A program made the translations under genes and the position numbers. A stretch of DNA of 64,000 nucleotides, from positions 15,996,001-16,060,000 of the forward strand of contig NC_091995.1 of the NCBI RefSeq assembly GCF_044704955.1, in the 5' to 3' direction. This stretch comes from Pristiophorus japonicus. Taxonomy: Eukaryota. Under the pieces are notes generated by a model. That model did not search any database and was not told the DNA's origin. It saw only the letters and a program-made list of their open reading frames with translations. The first letter of the stretch is position 1. Each line of letters opens with the position of its first letter. Positions 1-64,000 of this stretch are shown here, piece by piece.

Positions 1-420
1 TGTCACCTTCATCTTCTCAAGGGCATCCTGATACAAACGCACATATCAAATTTCTCTGGCAGCCTGACTTTCTCTTCCTTCAGCGCCAACGTTTGGTGCC
101 AACTGCACCACACTCCATATCAAACGCTTCCCTAATCTTGTCTTCAGTCAATATCTTCCTCATTTAATTAAATGTAATATTTTCCATTCAAAATACCAGC
201 TTTGACCTCCTTTGCACATTTGTCATCGTCATTCATTATAATTTCCAAATATTTACATCGTCTCTCACCTGATCCAGCAATTCCTACTTTATTACAAAGC
301 TCACACTTTTACCTGCATTCCTAGAAACCTTCAAAACTTTGGTCTTACACACACTTATCTTCGTCCATCATCCATTTAATAGCATTGAAGCCACCAAAAA
401 CTTCAGACAATTTCACTTTA
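1..420 (-). mobile_element. Old RTE-clade LINE RT remnant
   Basis: Minus-strand pieces CKYLEIIMNDDDKCAKEVKAGI and KRLIWSVV...EKFDM match the RTE RT C-terminal FKYLG...C.KE...RI and WSV.LYG.ETW motifs. Confidence 0.6.
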
Positions 421-2004
421 AAAGAGATTCTTGGGACGCGGGTGTTGCTGGCAACACTGAAATTCATTATCCATCTGTGGTTGCCCTGAGAATGTGAAGG
501 GCCTTCTTGTAGCAGTTGGATACAATTGAGTGGCTTGGTAGGCCACTTGAGGGGGTCGCGATGAACATGGCCAATAAATGTCGGCCTTGCCAGCGAAGTG
601 GGACTAGCTGATGTGCTCATGCAAGAGAGCCGGCTCGGGCTCGATGCGCTGAATTGCATCCATCAGTTTTCTATTTTCTACGAATGTTAAAAGTGAACTA
701 CATACTCTCTAGCGCATGATATTAAGTAAAATATGATTGCAACAGATGCTGCTAATTGTAAGTCTAGACTACTTTTATACTTCAAGCATTAACATTTCAT
801 GGGCACACACCATGCTGCGTACTTTCAAAGACCTTGGTATCTATTTTGATGCAGAACACGAACACTGTATAATTCCATAGTAATCCTCATGCTTAGTACT
901 ACACAACAATGCAGCTTGATTAGGATTAGGTAGTTTAATATGAACCAGCTCATTCCTTTTAGCTTAGTTCTAAGAAAACTGGAACTGATGAGAATATTAC
1001 TTGGGTTATTGCTCTGTAGCAGGTGCTTAAATGCTTCCAACTATCATTCTACTCTTGCGTGCCTGGAGTTTAGAATGTTTATACTTGGAATTTTTCACCC
1101 TATTGTTACATTGATCAATTTCACTTTGCTAGTAGCACTTTATATTTTTTTTTTAGCAAACTTCTAAACCTTCATTTCAAATCAATCGAAAATGAAAACA
1201 AAACACTTCCGTTAATTGTGACGTACTATTAATCATCTCCTGGACACGCAGAACCTACTTCTGATGCAGTGCCATAGATGTAGAAAAAAAACAGGAATGT
1301 ATAGAAGTGAAAACAAGATGCCATCATTGATTAACTGCTTACAAGGAAGAAAGACAAAATCTTAAAGTAAGTCATGAAATATTGACAGAGGCCTATTTTT
1401 CTACATAATTTGTTGGGTCTTAAGACCAAACGCGAGCTGAACAGGTGTGTACACGGGGTGAGTTTCACATTCCAAAAGATTCCGTAGTGACGTGCATAAA
1501 CTTCCCTTTTAGCTATTTTCACTTGCATCAAATATATCTAAGGATATAGATGCATGGATGAAATTTTTAAAAAGAAATGGGCACTACGATTTTAAATATC
1601 TGCCCTCGACAAAGAGGCAAACATTCAGAACATATCACTTACCGTTTAGTGCTCGCTATGCTCAGAATATTTTGTAGCACTTCCCTTCGTCTGGGATTAC
1701 TTACATTTGGAGGAGATTTCTGTCAACAGGCGAACTTGTGAACCAATCAGGATAAGCCAGGTCAAATCGAATGCGTTAGAAAGCGGATCTTGTAGCACTA
1801 ACGGGAAATAATCATCAAATCATGCTGACTATTTCGAAAGAGCTCCATGTAGAAATTCAAAAGTTCGAAATGACCACTGTATTGTGAAATGTTGGTCTGC
1901 TTCGGACGAGCAGTGTGCAAATTACTCGGCTGTTAATGTTAACCCAATAGGGTGATCCATGGCTAGCCATTGCCCACGGTTGGGAGAAAGTAGTTCATAC
2001 ATCA

Positions 2005-2310
2005 TAGAATCATAGAATGGCTATAGCACGGAAACGCCGATTTAAGGTGATTGGCAGAATATCTAAAGGCGATATGAGGAAGAACATTTTTATGCAGCAA
2101 GCGGCCAGGATCTGCAAAGCAGTACCTGAGCGGGTAGATTCAATTGTGGGTTTCAAAAGGGAATTAGAAACGTATATGAAGGCAAAATAAATTGCAGGGC
2201 TACAGGGAAGGCCTGGGGAGTGGAACTAGCTGAAGTGCTCTTGCAGAGAGCCAGCACGGACTTGACGGGCCGAATGGACACCTTCTGTGCTGTAACGATT
2301 CTATGATTCT
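2005..2310 (+). mobile_element. CR1 LINE 3' fragment
   Basis: CR1 3' UTR (gggccgaatgg...ctgtgctgtaa) and ttctatgattct tail. Confidence 0.75.
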
Positions 2311-2514
2311 ACCACCCAGGGCCACACATGTCTATTTTCCAAAAGGAGACATTTGATCTTGATCAGGAGCAGGTACCCTAGCTGACTTTTCTTATAGCTC
2401 AGAGACATGGACGCCAACTGTAGAGAACTAAATCTTGTTCTTTTCTGCACATACCGCAACTGGTCAGAAAGGATTCAACACTTGTTCATAAGAGACACAT
2501 ATAGATTGTGTAAA

Positions 2515-3460
2515 GTTGGGGTCCCAGCAATTATCCCTGCGGCACCCCACTAGTTACTGATTGCCAACCCGAGAATGAACCATTTATCCCGACTCTGTTT
2601 TCTGTTAGTTAGCCAATCCTCTCTCCATGCTATTATATTATCCCCAACCCCGTTAAGTTTTATCTTGTGCAGTAATCTTATGTGGCACCTTATCAAATGC
2701 CTTCTGGAAGTCCAAATACACCACATCCACTGGTTTCCCTTTATCCACCCTGTTCGTTACATCCTCAAAGAATTCCAGCAAATTTGTCAAACATGACTTC
2801 CCCTTGATAAATCCATGCTGACTCAGCCTGACAGAATTCTAGTTTTCAAAATGTCCTGCTACTGCTTCTTTAATAATGAACTCCAACATTTTCCCAACCA
2901 CAGATGTCAGGCTAAATGGTCTAAACTTCCCTGCTTTTTGTCAGCCTCCTTTTTTAAATAGGTGCGTTACATTTGCATTTTCCAATCTGCTGAGACCTCC
3001 CCAGAATCCAGGGAATTTTGGTAGATTACAAAAAATTCATCCACTAACCCTGCCGCTACTTCTCTTACGACATTAGGATGCAAGCAATCATGTCCAGGGG
3101 CTTCATCCGCCTTTAGTCCCATTATCTTATTGAGTACAGCCTCCTTAGAGATGACGATTGTGTTACCTTCCTCTGCCCGCTATAGCCCCTTGACTATCCA
3201 CTGTTGGGATATGCTTAGTGTCCTCTACCGTAAAGACTGATGCAAAATATTTGTTCAGCATTTATGCCATCTCCCTGTTCGCCATCATTAATTCCCCGGT
3301 CTCGGTCTCTAAGAGACCAACATTTATTGTAGCCACTCTTTTGCTTTTTATATACCTGTAGAACCTCTTGCTATCTGTTTTTATATTTTGTGCTAGTTTA
3401 CTTTCATAATCTATCTTCCCTTTTTTAATCATTTTTTTAGTCATTCTTTGGCTGGCTTTT
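2515..3460 (-). mobile_element. CR1 LINE ORF2 (RT) fragment, inverted
   Basis: [34 protein letters not shown], plus QHGF and [13 protein letters not shown] motifs on the minus strand. Confidence 0.88.
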
Positions 3461-4385
3461 AAAAACAATGGCATACAAAGTGGCCAAAGCTTGTGAGAGG
3501 ACAGAAGATTGAGATAAAGGATATAGACATGCTAAGTGAGTGGGCACAAATTTGACAGATGCAGTATCATGTTGGAAAGTGTGAGGTTATGCATTTCGGC
3601 AGAAAAAAAAATCGAACAGCAAGTTATTATTTAAATGGAGAAAATTGCAAAGTGCTGCAGTACAGCGGGACCTGGGGTTATTGGAGCATGAAAAAGAAAA
3701 GGTTAGTATGCAGCTACAGCAATTGATGAGGAAGACCAATGGAATCTTGGCCTTTATTGCAAAAAGGATGGAGTATAAAAGCAGAGCAGTCTTGCTACAG
3801 TTATACATGGTATTGTTGAAGCCACACCTAGAATACTGTGTACAATTTTGGATTCCTTATTTAAGAAAGGATATACTTGCTTTCGAGGCAGTTCAGAGTA
3901 GGCTCACTAGCTTGATTCCGGAGATGAGGGGGTTGACTTATGAGGAAAGGTTGAGTAGTTTGGGCCTCTACTCATTGGAATTCAGATGAATGAGAGGTGA
4001 TTTTATCGAAACGTATAAGATTATGAGCGGGCTTGACGAGGTGGATGCAGAGAGAATGTTTCCACCGATAGGGGAGATTTGAACGAGAGGGCATGATCTT
4101 AGAATAAGGGGCCGCACATTTAAAACTGAGATTAGGAGGAATTTCTTTTCTCAGAGGGCTGTAAATCTGTGCAATTCGCTGCCTTAGAGCTATGGAACTT
4201 GTGTCATTGAACAAAATTTGAGAGAGATAGACAGTTTCGTAACCGATAAGGGAATAAGGGATTATGGGGAGTGGATGGGAAGTGGACCTGAGTACATGAT
4301 CGGATCAGTCATGATCGTGTTAAATGGCGGAGTAGGCTCAACGGGCCGTAGTGCCTACTCCTGCTCTTATTTCTAATGTTCTAAC
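3461..4385 (+). mobile_element. CR1 LINE 3' part
   Basis: ORF ...[20 protein letters not shown]...[18 protein letters not shown] followed by a CR1 3' UTR. Confidence 0.9.
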
Positions 4386-4479
4386 AAGTATTGGGAGTGA
4401 TGACCGGTAATGGCGTGAGACCTGCAGAAACATGTCAGTAACAGTGTATCAGGAAACAGATGATATGAAAACAAAAAAA

Positions 4480-4680
4480 GGAAAGACGACATTTATATAG
4501 CGCCTTTCACATCCCAGAGACGTCTCAAAGTGTTTTCCAACTAATGAAGTACTTTTGGGGCGTCGTCACTGTTGTAATGTGGGAAACGCGGCAGCTAATT
4601 TGCGCACAGCAAGCTCCCATAATCGGCAATGTGATAATGAACAGGTAATCTGTTTCTGCTAAGTTTATTGAGGAGTTTTA
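4480..4680 (-). mobile_element. SacSINE1/DeuSINE-like SINE 3' fragment
   Basis: Reverse complement of the gggagcttgctgtgcgcaaatt...aaaggcgctatataaat tail seen at 60885-61340. Confidence 0.7.
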
Positions 4681-6149
4681 GGCGCTACAGAGGCAAAGTG
4701 GTGGCCAATGTGGGGACTTGAGCTGAAACGCCGGTTTAGCCCATGTTTAGCGCACAACGCCATCTTGGCAAAGGAGTTGAAGCCAGCGCTACGAGCTTTA
4801 AACAGCTGAATGCCACTTAACTTGCCTGCTGAACCCTCAATAAAGAAGCTGCACGGCATTTTATTGACGCTTCAATTGGCGCCCTCTCCTAACAACGACC
4901 AGCTGCTTTGGACTCAACACATTGTTGATGTTGATTTCAAGCGCTACTTAAAGGGATCCTCACCACTTAAAGGGATACTTACCAATTCGTGGTCATTGCT
5001 GCTGGAGCTGTGAAGATGACATCTGAAGCACATTGGGAGACTTTTTTGGACACTTACCAACACTCGAACAACAATGTCTGCAGTGGAACTGAATATCCAA
5101 CATCGACCATTTTGCGCCACCTTCCGAGGCATTTCTACTCCTTTAACTTTTTTTTCCTGAGCGAGAAATAGGTAATAGCGGATGACATCACTGGAAAACA
5201 AATAGAGCGAGATATAAACATGGACGGCCGATAGACTCTCATCCGATTTTGGCTGGGGAAGAAAAGCTAAAATTAACTCAGCTTTGTGGATGTGCTACTG
5301 TCGGGAACCGGTCTGGTTTTTATTTCCTGTCACTTCGTCAGAAATTTAAAATTAGGAGCTTTTTACGAAGGGGAAACAGTCCTCAATGCCGGTTAATATC
5401 AGGACTAGGGGACAATTGTAATAGAAACACAAAATGGTGCAAATACTAATCATGTCAGGCAGCATCTATCGAGAGAGAAACAGAGTTAACATATCAGCTC
5501 AATGGCCCTTCATCGGTACAGGAAACTACTAGTTATCCAAAACCCGGCATCCCGCATCCTAACTCGCAACACGTCCCACTCACCCAGCGCCACAGTGCTC
5601 ACTGGCCTACATTAACTGCCGATTAAGCAACGTCTCGATTTCAAAAGTCTCATCCTTATTTTGAAATCGCTCCATCGCCCACCCTCTCTCTGTAATTTAT
5701 TTCAGCCCCACAACCCCCTTGGGATGTTTCACTATATTAAATGTGCTATGTAAATAAAAGTTGTTGTTTTTTAAAGTCAATGGAAAGGATAATTGGGTGA
5801 TCTGTATAATATCCGGTCAATCTAATAGCAGGACATGTGTGACACAAATTCGCTTTCCAGTCTGCCTTATGTAGACTTTCAGTGGGGAAGCTACAATTTG
5901 CTTACTGCCCCTGGTTAAGGATGGGGAATGTCAGCTATCAGTCCCATTCCCAATTACATTGAATGACCACTGGACGTCCACATGTGACTATTGGGCGAGA
6001 GCAAAGTAGGGCTTGGTTGTGAAGCCCTTCCCAATTTCACCCATCGCCTAAACTCATAAAGGAAAATGGCTGAGGTCCAGCAAAGGTGGTTTCTCTCGAG
6101 GGAAGCATACCCCACCTTCACTCAGCAGCTTAAATGAGTGGAGACTGGT

Positions 6150-6500
6150 TGAGTGCAAGCAGGGAGGTTATGCTTCAACTGTATAAGACATTAGTTAGAC
6201 CACAGCTATAGTACTGCCTCCAATTCTGGTCATCACACTACAGGAAAGAAGTGATTGTACCAGAGACGATACAGAGGAGAATTATGAGGATGTTGCCTGG
6301 GCTGGAAATATTTAGCTATAAGCAAAGATTAGATCGGCTGGGGCTTTTTACTTTGGAACAGTAGAGGTTGGGGTGAGCTTTAATTGTGACATGTAAAATT
6401 ATGAGGGGCCTAGTGGATCGGAAGTACATATTCCCATTAGAACAGAGGTCAGGGTGTGCAGATTAAATATAATTGATAGACAGGTTAGAGGGGAGTTGAG
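6150..6500 (+). mobile_element. Degenerate CR1 fragment
   Basis: MLQLYKTLVRPQL.YC.QFWS-like coding remnant. Confidence 0.7.
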
Positions 6501-6804
6501 GTTCTTCGTCCAATTTTACAGTCAACTTTAAATATTGAGCTCTTCCATTTGATGGGCACATTATTGATATAAACAACTCCGACCGCCTATTACCAAATAT
6601 TCCTGTTTCAAGTTATGCTAATTTATATCTTTCAACTGTTTCATAGAAAATAGGTGCAGGAGTAGGCCATTCGGCCCTTCGAGCCTGCACCGTTTTGTAT
6701 ATGTAACAGACTTTCCATCCAGATCATACTATCACATAATATCCTTTCTAATCTCACCCATTATTCTTTGCTGCAGATTCTTGTCAAAACTTCTATATAT
6801 AACA

Positions 6805-7310
6805 GTCTGGTGAAAGAATGCTCTCCACTTCCCTAGATGAGTGCAGCTCCAACAACAAGCAAGAAGCTCGATCCAGGGCAGAGCAACCCGCTTGAATGTT
6901 TAAAATGGTGCACCCCGTGCACCATTTTAAACATTCATGCCCCCACACCACCGTTGCGGGGTGGCTGCAGTGTGTAATATCTACAATTTGTACTGCAGTA
7001 ATCCAAAAAGTCTTCTTCGGTAGCACCTCCTAAACCCGTAACATTTACCACCTAGAAGGATAAGTGTAGCAGGCGCATGGGAACACCACCACCTGCAAGG
7101 TCCCCTCCAAGTTACAAACCATCCTGATGTGGAAATATATCGTTCCTCCATCATCACTGGGTCACAATCATGAAACTATCTCCCTGTGAGAGTTCCTTCA
7201 CCACATGGACTGCAATGGTTCAAGAAGGCGGCTCACCACCAACTTCTCAAGGGCAATTAGGGATGGGCAATAAATGTTGGCCATGTCAGCGACGTCCACA
7301 TCCTGTGACC
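6805..7310 (+). mobile_element. Non-LTR retrotransposon (CR1/L2 group) 3' end
   Basis: Same family as 53960-54500; tail gggcaattagggatgggcaataaatg...cgacgtccacatcc. Confidence 0.6.
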
Positions 7311-7594
7311 GAAGAAAGCAAATAACATATATCCATTCTGCACCATCATACGAACGTTTTCTGAAAATCTCTTCGACATTGTACAAAAGGAAAGCTATTG
7401 CAGGTATTCTCACCTCTCTGCAATTATAGTTTTCAGTTGTATTAAATTATATCTTTGGTTACTCGTTTTTATTCCATAGTAACTCATTAATAATTTATTT
7501 ATTTCAGCTGTAGCCACAGGTTTTATTTGGCGAGACATTTGCCTGAAACATGTTGAAACAATCAGCATGCTTAATAGTCTCCAAACCAAGCACA

Positions 7595-8090
7595 GGAAAA
7601 TAAATAAAAACAGGCAATGCTGGAAATCTCAGCCGGCCGGCTGTAGAGAGAAACAGATTCAACCTTTCTTGTCTGTGACCCTTCGTCAGAACTGGAAAAG
7701 TTCGAAATGTAACAGATTCTTAATGAAATGCAGGGGCACTGAAAGGGGGAATGGAGGAAAGAACAAAAGGGAAGGTCTATGATAGGGTGGAAGGCAGGTG
7801 TTATTTAAGCGATAAAAGAGATGACGGGCAAAAATGAGATGGTAATCACAGAAGTTAAGAAACAAAAGATGAGTCTAAATGGGGTGTGAATGGCAAATTA
7901 ATCACCAGCTGCCAAGGGAAAAAGAAAAAAAAGTGAGGGAAAATAATATGGGCGGAAGTTAGTGTCTGAAATTGTTGAACATGATGTTAAGTCCAGAAGG
8001 CTGTAAAGTGCTTAAACAGAAGATAAGGTGCTGTTAATCGAGATTGCATTGTGGTTCATTGGAACATTGTTGGAGGATGAGAACGGAGTC
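7595..8090 (-). mobile_element. Penelope-like element 3' end / pLTR
   Basis: Reverse complement of the [16 protein letters not shown] end and the ctgacgaagggtc...ccagcatt terminus seen at 29690-30210. Confidence 0.75.
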
Positions 8091-8479
8091 AAGAAAAGAA
8101 ACTCTAGCATTTAGCTGCCGTTATTTCAGATGTTTCAGCACATCGCAAATAATATCATGTTCAATTGTTGTGTGTGTAACTACTAGTTAAAATCATAGAA
8201 TGTTACTGCACAGAAGGTGGCCATTCAGCCCATCGTACCTGTATCAGCTTTTTTTTAAACATTAATCTATACACAAGTAAAAAAAAATTCACGCTAAATT
8301 AAGCACTGATAACTTGATTATGGATCAATGTTGCTGACTTACCTGGAGTTCAGTAGGAAGTATATTACCCCCAGCAGCAGTTCCATCGCTCCACATCCCA
8401 ATGATGAACCGGACTCTATTGCTTGTTATGAAGCCAGCCATTGTGTACTTGTAAAAAATATTCAACTGGCGGAGGACTA

Positions 8480-9012
8480 ATTCAAGTGAGCTGGAAATAG
8501 ATCTGCACCACCTGGATTGGAATCTACGATATCAGGTAAAAGAGTAAATGAGTAAATGACCTTCAAAGAGGGGCTGTTACGGGTACTGACTAAACACACT
8601 CCTACGAGAAGGAAAGGAAAGGCTTCCAAAGCTAGGGCTCCCTGGATGACGGGACTGGACAGGTTAGATGCAGGAAGAATGTTGCCGATGTTGGGGAAGT
8701 CCAGAACCAGGGGACACAGTCTAAGGATAAGGGGTAAGCCATTTAGGACCGAGATGAGGATAAACTTCTTCACTCAGAGTTGTTATGCTGTGGAATCCTC
8801 TACCGCAGAGAGTTGTTGATGCCAGTTCGTTGGGTATAGTCAAGAGGGAGTTGGATATGGCCCTTACAGCTAAAGGGATCAAGGGGTATGGAGAGAAAGC
8901 AGGAAAGGGGTACTGAGGTGATGATCAGCCATGATCTTATTGAATGGTGGTGCAGGCTTGAAGGGCTGAATGGCCTGCTCCTGCACCTATTTTCTATGTT
9001 TCTATGTTTCTA
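8480..9012 (+). mobile_element. CR1 fragments with (TTTCTATG)n tail
   Basis: [31 protein letters not shown]; tail tttctatgtttctatg. Confidence 0.85.
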
Positions 9013-12000
9013 TGACTAAAGATGTAAAGTAAAATGAAACAGAAAACGGAGGTTTATGATAAATGTCGGGTTCATAATTAAGTAGAGAACCAAGCTGAAT
9101 ATAAATAGTATCGGGGAGAACTGAAAAAGAAAGTACGAGGGGCAAATAGAACGTATGAGAATAGAAGGTAACATAAGAGGAAACCAAAATTATTTTAAAC
9201 ACATACAAATAAGTAATCAAAGGAAGGGTGAAGCCGATTAGGGAACTAAAAGGGAATCATCTTGTAGAGAGAGAGGACATGGCTGAGGTTCTAACGAGTA
9301 CTTTGTATTTGCCTTCACTAAAGAAGGGGATGCTGTCACAGAAAAGAGAGAAGTAATAGAGAAATCTGACAGGATAACAATAAATAAAGAGCTATTAAAA
9401 GATTGGCAATGTACAAAGTAGAAATGTTACTGGATGCAGATGGAATGCATCCAAGGTTACTGAAGGAAGTAAGGGTGGAAATTACGAGGCAGAGGCCACA
9501 ATCTTCCAATCCTGCTTAGATATGTGACTGGTGCCAAGGAATAGAGGATTGAACATGTTACAACCTTGTTTAAAAAGAGAGAGAGGGTTAAGCACGGCAA
9601 TTATAGGCCAATAAGCGTAACATGGGTGGTGGGGAAACATTTGCAGTGATTAATCCAGGACAACATTAATTGGCACTTGGAAAATATGGGATAACAAATG
9701 AAAGCCAGCGCGGATTTGTTAAAGGCAATTCGTGTTTGACTAACTTGATTGAGTTCTTTGATGAAGTAACATAGAGAGTAGATGAGGGTAGTATGGTTGC
9801 TGTTGTGTATATGAACTTTCAAAGGCGTTTACTAAAATACCACACAGGAGATTTGTTAGCCAACTGAAAGTCCTTGGCTTTAATGGAGCAATAGTTGCGT
9901 GGTTGTTTTCCAGACGGGAGGGAAGTATACAGTGGTATTCCCCAGGTGTCGGTGTTGGGAATCCTGCTCTTTTCGATATATACAAATAACCTGAACTTGG
10001 GTATATAGGGCATAATTTCAAACTTTGCAGATGATACGAAACTTGGAAAACTAATAAACAATGAGGAGGACATAGTCAGGTTGGTGAAATGGGCAGACAC
10101 GTGGCAGATGTAATTTGACGCACCGAAGTGTGACGTGATTCTTTTTAAGTTGGAATAGTGACGAGAGACAATATAACTGAAATGGTACAGTGAGACCTGA
10201 GAAGGTAGAAGGACAAGTTGAGAAAAAAGATTAAAAGGCTTAAGGGATCCTTGGCTTTATAAATAGAGGCATAGAGTTCAAAAGCAACGGAGTTATGCAT
10301 AACTTTTTAAGAGATCACTAATTAGGTCCCAGTTGGAGTACTGTGGCAAGTTTTGTGCACCGCACTTTAGGAAGGATGTCAGCATCGTAGAGGATGCAGG
10401 ACAGGTTTACTAGCATAGTACCAGAGACGTTGAAGTAAGGCAGAGAGACAATGCTGGCGCGAATACATGACCTCATCTCTCTCATCTGGAGGGTGAAGAG
10501 CATGCCGGGAACTCTCAGAGATGCAGTGATCGTGACCATCTTTAAAAAAGATGACAAGTCCGATTGTGGCAACTACAGAAGAATCTCCCTGCTATCAGCC
10601 ACTGGGAAAGTTGTCGCTCGCGTCCTCCTCAACCGTCTTCTTCCCGAGGAGCTCCTCGCGGAGTCACAGTGTGGATTTCGTCTTCCACGGAGCACAGCAG
10701 ACATGATTTTCGCAGTGCAACAGCTTCAGGAAAAATGCAGGGAACAGTGCCAGCACTTGCATATGGCCTTCTTTGACCTTATAAAGGCCTTTGACACTGT
10801 CAACCACGAGGGTCTATGGAGCGTCCTCCTCTGTTTTGGATGCGTCCAAAAGTTCGTCAGCATCCTCCGCCTGCTCCACGATGACATGCAGGCCATGATC
10901 ATTACTAGTGGATCCATCACAGACCCAATCCGAGTCCGGACTGGGAGCAAACAGGGCTGCGTCATCGCCCCAACCCTCTTCTCAATCTTTCTCGCTGCTA
11001 TGCTCCACCTCACAGTCAGCAAGCTCCCCGCTGGAGCGGAACTACAGAACCAGTGGGAACCTGTTCAACCTGCGCCGTCTCCAGGCCAGGTCCAAGACCA
11101 CCCCAACCTCTGTCGTCGAGCTACAGTACGCGGATGACGCCTGTGCCTGTGCACATACAGAGGCTGAACTCCAGGACATAGTCGACATAATTACTGAGGC
11201 GTATGAAAGCATGGGCCTTACGCTAAACATCCGTAAGACAAAGGTCCTCCTCACCGCAATGCACTGCCGCCCAGTCATCAATATTCTTGGACACCGTGGA
11301 CCACTTCCCAAATCTCGGGAGCCTGCTATCAACAAGAGCAGGCATCGATAATGAAATCCAACAGTGCCTCCTTTGCGCCAGTGCAGCCTTTGACCGCCTG
11401 AGGAAAGGAGTGTTTCAGGACTAGGCCCTCAAAACTGCCACCAAGCTCATAGTCTACAGGGCTATAGTAATACCCACCCTCCTGTACGGCTCAGAGAGAT
11501 GGGCCACATAGAGCAGACACCTCAATCATTGGAGAAATATCACCAACCATGTCTCCGCAAGATCCTACAAATTCCCTGGGAGGACAGGCGCACCAACATC
11601 AGCGTCCTAGTCCAGGCCAACATCCCCAGCATTGTAGCACTGACCACACTCGATCAGCTCCGCTGGGCAGGCCACATAGTTCGCACGCCAGACACAAGAC
11701 TCCCAAGGCAGGTGCTCCACTCGGAACTCCTTCACAGCAACGAACCAAAGGTGGGCAGAGGAAACGTTACAAGGATACCCTCAAAGCCTCCCTGATAAAC
11801 TGCGACATCCCCACTGACACCTGGGAGTCCCTGGCCCAAGACTGGCCTAAGTGGAGGAAGTGCATCCAAGATGGCGCTGAATAACTCGAGTCTCAACGCC
11901 TAGAGAATACAAAAATCAAGCGCAGGCAGAGGAAAGAGCGTGCGGCAAACTAGTCCCACCCACCCCTTCTCTCAACGACGATCTGTGCCACCTGTGCTCG

Positions 12001-12540
12001 TCTGCGACTTTCGTATTGGACAGTTCAGCCACAAAAGAACTCACTTCAGGAGTCGAAGAAAGTCTTCCTCGATTCAGAGGGACAGGATATGATGAGGATG
12101 ATGATGACTAGGGACGAAAGACCTCAGTTACGTAGAGAGACTAGAGAAATTGTTCTATCTAGAGCAGTGAAGGCTAAGGGACGATGTGATGGATGTGTTC
12201 ACAATCTTGAAGGGTTTTGACAGAGTAAATAAAGATAAGCTGTTTCAAATGTCAGAAGGATTGGTAACCAGAGGACATCGATTTAAGGTATTTGGCAAAA
12301 TATCCGGAGGCGACATGGAACAACATACATAGCGAGTTGTTATGATCTAAAATTCAATGCCTGTAAGGGTGGTGGAAGCAGATTCAATGATAGCTTTCTG
12401 AAGAGAATCGGATAAATAATTGAGCAGGACAAATTTGCAGTTTTGCGGGGAAAGAGCAGAGGATGGGACTAATTGGATAGCTCTTTCAAAGAGCCGTACA
12501 GCCACGATGGTCTGAAAGTCCTGTGCCTGTGCTGTATAAA
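9013..12540 (+). mobile_element. Old CR1 LINE ORF2, split by an RTE insertion
   Basis: Degenerate RT (cagcgcggatttgttaaaggc, tttgcagatgatacgaaa) to 10429, resuming at 12107 and running to the CR1 3' UTR. Confidence 0.8.
10430..12106 (+). mobile_element. RTE-clade (BovB-like) LINE, 5'-truncated
   Basis: ORFs with DCGNYRRISLLS, ESQCGFR, AFFDLIKAFDTVN, KQGCVIAPTLF, LQYADD, LRWAGHIVR; (ATG)n 3' tail; frameshifted. Confidence 0.93.
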
Positions 12541-12590
12541 GGGGATTTACAGCCAGAAACTCACCTAGGCTGAATAGCTCGCAGTAATGA

Positions 12591-12843
12591 AGAGTTGCCA
12601 ACAGGTCCAAGTTTGACCCTGGAGTCTCCAGGAATTAAAGATTAATCTCCAGGATACTGCCACGAGCAACACCCGAGAGAAAAATCACCAGGGGGCATTA
12701 AAAAAAAACATTGTGTGTGTTTTGCCTTCAACACATTTGTTTATGGATTAATAAAATGACCAGAGATGGCGAAGTGTGGGGGCAGGGCGGTCTGATCACG
12801 CGCTGGAACCTCCAGGAATAAGTACTTCCAGAGTTGGTAACCT
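12591..12843. mobile_element. Non-autonomous DNA transposon (hAT-like MITE)
   Basis: Imperfect terminal inverted repeats agagttgccaac / gttggtaacct with internal ctccagga repeats. Confidence 0.5.
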
Positions 12844-13009
12844 CCCCCATCCCCGGGTGTTACTGAAGAAGTTACAGTCAGCCGCAGGAACCTAGGGGAT
12901 GGGCGGGAGGATAGGGGGGCAAGGAAGCGAATGGGGGTTCTGGTGTTGAATGCAACCCAGCGTGGTCCACGTATTTATCCAGTTCCCTTTGGAAAGCCAC
13001 TATTGAATA

Positions 13010-13297
13010 TGCTCGCGTTCCAGATAGAGTACAATGTGTGTGCGCAGTAGGTCCGTGCAGAAGAGCAGGTCTCCAGTCGTCCTGGTTAACTCTTGTCACT
13101 GGATAAAGGCCAAGCTCTGTCAAGCCCGTGTGGTGGCTGCTGTGCAACGGTCAAAAAATCAAGGCACAGCCATCTTCCACCTCTTCAATTGGAGTTCAGG
13201 ACTGAAATATCGGGTCCTCCATTGAAACATCTGTGAACTCATGTGGAAGCAAGTCATCGTCGTTCGAGGGACCACCTATGATGATGATGATGATGAT
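13010..13297 (+). mobile_element. Short non-autonomous RTE-tailed element (SINE-like)
   Basis: 3' end gtggaagcaagtcatcgtcgttcgagggaccacctatgatgatgat matches the RTE tail at 12050-12106; no RT coding. Confidence 0.7.
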
Positions 13298-14269
13298 TGT
13301 ACGATCCTATGATACAGCTCAGCTTAGCTGCTAGGTTGCCAAGTCTATCACAACGGATCGACCTAATCTCGCATCTCCAGGAGTGTCATGCTGGAGTTAA
13401 ACCGCCTTCAAACAGACCCCGCTTGCCCATCGCCACCGATATGATCATCATTCCTGGTCAGTAACAACTGCCAACCACCGCTTTGTACCTTCACTGGTTG
13501 AACAAGAGATGGCAGCAGCGCTTGCGAGGTGAGCAACAGAACAAACGAAATATTTTTGAGCTGCATTACCGCCATCCTCGAGATTTCAACGGGAATACTA
13601 CGTTTTATTCAAATGCATAACTGGTCTTCCAGTTAGAAGTGTGGGAGTTCCGCAAACACTGCGTATACGTCTGAAATCTATGCAGCTAACTACATTCGAA
13701 TACAGGTACACAGCTTAAAAATGTATTTTGCCCTCTTTAATTTGCAGCATGGGTAGGTAGAGGATTTAATCACCGTCCTCACTGATGATGCGTATTTAAA
13801 TTTGCAGCCTCTTAAACTGCTTGAGGCGTTGACTCAGAATTGATATTTCTCATCAGATCTGTCACGGACAACTGCCTTTAGTGCGGTGGAAGGCTCTTCA
13901 CGTGGGAGCTTGCCACGTGGCAGCTATCCAGATGCTCTGGAAGTCCAGGTCCAAAGCCACATAACAGGCTTGCTCTTTGTCAACTGTTCTATCCAGCTAC
14001 TCATGTTGGCTCTTTTCTCAAAGGATATGCCCACCATATGGCCTGAGCAATATTTAATGCCAGAACCCTAATCCACCCTGAAACTCTGTTCCTTTTTTTT
14101 AATCAAAAAAGTACCTTGCAACTTAGCCTTGGATCCGGAACATGGATGGAAGGAATCTCTTGTGAACTATAGGAGAGGAATAGCTCGTGTGGTGAATTTC
14201 AGTTACATCATAAGGAAATTCTTTCCGAATTAACATAAATCCGTTACTTAGACTCATGAAATATTACAA

Positions 14270-14399
14270 CACAGAAAGAAGCCATTCTGCCCATTATTGT
14301 GTGTGCCGGCCCTTTAAAGTGGCTATAAAATTAGTCCCACTTCAGCACTCTTTCTCTATTGCCTTGCAAATTCAAATATTTATCCAATTCCCTTTTGAA

Positions 14400-14433
<34 letters not shown>

Positions 14434-14511
14434 CGAGAGCGAGAGAGATAGAATGAGAGAGAGGTAGAATGAGAGAGAGAGAGAAGGCGAGAGAGAGAAG
14501 GCGAGATAGAT

Positions 14512-14543
<32 letters not shown>

Positions 14544-14830
14544 GGCGAGAGAGAGAGAGAAGGCGAGAGCAAGAGAGAGAGACTATTGAATCTGCTTCCA
14601 ACACCCATTCAGGCAATGCATTCTGTTCATAACAACTTGCTGTGTAAAAAATAAAAAGATCATCTTATTTCTGGTACTTCTGCCAATTATGTTCAATCTG
14701 CGTCCACTGGTTGCCGACCTTCCCACCAGTGAAATATTTTCTCCTTATGGGCTCTATTAAAACCATCTTGAACATGTCCATTAAATTCTCCGTTAACCTT
14801 CTCTGTTCTAAGTGGAACAGTCCCAGCGGG
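14270..14830 (-). mobile_element. CR1 3' fragment containing a GA microsatellite
   Basis: ORF LGLFHLEQRRLTENLMDMFK; CR1 UTR on both sides of the repeat. Confidence 0.7.
14401..14582. repeat. (GA)n compound microsatellite
   Basis: Direct inspection. Confidence 0.95.
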
Positions 14831-17472
14831 TCAAATACGCATAGGGAGCAGAGAAGTTCTTCCACCTATAAAGTATCTTCTGTAGACCAGTAGCTTAACT
14901 TAAATTACTACATGTAAGCTACCTTGTGGCTTTGGTCTCAAAATGCACAATACCATCAAGCATTGGTACATGTTTCCTTTTAATTGCAGATGCCCGGATG
15001 TGACTACACCACTGAAAGTTCTAACCATCGCACAGCTAAAGTTTATGCATACGTTTGAGTATAGATTATGGTCAATTATTCAGTCTATTGGAACAATATA
15101 TTTTGCAAGATCCCTAACCCTATTACCGCCCAAGTCTTTAACGTGAAACTACCAGATATGTGAAAGGATGCTTGCGTGGGTGTCGCTTGCTTGTAACAAA
15201 CTTAAACCACAAGACATTGTCTGATAAGAAACAACAATGCCAGATATTGAAGTAATACTTTCCATCAAAGGTTGACAAGAGCAGACATTATTTGCAAGAC
15301 AGATTGTGAAAGTATAATTGATAAATATTGAACAAGTGCGTTGCAAAACCTTTCTGAGAAAAAGCAAGTGTCCAGTGATAGAAAAATAAACCATTTAGCT
15401 TCCGATCATGTACTTTCAGGCTTGACGTGACCCTAAAAGGTTAACATTTATTTTCACAGAAGATGGATTCTAGAGTGGGTTTTAATATACTGTTCAAATA
15501 CATATTTCAATCTAATGCTGAGACAGCAACGGAGAGTAATATTGAGCGGGGTGTAAAACCGACTTTGCACCCGATCTCGCCAGTTTCCCGAGGGAGAGGT
15601 TAAGTTAAAATTGTCCCCAGCGTTTCTGCTTTTAGAGGTTTGGACCTCAGTTGATTTCACAATTGTCAGCGGTTCGTTTAAGTTGCAGGCTTTTTACATT
15701 TTGTACCAACCTTTGCAAAAATATAAATGAACTTTGTTTGGCTTGAAGTCTTTAATAGTCCATGTTGTTTCTATAGAGCTGCTCACCTACAGAAAAATGC
15801 CTCAGAATATTTCCCATGGCAGAGAAAAAAGAAAAGTAACCACATAGCATGAACGGCCAGATATTGAGGAAAGGACAATAGGGTTTGTACCTACTGGTAA
15901 AAAGCAGATTTATTGACTGATGTCAGGATACAGGTCGTTAAACAAAAAATATAGATGCCCTCCCTACATTGTATTCGCCTTTAATACTAAGCTCAAGATG
16001 TATAGATCTTTGAATTAGCCGCATTTATAAATTTCTTATTCAATACTGCCTTTGCTTTCTGCTTCAAAATTTAAAGGGTGTGTGAGACAATATTTGAACT
16101 GTATGTGGTTAAATACTGCCTACAGAAATATTATTTGATTAAACACGCTGTAATGGGAGAACTTCGTCATTATTTTAATAAGCTATGTCACCCATCTGCA
16201 AGACATAAAATAATGATTTGCTCATCCCAGTTTATGCAAATGAGTAAATGTAATGCGAAGAGTATAGAAAAGTCATTGCTTATTTACATGTAGTTTAGAA
16301 GCAAATCAGTTCGGATTGATATTTGGCAGAAACTCTTGTTTTCCTGGGCTCAGGTTTCTTAGAAGATAGAAGCAAAATTAATCCTGAACTTATCTCAGAG
16401 ATCTGCCAAATATTTATCTTCGAAGAGAAATCTTAGGATATACAACAAAAGAGAGAGGAGACAATGGGCAAGGCTACATCTTAGAACCTCTATGCTCACC
16501 ACAGTACGAGATAGATACAGCTTTGCAGCCGATGGTAATTTATTCAGCCGCCATGCCCCGATACGCCAAAACTCACTCCATAATTCTGAACACCTTGTAG
16601 CCTTCCTTTTAAAAGCCATCTTAAAACACTTCACTTCCAAAGATAATTTTAGATGAGAAGCCATGCAGGCAAACCAAATCACGCTTCCATATAAACCTAC
16701 TACTCCCCCCACAGCAGTAATTCAATTGTTTTTGGAATGACACCACAGTTTTTGCCTTCATTAACCAACTTGGAGAATCTATACACGTATCTAGACTCAT
16801 TGTATAAAGAAGTATATCCTGGCATCAATCTATAAATCTACTTTTTTTAACGTGTTAGTACCTATGCTCCCTTTTATACTTCCCTCCATCGCTGCCCCCT
16901 AATACTAGGTGTTTACGTTTTTCCACTCTGCCCTGCAAAATTCTCTGCGTTCGACATTGCACTGTAGCTGAGGAGCTCTAGACTACCATTGATATTTGTG
17001 TGATTCTTATTTAACTGTAGAGCAACGCCTTCCATCGACCGTTACCATGGTCAGTAATAGGAAAGCAACTATTAGTTTGCCTGAAATGTAGTTTTATTGA
17101 AAAGAACTGGAACATTACATTTTACAATGCAAAACTGTACAATTGTTTGATACACTGAAGCATACATTTCAGTCCGCATATCTATATTGCTCCACCGTTG
17201 TTGTTGAAAAATAGGAGGGTTACCTACAAGAAGTCCAGATTATTAGTGAAGCATATGTAACATTTTGAATTCCGGAAAGAGCTTCTCTTAAATAGAGACA
17301 CAAAATTATGTTGAACTGATGCAATTACTATTAATCACGAGAAATAATTTTAAAATAGCAAGGAAAACGGCATAACAATCTTACGAGTTGCTATCAGTAC
17401 ATATATGATTCCCTATTTTAATATCTTGCATTATATTTTACATTCTCATAATGTTTCCTTTTTTACTTATAG

Positions 17473-17775
17473 GTGGTGTACGATCTACTGAAGTCTCTCA
17501 AATTCCTATTTGATAGACACGGAGATAGTTGTACATATATATATTCCTTTCAATTCTGCTTGTTACTAAGCTTCATGCTTTCAGTTGCTAGTTGGAGGCA
17601 ATGTACAGGCAATGTACAGAACTCGTCCACGCAGTTCACTCTGACGGTTTCAAGGTTTTTATCTTTCACATTAACAATGAAAAACGTTAGGATAAGAAGT
17701 CTTCCTCCAGTCAACAGCTGTCACGAGTGCAAATCTTTGGCTACTAATTTGGGGGCTGTCTGTGATTATTGTTTC
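17473..17775 (+). pseudogene. Degenerate NKp30-like Ig V exon (pseudo-exon)
   Basis: Strong acceptor tttccttttttacttatag. Phase-1 start GVRSTEVSQIP, then with frameshifts GDSCTYIYSFQ...SVASWRQ...VQNSSTQF...SRFLSFTLTMKNVR...NSC/RVQIFG, collinear with V-domain landmarks. Stop at 17511 and the B-strand Cys appears to be replaced by Tyr. Confidence 0.55.
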
Positions 17776-17904
17776 CTGTGCCACCTGCAGCAAACAATTG
17801 TACAGCATGACACACATAACACGGGCCATCTTTATCATTGAGAAAACCAGTTGTAAGTCTGAAACCCATTGTAAGGAACACCACAGAAGGTGGAAATAAT
17901 CAGG

Positions 17905-18432
17905 TAAAGGGCGCTGGAGAGGGTGCAGAGTAGATTTTAAGGATGTGACCAGAAATGCAAGCGGATGCATATCAGGAAAGCATGAACCGGCTGGGTATCT
18001 GTTCACTTGAAAAAAGAAGGCTGAGCGGTGACTTAATAAATGTCTTTAAAATTATGAACGCTTTTGATAGAGTGGATACAGAGAGAATATTTCCACTTGT
18101 GGGGAAGAGTATAATGAGAGGCCATCGATATAAGATAGTCACCAAGAAATCCAATAGGGAATGCAGAAGAACATTCTTTACCAAAGAGTGGTGAGAATGT
18201 GGAACTCGCTGCCTGCCACAGCGACTGGTTGAAGCAAATACTTTAGCTGCATTTAAGGGGAGACTAGACAAGCATATGATGGAGAAGGGAATAGAACGTT
18301 GTGCTGATAGATTTAGTTGAGGAAAGACAGGGGGAGGGTCCAGTGGAGCATAAACGCTGGCTTGGCCCGGTTGGGCCGAATGTCCCGTTTCTGTGCTGCA
18401 CATCCAATCTAATTCTATGTAATTCTATGTAG
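17905..18432 (+). mobile_element. CR1 3' fragment
   Basis: ORF YQESMNRLGICSLEKRRLSGDLINVFKIM; (aattctatgt)n tail. Confidence 0.85.
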
Positions 18433-19049
18433 TTAGTAATAAACTATGATTTATAAAATCTTTGGATTGTCGGAGGCTGGGTAGACTGAGAGAATTGAGA
18501 AACCCCGCAGTGCGAACGTCCCGGTAAGAATGACTTCAAGTTGCACATTTGGCATTAGTCTTTATTTGAAAAGAATGAATGTTCAAGGAGGAGAAAGAAA
18601 GCGCATGGCGGTGCACTTGTAGTATGAGAGGGGCAAGAGAAATTCAGAAAAAAATATATAGTAGCATCGATAAAAGACAAGTCAGAACCGCTGCAATTAA
18701 AAAAAAAAGATGTATAAGTAAATTTCCAGCTAATATTTAGGTATTCAAAAGCATTTCAGTGTATTGCACTTTTTCATTATTTCTGAATTATATCAATTAT
18801 CCCTGACAGTTGGCTGCACAATGGTAGCAGCAACTTGAAAGAGCGGAGAGGTTTTTGAAATGAAAAAGAAACAGTACCACCTATTTAAAATTTCATACAA
18901 CATGTATTCTACATCAATGTTCAAAAACTAGTTATAACACAAAACCAAAAGATTCTAATGAAATATTCTTGTCATACAGTTTGTTTGATAAAGCTGGGTG
19001 CTGAAGCAGATATTTGATAATAATCAGACGATGCCGCGCTGGTTGAAAT

Positions 19050-19136
19050 CTACTGCATGGTCCTTCTTGGCGGTGGTGCACGTTTTTTGTTTGCCTTAAC
19101 TTCATTATCATGACAACGAAGGTAACCATCTTCATG
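19050..19136 (-). CDS. Gene A putative terminal coding exon ([28 protein letters not shown])
   Basis: Acceptor atgttcttgctccaaag, phase 0 matching exon 6, Tyr and Pro/Arg-rich tail, TAG at 19050-19052; an AATAAA lies downstream on the minus strand at 18561-18566. Confidence 0.62.
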   Translation of the reverse strand, partial: HEDGYLRCHDNEVKANKKRAPPPRRTMQ

Positions 19137-22100
19137 CTTTGGAGCAAGAACATGAACATTACTTTGGATAGCATCAAGTTAAAAAGAAGCCATTCTTTCA
19201 CCACTTAATTTTTTATAGCAAGCATTCATTTCAGACCCATTGCGTTCTTTCCTTCAGAGCAGTCTTAAACTTGTATTGGCCTAGAAATTATGCTGTGCAA
19301 AATTAGGCTTTGGTAAGGCATCTTCATTGGTGGACGTGCCTTGAGCTGCCTAGGCCGTGAGCTTTAGAATTCCCGCCTTAATCCTCTCCGCCTCTCTATC
19401 TCTCTTTCCTCCTTTAGGACGCTCCTTAAAACCTGCCTCTTTGGCCAAGCTGTTGGTCACCTGCCCTAATATCTCCTCATACATCTCGGTGTCAAATTTT
19501 ATTTGATATTTTCTCCTGTGAAGCACAGTGGGACAATTTATGATGTTAAAGGCGCTATCTATATACAAGTTGTTGTCGCTGAAAGTGTAGAATTCAACAG
19601 TTATTACATTCTGGGGGAAATGAGTTGTGATTGGAGGCGGCTTTTCACGTCTACACATGAGGATGCAGAGAGCAGGCATAGGACAATGTTCGGAGCGAAA
19701 GAGGAATAAGACATGAAACATCATAGGAGCAGTGTCAGTTAGATTACATTGTAGAGCTACAGTTACGATGTATCTGCAGGTCTCACATACAAGCATACAC
19801 AGAGTTTCTCTATATAGAAAGTTTTCAAGGGAGAATCCTTGCTTTCATAGAATCATTCGATCATAGAAATTTAAAGCAGAGAAGGAGGCCATTCGACCCA
19901 TCATGGTCGTGCTGGCCGACAAAGAGCTACCCTGCCTGATCCCACTTTCTAGCTCTTGGCCCATAGCCTTGTAGGTTACGGTATTTCAAGTGTATATCCA
20001 AGTATTTTTTAAATGTGATAAAGCTTTCTGCCTCTATCACCCTTTCAGGCAGTGCGTTCCAAACCCCCACCACCCTCTGGGTGAAAAAAGTTCTCATCAA
20101 GTCCCCTCTAAATCTCCTACCAATTACTTTAAATCTATGCCTCCTGCTAAGGGAATAGGTCCTTCCTATCCACTCTATCTATGCCCCTTATAATGTTATA
20201 CACTTCAAATAGATCTCCTCTCAGCCTCCATTGTTCCAAAGAAAACAAGCCCAGCCTATCCAATCTTTGCTCATAGCTAAAATTCTCCAGTCCAGGTAAC
20301 ATCCTTGTAAATCTCCTCTGTACTCTCTCTAGTGCATTCACATCTTTCCTGTAATGTGGTGACCAAAACTACACGCAGTACAATAGCTGTGGCCGGAGTA
20401 GTGTTTTACACAGTTCATGCATAAACTCCCTGCTCTTATAAGAACACAAGTACAAATGAAATAGGAGCAGGAGAAGGCCATACGACCCCTCGAGCCTGCT
20501 CTGCCATTTAATATGATCATGGATGATCCGATCATGGACTCAGGTCTACTTCCCTTCCCGCTCTCCATAACCCCTAATTCCCTTATCCTTTAAGAAACTG
20601 TCTATTTCTGTCTTAAGTTTAGTCAATGCCCCAGCTTCTACAGCTCACTGCGGCAGCGAATTCCACAGAACCACAAACCTCTGAGAAAAATAATTTTCTC
20701 CTCATCTCAGTTTTAAATGGGCAGCCCCTTATTCTAAGATGATGCCCCCTAGTTCTTGTCTCCGCTATCAGTGGAAACATCCTCTCTGCATCCACCTTGT
20801 CAAGCCCCCTCATAATCTTATACATTTCGATAAGATCACCTCTCATTCTTCTGAATTCCAATGAGTAAAGGCCCAACCTACTCAACCTTTCCTCATAAGT
20901 CAACCCCCTCATCTCTGGAATCAACTGATCGACACTAATATTCTATGCCTCAGCTAATAAAGGCAAGTATCCCGTGTGCCTTCTTTATCACCTTGTCTCC
21001 CTGTCCTGCTATCTTCAGGAATCTTTGGGCATGCACTCCAAAGGTTCCTCTGTCCTTTTGCACTTCTAAGTGTCCTACCATTTATTGTGTATAAATTGCC
21101 TTGTTCGCCCTCTGCAAATGCATTGCGTCACACTTCTCTGATTGAATTCTATTTTGTATTCCATGCTTTGTAAACAGGGTTCAGATTAAAAGAAAGCGCA
21201 AAGGAGCTCCGATTACCTTCCTTTGTACTTCGCAAAGCAAATTTCACTGCATCGGGATTTACACTCTATACAGCGCCAGACATAAAACTCGCTAATCTTG
21301 CTCAAGCCCTCACTCTGGATTGCCAAACAGAAACCAAACCTCAGCTTGCCAATACTTGCATCATCAATGCTCGTTAAGTGAAATCTACACGATTGAACGG
21401 TCAGATTAAGGAGCACAGAGCCAGTCTCTAGAATCGCTGTTCAGTAATTTGAGGGAGGAATCAATGTCTAATTTCTGAGCTGGGTCCACAAAATAGACGG
21501 GAAGTCCTCTGTTGCGAATGATTCATGCAGTGCTCAAGCTTCAAGCTGGCATTTTAGGCCAACGTAAAGTGTTGTCATAGGAAAACTTTGGAGAACTGCT
21601 TAAAAAAGTGAAATTAATTTAAATAAAGTACTTGCCACCCAGGGCGGACCTCTGTGCATTGGTCGTGCATTGGTCTTCATGTGGAATGACTGCTGTGCAA
21701 TGGAGGTCTTAAAGGAATAGACGTGTTTTGTATCTTCTTTTCAGTGTCGTAATGTTGCTATTTTTTTCATGTTGCTATTAATTACCTGTCATTACTTTAC
21801 TACAGTTTTATTTTTAATTTGTTCCTTATATAAGTGTATATGGGGAATGTTTGTGTCAAATTAAAATAGCAGGGTATCTGAAGATTCTCTCGAAACCCTA
21901 TTGCAATTGAAGCATTTAAAATATTTCAGTTTAAACCAAAACTTTAATTTAAAAAAAGGGGACACGCATCAAGAGACTGAATATAACAGCTGTTCTGGGA
22001 GTTATGGGAGCAGCACGGTATCGGAATACATTCTGCAGAACCCCAAGGAGTTTACCAGGTTAAAGTACAGTTAATAATGGTTGTTGCTTTAAAAGCGCCC

Positions 22101-25100
22101 ATACGGCATGGTTCTGGTCTCCTTATTTCGAAAATGATATTGAAGCACTGGACAAGATGCAAAAAAGATTTACGAGGGTGATACCAGAACTGAGGTCCTA
22201 GCTATGAGGAAAGACTGAACAGACTGGGGTTGCTTTCTCTAGAGAAGAGAAGTCTGAGAGCTGGCCTAATCGAGGCATTCAAATTATGAGGGTTTCGATA
22301 GTGTAGATGTAGGGACGACGTTTCCACTTATGGGACGTTATGTCTACATTATGTAATTATGCCTACAACTAGGGGCCATAAAAATAAGATCGTCATTAAT
22401 AAATACAATAAGGAACTCAGGAGAAACTTTTATACGAAGAGAATGGTAATAACGTGGAACTACTATATGGAATAGTTGAGACGAAAAACATAGATAACTT
22501 TAAGGGGAAACTAGGTAAGTACATAAGGGAGAAAAAATTAAAACGTTATGCTGATAGGGTGAGATGAAGCAGAGTGGGCTAGAGTGGAGCATAAACACTA
22601 GCATAGACCAGTTGGGCTGATCAGCTTGTTCCTGTGGTGTAAATTCTATGTGACTGAATCAGATTATTTACAATCTTAGCATCCTATTTTCCCCCGAACT
22701 GAGATTCCTATCCCACTTCCCATCCATCCCCAAGACTACCTACTTCCACCTTCATACCATTGCCCCCCTCTGCTGCTGCTGCGGTTCATCTGCTCCTGAA
22801 GCCCTCATCCATGCCATTGTTACCTCTGGAATATTCCAATGCTCCCATGGCTGGCCTCCCATCTTGCACCCTCCGCAAACTGGAGCCCATCAAAACTCGG
22901 CTGTCCATGTCCTACTCCGCAACAAGTCCCGTCCACCCATCACCCCTGTGCTCACTTACATATATTGGATCCCAGTCCGGCAAAATCTGCATTTTTCTAA
23001 ACAAATCCTTCCATGGCGTCACTCCTTCCGATCGCTCTAACCTCCTCCAGCCCTACAAATCTCCTAGATCTCTGCACTCCTCCAATTCTGGGCACTTGTG
23101 AATCCCCGATTTTCTTCACTCCAACATTGGCGGACGTGCCTCCAGCTGCCTCGAACCTAGGCTCTGGAATTCTGCACTGTCTCTCCTAAAACTCTCTACC
23201 TCTTTTCACCAAGTTTTTTGGTCACCTGTCTTAATATCTTCTTATGTGGCTCGGTACTAAATGTAACATATATATGGTCTGTTTTGTTGCAAGCTAATAT
23301 AATGGTTATTGAATGCCAGTGTATGATGCATCCATCAGAATAACCAACGCTATCTTTTCGTCTTTTTGTGAATAGCAACGATTGCATGATGTGACTTACT
23401 GCAATTTCCACTGTGCAGGTTTCATTAATGGCAGCCACGTAAACATCTGGAAGTTAGGCTTCGACTCGTCCTCATGCTAACCACTACTTGCTCATCCTTA
23501 ACTGCACGTGGTCACTCATCTGGTGCTACCTACTCAGCTTCTGGCAGGATGTGTGTTGCGGTCCCAGTGCTTGCAAACCTTGGTGAGAAAGATGACGGTG
23601 GCATTATCTTGTTTTGGGCGACAGGCAGGACTGTCTGCTTTCACTCCAGGTTTGCAATGGCAACAAATGTTAGAAAGCTGTACCCCAAGAATACCCACAG
23701 GAAATCTGCAAATAAATTGTGCGTTGAGCCAGTGCAATGTTAACCCAACCTGCCCGTCGAGAAACTGACGGGATCAGAGGCAACGCTGGTTTTATGTCCC
23801 GTCCAAATATTAGGCTTGGCACAAAACTGGCATTCCATTCCATCCCGTGAATTCCCGCCTGGCGAGTTCGATTAAAATGAGCCCTACTGTGTGTTGTCCA
23901 TACAGTTGTGTATATGCCTATGTGACAGTGGGTAAGAAGAAAATAAGCTAGAACAACAAAAGCATGCCGTGTTTAGCTTGGTGCAAGGCTGTATTTCACC
24001 TTTCTGCAAGGACTATATGTAACTTCTCAGTCCTCCTCCAAGTCAGCTCTCTCCGCAACCCCACCCCCCCCCCCTATATTATGTGCCATCTTGACATGAT
24101 AGCAGAGAAATAGTGTGGATGTGTTGAAGGAGCACACAAACAGTAATCGGCACATTTTCAGACTAGAGACGACCCTATACATTGGCAAGAATCGATATAT
24201 TATGCAACTATTTCTGCCCTTTGAAGTTGATAGTTCTCGAAAGGGTTTCCATTGTAATTTGCACTTTGAATGCATATACTCTTGATCCGTGGGTATGAGC
24301 GGTAAAAATGGAAAGAGATTGTAGGGTTGTGTTATTGATTGTATGATGGGACGAAGGAATTCGGTGTTGTAAGGTAAAAATAAATAAGGGTAAAGTCACT
24401 GGAGGTGAGGAATGGACCTTTAATCTTATTTTCATTATGAAACTATCAGTGTAAAAGGTATAGAGGGCACTAAACTTCCCAAATTTCAGTCTGGAGAAAT
24501 GTTTTAGCAAATACTTAGCAAGCCCAACAAGAGGGGGGCAGTTCTGCATTAAATGTTTGGGAATGCAGCGGGGAAGGTGGAATGGGTATCAGTGGGAGAG
24601 CATTGTGCTAGAGATCATTATTCAGTTAGATTTAGCATAATTATGAATAAGGACAAAGAAAAAAGAGGAGTAAAGGTGTTAAATTTGGGGAAGGCCAATT
24701 TTACTAGGCTGAGAAGTGATTTAGAAAAAGTGGACTGGAAACAGTTACTTGAAGGTAAATTCGTGCCAGAGTAGTGGGAGGTATTCAAGAGGGAGGTAAA
24801 TAGAGTTCAGGGTAAACATGTTCCCACAAAGAAAAAGGGTAGAATTGCCAAATTTAGAGCTCCCTGGATGACAAGGTGCATACAGGGTAAGATAAAGCAA
24901 AAAAGGGAAGCCTATATCAGATATTGTGAGCTCAATACTACAGAAAGCCTAGATGAGTATAGAAAGTGCAGGGGTGAAATTAAGAAAGCAAAAAGAGGGC
25001 ATGAAAAAATACTGGCAAGTAGAGTCAAAGAAACCCGAAAGATGTTTTACAATTACATAAAGAGCAAGAGGATAATTAAGGAAAGGGTAGGGCTTATTAG

Positions 25101-28100
25101 GGACCAAAATGTTGATCTATGTATGGAGGTGGAAGAGGTGGGTAAGGTACTAAATGAATACATTGCGGCTGTCTTCACAAAAGAGGGGGACGATGCCGAT
25201 GTTGACGTTCAGGAGGAAGACAGTAAATATTGGACGGGGTAAACATAGTAACAGACGAAGTATTAAGGTGTTTAGCATCCTTGAAAATTGATAAATCGCC
25301 AGGACTGGATGAATTATATCCGAGGCTACTAAAAGAAGCAAGAGAGGTAGCGGAGGCTCTGACCATCATTTTTCAATCCTCCCTGGCTACAGGAGTTGTG
25401 CCAGAGGATTGGAGAACTGCTAACATTGCACTATTGTTTAAAAAGGGAGGAAGGGATAAACCGAGCAATTACTGGTCAGATGGGTTAATCTCGGTGCTGG
25501 GCAAATTACTGCAATCAATTCTCAGGGACAGTATAAGCCTTCATTTATAAAACAGATTAATCAAGGGCAATCAGCATGGATTTGTTAAGGGAAGATCGTG
25601 TCTGACTAATTTGATTGAGTTCTTTGAGGAGGTAACAAGGAGGGTCAATGAGGACAATGTGTTTGATGTAGTTTACATGGATTTTAGCAAGGCTTTTGAA
25701 AAGGTCCAACATGGTAGGCTGATCAAAAAAGTAAAAGCCCATGGGATCCAAAGGAGAGTGGCAAATTGGACCCAAAATTGGCGCAGTGGCAGGAAGCAAA
25801 GGTTAATGGTTGAAGGGAGTTTTCTCGACTGGAAGGCTGTTTCCAGCAGGGATCCACAGGGCTCAGTACTCGGTCCCTTACTTTTCGTAGTATATATTAA
25901 TGATTTAGACTTAAATGTAGGGAGTATAATAAAGAAATTTGCTGATGATACAAAAATTGGCCACGTGGTTGACAGTTAATATCCATGGTCATTAGGTTAG
26001 AAAAGTGGAATTCAATCCGGAGAAGTGTGATGCAATGCATTTTGGGAGGGCAACAAGGCAAACGAATGCACAATAAATGGGAGGATACTGAGAGGTGTGG
26101 AGGAACAGATCCATAAAGGTAGCAGGATAGGTCCACAAGGCAGTTAAAAAGGCATACAGAATGCTTTCCTTTGTTAGCCGAGGCATAGACTACAAGAGCA
26201 GGGAGATTATGCTACAACTGTATTCAACACTAATTGAGCTCCAGCTTGAGTAGGCGTGCAGTTCTGGCCAGCACATTATAGGAAGGATACGATTGCACTT
26301 GAAAGGGTGCAGAGCATATTTAAGAAGATGTTTTCAGGACTAGAAAACTTCAGCTATGAGGAAAGATTGGATAGACTGGGTTTGTTTTCCTTGGAACAGA
26401 GGTCGTTGAGGGGAAAGTTAATTGAGGTGTATAAAGTTATGAGGGTTCTAAATAGAATGGATAGGAAGGACCTATTTCCCTTGCCAGAGGGGTCAATAAC
26501 CAGGGGGCATAGATTTAAAGCAGTTTGTAGGAGGATTAGAGGGGAGCTGAGTAAACATTTCTTCATCCTGAAAGGCTGCTAGGGGCAGAAATCCTCACCA
26601 CATTTAAAAGATACTTGGATGTGCAATTAGAGAGCTGTAATCTACAGGGCTACGGACCTAGCACTGGAAGCTGGGATTAGGCTGAGTACCTCTTTATCTA
26701 CCGGCATGGATATGATGGGTCGAATGGCCTCCTTCTGTGTCGTAGTTTTTCTATGATTCTATGAAGCAGCGTGGCAAAATAATATAATCAAACGAGCGTA
26801 TTATTTCTACCCCATTCCACGTTGTGAAGCATATTGGCAGCTTTACGTGAAAGGAGCTATATAGTTACATGTTGTGGTTGAAAGTAAGATGATGAAATAA
26901 GTTGTGAAGCCTTGACTGATGCAGACTGTAAATTTCCACTCAACATATCTGCCTAAAAGAACCGCATGAATTATGAGTGACCTTTTAGACTTTTGTGAAC
27001 GGCAGCTATTGCTGAAATGCTTTCTGTTGGCAGACTCTAGTAGCAGACTACAGTTTCATCAGCAACTATTTACTACAACCACAATAATTTGTACTTATAT
27101 AGTGCCTTTAACGTAGTGAAACATCCCAAGGTGCTTCACAGGAGTATTCAATGATGACTCAAAATAATGAAATATTCTGAATATTTCACTACCTGCTCTT
27201 TCAAATGGGTAAATAATATCGGGCGAGGCGTGCGATTTCCCATTGAAAGTCAAACATTTCCCCCCTTTGTTTGAACATGTCGGCCTGCCCTCATGTAAGT
27301 TCAGAGCAGATCAACCTGCAGAAATTACAAGAAAATCTGTGACTACTGCAAATTTGAAAGAGGAAGAGAGGTAAATGACCTGTAACTACTTTCTGATTCA
27401 ATCTCCTTTTGCACTTTTGCACTTTCTATCTTTTATTTCAATTAAAATCACGTATCATGGGATTTTTCTTTGATCATACACTGTTCAGATATTTCTGCAC
27501 GTCAAATCGCCGTCATTCGAACTGTGTTCCTTGATGCATTTTTGATAATTATTTTGAGCTAATCAACATATTTTGCACAAAAATGTGCACGTGAAATTGT
27601 ATCCTATTTTGTACAAGACACCCAACACCTGCAGCTAGAGAGATAAATAAGCAAAAGCAAAATATTGCGGATGATGGAATCTGAAATACAAACAGAGAAT
27701 GCTGGAAATCTCATTGGGTCAGGCAGCATCTGTGGAGAGAAAAACAGAATTAAAGTTTCGGGTCGACAACCCTTCGTCAGAACTGCCAAATGTTCGAAAA
27801 GAGCACATTCTTAAGCACTGAAATGGAGAGGGGAAGAAAGAACAAAATGGAAGGCCTGTGATAGGGTGGAAGGCAGGAGAGATTAGAGAGAGAAAAGGGA
27901 TGATGGCCGAATTGAAGTGGTAATGACATCAACCGTCTCAATTTCTCTGCTCCGCTCACTCACTCCAACCTATCTCCCTCTGAATTTACAGCACTCCTCT
28001 CTTTCAGATCCAACCCCAACATTGTCATTAAACCTGCTGACAAGGGTAGCACTGTTGTTGTTTGGCGAACCGACCTCTACCTTGCAGAGGCTGGTTGCCA

Positions 28101-31100
28101 ACTCTCTGACACCTGCTCCTACCTTCCCCTGGACCATGAACCCATCACTGAACATCAAACCATAATTTCCTAGACCGTCAGTGACCTCATCTCCTCTGGA
28201 AATCTTCTGTCCACAGCCTCCAACCTCATATTTCCCCAACCCCACACAGCCCGCTCCTATCGCCCTTCCCAAGATCCACAAATAGGACTGACCCAGTAGA
28301 TCCATCGTTTCAGTCTGTTTTAGCCCCACAGAACTTATTTCTTCCTATCTCAACTCTATTTTTCTCCCCTGGTCCAGTCTCTTCCCACCTACATCCGCGA
28401 TTCCTCTGGCATACTCCATTACTTTAACAGTTTCCAGTTCCTGGCCCCAACTGTCTCCTTTTCACCATGGACGTTCAACCCCTCTACACTTCCATCCCAC
28501 ACCAGGATGGCCAGAGGGCGCTATGCTTCTTCCTCGAGCAGAAGCCCAACCAGTCCCCATCCACCACCAACCTTCTCCGCCTAGCTGAACTTGTTGTCAC
28601 ATTAAACAACTTCTATTTTTTCTCCAAATTAAAGGTGTTGCTAATGCATTGATGATAGTATCAGTGCCGGTTCCTGATCCCGCCCTGAACTAGAAGCTTT
28701 CATTCATTTTGCATCCAATTTCCACCCTTCCCTCACCTTCACATGGTCTATCTCTGATTTTTCCCTTCACTTCCTCGATTTCTCTGTCTCCATTTCTGGG
28801 GATAGGCTTTCGACCAGTATCCACTGTAAGCCCACTGACTCCCACAGCTATCTGGACTACACTTCCTCCCACGCTGCATTTTGTAAGGACTCAATTCCAT
28901 TCTCCCAGTTTCTCCATCTCTGTCGCACCTGCTCTGACAATGCCACCTTTCACACTAGTGTCTCTGACATTCTTTCTTTTTCCTCAACATTTTTCAGCCA
29001 GTGTGGACACGATGGGCTCAAATGGCCTCCTTCTGAGCTGTAAATTCCTATGTTTCTATTCCTCTCCGTCGTGGTTCAAATGGCCCTTCGACTATGTCCG
29101 TTCTATTTCTTGCACCTCTACTCTTGCCCCTTCCCCTCCCTCTCAGAACCACGACTGGGTTCACCTTATCCCAATCATTCACCCCACCAACCTCCATGTT
29201 GAATGGATCATCATCCGCCATTTCTGCTACAGGCAGCGTGATTGCATCACCAATCACATCTTCCCATCCCCTCCATTCTCAGCGTTCCAAACGGATCGCT
29301 CTCTCCACGATACCTTGGCTCTTTCCACAGACAAGCCAAACACCCCCTTCCCTTCCCACGGCATCTTCCCGTGCAAGCACAGGAGATACAACATCTGCCC
29401 TTTTACCTCCTCCCTCGCCACGATCCACGGCCCCAAATATTCCTTCTTGGTGAAACAGCAATTTACTTGTACTTCTTTCAAATTAGTATACTGTATTCGC
29501 TGCTCACGATGTGGTCCCCTCTACATTGGGGAGACCAAGCACAGATTGGGTGTCCACTTTGCGGACCACCACCGTTCAGTCCGTAAGGGTGACCCTGAGC
29601 TTCCAGTAATTTGTTACTTTAATTTTCCACTGCACTCCCACTCTGATATTTCCATCCTCGAACTCCTCCACTTTCTCAACTCAAGCTCGAGGAACAGCAT
29701 CTCATCTTTCGTTTAGGCACTTTACAGCCTTCTGGACTCAACATCGAGTTCAACAATTTCAGCGCATGACCTCTGGCCATGTTCGGCTCCCTCCCCGCCT
29801 CCCCACCCATCCCTCCGCCACCCCACCCACCCCCCCCTCCCGCCCCCACCACCAACACCACCACCACCATCTTATGTTTTTTTTCCTTCTCTCTTCTTTT
29901 TTTGTCTCTTTGTCTCGAATGGCAGCTGGTCATTACTATTCCATTCATACCCTATCCAGATTAACCCTTTTCTGACTTCTGTGATTATCATTTCAATTCG
30001 GACATTATCCCTTTTGTCTCTCTAATCTCTCCTGCCTTCCACCCTATTACAGACCTTGCCTTTTGTTCTTTCTTTCCCTCCTCCTTTCAGTGCTTAAGAA
30101 TGTGATCTTTTCGAATATTCGGCAGTTCTGATGAAGGGTCGTCAACCCAAAACTTGACTCTGTTTTTCTCTCCACAGATACTGCAGACCCGGTGCTATTT
30201 CCAGCATTCTCTGTAGATAGACATGTAGTTACCTGAGGAATGGAATGATTTTGTACTTTCCTTCTGGGTGATAATTCTGTTTGGGACAAAACAGAAATAA
30301 AGTAAAATAAGGAATACTTAAGGAAACTCCTTTCAATTATAACTGAGGTTTTGGTGGTTAACAATTCCATTTTCAAAATGTACTCTCGGATGCATTTCCA
30401 ACCAGGTATCATTTCGGCTATATTGCGTGCTCCTCCTGGAATTACCCTGCTCATGAAAGATCAGAGGCTCAAGCAACAGCACCTCATCTTTCGATTTGGC
30501 ACTTTACAGCCTTCGGGGCTCAACATCGAGTTCAACAACTTCAAACTATAATCTCTGCCCCTTTATTCTTTTTAATTATTTTCCTCTTTTTCTGTTTTTT
30601 TTCTCTATCCCATGGCAGCAGTTGAATCTACAAACCCCATTTACACCTTATCTAGACTCATCTTTTATTTTCATAACATCCCATTACCACCTCCTTTGGC
30701 CTCACACCATCATCCCTCATGTCTTTTAATCTCTCCTGCATTCCACACTATCAGGTAGACTTTCGCTTTTGTTCTTTCCTCCCCTCCCCCTTTTCCTTTC
30801 CCTGTTACATCTCTAACTCATTCCAGTTATGACCTGAAACGTTAACTCTGTTGCTCTCTCCACAGATGCTGCTGAGTATTTCCAGCATTTTCTGTTTTTA
30901 TTTCAGATTCCAGCATCTGCAGTATATTGCTTTTGTGCTGTTTCGAGACATGCACAATTCACCCCCTCGCGGTTTGAAGTAGATATTAAACAAGACAGAA
31001 ATGCTTATAAGAACATCAGAACATAAGAATTAGGAACAGGAGTCGGCCATCTAGCCCCTCGAGCCTGCTCCGCCATTCAACAAGATCATGTCTGATCTGG

Positions 31101-34100
31101 CCGTGGACTCAGCTCCACTTACCCACCCGTGCCCCATAACCCTTAATTCCCTTATTGGTTAAAAATCTATCCATCTGTGACTTGAATACATTCAATGAGC
31201 TAGCCTCAACTGCTTCCTTGGGCAGAGAATTCCACAGATTCACAACCCTCTGGGAGAAGAAATTCCTTCTCAACTCGGTTTTAAATTGGCTCCCCCGTAT
31301 TTTGAGGCTGTGCCCCCTAGTTCTAGTCTCCCCGACCAGTGGAAACAACCTCTCTGCCTCTATCTTGTCTATCCCTTTCATTATTTTAAATGTTTCTATA
31401 AGATCACCCCACATCTTTCTGAACTCCAACGCGTGAAGACCCAGTCTAATCAATCTATCATCATAAGGTAACCCGCTCATCTCCAGAATCAGCCTAGTGA
31501 GTCATCTCTGTACCCCCTCCAAAGCTAGTATATCCTTCCTTAAGTAAAGTGACCAAAACTGCACGCAGTACTCCAGGTGCGGCCTCACCAATACGCTATA
31601 CAGTTGCAGAAGGACCTCCCTGCTTTTGTACTACATCCATCTCGCAATGAAAGCCAACATTCCATTCACCTTACTGATTACCTGCTGCACCTGCAAACTA
31701 ACTTTTTGGGATTCATGTACAAGGACCCCCAGGTCCCTCTGCACCGCAGCATGTTGTAATTTCTCCCCATTCAAATAATATTTCCTTTTATTGTTTTTTT
31801 TTTCCAAGGTGGATGACCTCACACTTTCCAACATTGTATTCCATCTGCCAAACCTTAGCCCATTCGCTTAACCTATCTAAATCTCTTTGCAGCCTCACTG
31901 TGTCCTCTACACAACCCGCTTTCCCACTAATCTTTGTGTCATCTGCAAATTTTGCTCCACTACACTCTGTCCCCTCTTCCAGGTCATCTATGTATATTGT
32001 AAACAGTTGTGGTCCCAGCACCAATCCCTGTGGCACACCACTAACCACCGATTTCCAACCCGAAAAGGACCCATTTATCCTGACTCTCTGCTTTCTGTTA
32101 GCCAGCCAATTCTCTATCCATGCTAATACATTTCCTCTGACTCCGCGTACCTTTATCTTCTGCAGTAACCTTTTGCGTGGCACCTTATCGAATGCCTTTT
32201 GAAAATCTAAATACACCACATCCATCGGCACACCTCTATCCACCATGCTCGTTATATCCTCAAAGAATTCCAGTAAATTAGTTAAACATGATTTCCCCTT
32301 CATGAATACATGCTGCGTCTGCTTGACTGCACTATTGCAATCTAGATGTCCCGCTATTTCTTTCTTAATGATAGTTTCAAACATTTTCCCCACTACAGAT
32401 GTTAAACTAACCAGCCTATAGTTACCTGCCTTTTGTCTGTTCCCTTTTTTAAACAGAGGCGTTACATTAACTGCTTTCCAATCCGCTGGTATCTCCCCAG
32501 AGTCCAGAGAATGTTGGTAGATTATAACGAATGCATCTGCTATAACTTCCGCCATCTCTTTTAATACCCTGGGATGCATTTCATCAGGACATGGGGACTT
32601 GTCTACTTTGAGTTTCATTAGCCTGTCCAGCACTAGCCCCCTAGTGATAGTGATTGTCTCAAGGTCCTCCCTTCCTACATTCCTGTGACCAGCAATTTTT
32701 GGCATGGTTTTTGTGTCTTCCACTGTGAAGACCGAAGCAAAATAATTGTTTAAGGTCTCAGCCAGTTCCACATTTCCCATTATTAAATTCTCCTTCTCAT
32801 CTTCTAAGGGACCAACATTTACTTTAGTCACTCTTTTCCGTTTTATATATCTGTAAAAGCTTTTACTATCCGTTTTTATGTTTTGCGCAAGTTTACCTTC
32901 GTAATTGCATTTATAGAGTACCTTCCATGACCTCAGAAACTCCCAAGAGCTATAGAACCCGTGAAGTACTTTTGAAGTTGCAAGATACCTAGCCATCTAC
33001 ATATAGGTACACGGATTGGCTCAATCTCATATGATTGGGGTTTTTTCTTCCGTTTTAGTTATAAATGGCTCACGGATTTGTAAGGCATCTAGAAATAATT
33101 AAATGTTTAACATTGTTCATTGTCAGGATGCCTTATGGCTTAATGTGTCAGGATACAATTTAGCTGCCTTTGCTGCTTAGCTGCTCATGAGATACAGGTT
33201 GAGTGATTCGTGTCTGTTGACTTCTTTTTGTTGCTACATTGTGAAACGAGATAAAGAAGATAGTCTTGAGATTGGAAGTGGGACAATAGGCCAGGATGGT
33301 AAACATGTTAGCATCTAGTTTTTTGTAGGAACTATCGCATTTCTGGGGGTCTTGCTCACAATAACACTTGTCATTCCATAAAGAATCAGCAAGGACAGTG
33401 TGTGTGACTAGAGACCTAAATAGATCTCACACTTTCCTTAATAACTTGTAGAGAGAGTCAGGATGGAAAGGATTAACGAAATGTACTTCTCTACCCAGAG
33501 AAAAACAGGAAAATTGTGTTTATTGTTCTGAATTTCTAATGATTAAAGACATTGTGTGTGTGTGGACTTGGTCAGACACTATAAAAGGATTACACCACAA
33601 CCATATTTGGTTGACCAGATTCGAATTGTCTTACAATTGAAGAACAAAGCAGAATCTGACGAGCAAAACTTCCGTTTGTGTGATACCAAGGGGGACAAAT
33701 TGGGATCATTTTTGCCTCCGATAACTTTTCTACTGGGCAACACACTGCTACTGACTCCGGTTTAATTCCCTAGGAGTTTACTGGCGGTGGCAACCGGTAG
33801 TGCCCAGCACTGCTGCACTGGCAATGACAATGTCATCACCGTGCGCAGTGCCCCATTTTTGCCACTGAACAAAAATTGCCTCGCACCCCCCCTGAAGCTG
33901 CAGCAGGCAATGATAGCAATAACTTCAGGGCACATGAACGGGATGGCAGGTGGATCGCAGGCTGCTACCAAAAGGGGAGGTGTTGGCCATGTTGGAAACA
34001 AATGTCAGCAGTTTCTGGCGCACCTCGTTGATGCTTTGAACGCGGGATCCATGCCACAATCTGTCAGCCCAGAACATCACTTGAGTGCCAGGCTTTTAAC

Positions 34101-37100
34101 ACATCGCCCCACTCCAGGTAGGACGTCGCTGAATTGGCAGTTTGGGCTCTCCACTTCAATGAAGCGGTGAGCCCCTACTAGACAGAAGCACTACAGGGCC
34201 CTCTGCTTCCACTCCATTAGTGCCCCAGTGAGGAAGTAGAGTCCATTCTTTTGCGCTCCACTTCCGTTTGCAGACAGTAACCTCAATTTCGAGAAGAGGG
34301 CATGATTTCCATGCCTGGTGCATAAAGTCCCACCTCGCGGATGTTACTGCCAGGCAAATGGGGCAGAATAGCAACTCCCTAGGATGCTCTGGACTTGTAC
34401 AAAAGCGAATTTCGTTTGGGTAGGACAATGTTTTGAAAATGCATGGGCTAATCTGTCCAATAGTTCGAGTATTCATGTTGACTGTCAGGGAACATGAGAA
34501 CATAAGACCATAAGAAATATGAGCAGGAGTATGCCATTTGGCCTCGGAAGCCGCTCCGCCATTTAATAAGATCATGGCTGATCTGATCATGGGCTCAGCT
34601 CCATTTTTCTGCCCATCCCTATATCCCTTTACTCCCTTATTGCTCAAAAATGTGTCTATCAGCGCCTTAAATGTACGCAATGATCCAGCCTCCACAGCTC
34701 TTTGGGGCAGAGAATTCCACAGATTTACAACCCACGGAGAGAATAAATTCCTCCTCTATTCAGCAGTAAATAGCTGGGGTACCACAAGGTTCAGTGCTGG
34801 GACCCCAACTATTTACAATATACATTAATGATTTAGATGAAGGAATTGAATGTAATATCTCCAAGTTTGCAGATGACACCAAGCTGGGTGGCAGTGTGAG
34901 CTGTGAGTAGGATGTTAAGTGGCTGAAGGGTGACTTAAGAAAAGTTAGGTGAGTGGGAAAATGCATGGCAGATGCAGTATAATGTAGATAAATTTGAGAT
35001 TGTCCACTTTGGTGGCAAAAACAGGAAGTTAGAGTATTATCTGAATGGTGACAGATTAGGAAAAGGGGAGGTGCAACGAGACCTGGTTTTAATGGTACGT
35101 CAGTCATCGAAAGTTGGCATGCAGGTACAACAGGTGGTGAAGAAGGCAAATGGCATGTTGGCATCATAGAAACATAGAAACATATAAAATAGGTGCATCA
35201 GTAGGCCATTCAGCTCTTCGATCCTGCCCCGCCATTCAATAAGATCATGGCTGATCATTCCTTCAGTACCCCTGTCCTGCTTTCTCTCCATACCCCTTGA
35301 TCCCCTTAACCGTAAGGGCCATATCTAACTTCCTCTTGAATATATCCAGTGAACTGGCATCAACAACTCTCTGCGGCAGGGAATTCCACAGGTTAACAAC
35401 TCTCTGAGTGAAGAAGTTTCTTATCTCAGTCCTAAATGGCCTACCCCTTATCCTAAGACTATGTCCCCTGGTTCTGGACTTCCCCAACATCGGGAGCGGA
35501 TTTGAGTATAGGAGCAGGGAGGTCTTACTGCAGTTGTACAGGGCCCTAGTGAAGCCACAACTGAATATTGTGTGCAGTTTTGTTCTCCTAATCTGAGGAA
35601 GGACGTTCTTGCTATTGAGGGAGTGCAGCGAAGATTCACCAGACTGATTCCCGGGATGGCAAGACTGACATATGAGGAGAGACTGGATCAACTGGGCCTT
35701 TATACATTGGAATTTAGAAGGGTGAGAGGCGATCTCATGGGAACATATAACATTATGATGGGATTAGACAGGTTAGATACAGGAAGAATGTTCCGGATGT
35801 TGGGGAAGTCCAGAACCATGGGGCCACAGTCTAAGGATAAGTGTTAATCCATTTAGGACCGAGATGAAGAGAAATTTCTTCACTCAGAGAATTGTGAACT
35901 TGTGGAATTCTCTACCACAGAACGTTTTTGAGGCCAGTTCGTTAGATATATTCAAACGGGAGTTAGATGTGGCCCTTATGGCTAATGGGACCAAAGAGTA
36001 TGGAGAGAAAGCAGGAGTGGGCTACTAAAGTTGCATGATCTGCCATGATCATATTGAATGGTGGTGCAGGCTCGAAGGGCCGAATTGCCCCCTCCTGCAC
36101 CTATTTACTGTGTTTCTATGTTTCTATGTTTCTATATGGTCAACCCCTTATCTAAAACTATGCCCCCTAGTTCTAGATTCCCCCATGAGTGGAAACATCC
36201 TTTCTGCATCTACCTTGTCGAACCCGTTCATTACCTTATATATCTCAATAAGATCACCTCTCATTCTTCTGAACTCCAACGAGTACAGGCCCAACCTGCT
36301 CATCCTTTCTTTATGTCAACCCATTCCTCTCAGGAATCAACCGAGTGAATCTTCTCTGAACTGCGTCCAATGCAAGTATATCCTTCCTTAAATAAGGAGA
36401 CCAAAACTATATGCAGTGCTCTTGGTGTGGCCTCAACAATATCCTGTACAGTTGTAGCAGGACTTCTCTGCTTTTATACTCCATCCCCATTAAAATAAAG
36501 GTCAACATGCCATTTGCCTTCCTGATCACGTGCTATACCTGCATGCTAACGTTTTGTGTTTCATGCACAAGGACCCCCAGATCTCGCTGTACTGCAGCAA
36601 TTTGTAATTTTTCTCCATATAAATAATAATTTGCTTTTTTATTTTTTTCTGTCGAAGTGGATAACCTCACACTCTCGCACATTATACTCAATCTGCTAAA
36701 TGTTTGCCCAGTCACTTAGCCAGCCTATATCGCTTTACAGGATTTTTTGTATTCTCCTCACAGCTTGCTTTCCAAACTTTCTTTGTATCATCAGCAAACT
36801 TGGCTACATTGAACTCGGTCCCTTCATCCAAATCATTACTATAGATTTAGATAGTTGAGGCACCAGCACCGATCCCTGTGGCACCCCTCTAGTTACTGTT
36901 TGCCAATCGGAAAGTGGCGCATTTATCCAAACTCTCTATTTTTTGTTAGTTAGGAAACTCTTCAAAAGGAGTTAATTGACATAGTCGGTAGTGAGTTGTT
37001 GGCCACCATAATGACAAAAGGTGATGAGCGTATCTGATGCTGATGACCCATGTAGAGTGTTTGGTGAATGAGCAAATGATGAATTTTAAAGCAGCGAGGC

Positions 37101-40100
37101 ATTTGTTGGGATACACTACGTTTGCAGGTAAATGAAAATAGAGTAAGTGATGTGTGACAAGAGAAAGAGCAGATTGAGGTAACACTGACAATGCATGTAG
37201 CACGTATTGGTGATGTGGCTACCACTGCTACAACCCAAGGGTTAGGGAGCCGAGAAAAAATATAGAAACGGGATATTTGCAAACAGAGGAGATTGAAACC
37301 GGGGTTAGAAAATGCTAGAGAAGCCTTGCGTGAGCTTATGACTTAGCCAATGAGATTCACGCAATGTAAACTAAAACTATGAATTTAAGGGAAACGAGGA
37401 GCTCTTGATTCTGATGGAGGGTGAGGAGCTGTCTAAAACAATGAGAGATCAAGTGGATAGTCCGATGGAGAATAAAAAGTTCTTTTAGAGAAAGGGCGGA
37501 AGCTCTTGTGCTATGCTGCTCACTGCTGTGCAGAGATAACCACAAATGTTATGACCAAGGTATGGTTACATATGGAAAAACTCTCATTTGAAAATAAGGT
37601 CATCTGAATGTGGTATAATCTTATTGGAACATGGTTGTTCAGCTACAGTCAATGGCTGCTTCACCCTATGAGGACTTTTTAAAGAAGGGAGTAGATATAA
37701 ATAGAAGCATTGGGGAAGGAAATTCTGAAATTTAATGAAAGACTGTTGACCAACAAAGAGCAGTGGCTTATTCAGGAGTATTTAAAGTTTCTATAAACTG
37801 GGGCCATCTCGAAACTGAGCTTAAAAATGGACAATTAGCCCAATTGCAGATGAATGCAAATATCTTCTTTTAAGGATATTGAGTTCTTCTCGATATGGGT
37901 TTGAAACTCAAATCCACAGACCGAGTGTCGGATCAAATAATAAATACTGGTTTCCTGTGGCTGACCATTACAGACAGCCAGTTATTTAAACTGTATTAAT
38001 ATTACTTGCATGTATGACTTGGGATTGTCACATAGACTTTGGCATTTTTGACTTAATTAACCCATAAGAAGGAATTCATATTTTACGGTGGATGAGAGTG
38101 AATAAGGCTTGAATGTTTGAATATGATTAAGATGTCTGGAGTTGTTATGAGCGTGTGAATGTAGTTGTTAAAATTAATATATGTTCATTTTAATTTAGGG
38201 TTGTTCACCCAAATAAATGGAATATTTAAGGAAGATGTTGTGCTTTCGACAAGTATTTGATTGTATACAACTATACAACTGCTCAAAAGCACAGCTTTTT
38301 TGTAATAGGTAAAACCAGCTTTGGAATATTACGAAGATACAATTCGAACATTTTCAACGTTTATTTTAATTGACTTAGCAGCACGTCTGAAACTACTGCT
38401 GTGCTGGACGACTCCAAATGGTTAAAATTATGCGGAGGAAAGTTGTTAGTGTGTTTGGGTGAGATTGAGTTCATAAAATACCTGTATTTTGATGATAAAT
38501 AGAGAAACATGGTTTAAAATTACTTTGAATTTGAAGCCTTTTGAATTTTAAAGCCATGACTGGTCATGAAAGAGCATCTTTGTAGCCCCGCTATGTTGCC
38601 TCAGTGACCAATATGTTAAAACAAACCATTGCTGCTGAACCTTTTCTGGGCCTTCCATTTTCAGTTCATAAATTTGGCTGCTATCTGATTAAATTCTAAT
38701 CTGTATGGAGATTCGTTTCTTTTTAAGCTGAAAGGATGGCGTGGTTAGTTCCACGCTGCTCTGATGAAGGATACACCAAACTACCTGAGTACTTCTCTTA
38801 GTAATGGCAATTAGTGGTTCCAGATGGAATGATATTTGTCTAGCAGCATGATGCATCCAAAACTTTTATTATTTTCAAAGATTGGCATGTTTGTATGCTC
38901 TAGTTATGCTAGATATTTCTAATCCTGGGTCATCAGAAAAGGTTACATTGAAGCAATACAGGAACATACCTACAAGCATGGTTATACAAGTACAAACACA
39001 CACATGTACACACACACATACATACACACACATACACATGCATATATACACACACACACATATACACAGACATGAGCATTCTTCATCTTAATGCAAACAG
39101 TTCAGTCTCTTAAGCAAGCCAAATAAATATGCGAACCACTTACCCGGCTCTTTTGCCAAATCAAAAGAAGAACATTCTCTACAGAATAAGAAGATATTTT
39201 GCAAAAGTGTTATCTAAATGTAATTTTTCATAGTGCTCAATCTTTAAGAATAAAGCATTACATGATTACAAATCAGCAAGCAACCTATTCATTGGCTTAC
39301 CTGACAAGCAAAGCGTAAGCTGTAAAAGAAGAGAATAGCGAAACTCAACTGTGGTTAATACTGTTATTGATAATATTGTTGTCGATTAATGCAACAACAC
39401 AATGACATCATCTCTCAAAATTATGAAAATCCTCTCATTGTGCATATAACTCTGCTGAAGTGGGATTACTTCAAATGTGGCTGTTGTTATAAATTGTGAA
39501 TTAACATTAGGATTTTAATAATAATGTGCTGTGCTGCGAATATTTTTTTTATTTACTGGTCAATGTCTACTTATTTGTTTTAATTTTCGCTATCTTTGGG
39601 TGATGATAACAAGTTATATTATCAAGACAAACTTACATGCTATCACACATTCCCTGAAAAATATATTATCACAAGTTTGTAAAATTACACAGTATACAGC
39701 ATAGAAAGTGACCATTCGACCCAATAAATTCAAGCCTATCATGCTCCACACGAGCCTCCTCCCACCCCTGTTCATCTAACTCTATCAAGACATCCTTCTA
39801 TTCCTTTCTTCACTACGTGTTTATCTAGCATCTTCTTAAAGGTATATGTGCTATTTGCCTCAATTACGCTTTGTGATAACGAGTTCTACATTCTAACTAC
39901 TATCTGGGTAAAGAAGTTTATCTAGAATTACCTATTGGATTTATTATTACTATCTTATATTTGTGGCCCCTAATTCTACTCTTTTCCACGAGTGGAAATA
40001 TCTTCTCTACGTCTACACTATCAAACCCTTTGATAACCTTAAAGACCTCTATCAGGTCACCCCTCACTCTTCCTGTTGCTACAGAAAGGATCCCCAGCCT

Positions 40101-43100
40101 GTTCAATCTTTCCTGATAGGTATAACCTCTCAGATCAAGCATCAGCCTAGTAAAAAAAGATTGCACCTTCTCCAGTGACTCTATGTCCGTTTTATAATAT
40201 GGTTTCCAGAAATAATTATATTACTTCAAATGTGAAAAGCATCCAATCGTAAGGTTCCTAATTCATTGCAAAATGGAAAATGTATTGAACCTTCACCACA
40301 CCATTGCAAAAAGGAAATTGTTTCATATTAGAAACATAGAACCATAGAAAATAGGTGCAGGAGTAGGCCATTCGGCCCTTCGAGCCTGCACCACCATTCA
40401 ATGAGTTCATGGCTGAACATGCAACCTCAGTGCCCCATTCCTGCTTTCTCGCCATACCCCTTGATCCCCCTAGTAGTAAGGACTACATCTAACTCCTTTT
40501 TGAATATATTTAGTGAATTGGCCTCAACAACTTTCTGTGGTAGTGAATTCCACAGTTTCACCACTCTCTGGGTGAAGAAGTTTCTCCTCATCTCGGTCCT
40601 AAATGGCTTACCCCTTATCCTTAGACTGTGATCCCTGGTTCTGGACTTCCCCAACATTGGGAACATTCTTCCTGCTTCTAACCTGTCTAAACCTGTCAAA
40701 ATTTTAAACGTTTCTATGAGATCCCCTCTCATTCTTCTGAACTCCAGTGAATACAAGCCCAGTTGATCCAGTCTTTCTTGATATGTCAGTCCCACCATCC
40801 CGGGAATCAGTCTGGTGAACCTTCGCTGCACTCCCTCAATAGCAAGAATGCCCTTCCTCAAGTTAGGAGACCAAAACTGTACACAATACTCCAGGTGTGA
40901 CCTCACCAAGGCCCTGTACAATTGCAGTAACACCTCCCTGCCCCTGTACTCAAGTCCCTCGCTATGAAGGCCAATGTGCCATTTGCTTTCTTAACCGCCT
41001 GCTGTACCTGCATGCCTGATGTACCATAACACCTAAGTCTCGTTGCACCTCCCCTTTTCCTACTCTGTCACCATTCAGATAATAGTCTGTCTCTCTGTTT
41101 TTTACCACCAAAGTGGATAACCTCACATTTATCCACATTATACTTCATCTGCCATGCATTTGCCCACTCACCTAACCTATCCAAGTCACTCTGCAGCCTC
41201 ATAGCATCCTCCTCGCAGCTCACACTGCCACCCAACTTAGTGTCATCCGCAAATTTGGAGATACTCCATTTAATCCCCTCGTCTAAATCATATGATGAGT
41301 TATTGTTATTGTTATTGTGAGGCATAAGTTAGAAAATGTGACGATTTCATAACATGGCTACAATTTTTAATATTTAAACTACCTTTATTTCGTTGAATGA
41401 GGACGGTGATTACGATGAGCAGAATCACAGTAATCAGCAATGCCCCTCCACCTACCACTGCAATCCAATACCAATCAAACTGAAACTTAGTTAAACTGTT
41501 TACTTTGCCACAAGTATCTGTAGAAAGAGAAAAACAATAATGAGTTATTTGTTCATAAATCTAGGGAATAAGTATAACAGCAAATAAAAAAGTGGGACAA
41601 AGAGACACCTATAGAAATAAATAGGGAGACTGGCGCACAGGCAGAAATGCAACTTAATACAAAAAATATGAACGGGAAAGGGTGGGGGAAGACAGAGATA
41701 GCGACATACTGAATCTATGGGCAGAAAGAGTGAGAACGACAGAGCGGCAGAAACTGGGGGAGAACTGCACAACAGCACAATAATACATCATGAAGGAAAG
41801 AATGAAGAAAACAGTAGAGAGTGTTAAATCTGGAACAGATATCCCAAAGCCTTAATGTAATATTGTTAGGTTTCCTTACGCTTTACGGTAACCAAGGTTC
41901 CATTACCGACAACCTTTTCCTGGCCCATTATTTCAATCTCGCAATAGTACATGCCAGACTCGCATTCTGTCATATTCTTAATGTGGATTGATGCATCCTT
42001 CTTCAACTTGAATGCCTTCTCGTCGGGCTTTGTTACTCTTTTCTTGTATTGTGGAGAATCGAAGTCTAAGGGAGTGTTGCCTTTTCTCCAGCTGGTGGTA
42101 CCCACCCCTTTTAAACTAAAGGTGCAATTTAAAGTCACACTGTTGCCTTGGAATATATGAATTGAAGAAGGGGATTGCACTATTGGAGATGAAGCAGCCT
42201 CCATACCTAGTGACACACAAAGAAACACAAGAATTGATTAGCCATTGTTACTGGGTGAAGTATTACGCATTTAGAGTATTACACACTTAGAGCAATGCGT
42301 ACAGTTTTGGTTGCCATATTATAAAAAGAATATAGAGGCACTGGAGAGGGTACAGGGAAGATTTGCAAGGCTGATACCAGATATGCGAGGGTATACATAT
42401 CAGGAAAGGATGAACAGACTGGCTCTCTTTTCTCTTGAAAAAAGAAGGCTTTGGGGTTAACTAATCGAGTTCTTTCGACTTCTGAAAGGCTTTGATGGAG
42501 AGCGAATGGTTCCACGTGTGTGGAAGAGCATAACTAGAGGCCATCAATTTTAAGATAGTCATCTAAAAATTAAAATGGAATTCAGAAGGAACTTCTATGC
42601 CCAGAGTGTGGTGAGAATGTGGAACACAGGGAATGGTTGAAGCGAATAGTTCAGATGCATTTAAGGCGAAGCTAGACAAGCATATGAGGGAGAAGGGAAT
42701 AGAGGGTTATGCTGATAGAGTTAGATGAGGAATGACAGGAGGAGGCTCGAGTGGAGCATAAACGCCAACATGGACTTGTTGGGCCGAATGGCCTGTTTCT
42801 GTGCTGCATAACCTATGTAATCCTATTTAATTGCCGGTGACTTAAAAGGTTGAAGATTTTAAGCATGGGTTTGAGCGCATTATTCTAGGATGGCACTTCA
42901 ATGCAGTACTAAGAGAGTGCATTTGTGTCTCCCGCACTCCCCCACCCCCCACACCCTCCCCAACCACCGCCCCCCACCCAAAAAATGGAGAGCGTATCGA
43001 CTTCACAAAAACACCACCAAAACAGCATATGAGCCATTCACTCATTGCACTTTGCGTGACGTTGCTTTAAACAAAGCGCCTGACAAGTTTATAAGAAACT

Positions 43101-45891
43101 TAAGAAATAGCAGCAGGAGTAGGCCACATGGCCCCTCGAGCCTGCTCCGCTACCTATTATGACCATGGCTGATCCGATCATGCACTCAGGTCCACTTCTC
43201 TTCCCGCTCTCCATAACCCCTTATTCCCTTATTGTTGAAGAAAGTGCCTATTTCTGTCTTAAATGTATTCAATGTCCCAGCTTCCACAGCTCTTTGAGGC
43301 AGTGAATTCCACAGATCCACAACCCTCTGTCTACAAAGCGACAACAATTACAATTCAATAGATATTCATTGGCCATGAGGTGCTTTAGGATGGTTTGAGG
43401 TTGCCAACAATGCAATATAATGGCAAGTTCTTTCTTTATCTCATGCAACCACAAATTACACTTTGGCTTTCATTCAGTAGTATGTCATTATTATTTTCAA
43501 AGGAAATTATTATATGAATGAAAGAAAGAGAGAAAGAAAGAGAGAAATAAAGAAAAACAGAAAGAAAGAATGTGAAAGAGAGAGTGAAGGAAAGATAAAG
43601 AAAGAGAGAAATAAATAAATAGAGGAAAAAGAAAGGAAGAGGAAGAAAGAAAAAAAGAAAGAAAAACGAAAACTTTGCATTTCCAATGCTTCATTAGTAA
43701 CAGTATCAAGTAATAAATTACTTCAATATACTTGATATCTTTATATAATTATCTACGGTTGCTTGATTTACATATGAGGGAAATATAAGAAAAAAAGTGT
43801 TTAGTTTATAGAAGTGGAATATGACTGAAATCCTGGCATTCAATATTAGCGAATTGCATATTCAACAACAAGCTACATGTTATACAGTAAATCTCTACAA
43901 ACTGCATAGATCATGAATTTGGGGAAATTGCTCCATGTGAATTCAGTGATCGGATCAACAGTAATTATCAACTCTTATCTACCAAGCAACAGTCAGAAAA
44001 TTAATTATTTCAGGAAAATGTGGTCAATATGAGGGGTTTATGAACCTGTTCGAACCGCTGGTTATTTATTGAAGCCATGCTCTATTTGCTCTTGTGAACA
44101 TAAGGTCCCATTTGTTATTACAGATTAAACCAAGTTTTTGTATACTAAGCTGAATGACTTCAGTGACCAACTTTTTATACCATGCTAATAAATAAATCAG
44201 CTTAATTTACTCCCTAGATTTAAAGATTAGCATTTCCGTCATTATGCCATGATTATATCCTTTAAACCAAAGCATAAAATCGTTATGTATAGATATATAG
44301 GACGTGTTACATCAAAAACATCATTATTGTAATAATTTCACACACAAAAAGCCTCATTACTGGTCTTCCATATATTTGTGCCCATGAAATCCCTGGGATG
44401 TCTTATTCATTTAAATGCTAATAAGGTTGAAATATGAAAATAATCGATTTTCAAATATATGTCGCATTATTAAATAAAAAAAATAAAAATAGTGTTCAAC
44501 TAACAAGCAATACATATTACTCTGATTGCTATCCGAAATGTGTGGCCTAACTCCAGAGAAAACATTGTGCTAGGAAGATCAACAGAGCACTATAGTCACT
44601 ATTCTGAATATGGTACATATGGCTGCAACTGCCTTGGGGAAAATCAATTCGGTGATTATATGGGTTGATTTTCAAACATAAATGGCACAGAGTGTTAATT
44701 CCAAAATTAACAGCTCATTCGGAATTCAGTGTTGACTTGAACTCTTACTACCAGACGCCTGAGGTTGTATATAATGCAATGTCATCACTGATCGTGCTCT
44801 GCAAACCATAAGTTAATTACTTTGATGCTAAACACAAATGGTGCCTTAAAAGACTATTGTGGCTCCGTAGCGTGAATCATTTACATCAATCATTTATGGA
44901 AACTTTGTGTCTATTTTGGGCTGCATTGCAAGAGATAAAATAATTAAACTTGGAGTGACCACTATATTTAGCCCTGGTGAGAACATAAGTGAACTACTGC
45001 GTGCAGCTTTAGTCTCCCTGTTTCAAAAAGGATATTCAGTCACCAGAAGTGGCACAGGGGAGGGCTGATTCCGGACCTTAAGGGAATGACGAATGATAAC
45101 AGTATCTGAAAGGGGATATGATAGAAGTATTTAAAATGATTAAAAAAATACTTGGCTGAATTGGATCCAAGCAAGCTTTTCTGTCGGTTACAGGATATTT
45201 ACAAATTAAAAACAGAAAATACAGTAGGAAATGCAGGAGGAATGTTTTTACTACAAGGGTGGTAAAGTGCGTGAATCTTGTTATTGGCAGGGGTGGTGGA
45301 TCGAGAATCTTAAATAGATTTCAGGAAGGAACTCAACAGGTTTCAGGAAGGAACTAGAAAGGCTCTTGTCGACAAATGGGATTCGGGAATATCAGAAATA
45401 CATCAAGGGAATAAGATGGACCAGCGGTATTCGCCTACCAGAAACTATTACTATGTTGCGTGCATTCTTTCATTCCCAGAGGCCACATACCTACTAACAA
45501 ACGTACCTAGAAATTGTTTTCTGTAGTTACATATATTTTATGGAAAAAACAGGAAAACAAGTGAAATGCCGTTAATAAGATGCTTCGATGGTGGCTGAAC
45601 CAGTTCCATGCATAAAGACATTGCAAAGTATTCATCGTTTCGGGGTTAAATTTCAAAGATACTAAAGCTAAGGTTGGAACTGGTATTTATTCCTGCCACC
45701 TCAAAAAACAATATAGGCACTTGTTAAGGCATGCTTCTCTATTATTTTTAAAAACTACATGCAATCATTCTATGTCTCATTAATGATTATGATTTTCTAT
45801 AATATTTGAACAATAAAACTACAGCTAAGCACTTACCCGTCAGAAACATTGCAATCAGAAGGAAAATAGCGGTCATTGCACACCGATCCAT
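19050..45891 (-). CDS. Gene A (spliced): NKp30/NCR3-like, CD28-family-related single V-domain type I membrane receptor, ~233 aa; join(45837-45891,41880-42206,41383-41517,39301-39319,39144-39178,30233-30276,19050-19136)
   Basis: Seven GT-AG-flanked exons with compatible phases (1,1,1,2,1,0) total 702 nt with no internal stop: [31 protein letters not shown]...[129 protein letters not shown]. The first five exons are secure; the last two are inferred from phase and splice signals. Confidence 0.8.
19845..21170 (-). mobile_element. CR1 LINE with a younger CR1 nested at ~20440-20925
   Basis: ORFs [25 protein letters not shown] and [25 protein letters not shown]; two separate 3' tails. Confidence 0.85.
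22020..22650 (+). mobile_element. Degenerate CR1 3' fragment
   Basis: Remnant FWSPYF..DIEALDK.QKRFTR; aattctatgt tail. Confidence 0.75.
22735..23270 (+). mobile_element. L2-clade LINE 3' fragment
   Basis: L2 C-terminal remnants: [47 protein letters not shown]. Confidence 0.72.
24400..26765 (+). mobile_element. CR1 LINE ORF2 (EN end, RT, 3' UTR), decayed
   Basis: ORFs [59 protein letters not shown]; ttctatgattctatg tail. Confidence 0.92.
27645..30212 (+). mobile_element. Penelope-like retroelement (RT + GIY-YIG endonuclease) with an inverted 5' terminal repeat
   Basis: [28 protein letters not shown] (RT); [22 protein letters not shown] (GIY-YIG). 27645-27925 is the reverse complement of ~29985-30212. 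Confidence 0.9.
27745..27786 (-). ncRNA. Minimal hammerhead-ribozyme-like motif in the Penelope terminal repeat
   Basis: Minus strand reads cagtt-CTGACGA-agggt-tgtcg-accc-GAAAC-tttaattctg, with core boxes and stem II present. The stem III region differs from GAAACGTTAAC seen at ~30835. Confidence 0.55.
30233..30276 (-). CDS. Gene A exon 6, 44-nt cytoplasmic exon ([15 protein letters not shown])
   Basis: Long pyrimidine tract ending ...ttctgttttgtcccaaacag, donor CAG|gtaact, phase 1-0; lies in a small unique island between Penelope pieces. Confidence 0.7.
30460..30940 (+). mobile_element. Penelope-like element 3' end
   Basis: [26 protein letters not shown] followed by the pLTR terminus ccagcatctgcagta. 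Confidence 0.82.
31010..32905 (-). mobile_element. CR1 LINE ORF2 (RT) with 3' end, relatively young
   Basis: The 402-aa ORF carries [45 protein letters not shown]; (ttcttatg)n tail. Confidence 0.95.
34495..36955. mobile_element. Triple-nested CR1 elements: outer minus (34495-34760 and 36135-36955), middle plus (34765-36130), inner minus (35165-35492)
   Basis: Each host element resumes collinearly after its insert; three separate 3' microsatellite tails. Confidence 0.85.
38994..39070. repeat. (CA)n/(TG)n imperfect microsatellite
   Basis: Direct inspection. Confidence 0.9.
39144..39178 (-). CDS. Gene A exon 5, 35-nt cytoplasmic exon ([12 protein letters not shown])
   Basis: Acceptor tcttcttattctgtag, donor CGG|gtaagt, phase 2-1, complementing exon 4. 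Confidence 0.8.
39301..39319 (-). CDS. Gene A exon 4, 19-nt cytoplasmic micro-exon (AYALLV)
   Basis: Acceptor ttctcttcttttacag, donor CAG|gtaagc, phase 1-2. Confidence 0.8.
39690..40215 (-). mobile_element. CR1 3' fragment
   Basis: [19 protein letters not shown]...[13 protein letters not shown]. Confidence 0.82.
40325..41292 (-). mobile_element. CR1 LINE 3' part
   Basis: ORFs [10 protein letters not shown] and [22 protein letters not shown]...; (ttctatgt)n tail. Confidence 0.92.
41383..41517 (-). CDS. Gene A exon 3, stalk plus transmembrane
   Basis: Acceptor ttgtttttctctttctacag, donor AAG|gtagtt, phase 1-1: (H)[44 protein letters not shown]. Confidence 0.9.
41880..42206 (-). CDS. Gene A exon 2, Ig V-set (V-J type) domain, NKp30/NCR3-like
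   Basis: Acceptor tttctttgtgtgtcactag, donor C|gtaagg, phase 1-1. Shows VQSP start, B-strand VTLNC, C-strand W (TSWRK), E-strand ASIHI, F-strand ESGMYYC and J-like GNGTLVTV. The ending CEIEIMG...GNGT resembles NKp30 CRVEVLG...GNGT (recalled). Confidence 0.93.
42270..42830 (+). mobile_element. CR1 3' fragment just upstream of the V-exon acceptor
   Basis: Remnant [24 protein letters not shown]; CR1 UTR. Confidence 0.82.
43090..43330 (-). mobile_element. CR1 3' end
   Basis: agcaggagtaggccac...cccctcgagcctgctcc as in the other CR1 UTRs. Confidence 0.8.
43515..43672. repeat. (GAAA)n purine-rich low-complexity tract
   Basis: Direct inspection. Confidence 0.85.
45837..45891 (-). CDS. Gene A exon 1, signal peptide
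   Basis: ATG GAT CGG TGT...CTG ACG G|gtaagt = [18 protein letters not shown](G); hydrophobic leader with a consensus phase-1 donor matching the V exon. Confidence 0.85.
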
Positions 45892-46282
45892 GATTATTGT
45901 TACTGACTGGTTTGAAACAGGAAAGCACATTTCGTTAGTCTGAGTTGCAGCAGGAGATAAGATCAGCCTTCAGCGTGAGACCATGTTGAGTTCCCCAGCA
46001 CGAAATGGCACAGCATAAACAGCGGTTTGCTGGTAATGGTACAGCGAGGGTTTGTGACATACTGAACTGACAGGCCCACATCTGACAGGATGTGTGGCGT
46101 CAACGAAATTAACGATCTTGCCCAAGAAAGAAAGAAGTAAGATGGCCAGATAAACATGAACTCTCCTACCAGTCTCTGAGAGCTCGAACAAAATACTAGA
46201 AATTCTAGTTCATAATCCCTCTCTATACAGTTTAGCTCCGGATATGAAATCCATGGGACTCCGCCCCACACTTCCCATCCTC

Positions 46283-47880
46283 TTGGGATGAAGGCCGATA
46301 AATCCCCGGGGCCTGATAGTCTGCATCCCAGAGTGCTCAAGGAAGTGGCCCTAGAAATAGTGCAGGCATTGGTGATCATTTTCCAACAGTCTATCGACTC
46401 TGGATCAGTTCCCATCGACTGGAGGGTAGCTAATGTAACACCACTTTTTAAAAAGGAGGGAGAGAGAAAACGGGTAATTATAGATCGGTTAGCTTGACAT
46501 CAGTAATGGGGAAAATGTTGGAATCGATCATTAAGGACGAAATAGCAGAACATTTGGAAAGCGGTGACAGGATCGGATCAAGTCAGCATGGATTTATGAA
46601 AGGGAAATCATGCTTGACGAACCTTCTGGAATTTTTTGAGGATGTAACTCGCAGAGTGGACAAGGAAGAACCAGTGGATGTGGTGTATTTGGACTTTCAG
46701 AAGGCTTTGGACAAGGTCCCGCACAAGAGATTGTTGTGCAAAATCAAAGCACATGCTATTTGGGGTAATATACTGATGTGGATAGGGAACTGGTTGGCAG
46801 ACAGGAAGCAGAGAGTCGGGAAAATGGGTCCTTTTCAGAATGGCAGGCAGTGACTAGTGGAGTGCCGCAGAGCTCAGTGCTGGGACCCCAGCTCTTTACA
46901 TTATACAATAACGATTTGGATGAAGGAATAGAGTGTAATATCTCCAAGTTTGCAGATGGCACTAAACTGGGTGGCGGCGTGAGCTGTGAGGAGGACACTG
47001 AGAGGCTGCAGGGTGACTTGGACAGGTTAGGTGAATAGGCAAATGCATGGCAGATGCAGTATAATGTGGATAAATGTGAGGTTATCCTTTTTGGGGGCAA
47101 AAACACGAAGGCAGAATATTATCTGAATGGTGGCAGACTAGGAAAAGGAGAGGTGCAACGAGACCTGGGTGTCATGGTTCATCAGTCACTGAAAGTTGGC
47201 ATGCAGGTACAACAGGCGGTAAAGAAGGCAAATGGTATGTTGGCCTTCATAGCTAGGGGATTTGAATATAGAAGCAGGGAGGAATTACAGCAGTTGTACA
47301 GGGCCTTAGTGAGGCCTCACCTGGAATATTGTCTTCAGTTTTGGTCTCCATTCTGAGGAAGGACGTTCTTGCTATTGAGGGAGTGCAGCGAAGGTTCACC
47401 AGACTGATTCCAGGGATGGCTGGGCTGTCATATGAGGAGAGACTGGATCAACTGGGTTTTTATTCACTGGAGTTCAGAAGGATGAGAGGAGATCTCATAG
47501 AAAAATATAACATTCTGACGGGACTGGACAGGTTAGATGCGGGAAGAATGTTCCCGATGTTGGGGAAGTCCAGAAGCAGGGGACATAGTCTTAGGATAAG
47601 GGGTTGGCTATTTAGGACTGAGATGAGGAGAGACATCTTCACTCAGAGAGTTATTAACCTGTGGAATTCCCTGCCCCAAAGTGTTGTTGATGCCAGTTCA
47701 CTGGATATATTCAAGGGGGAGTTGGATATGGCTCTTATGGTTCAGGGGATCAAGGGGTATGAAGAGAAAGCAGGAAAGGGGTACTGAAGGAATGATCAGC
47801 CATGATCTTATTAAATAGCGGTGCAGGCTCAAAGGGCCGAATGGCTTACTCCTGCACCTATTTTTCTATGTTTCCATGTC
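46283..47880 (+). mobile_element. CR1 LINE ORF2 3' half
   Basis: ORFs [61 protein letters not shown]; tail ttctatgtttccatg. Confidence 0.95.
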
Positions 47881-48199
47881 CTTATCTAAGGCCATGTTCA
47901 TTGCCAAGTTCATTGTCAATATATTATTTGCTATTTCTCTTACGTCTCTGTTTTTTCACAGCTGCTTTATAATTCAGTGGCCTGTCAATCCATATCAGAG
48001 GGCACTGAGAGTCAGTCACTTTTTGTGGGTTTGCAGTCACATGTAGGCCAGACCAAGTAGACGTGGCAGATTCTTTCTAAAAGGCATTAGTGGTGGAAAC
48101 AAGTACGTGGATGTGCTAGAAGAGTTAGCTGCAGAAAAGTAATTGATTTGGGGGTGGAAATATCAAAATAGTGTTTATGGTTGCTGGCATGTAGAATTA

Positions 48200-49320
48200 T
48201 GTTGAAGTCCAGATAGCAGAAGTTCTGGCCACATTTCTAAATCCATGTTCAATGTGCAAATGGTGCCGTGGGGCTGGAGAGTATCTAATGCAAAACTTTG
48301 TTCATGATTGGAAATAAGGATCAACCTTGTCGGCCAGTTAGCCCAACATCCATTGTTGCACTAAATCATCCACACATCCAGCTGAAATAAGTAAGTATTT
48401 AAAAATATAAGTGCTAGTCAAAATCTCGAAATTTGTTGATGGTGCAGAAGGTTTGCTAAAAAGTGAGGAGTACTGTAAAGAAGTACAGGAAGAAAACAGA
48501 TAGCATATCAGAATTGGCAACCAGGTGTACCAACGTGGATGTGTGAGGGAATACAATTTTAATGCAAAAATAAGGAGTGTGAGCATACACTCAGTGGCAA
48601 GGCATCCAGGTTTTGGACGAACATTGAGACCTAGGTTTAAAATATACAATTCCCTAAACGTGCGAGGGCGGGGTGATAAATCAGAAAAACCCACAGCGTT
48701 TTGAATGTTATAAATAGGAGCATAGAGTAAACAAAGATAAACACATAATGATGTGTCTGTATGAAACATTGGCCAGGCCACAGGTAGAACATTGTATGTA
48801 GTTTAGAACATCCAATTAAAAGAAGATTTTTAATTTCATAGAGAATCCACAGCGTAGGTTTACCATAATGATGATCGGAATGATAAATTTTAAGTGTAAG
48901 GAGAGAGTTGAGAAAGTAGAATGTTTTCCAGTGGAGCAGAGAAGGCGGAGGAGATTTCATAGACATTTTAAGACTAAGCTTTTGTGAATATAAATATATT
49001 ATTCACTCTAGTTCTAGAGGCAATGGCCAGGATTCAGTCACTTAAAATGTTCATTAAGAGAGTGAGCTTAATACATTTCTTCACACAGCAGGTTTATAGA
49101 GCATCAAGTGCTTTGCCACCAGGAATATCTGAAGCAAAGGCCATTGTATCTTATGAAAGAAATATTGGGGAAAGAACCCGCATAGGAATTATGCTTGCAT
49201 CTCTTTAACAAAGAGCCATATAAAATTCGACATTTATGGTACTGAAGGGGCCCATTTAGCCCATCGTGCCTGTGCCAGCTAAACGATGATGGGCAAAATG
49301 CCCAACTTCTGTATTTTAAA
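48200..49320 (+). mobile_element. Very old CR1 remnant
   Basis: Remnants ISKFVDG, LYETLARPQVEHC and GGGDFIDI. Confidence 0.5.
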
Positions 49321-49690
49321 CAGGATGCAAAAAGAGAAGATTTAACTGTTTGCCATGCATAAAAAGAACTTACAAATCAAAAACCACGAGGACATATTCT
49401 TAACATCGCTTCCAATTTAGTTTTAAATTATGTTCTATCCATCAATTCCCATGGACAGAGAAGATAAGTAATATACTGCAGGTGGCGTTTCAGTATGAAT
49501 TAGTTACTAAAGGAAATAGATTTTAAAAGTATTTATATCCCTTATAATCAGTACTTATACGGAAAATTATAGCAGCATATAAAGTATAAAATTGTTTACA
49601 TTTATATCATTGTATCTCTCCGTCTGTCTAGTGTGTGTTGGTTTGTCTGTCGATTGGAGGATCCGTTTAACCAACCAAGGCTATTTTTAT

Positions 49691-50078
49691 NNNNNNNNNN
49701 NNNNNNNNNNNNNNNNNNNNNNNNNNNNNNNNNNNNNNNNNNNNNNNNNNNNNNNNNNNNNNNNNNNNNNNNNNNNNNNNNNNNNNNNNNNNNNNNNNNN
49801 NNNNNNNNNNNNNNNNNNNNNNNNNNNNNNNNNNNNNNNNNNNNNNNNNNNNNNNNNNNNNNNNNNNNNNNTATCTCTGACTATCTCTCTAGCTNNNNNN
49901 NNNNNNNNNNNNNNNNNNNNNNNNNNNNNNNNNNNNNNNNNNNNNNNNNNNNNNNNNNNNNNNNNNNNNNNNNNNNNNNNNNNNNNNNNNNNNNNNNNNN
50001 NNNNNNNNNNNNNNNNNNNNNNNNNNNNNNNNNNNNNNNNNNNNNNNNNNNNNNNNNNNNNNNNNNNNNNNNNNNNNN
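49691..50078. other. Assembly gaps (N runs 49691-49871 and 49895-50078) within a (TCTA/TCTG)n tract
   Basis: N characters with microsatellite flanks. Confidence 0.98.
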
Positions 50079-52689
50079 CTATCTGTCTGCTTGTCTGCCT
50101 GCCTGTCTGTCTATCTATCTATGTAATAAAGCTTATTTAGAAATATGTTATTGAACTATGGTTGATTTATTGTGATAGTTCAGCAACAACAACAAAATCT
50201 TTAACTTGTTCAAAGGGGAAATGGTATGCTCATCTGTGGTGTAACTTTAGAATTATACACAAGCAATCAAGAAACACAATTGAGCTAAATGAAGCTGACG
50301 GATAGCCTTGCAAAAAAAATCCTAAAGTGGTCGGTCGGTTTATGTATAACAAGCTTTATTGTTTTTAATTAAATTTAAACCGTTTGGAGATTATCGTGGA
50401 AAAATGCACTGCACAAAAGATAAAAAGTACATAAGATTAAAACATGATGGTTGGTTGGAAACAAATCTGAGGGCATGAAATGTTGTTGAACAAGAGGCTT
50501 GCGGTGCATGGTTTTCGGCAGTGTTCAAGCATTATTTGGACGGCATTGGTCACACCTGCTGTTTTTATTTTGATTATTAAATTCAAGCCTGTCAAACTTA
50601 ATGAATGACTGAGGAGAAAGTACTGTCTATCTTATTAGGGCAAGGACACTTAAGGCGCTGGGTTGAAACACCTTGTTTCCCTACTTTACTCAAAGTGTTA
50701 ATTCAGTTGAAATAAAAACAGAAAGAGGAACTGGTACCAACATATTCAGCACTTTACGAAATAGTCACGTGAAAAGTAATTTCTGCCCTTACATATTACA
50801 AGGATAAGGAGATAATCCAACTGGACTCTGTGAGACACAAGCTGGACAAAGAGACAAGAACTATCCGCTGATCATTTTCCCAATTGAGTGAATTCTTTCA
50901 AAGTGATTTTTAAATTTCTCTCATAATAGCAAGCATGTGAAATATTCCGACAATGTTCACAACGCTCCCAACATATAATGGCAGATTAAATCACCCTCCC
51001 CTCCATATAGCTACAAAGCACAGTTACGTTTTTAAAATACCTTCTGTGCGATAAACATAAAGATAAGCTGTATTTTTAGATTCTGGCGAATATCCTCCTT
51101 CCAAGGGATCGACTTCAATAGACAACTTCAGGCTTCTGAGAGTCCTATTGTGGGTAAAAAAAAAACTTCTCCCAAAATTCCGGAACAATGCGAATAGTTA
51201 CTGATTAAGGCGGGTTTGGCCGACTGTTTAATCTAAATTTCAAACAGATTGTTCAGTCAACGAAATATTCTGGGCCTCGTTACTAGACGGGATTTAAGTA
51301 GATTTCTGAGCTGATATTTTCCTGAGGAGTTGCTGGTTCTTAACTCAAATTACAGCTTCGCTGCGGTCCGTGGTCAAATCCTGATTGATTTTTTTTTGCC
51401 TCGCCAATTGTACGTTTTCAGCGTGGAGGCAGTCTCTGCTCTCCAGTTGGGCTGCTGCTAGATTTGAATTCCTCTGGTGTGCCAGATGGTATACCACAAC
51501 ATGATTGTCTCCTCCAGACTTTCCTCCGCCAATTCTGACGGTTTGCTTGACTGACAAGGGTGAGGGGAGTACTTCCTTTTTTTTAAATAAAAAGGAAAAC
51601 CTCATTACATTCGTGCCTGTGTCATGCTATTCTTAACATGCTATTTTTTTTTGATTGATGTTGAGACACACACTACAGCAATGCCTGTCACAGTGTCATG
51701 AAGCACGGCACGCCAAAAGATTGTGAATCCCATTCTCATATTCATTTTAGTCATTTTGACCGAGATTAAATATCAGACCTCGTTGAAATAGGCAAGGCAG
51801 CATTTATTGCTTACATTTGTACATTTGATGTAGTAACTAGAATCAGGAGTAGATTATCTAGCTTTGATGGTTTAACGGTCGTCGATGGTGTTTGATCTGA
51901 ACTGCATAGTCACCTGGCAGGCTGTGTCGAGTAACGGATTTCTTTTTTCGATTGTAGGGACATGACACGTACTTAAACTAATAGGCTGCATGGCTGAAAC
52001 ATGAACCTTAAAGCACCAGATTTTAATGAAATCGGAAATTGTGGGACATAGATAACCATCAGACAATAATCTGAAAGAGCGATATATGTTAACATTTCGA
52101 CTAAAAGACTTGATAAACGGTCCCACTTGTAATTGTTAATTTCTTTCTTTTACAGATGCTGTTTGATCTATTCTACTGCACTCATATTTTCAATTTTTAC
52201 ATGGCAATGATATAGGGCCTAAAATTATATTCTTTAATGCTGGATGCACATTGGTCAGAAATTCCCAATCCACACTTAACTAAATTTAACTAAACGCTTT
52301 TAAATAAGTATGTAACATGCATTTGTGCCATAAAGGAAGGAGAGGAATTCAAGAATGCCATGCTCTGTAAACTCACAAGAATAGCTTGATGGCTGCAGCG
52401 CCACTGCTGGCTGATGGGTGAATATAACGTTTATATAAGCAGTTTTCATTTCAGGGCACAAACTTGAGCGTACCTACACACGTGGTATAGTCGTCCATTC
52501 TGAGCTCTAGTTTGACCACAGCAAGGTCTACTGGACCTCTACATCTTCCACTAAAATGGCCCACTGTACCATGCTCCTGTTTTCTATTACCAACTACCTC
52601 CCTAAACCACTGCTTCCTGGGCTGAATGGGTTCTATTAGGACAGATTGCAAAGATTCGGCTTGTAATTCCTTGAATAAAGAACATTGGG

Positions 52690-53060
52690 GGTTAAGATAT
52701 TTAAAGGAGCTGATAGGGACGATAGAGAGAAATTATTTCCTCTGGTGGGGGAACCTAGAATCTAGAATCAGAGGGCATAACTTTCAAATTAGCGCTAGAC
52801 CGTTCAGGGGTGATGTCAGGAAACACTTCTTCATGCAAACATTAGTAGAAATCTGGAAATCTCTCCCCCAAAAAGATGTTAAGGCTGGGGGTCAATTAAA
52901 AATGTCAAAACTTAGGTTGATAGATTTTTGTTAAGTAAGGGTATTAAGGGTTTCAGAACCGAGGCGTGTAAATTAAGATACAGATCAGTCATTATCTAAT
53001 TGATTGGCAGAACAGGCTTGAAGGACTGAATGGACTACTCATATTCTTATATTCCTATGC
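52690..53060 (+). mobile_element. CR1 3' fragment
   Basis: ORF ESRIRGHNFQISARPFRGDVRKHFF...EIWKSLPQ. Confidence 0.8.
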
Positions 53061-53959
53061 CATTCCATCCACACTTCTGAATTCTGTGCGTGCTATAAAC
53101 TGATACAGATTTGCTTTATTCCTGATTAGGTTAACATTGTATGTGCTTTAACACAATGTTCACCTGATAGTTTCACAAGCTGTCCGTAACGAACATGTTA
53201 AATGGAACTTGGACATATTTCTGCCAGCAAAATTGAGGCTTTGCTCATTGTTACCATAACCCAAGTTCCATTGCAGACTACATCAGCAGATGAACGATTA
53301 ACACACTGGTGTAACAGCGCACTGTTGACTATTTTAGTGGAGGCTTGAAACCATTGAAACAGAGCGGGTTCATGTCTGCATTAAACGAGGTACAAGAGAA
53401 TATAATGCAACTGCATTAACTGATGCGTCAAGCTAATATCACCAGCAGTAATTCCACAGCTCAGCGCAGAGCATTTTTGTAGAAAGCAGCACTATCTGTT
53501 GGCAGCTGGCTGGTATTGCAGCCCTTTCAGCTACTCATCCCCCGCACCTACTTGAAGGGATGAAACTTTTGAAAATTTCGAAAATTGCAGTGGATTTGGC
53601 TATTGCAATAGATTCCTGTGGTTAAAGAACACATTGACATCGCGTCATGCAATTCCAGTACTGCATGTCTTATACAACTGAGATGAAATGAAGATGTTTA
53701 AATATTTTAGATGTTTGACAAGCCATTCTAATAGATCTAATACATTCTGAGATGCATTCTACGTCCCTTACTTCATTCTGCGATGTTAAACATCGTATGT
53801 TGCTGAGAAGGAATGGCTAAGCTCTGAGTGCATAATTAAAACAAAGTGAGGTGAAATCAGAAACACTGTATTTATATTACATGAGCCCCATTGTAACAGA
53901 ATTAGTTCCCGCTCGGCTGAATTTCATTTAAATGGTTTGCTCGGCATTGGAGTGTGTGT

Positions 53960-54500
53960 TTTTTATTCGTTCGTGGGATGTGGGCATCGCTGGCAAGGCC
54001 AGCTTTAATTTTCCATTCCCAATTGCCCTTGAGAAGGTGCTGATGAGCTGCCTTCATGAACCGCTGCAGTCCGTGTGGTGAAGGTGCTCCCACAGTGCTG
54101 TTAGGGAGGGAGTTCCAGAATTTTGACCCAGCGACGGCGAAGGAACGGCCGATATATTTCCAAGTCAGGATGTTGTGTGACTTGGAGGGGAATTGCAGGT
54201 GGTGGTGTTCCCAGGCGCCTGCTGCCCTTGACCTTCTAGGTGGCAGAGGTGATGGGTTTGGCAGGTGCTATTGAAGAACCCTTGGCGAGTTGCTGCAGTG
54301 CATCTTGTGGATGGTACACACTGCAGACACGGTGCATCGGTGCTCCAGTGAGTGAATGTTTAAAGTGATGGATGGTGTGCCAATCAAGGGTATGAGCTGT
54401 ACTCATCCAGGCAAGTGGAGAGTATTCCATCACTCTCCTGACTTGTGCCTTTTAGATGGTGGAAACGCTTTCAGGTGTCAGGAGGTGAGCCACTCCTATT
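53960..54500 (-). mobile_element. Non-LTR retrotransposon (CR1/L2 group) 3' end
   Basis: ORF MMEYSPLAWMS preceded by KAQVRSD; same tail family as 6805-7310. Confidence 0.7.
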
Positions 54501-54935
54501 TGATACGCATAGGTGCTTAGCATGTCTGCTAGGGGTCATTTTAAAATATTTTCAGAGCAAGGTCATCGTTTAATGCATGGGTAACATTGCAACGGAGTTA
54601 TATGAGTATGGCGTTGCTGTCAAACGGTGAGATGATGGTCACGTGCGGGGGTCCGACATTATTGCCCTCGAAGTCATTGGGACCGACTGCTGATCATAAC
54701 TACATTAAAATGAACATAAAAGTGTAAGTATCGCTGTACCTTTATTCCAAGAGTGGATAAGCTATTCGGCGTGTGGGTATCAGAGCCCGTGTTGAGCGAG
54801 CACACCTTCCCATGCTCACACTCTCGATTTTTAGTAAGTGGTGCTATGTGGGGAGGAGACGGATTCCGTTACTACCAATTGTACGTTACCAGAGCGAATT
54901 GCGCACCGATTATTGTTAAGGCATTCCTAGAATTC

Positions 54936-54950
54936 TGCGCCATCTAGTGG
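54936..54950 (-). promoter_or_regulatory. CTCF-binding motif
   Basis: Minus strand CCACTAGATGGCGCA closely matches the vertebrate CTCF core; lies in unique DNA between genes B and A. Confidence 0.5.
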
Positions 54951-55689
54951 AAATGTTTGCAATAGCCAAAACTCCGCGGTAAAAATAACAAAGAGAAAAG
55001 TTGTTTTCACAAGTTCTTACTGCAGTTTTAAAGGACTGCCTACAAGGTGAATCCGCCGCTCGGGCTCCAATACGAATGAAGAAGTGGACAATTAGCTCTC
55101 GGATTTTCCAAGTCATCTCATTCAAGATACACTCCCGAGCCATGCAAAACCTCAATATAGTCCCTGTGCTGTCTTTCTCTCACTGGTTCATCCGTTGTTC
55201 AAGATAACAAATAGAGAAAACTGGAATTCCGGTCTAAATGCCAGATAAACATAATGCGACGACACTATTACATTACATTCATATTTATTTCGGTAAGTAT
55301 TTTGACCCGCACATTAATTTGCAAATATTCGTGTTTCCCAAAGACATTGCATAGCCTATCAGCAATAACACTATTTATTTACAAAAACACCATACCGTGC
55401 TTGGAAAATCACTGCTTGATCGCGCCGGGTTGAAAATATGCTGGGTTATCACGGTTTTTGCTGCTAGCTTCAAAAGATGTATACACCCCCCCCCCCCTCC
55501 CCGCCCACAGAACCCCTCCACCCCCGCCTTTGGAGAAGCGTACCCTTGGTGTACTACCCAAACACTCACAGGCGTTTGACTGAAGCACCTGTGGAATATG
55601 TTGCAAAGAGAACCAGTGATGTTCGGCCTCCGCTTGACACTGGTAAGATGCCAAGCAATCTGACGTGCATTCTGGAGGGCCTGTACTGT

Positions 55690-56245
55690 ATACACCGTCC
55701 CACACAAACACATTGTCCCACACACACGCATGCAGACATCATTCCACACTTACAGACTCAGTGTCCCTCCGACTCCACACACAAAACCACACTGTCCCAC
55801 ACACACAGCAGCGAGATAAACATCATGCTACACATACACATAGTGTTCCGCCCGACCTCCAGCCCACAACCCCGCACCCTCCCACACACATACACACACA
55901 CAAACACCATCTCACACATACACACCGTCCCACACAAACACATACACACGTGCACACATCATTTCATGCATACACATACAGTATGTGCCCCCCCCATACA
56001 CACACACATCTCACACATACATACCGTGCCACACACATACATACACACGCGCACACATCATTCCACACACACATACACCGCCCCCCCCAAACAGACACCT
56101 TCACACACACACCACCACCACCCGCCCCCCCCCAAACACACACACACATATCGCCCCACACAAACACACCGCCCCCCACCCCCCGCCTCACAGACACCGT
56201 CGCATAAACACCATTCACCCACCACACCCGCACACATACACAAAC
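55690..56245. repeat. CA/C-rich low-complexity tract
   Basis: Degenerate (CA)n with cacaccgtccca units; source of the His/Thr-rich ORFs. Confidence 0.9.
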
Positions 56246-56579
56246 AATAGGCAAAGCACAGCCACACAGAGGGGATGTTAAGATAGACCACAGATCACTG
56301 GCTCCAGACAGCACGCTAATGATAACCCAATCCAGTGTTCCAACCCGCTGGTCAGTAACCTGCTTCCTCACTTAGCCACCAATACGAAAGCATCCTCAAC
56401 GCTGACATCTGTAATCATGTCACTACAAGCAAGCTAGCAGACGTGCATCACATGGTACTCCTGCAAATGCCCAGGGCACATGTTGTACAGATCTGGAATG
56501 AAAGGTCAATCTCTGTAAAATTATTTCGAAAGAAATAAAACTAGGTTTGGGGCAGTTAGGCAAATTGGGCTGAAGCTCC

Positions 56580-56895
56580 AGTGATGTACTGTCGGAGGTG
56601 CCGTCTTTCAGATGAATTGTCTGCTCCCTCAGGTAAAAAATCTCGCGGTAAAATTTCGAAGAAGAGCAGGGCAATTCTCCCCGGTGTTCTGGTCAATATG
56701 TATCCCTCAATCAACGGAGGAAAAACTGATTATCCGGTCATTATCACATTGCTGTCTGTGGGAGCTTGCTGTGCACAAAATGAATGCCGCGCTTTCTACA
56801 TTACATCAGTGACTACAATTTAAAAAGTACTTCATTGGCTGCAAAGCGCTTTGGGACGGACATCCGGTGGTCGGGAAAGGCGCTATATACATGTC
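56580..56895 (+). mobile_element. SacSINE1/DeuSINE-like SINE, 5'-truncated
   Basis: gtcggaggtgccgtctttc...gaagagcaggg...gggagcttgctgtgc...aaaggcgctatata. Confidence 0.8.
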
Positions 56896-58199
56896 ATTTC
56901 TCAGACGTGGCCAGTGGGTGTCACTTTTACTAGTGGGAACATCATTGAAGATGGGTAGGGATTTGTCTGTTAAGGATTTTAGGGAAGAAACTTCAAGAGG
57001 ACAGATTGAACTGAATTTAGGTAAATGAACGTGGGAATACCATCAATAATACTTTGGTTTGAAATAATTGGTGATAGAGGACGGAATGGGAGAATCTGCT
57101 GATGGCACGGCATCTTGGCACAGTCGGGTCCATGTTGCTTGATGACAATCTGGCAAGGGTTGGATTACAACAGCGTTTCAAGTTATAAATTAGAACAATA
57201 TTTAAAGACGTTTCAAATTTCAGACAGATCTTTACCATGCTCACAGCACAGGTGCTATCTCTGACCAACGTTCTTCCCAATCAACGGAAACTAGGGGGAT
57301 AATTGATAGCCAACAGGCCGGGCGGAATTTAAAGGGTCGGGTGGAACCGGTATTTGCACGCTGCCTAAATTGATCTACAGTGCCTTCAATGGAGAGCAAA
57401 ATCGGACGGACAGCATTGGGCACAACCAGCATTGCACCCGACCCCGCACCTTGCCGACAGGCGGATTCGGATAAATTTGCACCTTCTCTCTGCGCTTTTT
57501 AGCTCTAAAAGCAGTTTCAAATCCGTGTACCATTGACATAGCACTAGCGCTTTTGGAGAAACGTATCTTATATTCGCCATAAAAGCTGTTCTGTTGTCAA
57601 GTAGGTTTAAGCACGAAAAGTTGTTGTATGACACGAAGAGCATTAGAATATCAGGGCGTTATTAAGTCATTCACATTTTTAAAAATGTAATTAGCGGAAT
57701 TCTATATATTTTTTTGCTTCAGGGATGTGAGCGTTGCTGGCAAGGCCAGCATTTAATGCCCATCCCTAATTTCCCTGGAGAAGGTGGTGGTGAGCCACTT
57801 TATACAAATAAGTGACTTGCTAGGGGTTTTCAGAGGGCACTTAGGAGTCAACCACGTTGCTGTGGATCTGGAGTCACATTTAGGCCAGATAGGATAAAAA
57901 CGGCAGATTTCCTTCCCTAAAGGACATTAGTGAACTAGATGTTTTTAAGAAAATATGGTAAATTCATGGTCAGCATTACTGATACTAGCTTTCTATTTCA
58001 GAGTGTTTTTTAATTTAATTAACTAAATTTAAATTCCACAGCTGCCGTTGTGTGATTTGAACTTATGGCCCACAGGTCAATAGTCCTGACCGCAGAATTT
58101 CTATTACCAGTACCATAACCATACCGTACGAACTCGCCAGAGCACAATGTTAGAAAAGCTAAAATGATGTACTGTTACCAGTGGAGTACAAGACATCAA

Positions 58200-58378
58200 G
58201 GGGGAGATGAAATTGGTATCCCGCAGCAGCACAGCATGGGCGATATTTCAGCGCTAGCCTTATGCTCCATCCGATTTTATTCTCCATTGAAGTCAATGGA
58301 ACAGAAAATCGGCTAGCGTGCAATACAGGCTGCCCATGCTTTTTATAAACCTACCGCCCAAAACCAGTTTCGCCCCCA
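58200..58378. repeat. Palindromic MITE-like element in the gene B 3' UTR
   Basis: Arms ggggagatgaaattggt / accagtttcgccccc with centre tccattgaagtcaatgga; related copies near 57295-57485 and 62960-63125. Confidence 0.6.
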
Positions 58379-58395
58379 TTGTCCTTCCACACTGT

Positions 58396-58611
58396 TTAAA
58401 TCTTATCTTTTCCCCTGAGGTCACGGGAATTGGCGTATGTAACCTCAGGTCGTCGGGGTTTGGAGAACACGGGCGTACTCAATGAGTTTATTGAGGCGTA
58501 TTCGACGTGATCTACGTTCCTGTTCACTCTGTCCTTCTTTCTCCCTTGCTGTATATTCAGCTGGGCGTAATACTGAGGCTCTTCCCGAGCAACCGTATGA
58601 TGGGGAAATCC
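58396..58611 (-). CDS. Gene B terminal exon with tyrosine motifs QYYAQL, VEYASI, VTYANS
   Basis: Acceptor attttaatacttttag; 71 open codons to TAA at 58396-58398; ITIM/ITSM-like motifs. Confidence 0.82.
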   Translation of the reverse strand, partial: GFPHHTVAREEPQYYAQLNIQQGRKKDRVNRNVDHVEYASINSLSTPVFSKPRRPEVTYANSRDLRGKDKI

Positions 58612-61600
58612 CTAAAAGTATTAAAATATTATTATCAAGAAACAGCAATTTTCATAACTGGAACGTTGTGTTTTTTTTAAAATTTCAGTTCAATTGCCAC
58701 ATTCCCTTCCACACTGTGTTAAAATCAAGAATCGTGGCACTTTCTCCTGATTTAACTTTTGCCTTACACGCAGTCGGAATGGGCCAACACCTTAAATGAA
58801 TGGACGTCCCCTGACTCTCACAAGCTTATTAGTAAACTCGATCTTGTTTCAATCTCATTAAGTATTTTTAAGTTGTCTTTTCTGCTACTTCAGCATCAGT
58901 GGATCCCTGTTTTTCTACAAGGTTTCAATAAAAAAAATCGCCAAAATCACAATATCACAAATATGTTACCTATCACAATGTTTATAGCGAGACAAGAAAA
59001 TCATCCCTATCAAAGAACCCCATTTAGAAATCATCGGGTGCACCATTAAATTCATCTTTCTGTGTTTAGGAAGGCGATGGATACAAGGAAGAGTTTCCAC
59101 TACCAGAGCATGGCGGATAACATTGGCCTGATACAAAGTACAGCTTCCTCGACTCTATAAATGGACTATGTCAGGAAGCACTGCTGTTCCAGAATTACAA
59201 CATTTTCCTATTGTCCACTAGTATTGGAACCTTTATAATGAGTGATCTGAGTGAGATTGTCAGTTCGATACAAATTTAACGGCAAAATTTTGACTGAGGT
59301 AAATACAAAATGGGGATTGAATTGGGATGCAATAAGCCCGTTTCAATGTGACCAAGTACAAACAGAAATGATTAGGAGGTAATTAATTGTTGGCGGGGTC
59401 GCAAAATGGGCGAAAGCAAATTGACCCACTGTGTTCCACCTCAACGGAATTTGTTTTCCATTAACTACAGGGCTAACAGTTGGAAATCACAGTTATCCTT
59501 CACCGCCTAAGCCCAAATTTATCCCTTAGATGTGCATCGCGTTAGATTGAGTTGATTGAAATTCAAACGGTAATTAAGTAGGAGAGTGGTAGAAGTTTGG
59601 AACTCTCGGCAGTTCATGCTATGTCAATTGTTAAGTTTAAAGCTGAGATTTTTGTAACCGAATGGTATTATCGATATGGGCAAAGGCGCATACATGGAGT
59701 TAGATCGCAAATCAGCCATGGTCTCATGGAATGGTAGAGCAGGCTCAAAGAGCTCAATGGCCTCCTCCTGTTCATGTGCTCCTATGTTCCTATGATAGTG
59801 GCATTGCTGCGCATTCCATCAGTTTCAATCAACTGTCATTCAGCAATGTGTATGTGTATAGAATCATAAAAACCCAGAATGGGGCCATTTGGCCGATCGT
59901 GTCTGTGTCGGCTCTTTCAAAATGTTACCAAATTAGTTCTATTTCCCTGCCATTTCCCATAGCCCTGCAAATGGTTCCCCTTCAAGCCTTTATCCAACTC
60001 CCTTTTGTAAGTTACTATTGAATCTGCTTCCACCGCCCTTTCAGGCAGAGCGTTCAAGACCATAACAACAACCTGTATACTTTTCCCAATTACGTTAAAT
60101 CTGTGTCCTCTGGTTACCGACCCTCCTGCCACTGGAAAGAGTTTCTACTTATTTACTCTAGCAAAACACTTCATAATGTTTAACACCGCTACTAAATCTC
60201 TCCTTAACCATCTCTGCTCGAAGTAAAGCAAAGCCAATTTCTCCACTCTCAACGTAACTGAAGTCCCGCATACATGGTACCATTATAGTAAGTCTCCTCA
60301 GCACCACCTCTCAGACCTTGACACCCTTCCTAAAGTGAGTCCATAATTGGACACAATACTCTTGCTGAGTCCTAACCTACATTAAAATGGAACCTGAAAG
60401 CTGAATGGCTGCTTTACATTTTAGATAATGGTGCATTTTAACCCTTGGAACCTTAAATTATTGGGACGTTAATTACCTGTTACAATTGTATATCACTTCA
60501 CATGTAAACATCTCATTGTTCTTACCTGTGTTGTTGCCAGTACGTCACCGGAATCTGTGGTAATGAGAACATGCCAGAATTATTTTGTGCCAAAAAAAAC
60601 TATATTCGTCATCTAATAGGATGTTTAATGCAGCCAGTTAAATAGTAATAAGAACAAACAAAGAATCTCATCTCGGATCACAGATCAAAACTGTAACAAA
60701 AATTGAAATGCTTTCCCTTCCTATTAAAATCTCGAGCAAAAACGAAATAAAGTACAAGTAAAATTGTTAAATAAACTCTGATTCTTCCCCTGTCCATGAC
60801 AGCATCTACACCATGTTAGGACAATTCAGTAACAACATGTTGAGACTCAGGGACAGCCTGCAGTCTGCTCCCTAGTTACATCATGTCAGCTGTGGCTCAG
60901 TGGGCAGAACTCTCGCTTCTGAGTCAGAAGGTTGTGGGTCCCAATCCAGGAACACCAAAACGTCTAGACTGACACTCCACTCCAGTGCAGTGCTGAGGGA
61001 GTGCTACAGTGTCGGAGGTGCCATCTTTTGGATGAAACATTAAATCGAGGCCCCATCTGTTCTCTCAGGTGGACGTTCAAGATCCTATGGCACTATTTCT
61101 AAGAAGATCAGGGGAGTTATCCCGGTGCCATGCCCAATATTTATCCCTCAATCGAAAAACAGATTATCTGGTCATTATCGCATTACTGTTTGTGGGAGCT
61201 TGCTTGGGTGCAAATTGGCTGCTGCGTTTCCCACATTATAACAGTGCCTACACTCCAAAAATATTTCATTGGCTGTAAAGCGCTTCAGAAGTCCTGTGAT
61301 CGTGAAAGACGCTATATAAATCCAAGTCTTTCTTTCTTTATCATCATTTGAACAAAAAGTTGTTTTTAATTCTCTAGCAATCACAATTGCTTGCCGTTCT
61401 ACTATAAAAAAAACCCTCACCTAAATCCTCAATTTACCGTTAAGCACTTAGAAATGTTGCGCAGCAATGGCTCTGGTCGCTATGTGTATCAGCATGGTCA
61501 GTTACTTAAGATGTTCTATTCTAGCAAATTCGTAAATATATTTTAATCGAGTTGTGTTCAATTTGATCAACAAAGCGTGCAGCGGAATGATGGTGATAAT

Positions 61601-62275
61601 TAGCCTTATGGCCCCTGCACCCAAGAACAAAGGATGAAAGACTTGCCTATATCTAGCATCTTTCACGACCAGCAGATGTCTCAAAGCGCTTTACAGCCAA
61701 TTAGTTACTTTTGGAGTATAGTCTCTATTGTCATGTTGGAAACACGGCAGCCAACTTGCGCACAGCAAGCTCGCACAAACAACAATGTGACAATCACCAG
61801 ATAATCTGTTTTTATGTTGATTGAGGGATAAATATTGGCCCCAGGACACCGGGGATAACTCCCCTGCTCTTCTTGAAATGATGTCATGGGACATTTGATA
61901 TCCAGCTGAGAGGGCAGACATAGTCTCGGTTTAACGTCTCATCCAAAAGACGAAAAGAGAATAAAAGCCCAGGCGCTCCTATTAGTTAGACACTCTGGCG
62001 ACCTTCATGTCATGTCTCCCATATGGATAATAGCCTGCTGAATATGATACCAAACAAATCCTTGCAGGCTGAGGAACATTATCCCTACATCATTCATACA
62101 TTCAGAAGATGGAAATATTTGATCAGATATACGTGAAGATAACTAAAATACAAACCTTTATTTCCCCATATCAGTCGAAATGTCAGAAATATGATTAAGA
62201 CAGCTATCAAGGCCAGTGCGACCAGCAAAACCGGTGTTATATCGGTCTTCGCATTCTTTGGTACCTTTGTGCGGC
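58396..62275 (-). CDS. Gene B (partial, spliced): inhibitory ITIM/ITSM-type immunoreceptor, TM and cytoplasmic exons; join(62156-62275,60526-60554,58396-58611). Ectodomain probably beyond the window end
   Basis: Phase-compatible exons give xRTKVPKNAKTDITPVLLVALALIAVLIIFLTFRLIWGNK-DSGDVLATTQ-GFPHHTVAREEPQYYAQLNIQQGRKKDRVNRNVDHVEYASINSLSTPVFSKPRRPEVTYANSRDLRGKDKI*. Confidence 0.8.
59570..60375. mobile_element. Two tail-to-tail CR1 3' fragments (plus 59570-59795, minus 59855-60375)
   Basis: CR1 UTR tails; ORF GGSVTRGHRFNVIGK...NALPERAVEADS. Confidence 0.75.
60526..60554 (-). CDS. Gene B 29-nt cytoplasmic micro-exon (DSGDVLATTQ)
   Basis: Acceptor gttctcattaccacag, donor CAG|gtaaga; phase 1-0 links the TM exon to the tyrosine-motif frame of the last exon. 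Confidence 0.78.
60885..61340 (+). mobile_element. Full-length tRNA-derived SacSINE1/DeuSINE-like SINE
   Basis: tRNA-like head (gtggctcagtgg...ctctcgc...gagtcagaaggttgtggg), conserved central domain and gctatataaat tail. Confidence 0.82.
61636..61952 (-). mobile_element. SacSINE1/DeuSINE-like SINE, inverted relative to 60885-61340
   Basis: Reverse complement of ~61025-61335. Confidence 0.82.
62156..62275 (-). CDS. Gene B transmembrane exon
   Basis: Acceptor tcagtctgtttatttcag, donor AAG|gtttgt, phase 1-1; uncharged hydrophobic stretch VLLVALALIAVLIIFLTF; ends AATAAAG| (NK) exactly as the gene A TM exon does. Confidence 0.82.
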
Positions 62276-63884
62276 CTGAAATAAACAGACTGAAGTCAGA
62301 GTATTTTCATTGATATCGAAACGTAAGATAAATTATCAAAAGGAAACAGTTTCTATACTGAGTAAAAATGTTCACTTCTCAGTGGAACCAGAAGGTTTTG
62401 TACACCTGCCAGACCTGTGTCATACCGGCAAAACCTCACCCTCACCGCCGTCCTTCCAGACGCTGATTTGCCCTCTGCATCAACGGCGCCACCTCCTTCA
62501 AAGGTAATGGGGGAGGCAGCTAAGACCATTGTTCAAGTACAGACTTTCAAAGTCTCAGCAGAAAGAAGAAGCTGCTCCTCAAATTAGCATCGGCCTAAAT
62601 TGGAACACCACTAAAAGATACTGAATTCAAAGTGGGTAGGAGACCGGGACTGTAAGTTGAGCGACGTGGAGCTCAAGATCATATTTTCAGAAAGAATGAA
62701 GATGTCTCAGAAAGCAGTCACCCAATCTGCATGTTGGTCTCTGCAGTGCAGAAGGGACCACACCGTATATAGTAAATACTGGGCTAGTTTTCTCTGCTCC
62801 TAAGCCTGGGGCTATCAGATCACCTGGGAACAATCAATCGAGGGGAGAGCATCCCACAAAACATCCCGGAGGAATTTACATCCATTGGCGTATGACCTGG
62901 TAATCTCCCTTGCCGGCATGCACTCTTCCCCATCGGATTTTCTATACTCACCAGGAGTCATATCAACCTCGATTGAGATAGTAAAATGGGCGATATCGAA
63001 ATTTGCGCAAAATATTAATAGGCTGTGTCTGATCTTCCTTTCCATTGACTGTAATTGAAAGGAGAATCACGTGTTGTGTGTCGTGGGCGGCTGGTTCGAT
63101 ATCGCCCATTTTACAATCTCGCCCAAAGTTCAAAGTAGCTAAGAATATCCAACTCACCCTGTTGCACCAACAGAAATGTCGACCCTACAGTACTGTAGAT
63201 CGGGCGAGGTAATGCCATGGTTGTCCAACAGTGTTTGCGTATCTGGGCAATGAGTAAGCAGCTGTTACATCTACTGCTGCACGAAGTTAGTTAGGAGGAA
63301 CCTTTTTGCAGAACTTAAAAGTAGAAGGAAGGAATTCTTGGTGTTGGGATCATGTTGTAGGTGCAAGAAATGTCATGGGCTAATCTTGTCAATGCGGAGG
63401 TTGATGGTATGGAAGGTCACTCAAGTAGTGAAAGGAGGAATCAGGGATGATAGCAGAACAATGAAAAAGAGGGTCGGCGTTAAGCCTCTCGGTAAGAACT
63501 GAGACAACAGAAAAATATTAGTCCAGAGTGGGGTGGATGAGAATTCGAAAGGGGATTGTAGAAACATAAACAGCAAATGTCTTTGTGATAGTTTAGTTTA
63601 GGACGAAGAGATCAAGAGCAGGCAAAACCGCAGAGAAAGATGTATAGGAGAATGGAGAAAAAAGATCATCCTGTTCAAAAGTAAGACAGCAGCAAAGATA
63701 TCTCAGCATGAAGTCCAGCTTGGAATTCACTGAAGTGGATCAGGGTCAGAAAGGGTAACGTCAAAGGGAAGGGTCAAAACCTGGGAGCAGATGTCTTACT
63801 AAAGTGAAATTAAAAGGAAAGATCTGCTTGAAGAAAGTGAAGGGGAAGTGAGATGAGGGTGTGTGCCAATACCGAGAGCTGCAT

Positions 63885-64000
63885 CGATTTCTTGTATTTC
63901 CCACCAGGCAACAGAGAGGGTTGATGAGGGCAATACAGTTGATGTAGTGCATTTGGACTTCTAAAGGGCGTTTGATAAAGTGCTACATTATAGGCTTTCT
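63885..64000 (+). mobile_element. CR1 RT fragment, truncated by the window end
   Basis: RVDEGNTVDVVHLDF*RAFDKVLHYRL. Confidence 0.8.

Follow-up and report, generated by a model that had tools for sequence, protein, structure and literature searches.

The window analysed here, 64,000 nucleotides of the Pristiophorus japonicus genome, contains two adjoining minus-strand receptor genes, A and B, which are assigned below to the NKp30 (NCR3) family. The question raised by this locus is how the two genes relate to each other and what their tails may do. A sequence-only reading had taken them for a candidate paired-receptor locus of the NKp30/CD28 type, with inhibitory and costimulatory members turning over by birth and death. 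NKp30 is among the few NK-type receptors with a lineage traceable between sharks and humans, and it is relevant to how antigen receptors arose from V-J genes. The family is already known, as is its presence in multiple copies in sharks; functions are discussed here as inferred from motifs, and the practical gain is modest.

Layout and exon structure of the locus

Gene A extends from 45891 to 19050 and comprises seven coding exons (Table 1). The leader is followed by a V-J type Ig domain and a stalk/TM exon; three micro-exons of 19, 35 and 44 nt come next, and the last exon lies 22 kb downstream. The far-flung exon model first proposed for this gene proved correct, including the distant last exon, and the splice sites are canonical at every exon. 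The part of gene B inside the window consists of its TM exon, a 29-nt micro-exon and the last exon; the V exon lies beyond the window. As initially described, the stalk/TM exons of both genes (A 41517-41383; B 62275-62156) end in AATAAAG before the donor GT, encoding NK in phase 1, and both are followed by micro-exons with AG/GT borders throughout and consistent phases. The V exon of gene A is indeed the sole exon present in the ORF list.

Table 1. Features of the two receptor genes and the spacer between them
Feature	Position	Strand	Details
Gene A leader exon, coding part	45837..45891	-	ATG 45891; 18 residues + G; donor GTAAGT; phase 1
Gene A V-J type Ig V-set exon	41880..42206	-	327 nt, phase 1 to 1; J-like VGNGTLVTV at exon end
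Gene A stalk (with Cys) and TM exon	41383..41517	-	135 nt, phase 1 to 1; ends QRNK, then G; identical in P0001
Gene A micro-exon 1	39301..39319	-	19 nt, (A)YALLV, phase 1 to 2; in P0001
Gene A micro-exon 2	39144..39178	-	35 nt, (R) + 11 residues, phase 2 to 1
LINE reverse-transcriptase remnant	31788..32996	-	Long intron of gene A; Pfam RVT_1 E 7.6e-28
Gene A micro-exon 3	30233..30276	-	44 nt, 15 residues, phase 1 to 0; weakest exon of the model
Gene A last coding exon	19050..19136	-	28 residues; stop TAG 19052-19050
Two N runs	49691..50078	.	49691-49871 and 49895-50078, 23 read letters between; intergenic spacer
Gene B stalk and TM exon	62156..62275	-	120 nt, phase 1 to 1; ends WGNK, then G; identical in P0001
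Gene B micro-exon	60526..60554	-	29 nt, (D)SGDVLATTQ, phase 1 to 0; in P0001
Gene B last coding exon	58396..58611	-	YAQL (Tyr 15), VEYASI (Tyr 38), VTYANS (Tyr 59); stop TAA 58398-58396

The gene A exons were compared with orthologous proteins of other elasmobranchs. The leader is identical to that of Heptranchias at 11 of 18 residues and was matched by tblastn with the Cetorhinus model (E 4e-7), and the V exon gave a Pfam V-set match with E 1.4e-13. Micro-exon 1 is identical at 5/5 residues in all orthologues compared and micro-exon 2 at 7-10/11. When all AG..GT candidates between 19.1 and 39.1 kb were scored against orthologue peptides, micro-exon 3 came out on top; it is equal in length and similar in sequence to Heterodontus ELSNRNKAQNHATHQ and Heptranchias ELPHRNKVQSHANHQ, with 3-8/14 identities as its basis. 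The last exon shares 11-19 of 28 residues with orthologues and was matched by tblastn with the Heptranchias model (E 4.5e-7).

A transcript contig from run X1 showed 0 differences to the window over 328 nt, stopping exactly at both V exon borders, and depth arithmetic for the join of the V and TM exons places 90 nt of the contig on the TM exon. Transcript backing covers the V exon borders of gene A; the remaining joins of gene A and all joins of gene B are predicted from sequence.

The window contains 4 copies of AATAAAGGT versus 1.05 expected, a count reached in 2 of 100 shuffles. The third minus-strand copy (54738-54746) was rejected as a TM-exon end and attributed to chance, as no hydrophobic segment precedes it. 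A basic TM-exon end (NK or similar) is a family trait: gene A orthologues have RRNK, nurse shark NCR3 has QQNK and a Scyliorhinus paralogue has QRNK.

The assembled spacer from the gene A start codon (45891) to the gene B stop (58396) measures 12.5 kb and spans the two N runs, which are flanked by TCTG/TCTA-type simple sequence and lie at least 3.8 kb from the nearest exon. The assembly gap is thus intergenic, and no reading frame is broken by it. Gene A is inflated to 27 kb by many repeat fragments, the LINE remnant among them, and repeat depth in run X1 was very high over 40.2-41.4 kb and 42.2-43.4 kb. No MHC marker gene was found within the window. The decayed V exon previously reported on the plus strand could not be recovered: tblastn with the V exon and with 177 family proteins found none, the family HMM run against all six-frame segments with filters off gave a best plus-strand E of 7.7, and the plus-strand ORF 17473-17841 carries no V-set signal.

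Relationship between the two genes

Genes forming a receptor pair would be recent products of birth and death, with like ectodomains and opposite signals, gene B inhibitory and gene A costimulatory or activating. The two genes are adjacent on a shared strand, have the TM-exon end and micro-exon design in common, and differ in their tails, all of which would fit such a pair. However, their V domains are only about 36% identical and therefore do not make a matched pair. In a V-domain tree with a poorly supported backbone and no rows for the CD28 family or another outgroup, the two domains fall in different starred clades: that of gene B groups with nurse shark NCR3 (97/90), and that of gene A groups with its shark orthologues (97/95) in a clade of its own among the NCR3-like rows. 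Neither gene encodes a charged TM residue or an ITAM.

The age of gene A also argues against the paired-receptor reading. Its exon chain matches RefSeq proteins of about 235 aa in 14 of the 14 elasmobranch species found, and a 1136-nt Logan contig that encodes a complete protein of 233 aa is a further match. The juxtamembrane stretch (AYALLVRECSSFDSAKEP, 18 residues) shows 91% identity among orthologues versus 52% for the V domain. Such retention, together with the near invariance of the juxtamembrane stretch, is the reverse of rapid turnover, and the birth-and-death claim fails for gene A. A paired-receptor locus is accordingly an unlikely description of this region. By sequence comparison, genes A and B are distant paralogues standing side by side, and gene A falls into a separate, old orthologue group of sharks and rays. 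Within this otherwise uncharacterised group, the Heterodontus and Rhincodon members go by the name "NCR3-like" and the Carcharodon member by "myelin protein zero-like 1".

Family membership and the deposited gene model

NKp30 was the best single-domain PDB sequence match to the gene A V domain (E 2e-6 for the exon alone, 1e-10 for the orthologue profile) and occupied Foldseek ranks 1-4 for its structural model (E 8.6e-11, TM 0.79; model pLDDT 92). Like gene A, human NKp30 (PDB 3NOI, 3PV6, 6YJP) has a single V-J type Ig domain with an F-G region of the CxxExxGxxxxxGNGT type; the two V domains are only 23% identical in the fold alignment, and the tails of the sawshark genes are built from micro-exons. 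SIRP-alpha was the second-best match to the gene A V exon in both fold and sequence. SIRPs carry additional C1 domains, and the cytoplasmic ITIMs of SIRP-alpha resemble the VEYASI motif of gene B. There is no sign of extra C1 domains in the sawshark genes.

The V domain of gene B is known only from the deposited P. japonicus model P0001 (480 aa), which covers DNA beyond the window. In this model the ectodomain is of the V-set type, with a J-like NGNTLEIK. The model is poor and fused: its N-terminus derives from a repeat, and the start of the V domain is truncated. Among the 177 other proteins fetched, the nearest relative of gene B is nurse shark NCR3 (E 1.4e-24), and gene B is of the NCR3-proper type. 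Both genes very probably belong to the elasmobranch NKp30 (NCR3) family, coding for type I membrane proteins that each have a single V-J domain joined in the germline. Their shared predicted plan is a short Cys-bearing stalk, an uncharged TM segment and a micro-exon-built tail.

Of the earlier label "NKp30/CD28-family-like", the first half stands, whereas the motifs of the second half are absent. The CD28 family's nine members are defined by a PPP-type or E-I-P-type motif in the FG loop, and the tails of the CD28/CTLA-4 family carry YxNx, YxxM or EYEDM (Quiniou et al. 2024, PMC11599192). This family resembles the sawshark genes in its single V domain, stalk Cys and short tyrosine-bearing tail, and gene A might additionally be read as a CD28/CTLA-4-family costimulatory receptor from its Gly-rich TM segment and proline/arginine-rich tail end. 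However, PPP and EIP are absent from the FG loops of gene A and gene B (YYCNIVGEWPGVDNGNT), none of the three tail motifs occurs in either tail, and no preferential similarity to the family was detected. The 60 best sequence matches to the gene A V domain include no CD28, CTLA-4, ICOS or PD-1 chain, and neither do the Foldseek ranks 1-50 as printed, with some ranks collapsed. The unpaired stalk Cys of gene A (HTCGK; C132) is nearly invariant in orthologues and is not a CD28-specific feature. Membership of gene A in the CD28 family is very improbable next to the NKp30 assignment, and the term "costimulatory-type" amounts to a guess.

P0001 carries the window exons letter for letter and links the last exon of gene B to the V exon of gene A; the catshark model P0007 (469 aa) has the same architecture, and the 40 letters of the transcript contig upstream of the V exon could derive from either exon. 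A single transcription unit encoding such a two-V-domain protein is nevertheless highly implausible: a TM segment and cytoplasmic tail would precede the second ectodomain, which is topologically senseless, a weak donor within the last exon of gene B would be required, gene A has a leader exon of its own, which matches those of its orthologues and has the donor GTAAGT, and in other species most orthologues stand alone at about 235 aa. At this locus, the public sawshark model falsely fuses two genes.

Cytoplasmic tails and their predicted signalling

The ITIM/ITSM-like motifs previously noted in gene B were borne out. VEYASI is a canonical ITIM, while VTYANS, 21 residues downstream, has Ser at +3 and is not a canonical ITSM. 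The additional YAQL, 23 residues upstream of the ITIM, has Gln at -2 and is likewise not canonical. The TM segment (VLLVALALIAVLIIFLTF) is uncharged and followed by an Arg at the cytoplasmic edge; gene B has neither an ITAM nor a charged TM residue. The tail, in which two to three tyrosine motifs follow one another at intervals of 21-23 residues, would most likely recruit SHP-type phosphatases once phosphorylated, and this recruitment would inhibit the cell.

In mammals, NKp30 relies on a TM arginine and the adaptors CD3-zeta/FcR-gamma for signalling and is not known to carry an ITIM. This TM charge has no counterpart in either sawshark gene. It is also missing from the deposited nurse shark NCR3 (QTT61901.1, P0086) and therefore does not define the fish members of the family. 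Nurse shark NCR3 resembles gene B in its TM exon, which ends in NK, and in the end of its tail (HVEYATI versus HVEYASI), although the two are only 33% identical overall. The nurse shark micro-exon AILRLKR equals AYALLVR of gene A in position and is absent from gene B as modelled, and gene B, unlike nurse shark NCR3, runs 30 residues beyond the ITIM.

A lungfish NCR3-like protein (Protopterus annectens XP_043938374.1, P0066) has a tail, YAMLNLKEGKKK...VVYASV, that is homologous to YAQLNIQQGRKK...VEYASI of gene B (45% identical, E 6e-6), while its V domain is distant. An ITIM-type tail common to shark and lungfish members of the family is a new finding. The homology of the tails suggests that the tandem-ITIM tail goes back to the ancestor shared by cartilaginous and bony fishes, and the ITIM-type tail may therefore predate their split.

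The original description of gene A, without an ITIM and with YxxL, DGYL and Pro/Arg motifs, was accurate: the tail contains YALL, EDGYL and KKRAPPPRR, its tyrosines lie in YALL and YLRC, and ITIM, ITAM and charged TM residues are all absent. The Tyr of EDGYL is replaced by Leu in Mobula birostris and by His in Narcine, and therefore does not constitute a conserved phosphotyrosine site. The protein is probably a disulfide-linked dimer. Its most constrained part, the juxtamembrane stretch, combines a YxxL/di-Leu motif with a Cys, and the C-terminus is basic and proline-rich. The juxtamembrane stretch would most likely dock a conserved cytoplasmic partner, such as a sorting adaptor or an SH3 protein.

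We tentatively propose, as a possibility short of an even chance, that gene A represents a third, undescribed signalling design of the NKp30 family. It would have been kept since the common ancestor of sharks and rays and would dock a cytoplasmic partner through the AYALLVRECSSFDSAKEP module and the ED.YLHCH/basic-proline end, with no ITIM, ITAM or adaptor-pairing charge. This second, strongly conserved lineage, with a tail unlike any known signalling module, is also new and offers comparative immunologists a concrete test protein.

The gene A type of tail was found only in the gene A orthologue group. Its members of about 235 aa from other elasmobranchs, such as Pristis pectinata XP_051899784.1 and Narcine bancroftii XP_069771691.1, have the exon chain of gene A and share with it the invariant core AYALLVREC.S..S.KE and the same tail end. 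Sawshark gene A differs from its orthologues in having Leu for Ser in SFDLAKEP and Gly in EDGYL, and nothing essential differs.

Exon structure and transcription of gene A

Gene A, a minus-strand gene of the NKp30 (NCR3) family, was modelled by tblastn and a splice-site scan guided by two proteins, P0001 (a database model from Pristiophorus japonicus) and P0004 (Pristis pectinata, XP_051899784.1, 235 aa). All exon borders carry AG/GT, and the phase chain is 1-1-1-2-1-0. The last exon lies downstream of the TM exon at a distance of 22 kb, just where the sequence-only reading had placed it. Searches and fold prediction were run exon by exon, and exons were never joined into one protein.

Features of the gene A and gene B region
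Feature	Coordinates	Strand	Content
Gene A leader exon	45891-45837	minus	signal peptide
Gene A V exon	42206-41880	minus	V-J Ig domain
Gene A stalk/TM exon	41517-41383	minus	Cys-bearing stalk and TM
Gene A micro-exon 1	39319-39301	minus	(A)YALLV
Gene A micro-exon 2	39178-39144	minus	(R) and 11 residues
Gene A micro-exon 3	30276-30233	minus	15 residues
Gene A last exon	19136-19050	minus	28 residues
Gene B TM exon (predicted tail)	62275-62156	minus	
Gene B 29-nt micro-exon (predicted tail)	60554-60526	minus	
Gene B last exon (predicted tail)	58611-58396	minus	YAQL (Tyr 15), VEYASI (Tyr 38), VTYANS (Tyr 59)
LINE reverse-transcriptase remnant	31788-32996		RVT_1, E 7.6e-28
N runs	49691-49871 and 49895-50078		between gene A and gene B, within TCTG/TCTA-type simple sequence

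The public sequencing run X1, for which the kind of library is not recorded, contains 40% of the sampled words of 41383-42206. Its contigs were compared with 39000-44999, a stretch that covers the V exon, the stalk/TM exon and micro-exons 1 and 2 of gene A. Letters 91-418 of a 458-nt contig match 41880-42207 with zero differences and zero gaps. Contig depth bins fit exactly 90 more letters on 41428-41517 (6.09 = 13.53 x 90/200), and the last 40 letters map upstream of the compared stretch, compatible with either the leader exon or the join seen in P0001. Since the contig ends at both V exon borders and continues elsewhere, it represents spliced RNA; gene A is therefore transcribed, with V exon borders as predicted. 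For the V-TM join, the evidence is the depth arithmetic. X1 cover was absent at the micro-exons within the compared stretch, where the contig data are neutral.

On the minus strand, 46093-46061 encodes TSCQMWACQFS, identical at 11 of 11 residues to the extension at the N-terminus of LOC144695514, a basking shark model. The match also covers the stretch up to the gene A leader (45835-46093, minus, 5' of the start codon), a candidate for a conserved 5' exon/UTR or for an upstream ORF.

The window contains three minus-strand copies of AATAAAGGT. Two of them end hydrophobic exons that begin and finish in phase 1 and have polypyrimidine/AG acceptors, namely the TM exons of gene A and of its minus-strand neighbour of the same family, gene B (…PVLLVALALIAVLIIFLTFRLIWGNK/G), as had been claimed from the sequence. 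The third copy (54738-54746) has no hydrophobic segment before it. NK or a like basic pair closes the TM exon across the family (RRNK, QQNK, QRNK, RRTK).

Family and conservation of gene A

The V exon of gene A encodes a clear V-set domain (E 1.4e-13). With the exon alone as query, NKp30 chains matched over the full domain (E 2e-6), and in an orthologue-profile search NKp30 was the best single-domain match (E 1e-10), with TCR-alpha V, NAR V and SIRP-alpha behind it. The AlphaFold model of the exon reached a pLDDT of 92; for this predicted fold, Foldseek ranks 1-4 were occupied by NKp30 (E 8.6e-11, TM 0.79, rmsd 2.5-2.6 Å), followed by SIRP-alpha. The FG region carries the NKp30-type GNGT J-like motif.

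An affinity of gene A to the CD28 family, proposed in the sequence-only reading, did not withstand these comparisons, in which NKp30 topped both sequence and fold searches. No CD28, CTLA-4, ICOS or PD-1 chain occurred in the best 60 sequence matches or among the Foldseek matches listed (ranks 1-50). The CD28 family is defined by PPP and EIP motifs in the FG region and by YxNx, YxxM and EYEDM in the tail (Quiniou et al. 2024, PMC11599192); the former two are absent from the FG region of gene A, and the latter three from its tail. Likeness to CD28 is confined to the stalk Cys and the Gly-rich TM. The V-domain tree contained no CD28-family sequences, and a literature search for XMIV found nothing relevant.

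A word search with P0004 recovered roughly 235-aa proteins from Mobula (two species), Hemitrygon, Hypanus, Rhinoraja and Narcine, as well as from Heterodontus, Chiloscyllium, Heptranchias, Carcharodon, Cetorhinus and Rhincodon. A 1136-nt Logan contig from the same search encodes a complete 233-aa protein and must be cDNA. A tail-only word search added the Scyliorhinus torazame orthologue, and its sole matches were members of the orthologue group. Mean pairwise identity among the orthologues was 47% for the signal, 52% for the V domain, 30% for the stalk, 72% for the TM, 91% for the juxtamembrane part (micro-exons 1 and 2), 49% for the micro-exon 3 part and 57% for the last exon; the juxtamembrane stretch RRNK-AYALLVRECSSFDSAKEP is nearly invariant in the alignment. 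Compared exon by exon, the sawshark V exon is 63-67% identical to those of sharks, micro-exon 1 is identical at 5/5 residues and micro-exon 2 at 7-10/11. Gene A thus belongs to an old, stable elasmobranch orthologue group. The rapid turnover implied by the proposed birth-and-death array does not apply to it.

One orthologue, the Heptranchias perlo isoform X2 (P0178, 146 aa), has stalk, TM and tail without an Ig domain and may be a V-less splice form. In bichir (Polypterus senegalus), KAG2469052.1 (P0164), annotated as 'PRC2A protein, partial', falls in a 90% cluster with an NKp30-like two-V protein. Human PRRC2A belongs to MHC class III; if P0164 is a PRRC2A fusion, it would be a hint that the NKp30 family is linked to MHC class III in a basal bony fish.

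Tail of gene B and possible signaling

No V-like frame was found at 62276-64000, and the V exon of gene B is located beyond the window. P0001 has V-set sequence ahead of the gene B TM exon (…SVTLNCTLHSEKK…TYYCNIVGEWPGVDNGNTLEIK), so that the ectodomain appears to be V-set, as the sequence-only reading supposed, to judge from this poor computed model. The nurse shark NCR3 deposited as QTT61901.1 is the nearest of the 177 other fetched proteins to the gene B portion of P0001 (E 1.4e-24), with 33% identity across V, TM and tail. These two form a group at 97/90 in the V-domain tree, and a Heterodontus NCR3-like protein is next at 97/88.

The ITIM/ITSM-like motifs attributed to gene B were confirmed in part: VEYASI is a canonical ITIM, matched by the C-terminal HVEYATI of nurse shark NCR3, whereas VTYANS is no canonical ITSM. 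The segment YAQLNIQQGRKK…VEYASI is 45% identical to a lungfish NCR3-like tail (E 6e-6) and resembles that of a catshark NCR3-like protein, which suggests that the tandem-ITIM tail is an old module of the NKp30 family. An AILRLKR-type 19-nt micro-exon had no convincing candidate in the first tail intron of gene B, and Pfam detected no domain in the tail of either gene. The gene B last exon (58399-58611, minus) is also open in a second frame ending …LIEYARVLQTPTT, with an ITIM-like IEYARV; skipping of the 29-nt micro-exon would switch to this frame.

In gene B, the V domain would bind ligand, after which Src-family phosphorylation of the ITIM(s) would recruit SHP and lead to inhibition. Gene A probably forms a disulfide-linked dimer via its nearly invariant stalk Cys, and its function is probably governed by the invariant juxtamembrane stretch; the YALL in this stretch lies some six residues from the membrane and is reminiscent of a YxxΦ/di-Leu sorting signal. 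A Cys is also conserved in the tail, whose basic, proline-rich end could be a ligand for SH3 domains. The EDGYL Tyr is replaced by Leu in Mobula birostris and by His in Narcine and is therefore not the key site. Activation, inhibition or trafficking alone are all possible roles of gene A.

Relation of the two genes and their surroundings

Gene A and gene B share the family-wide architecture of a TM exon ending in NK followed by micro-exons. Identity between their V domains is about 36%, and these domains fall in different starred clades of the tree. Both genes lack an ITAM and a charged TM residue. The two are distant paralogues, and 'paired receptor' in its usual sense is not an apt description.

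P0001 (UPI00398E9DB9; 480 aa, 'uncharacterized protein') was retrieved at 259 bits in a full-library HMMER scan with the sole recognisable Ig exon of the window, and contains the exons of the window letter for letter, which identifies the window as Japanese sawshark DNA. It consists of a repeat-derived N-terminus, truncated gene B, and the V exon, TM exon and micro-exon 1 of gene A, the gene A part being attached to gene B via a weak donor within the gene B last exon. We take this fusion for an annotation artefact or at best minor read-through, because gene A is equipped with a conserved leader of its own and the topology of the fused protein is impossible. The catshark model XP_038671257.1 (469 aa) is a fusion of the same kind; read-through models recur in the NKp30 family.

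The decayed V exon reported on the plus strand was not recovered in the window by tblastn with the V exon, by the family HMM with filters off or by tblastn with 177 family proteins. A relic is hinted at solely by a pair of collinear, very weak hits of the family V profile (E 0.44 and 8.2, not significant), which fall at 21712-21925 in the long intron of gene A, on the minus rather than the plus strand. A weak match at 18800-18880 (minus) is likewise not significant (E 0.89).

The window consists of repeat-rich vertebrate DNA and contains LINE reverse-transcriptase remnants. The N runs lie at least 3.8 kb from every exon and interrupt no reading frame. A CA/TG-rich low-complexity tract at 55400-56400, giving long His-Thr and Cys-Val ORFs on both strands, is simple sequence and no gene. 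At 40200-41400 and 42200-43400, tens of thousands of X1 contigs pile up at 90-99% likeness on repeat fragments flanking gene A exons (LINE-type at 40.4-41.3 kb); these repeats are very abundant families in sawshark RNA or DNA.
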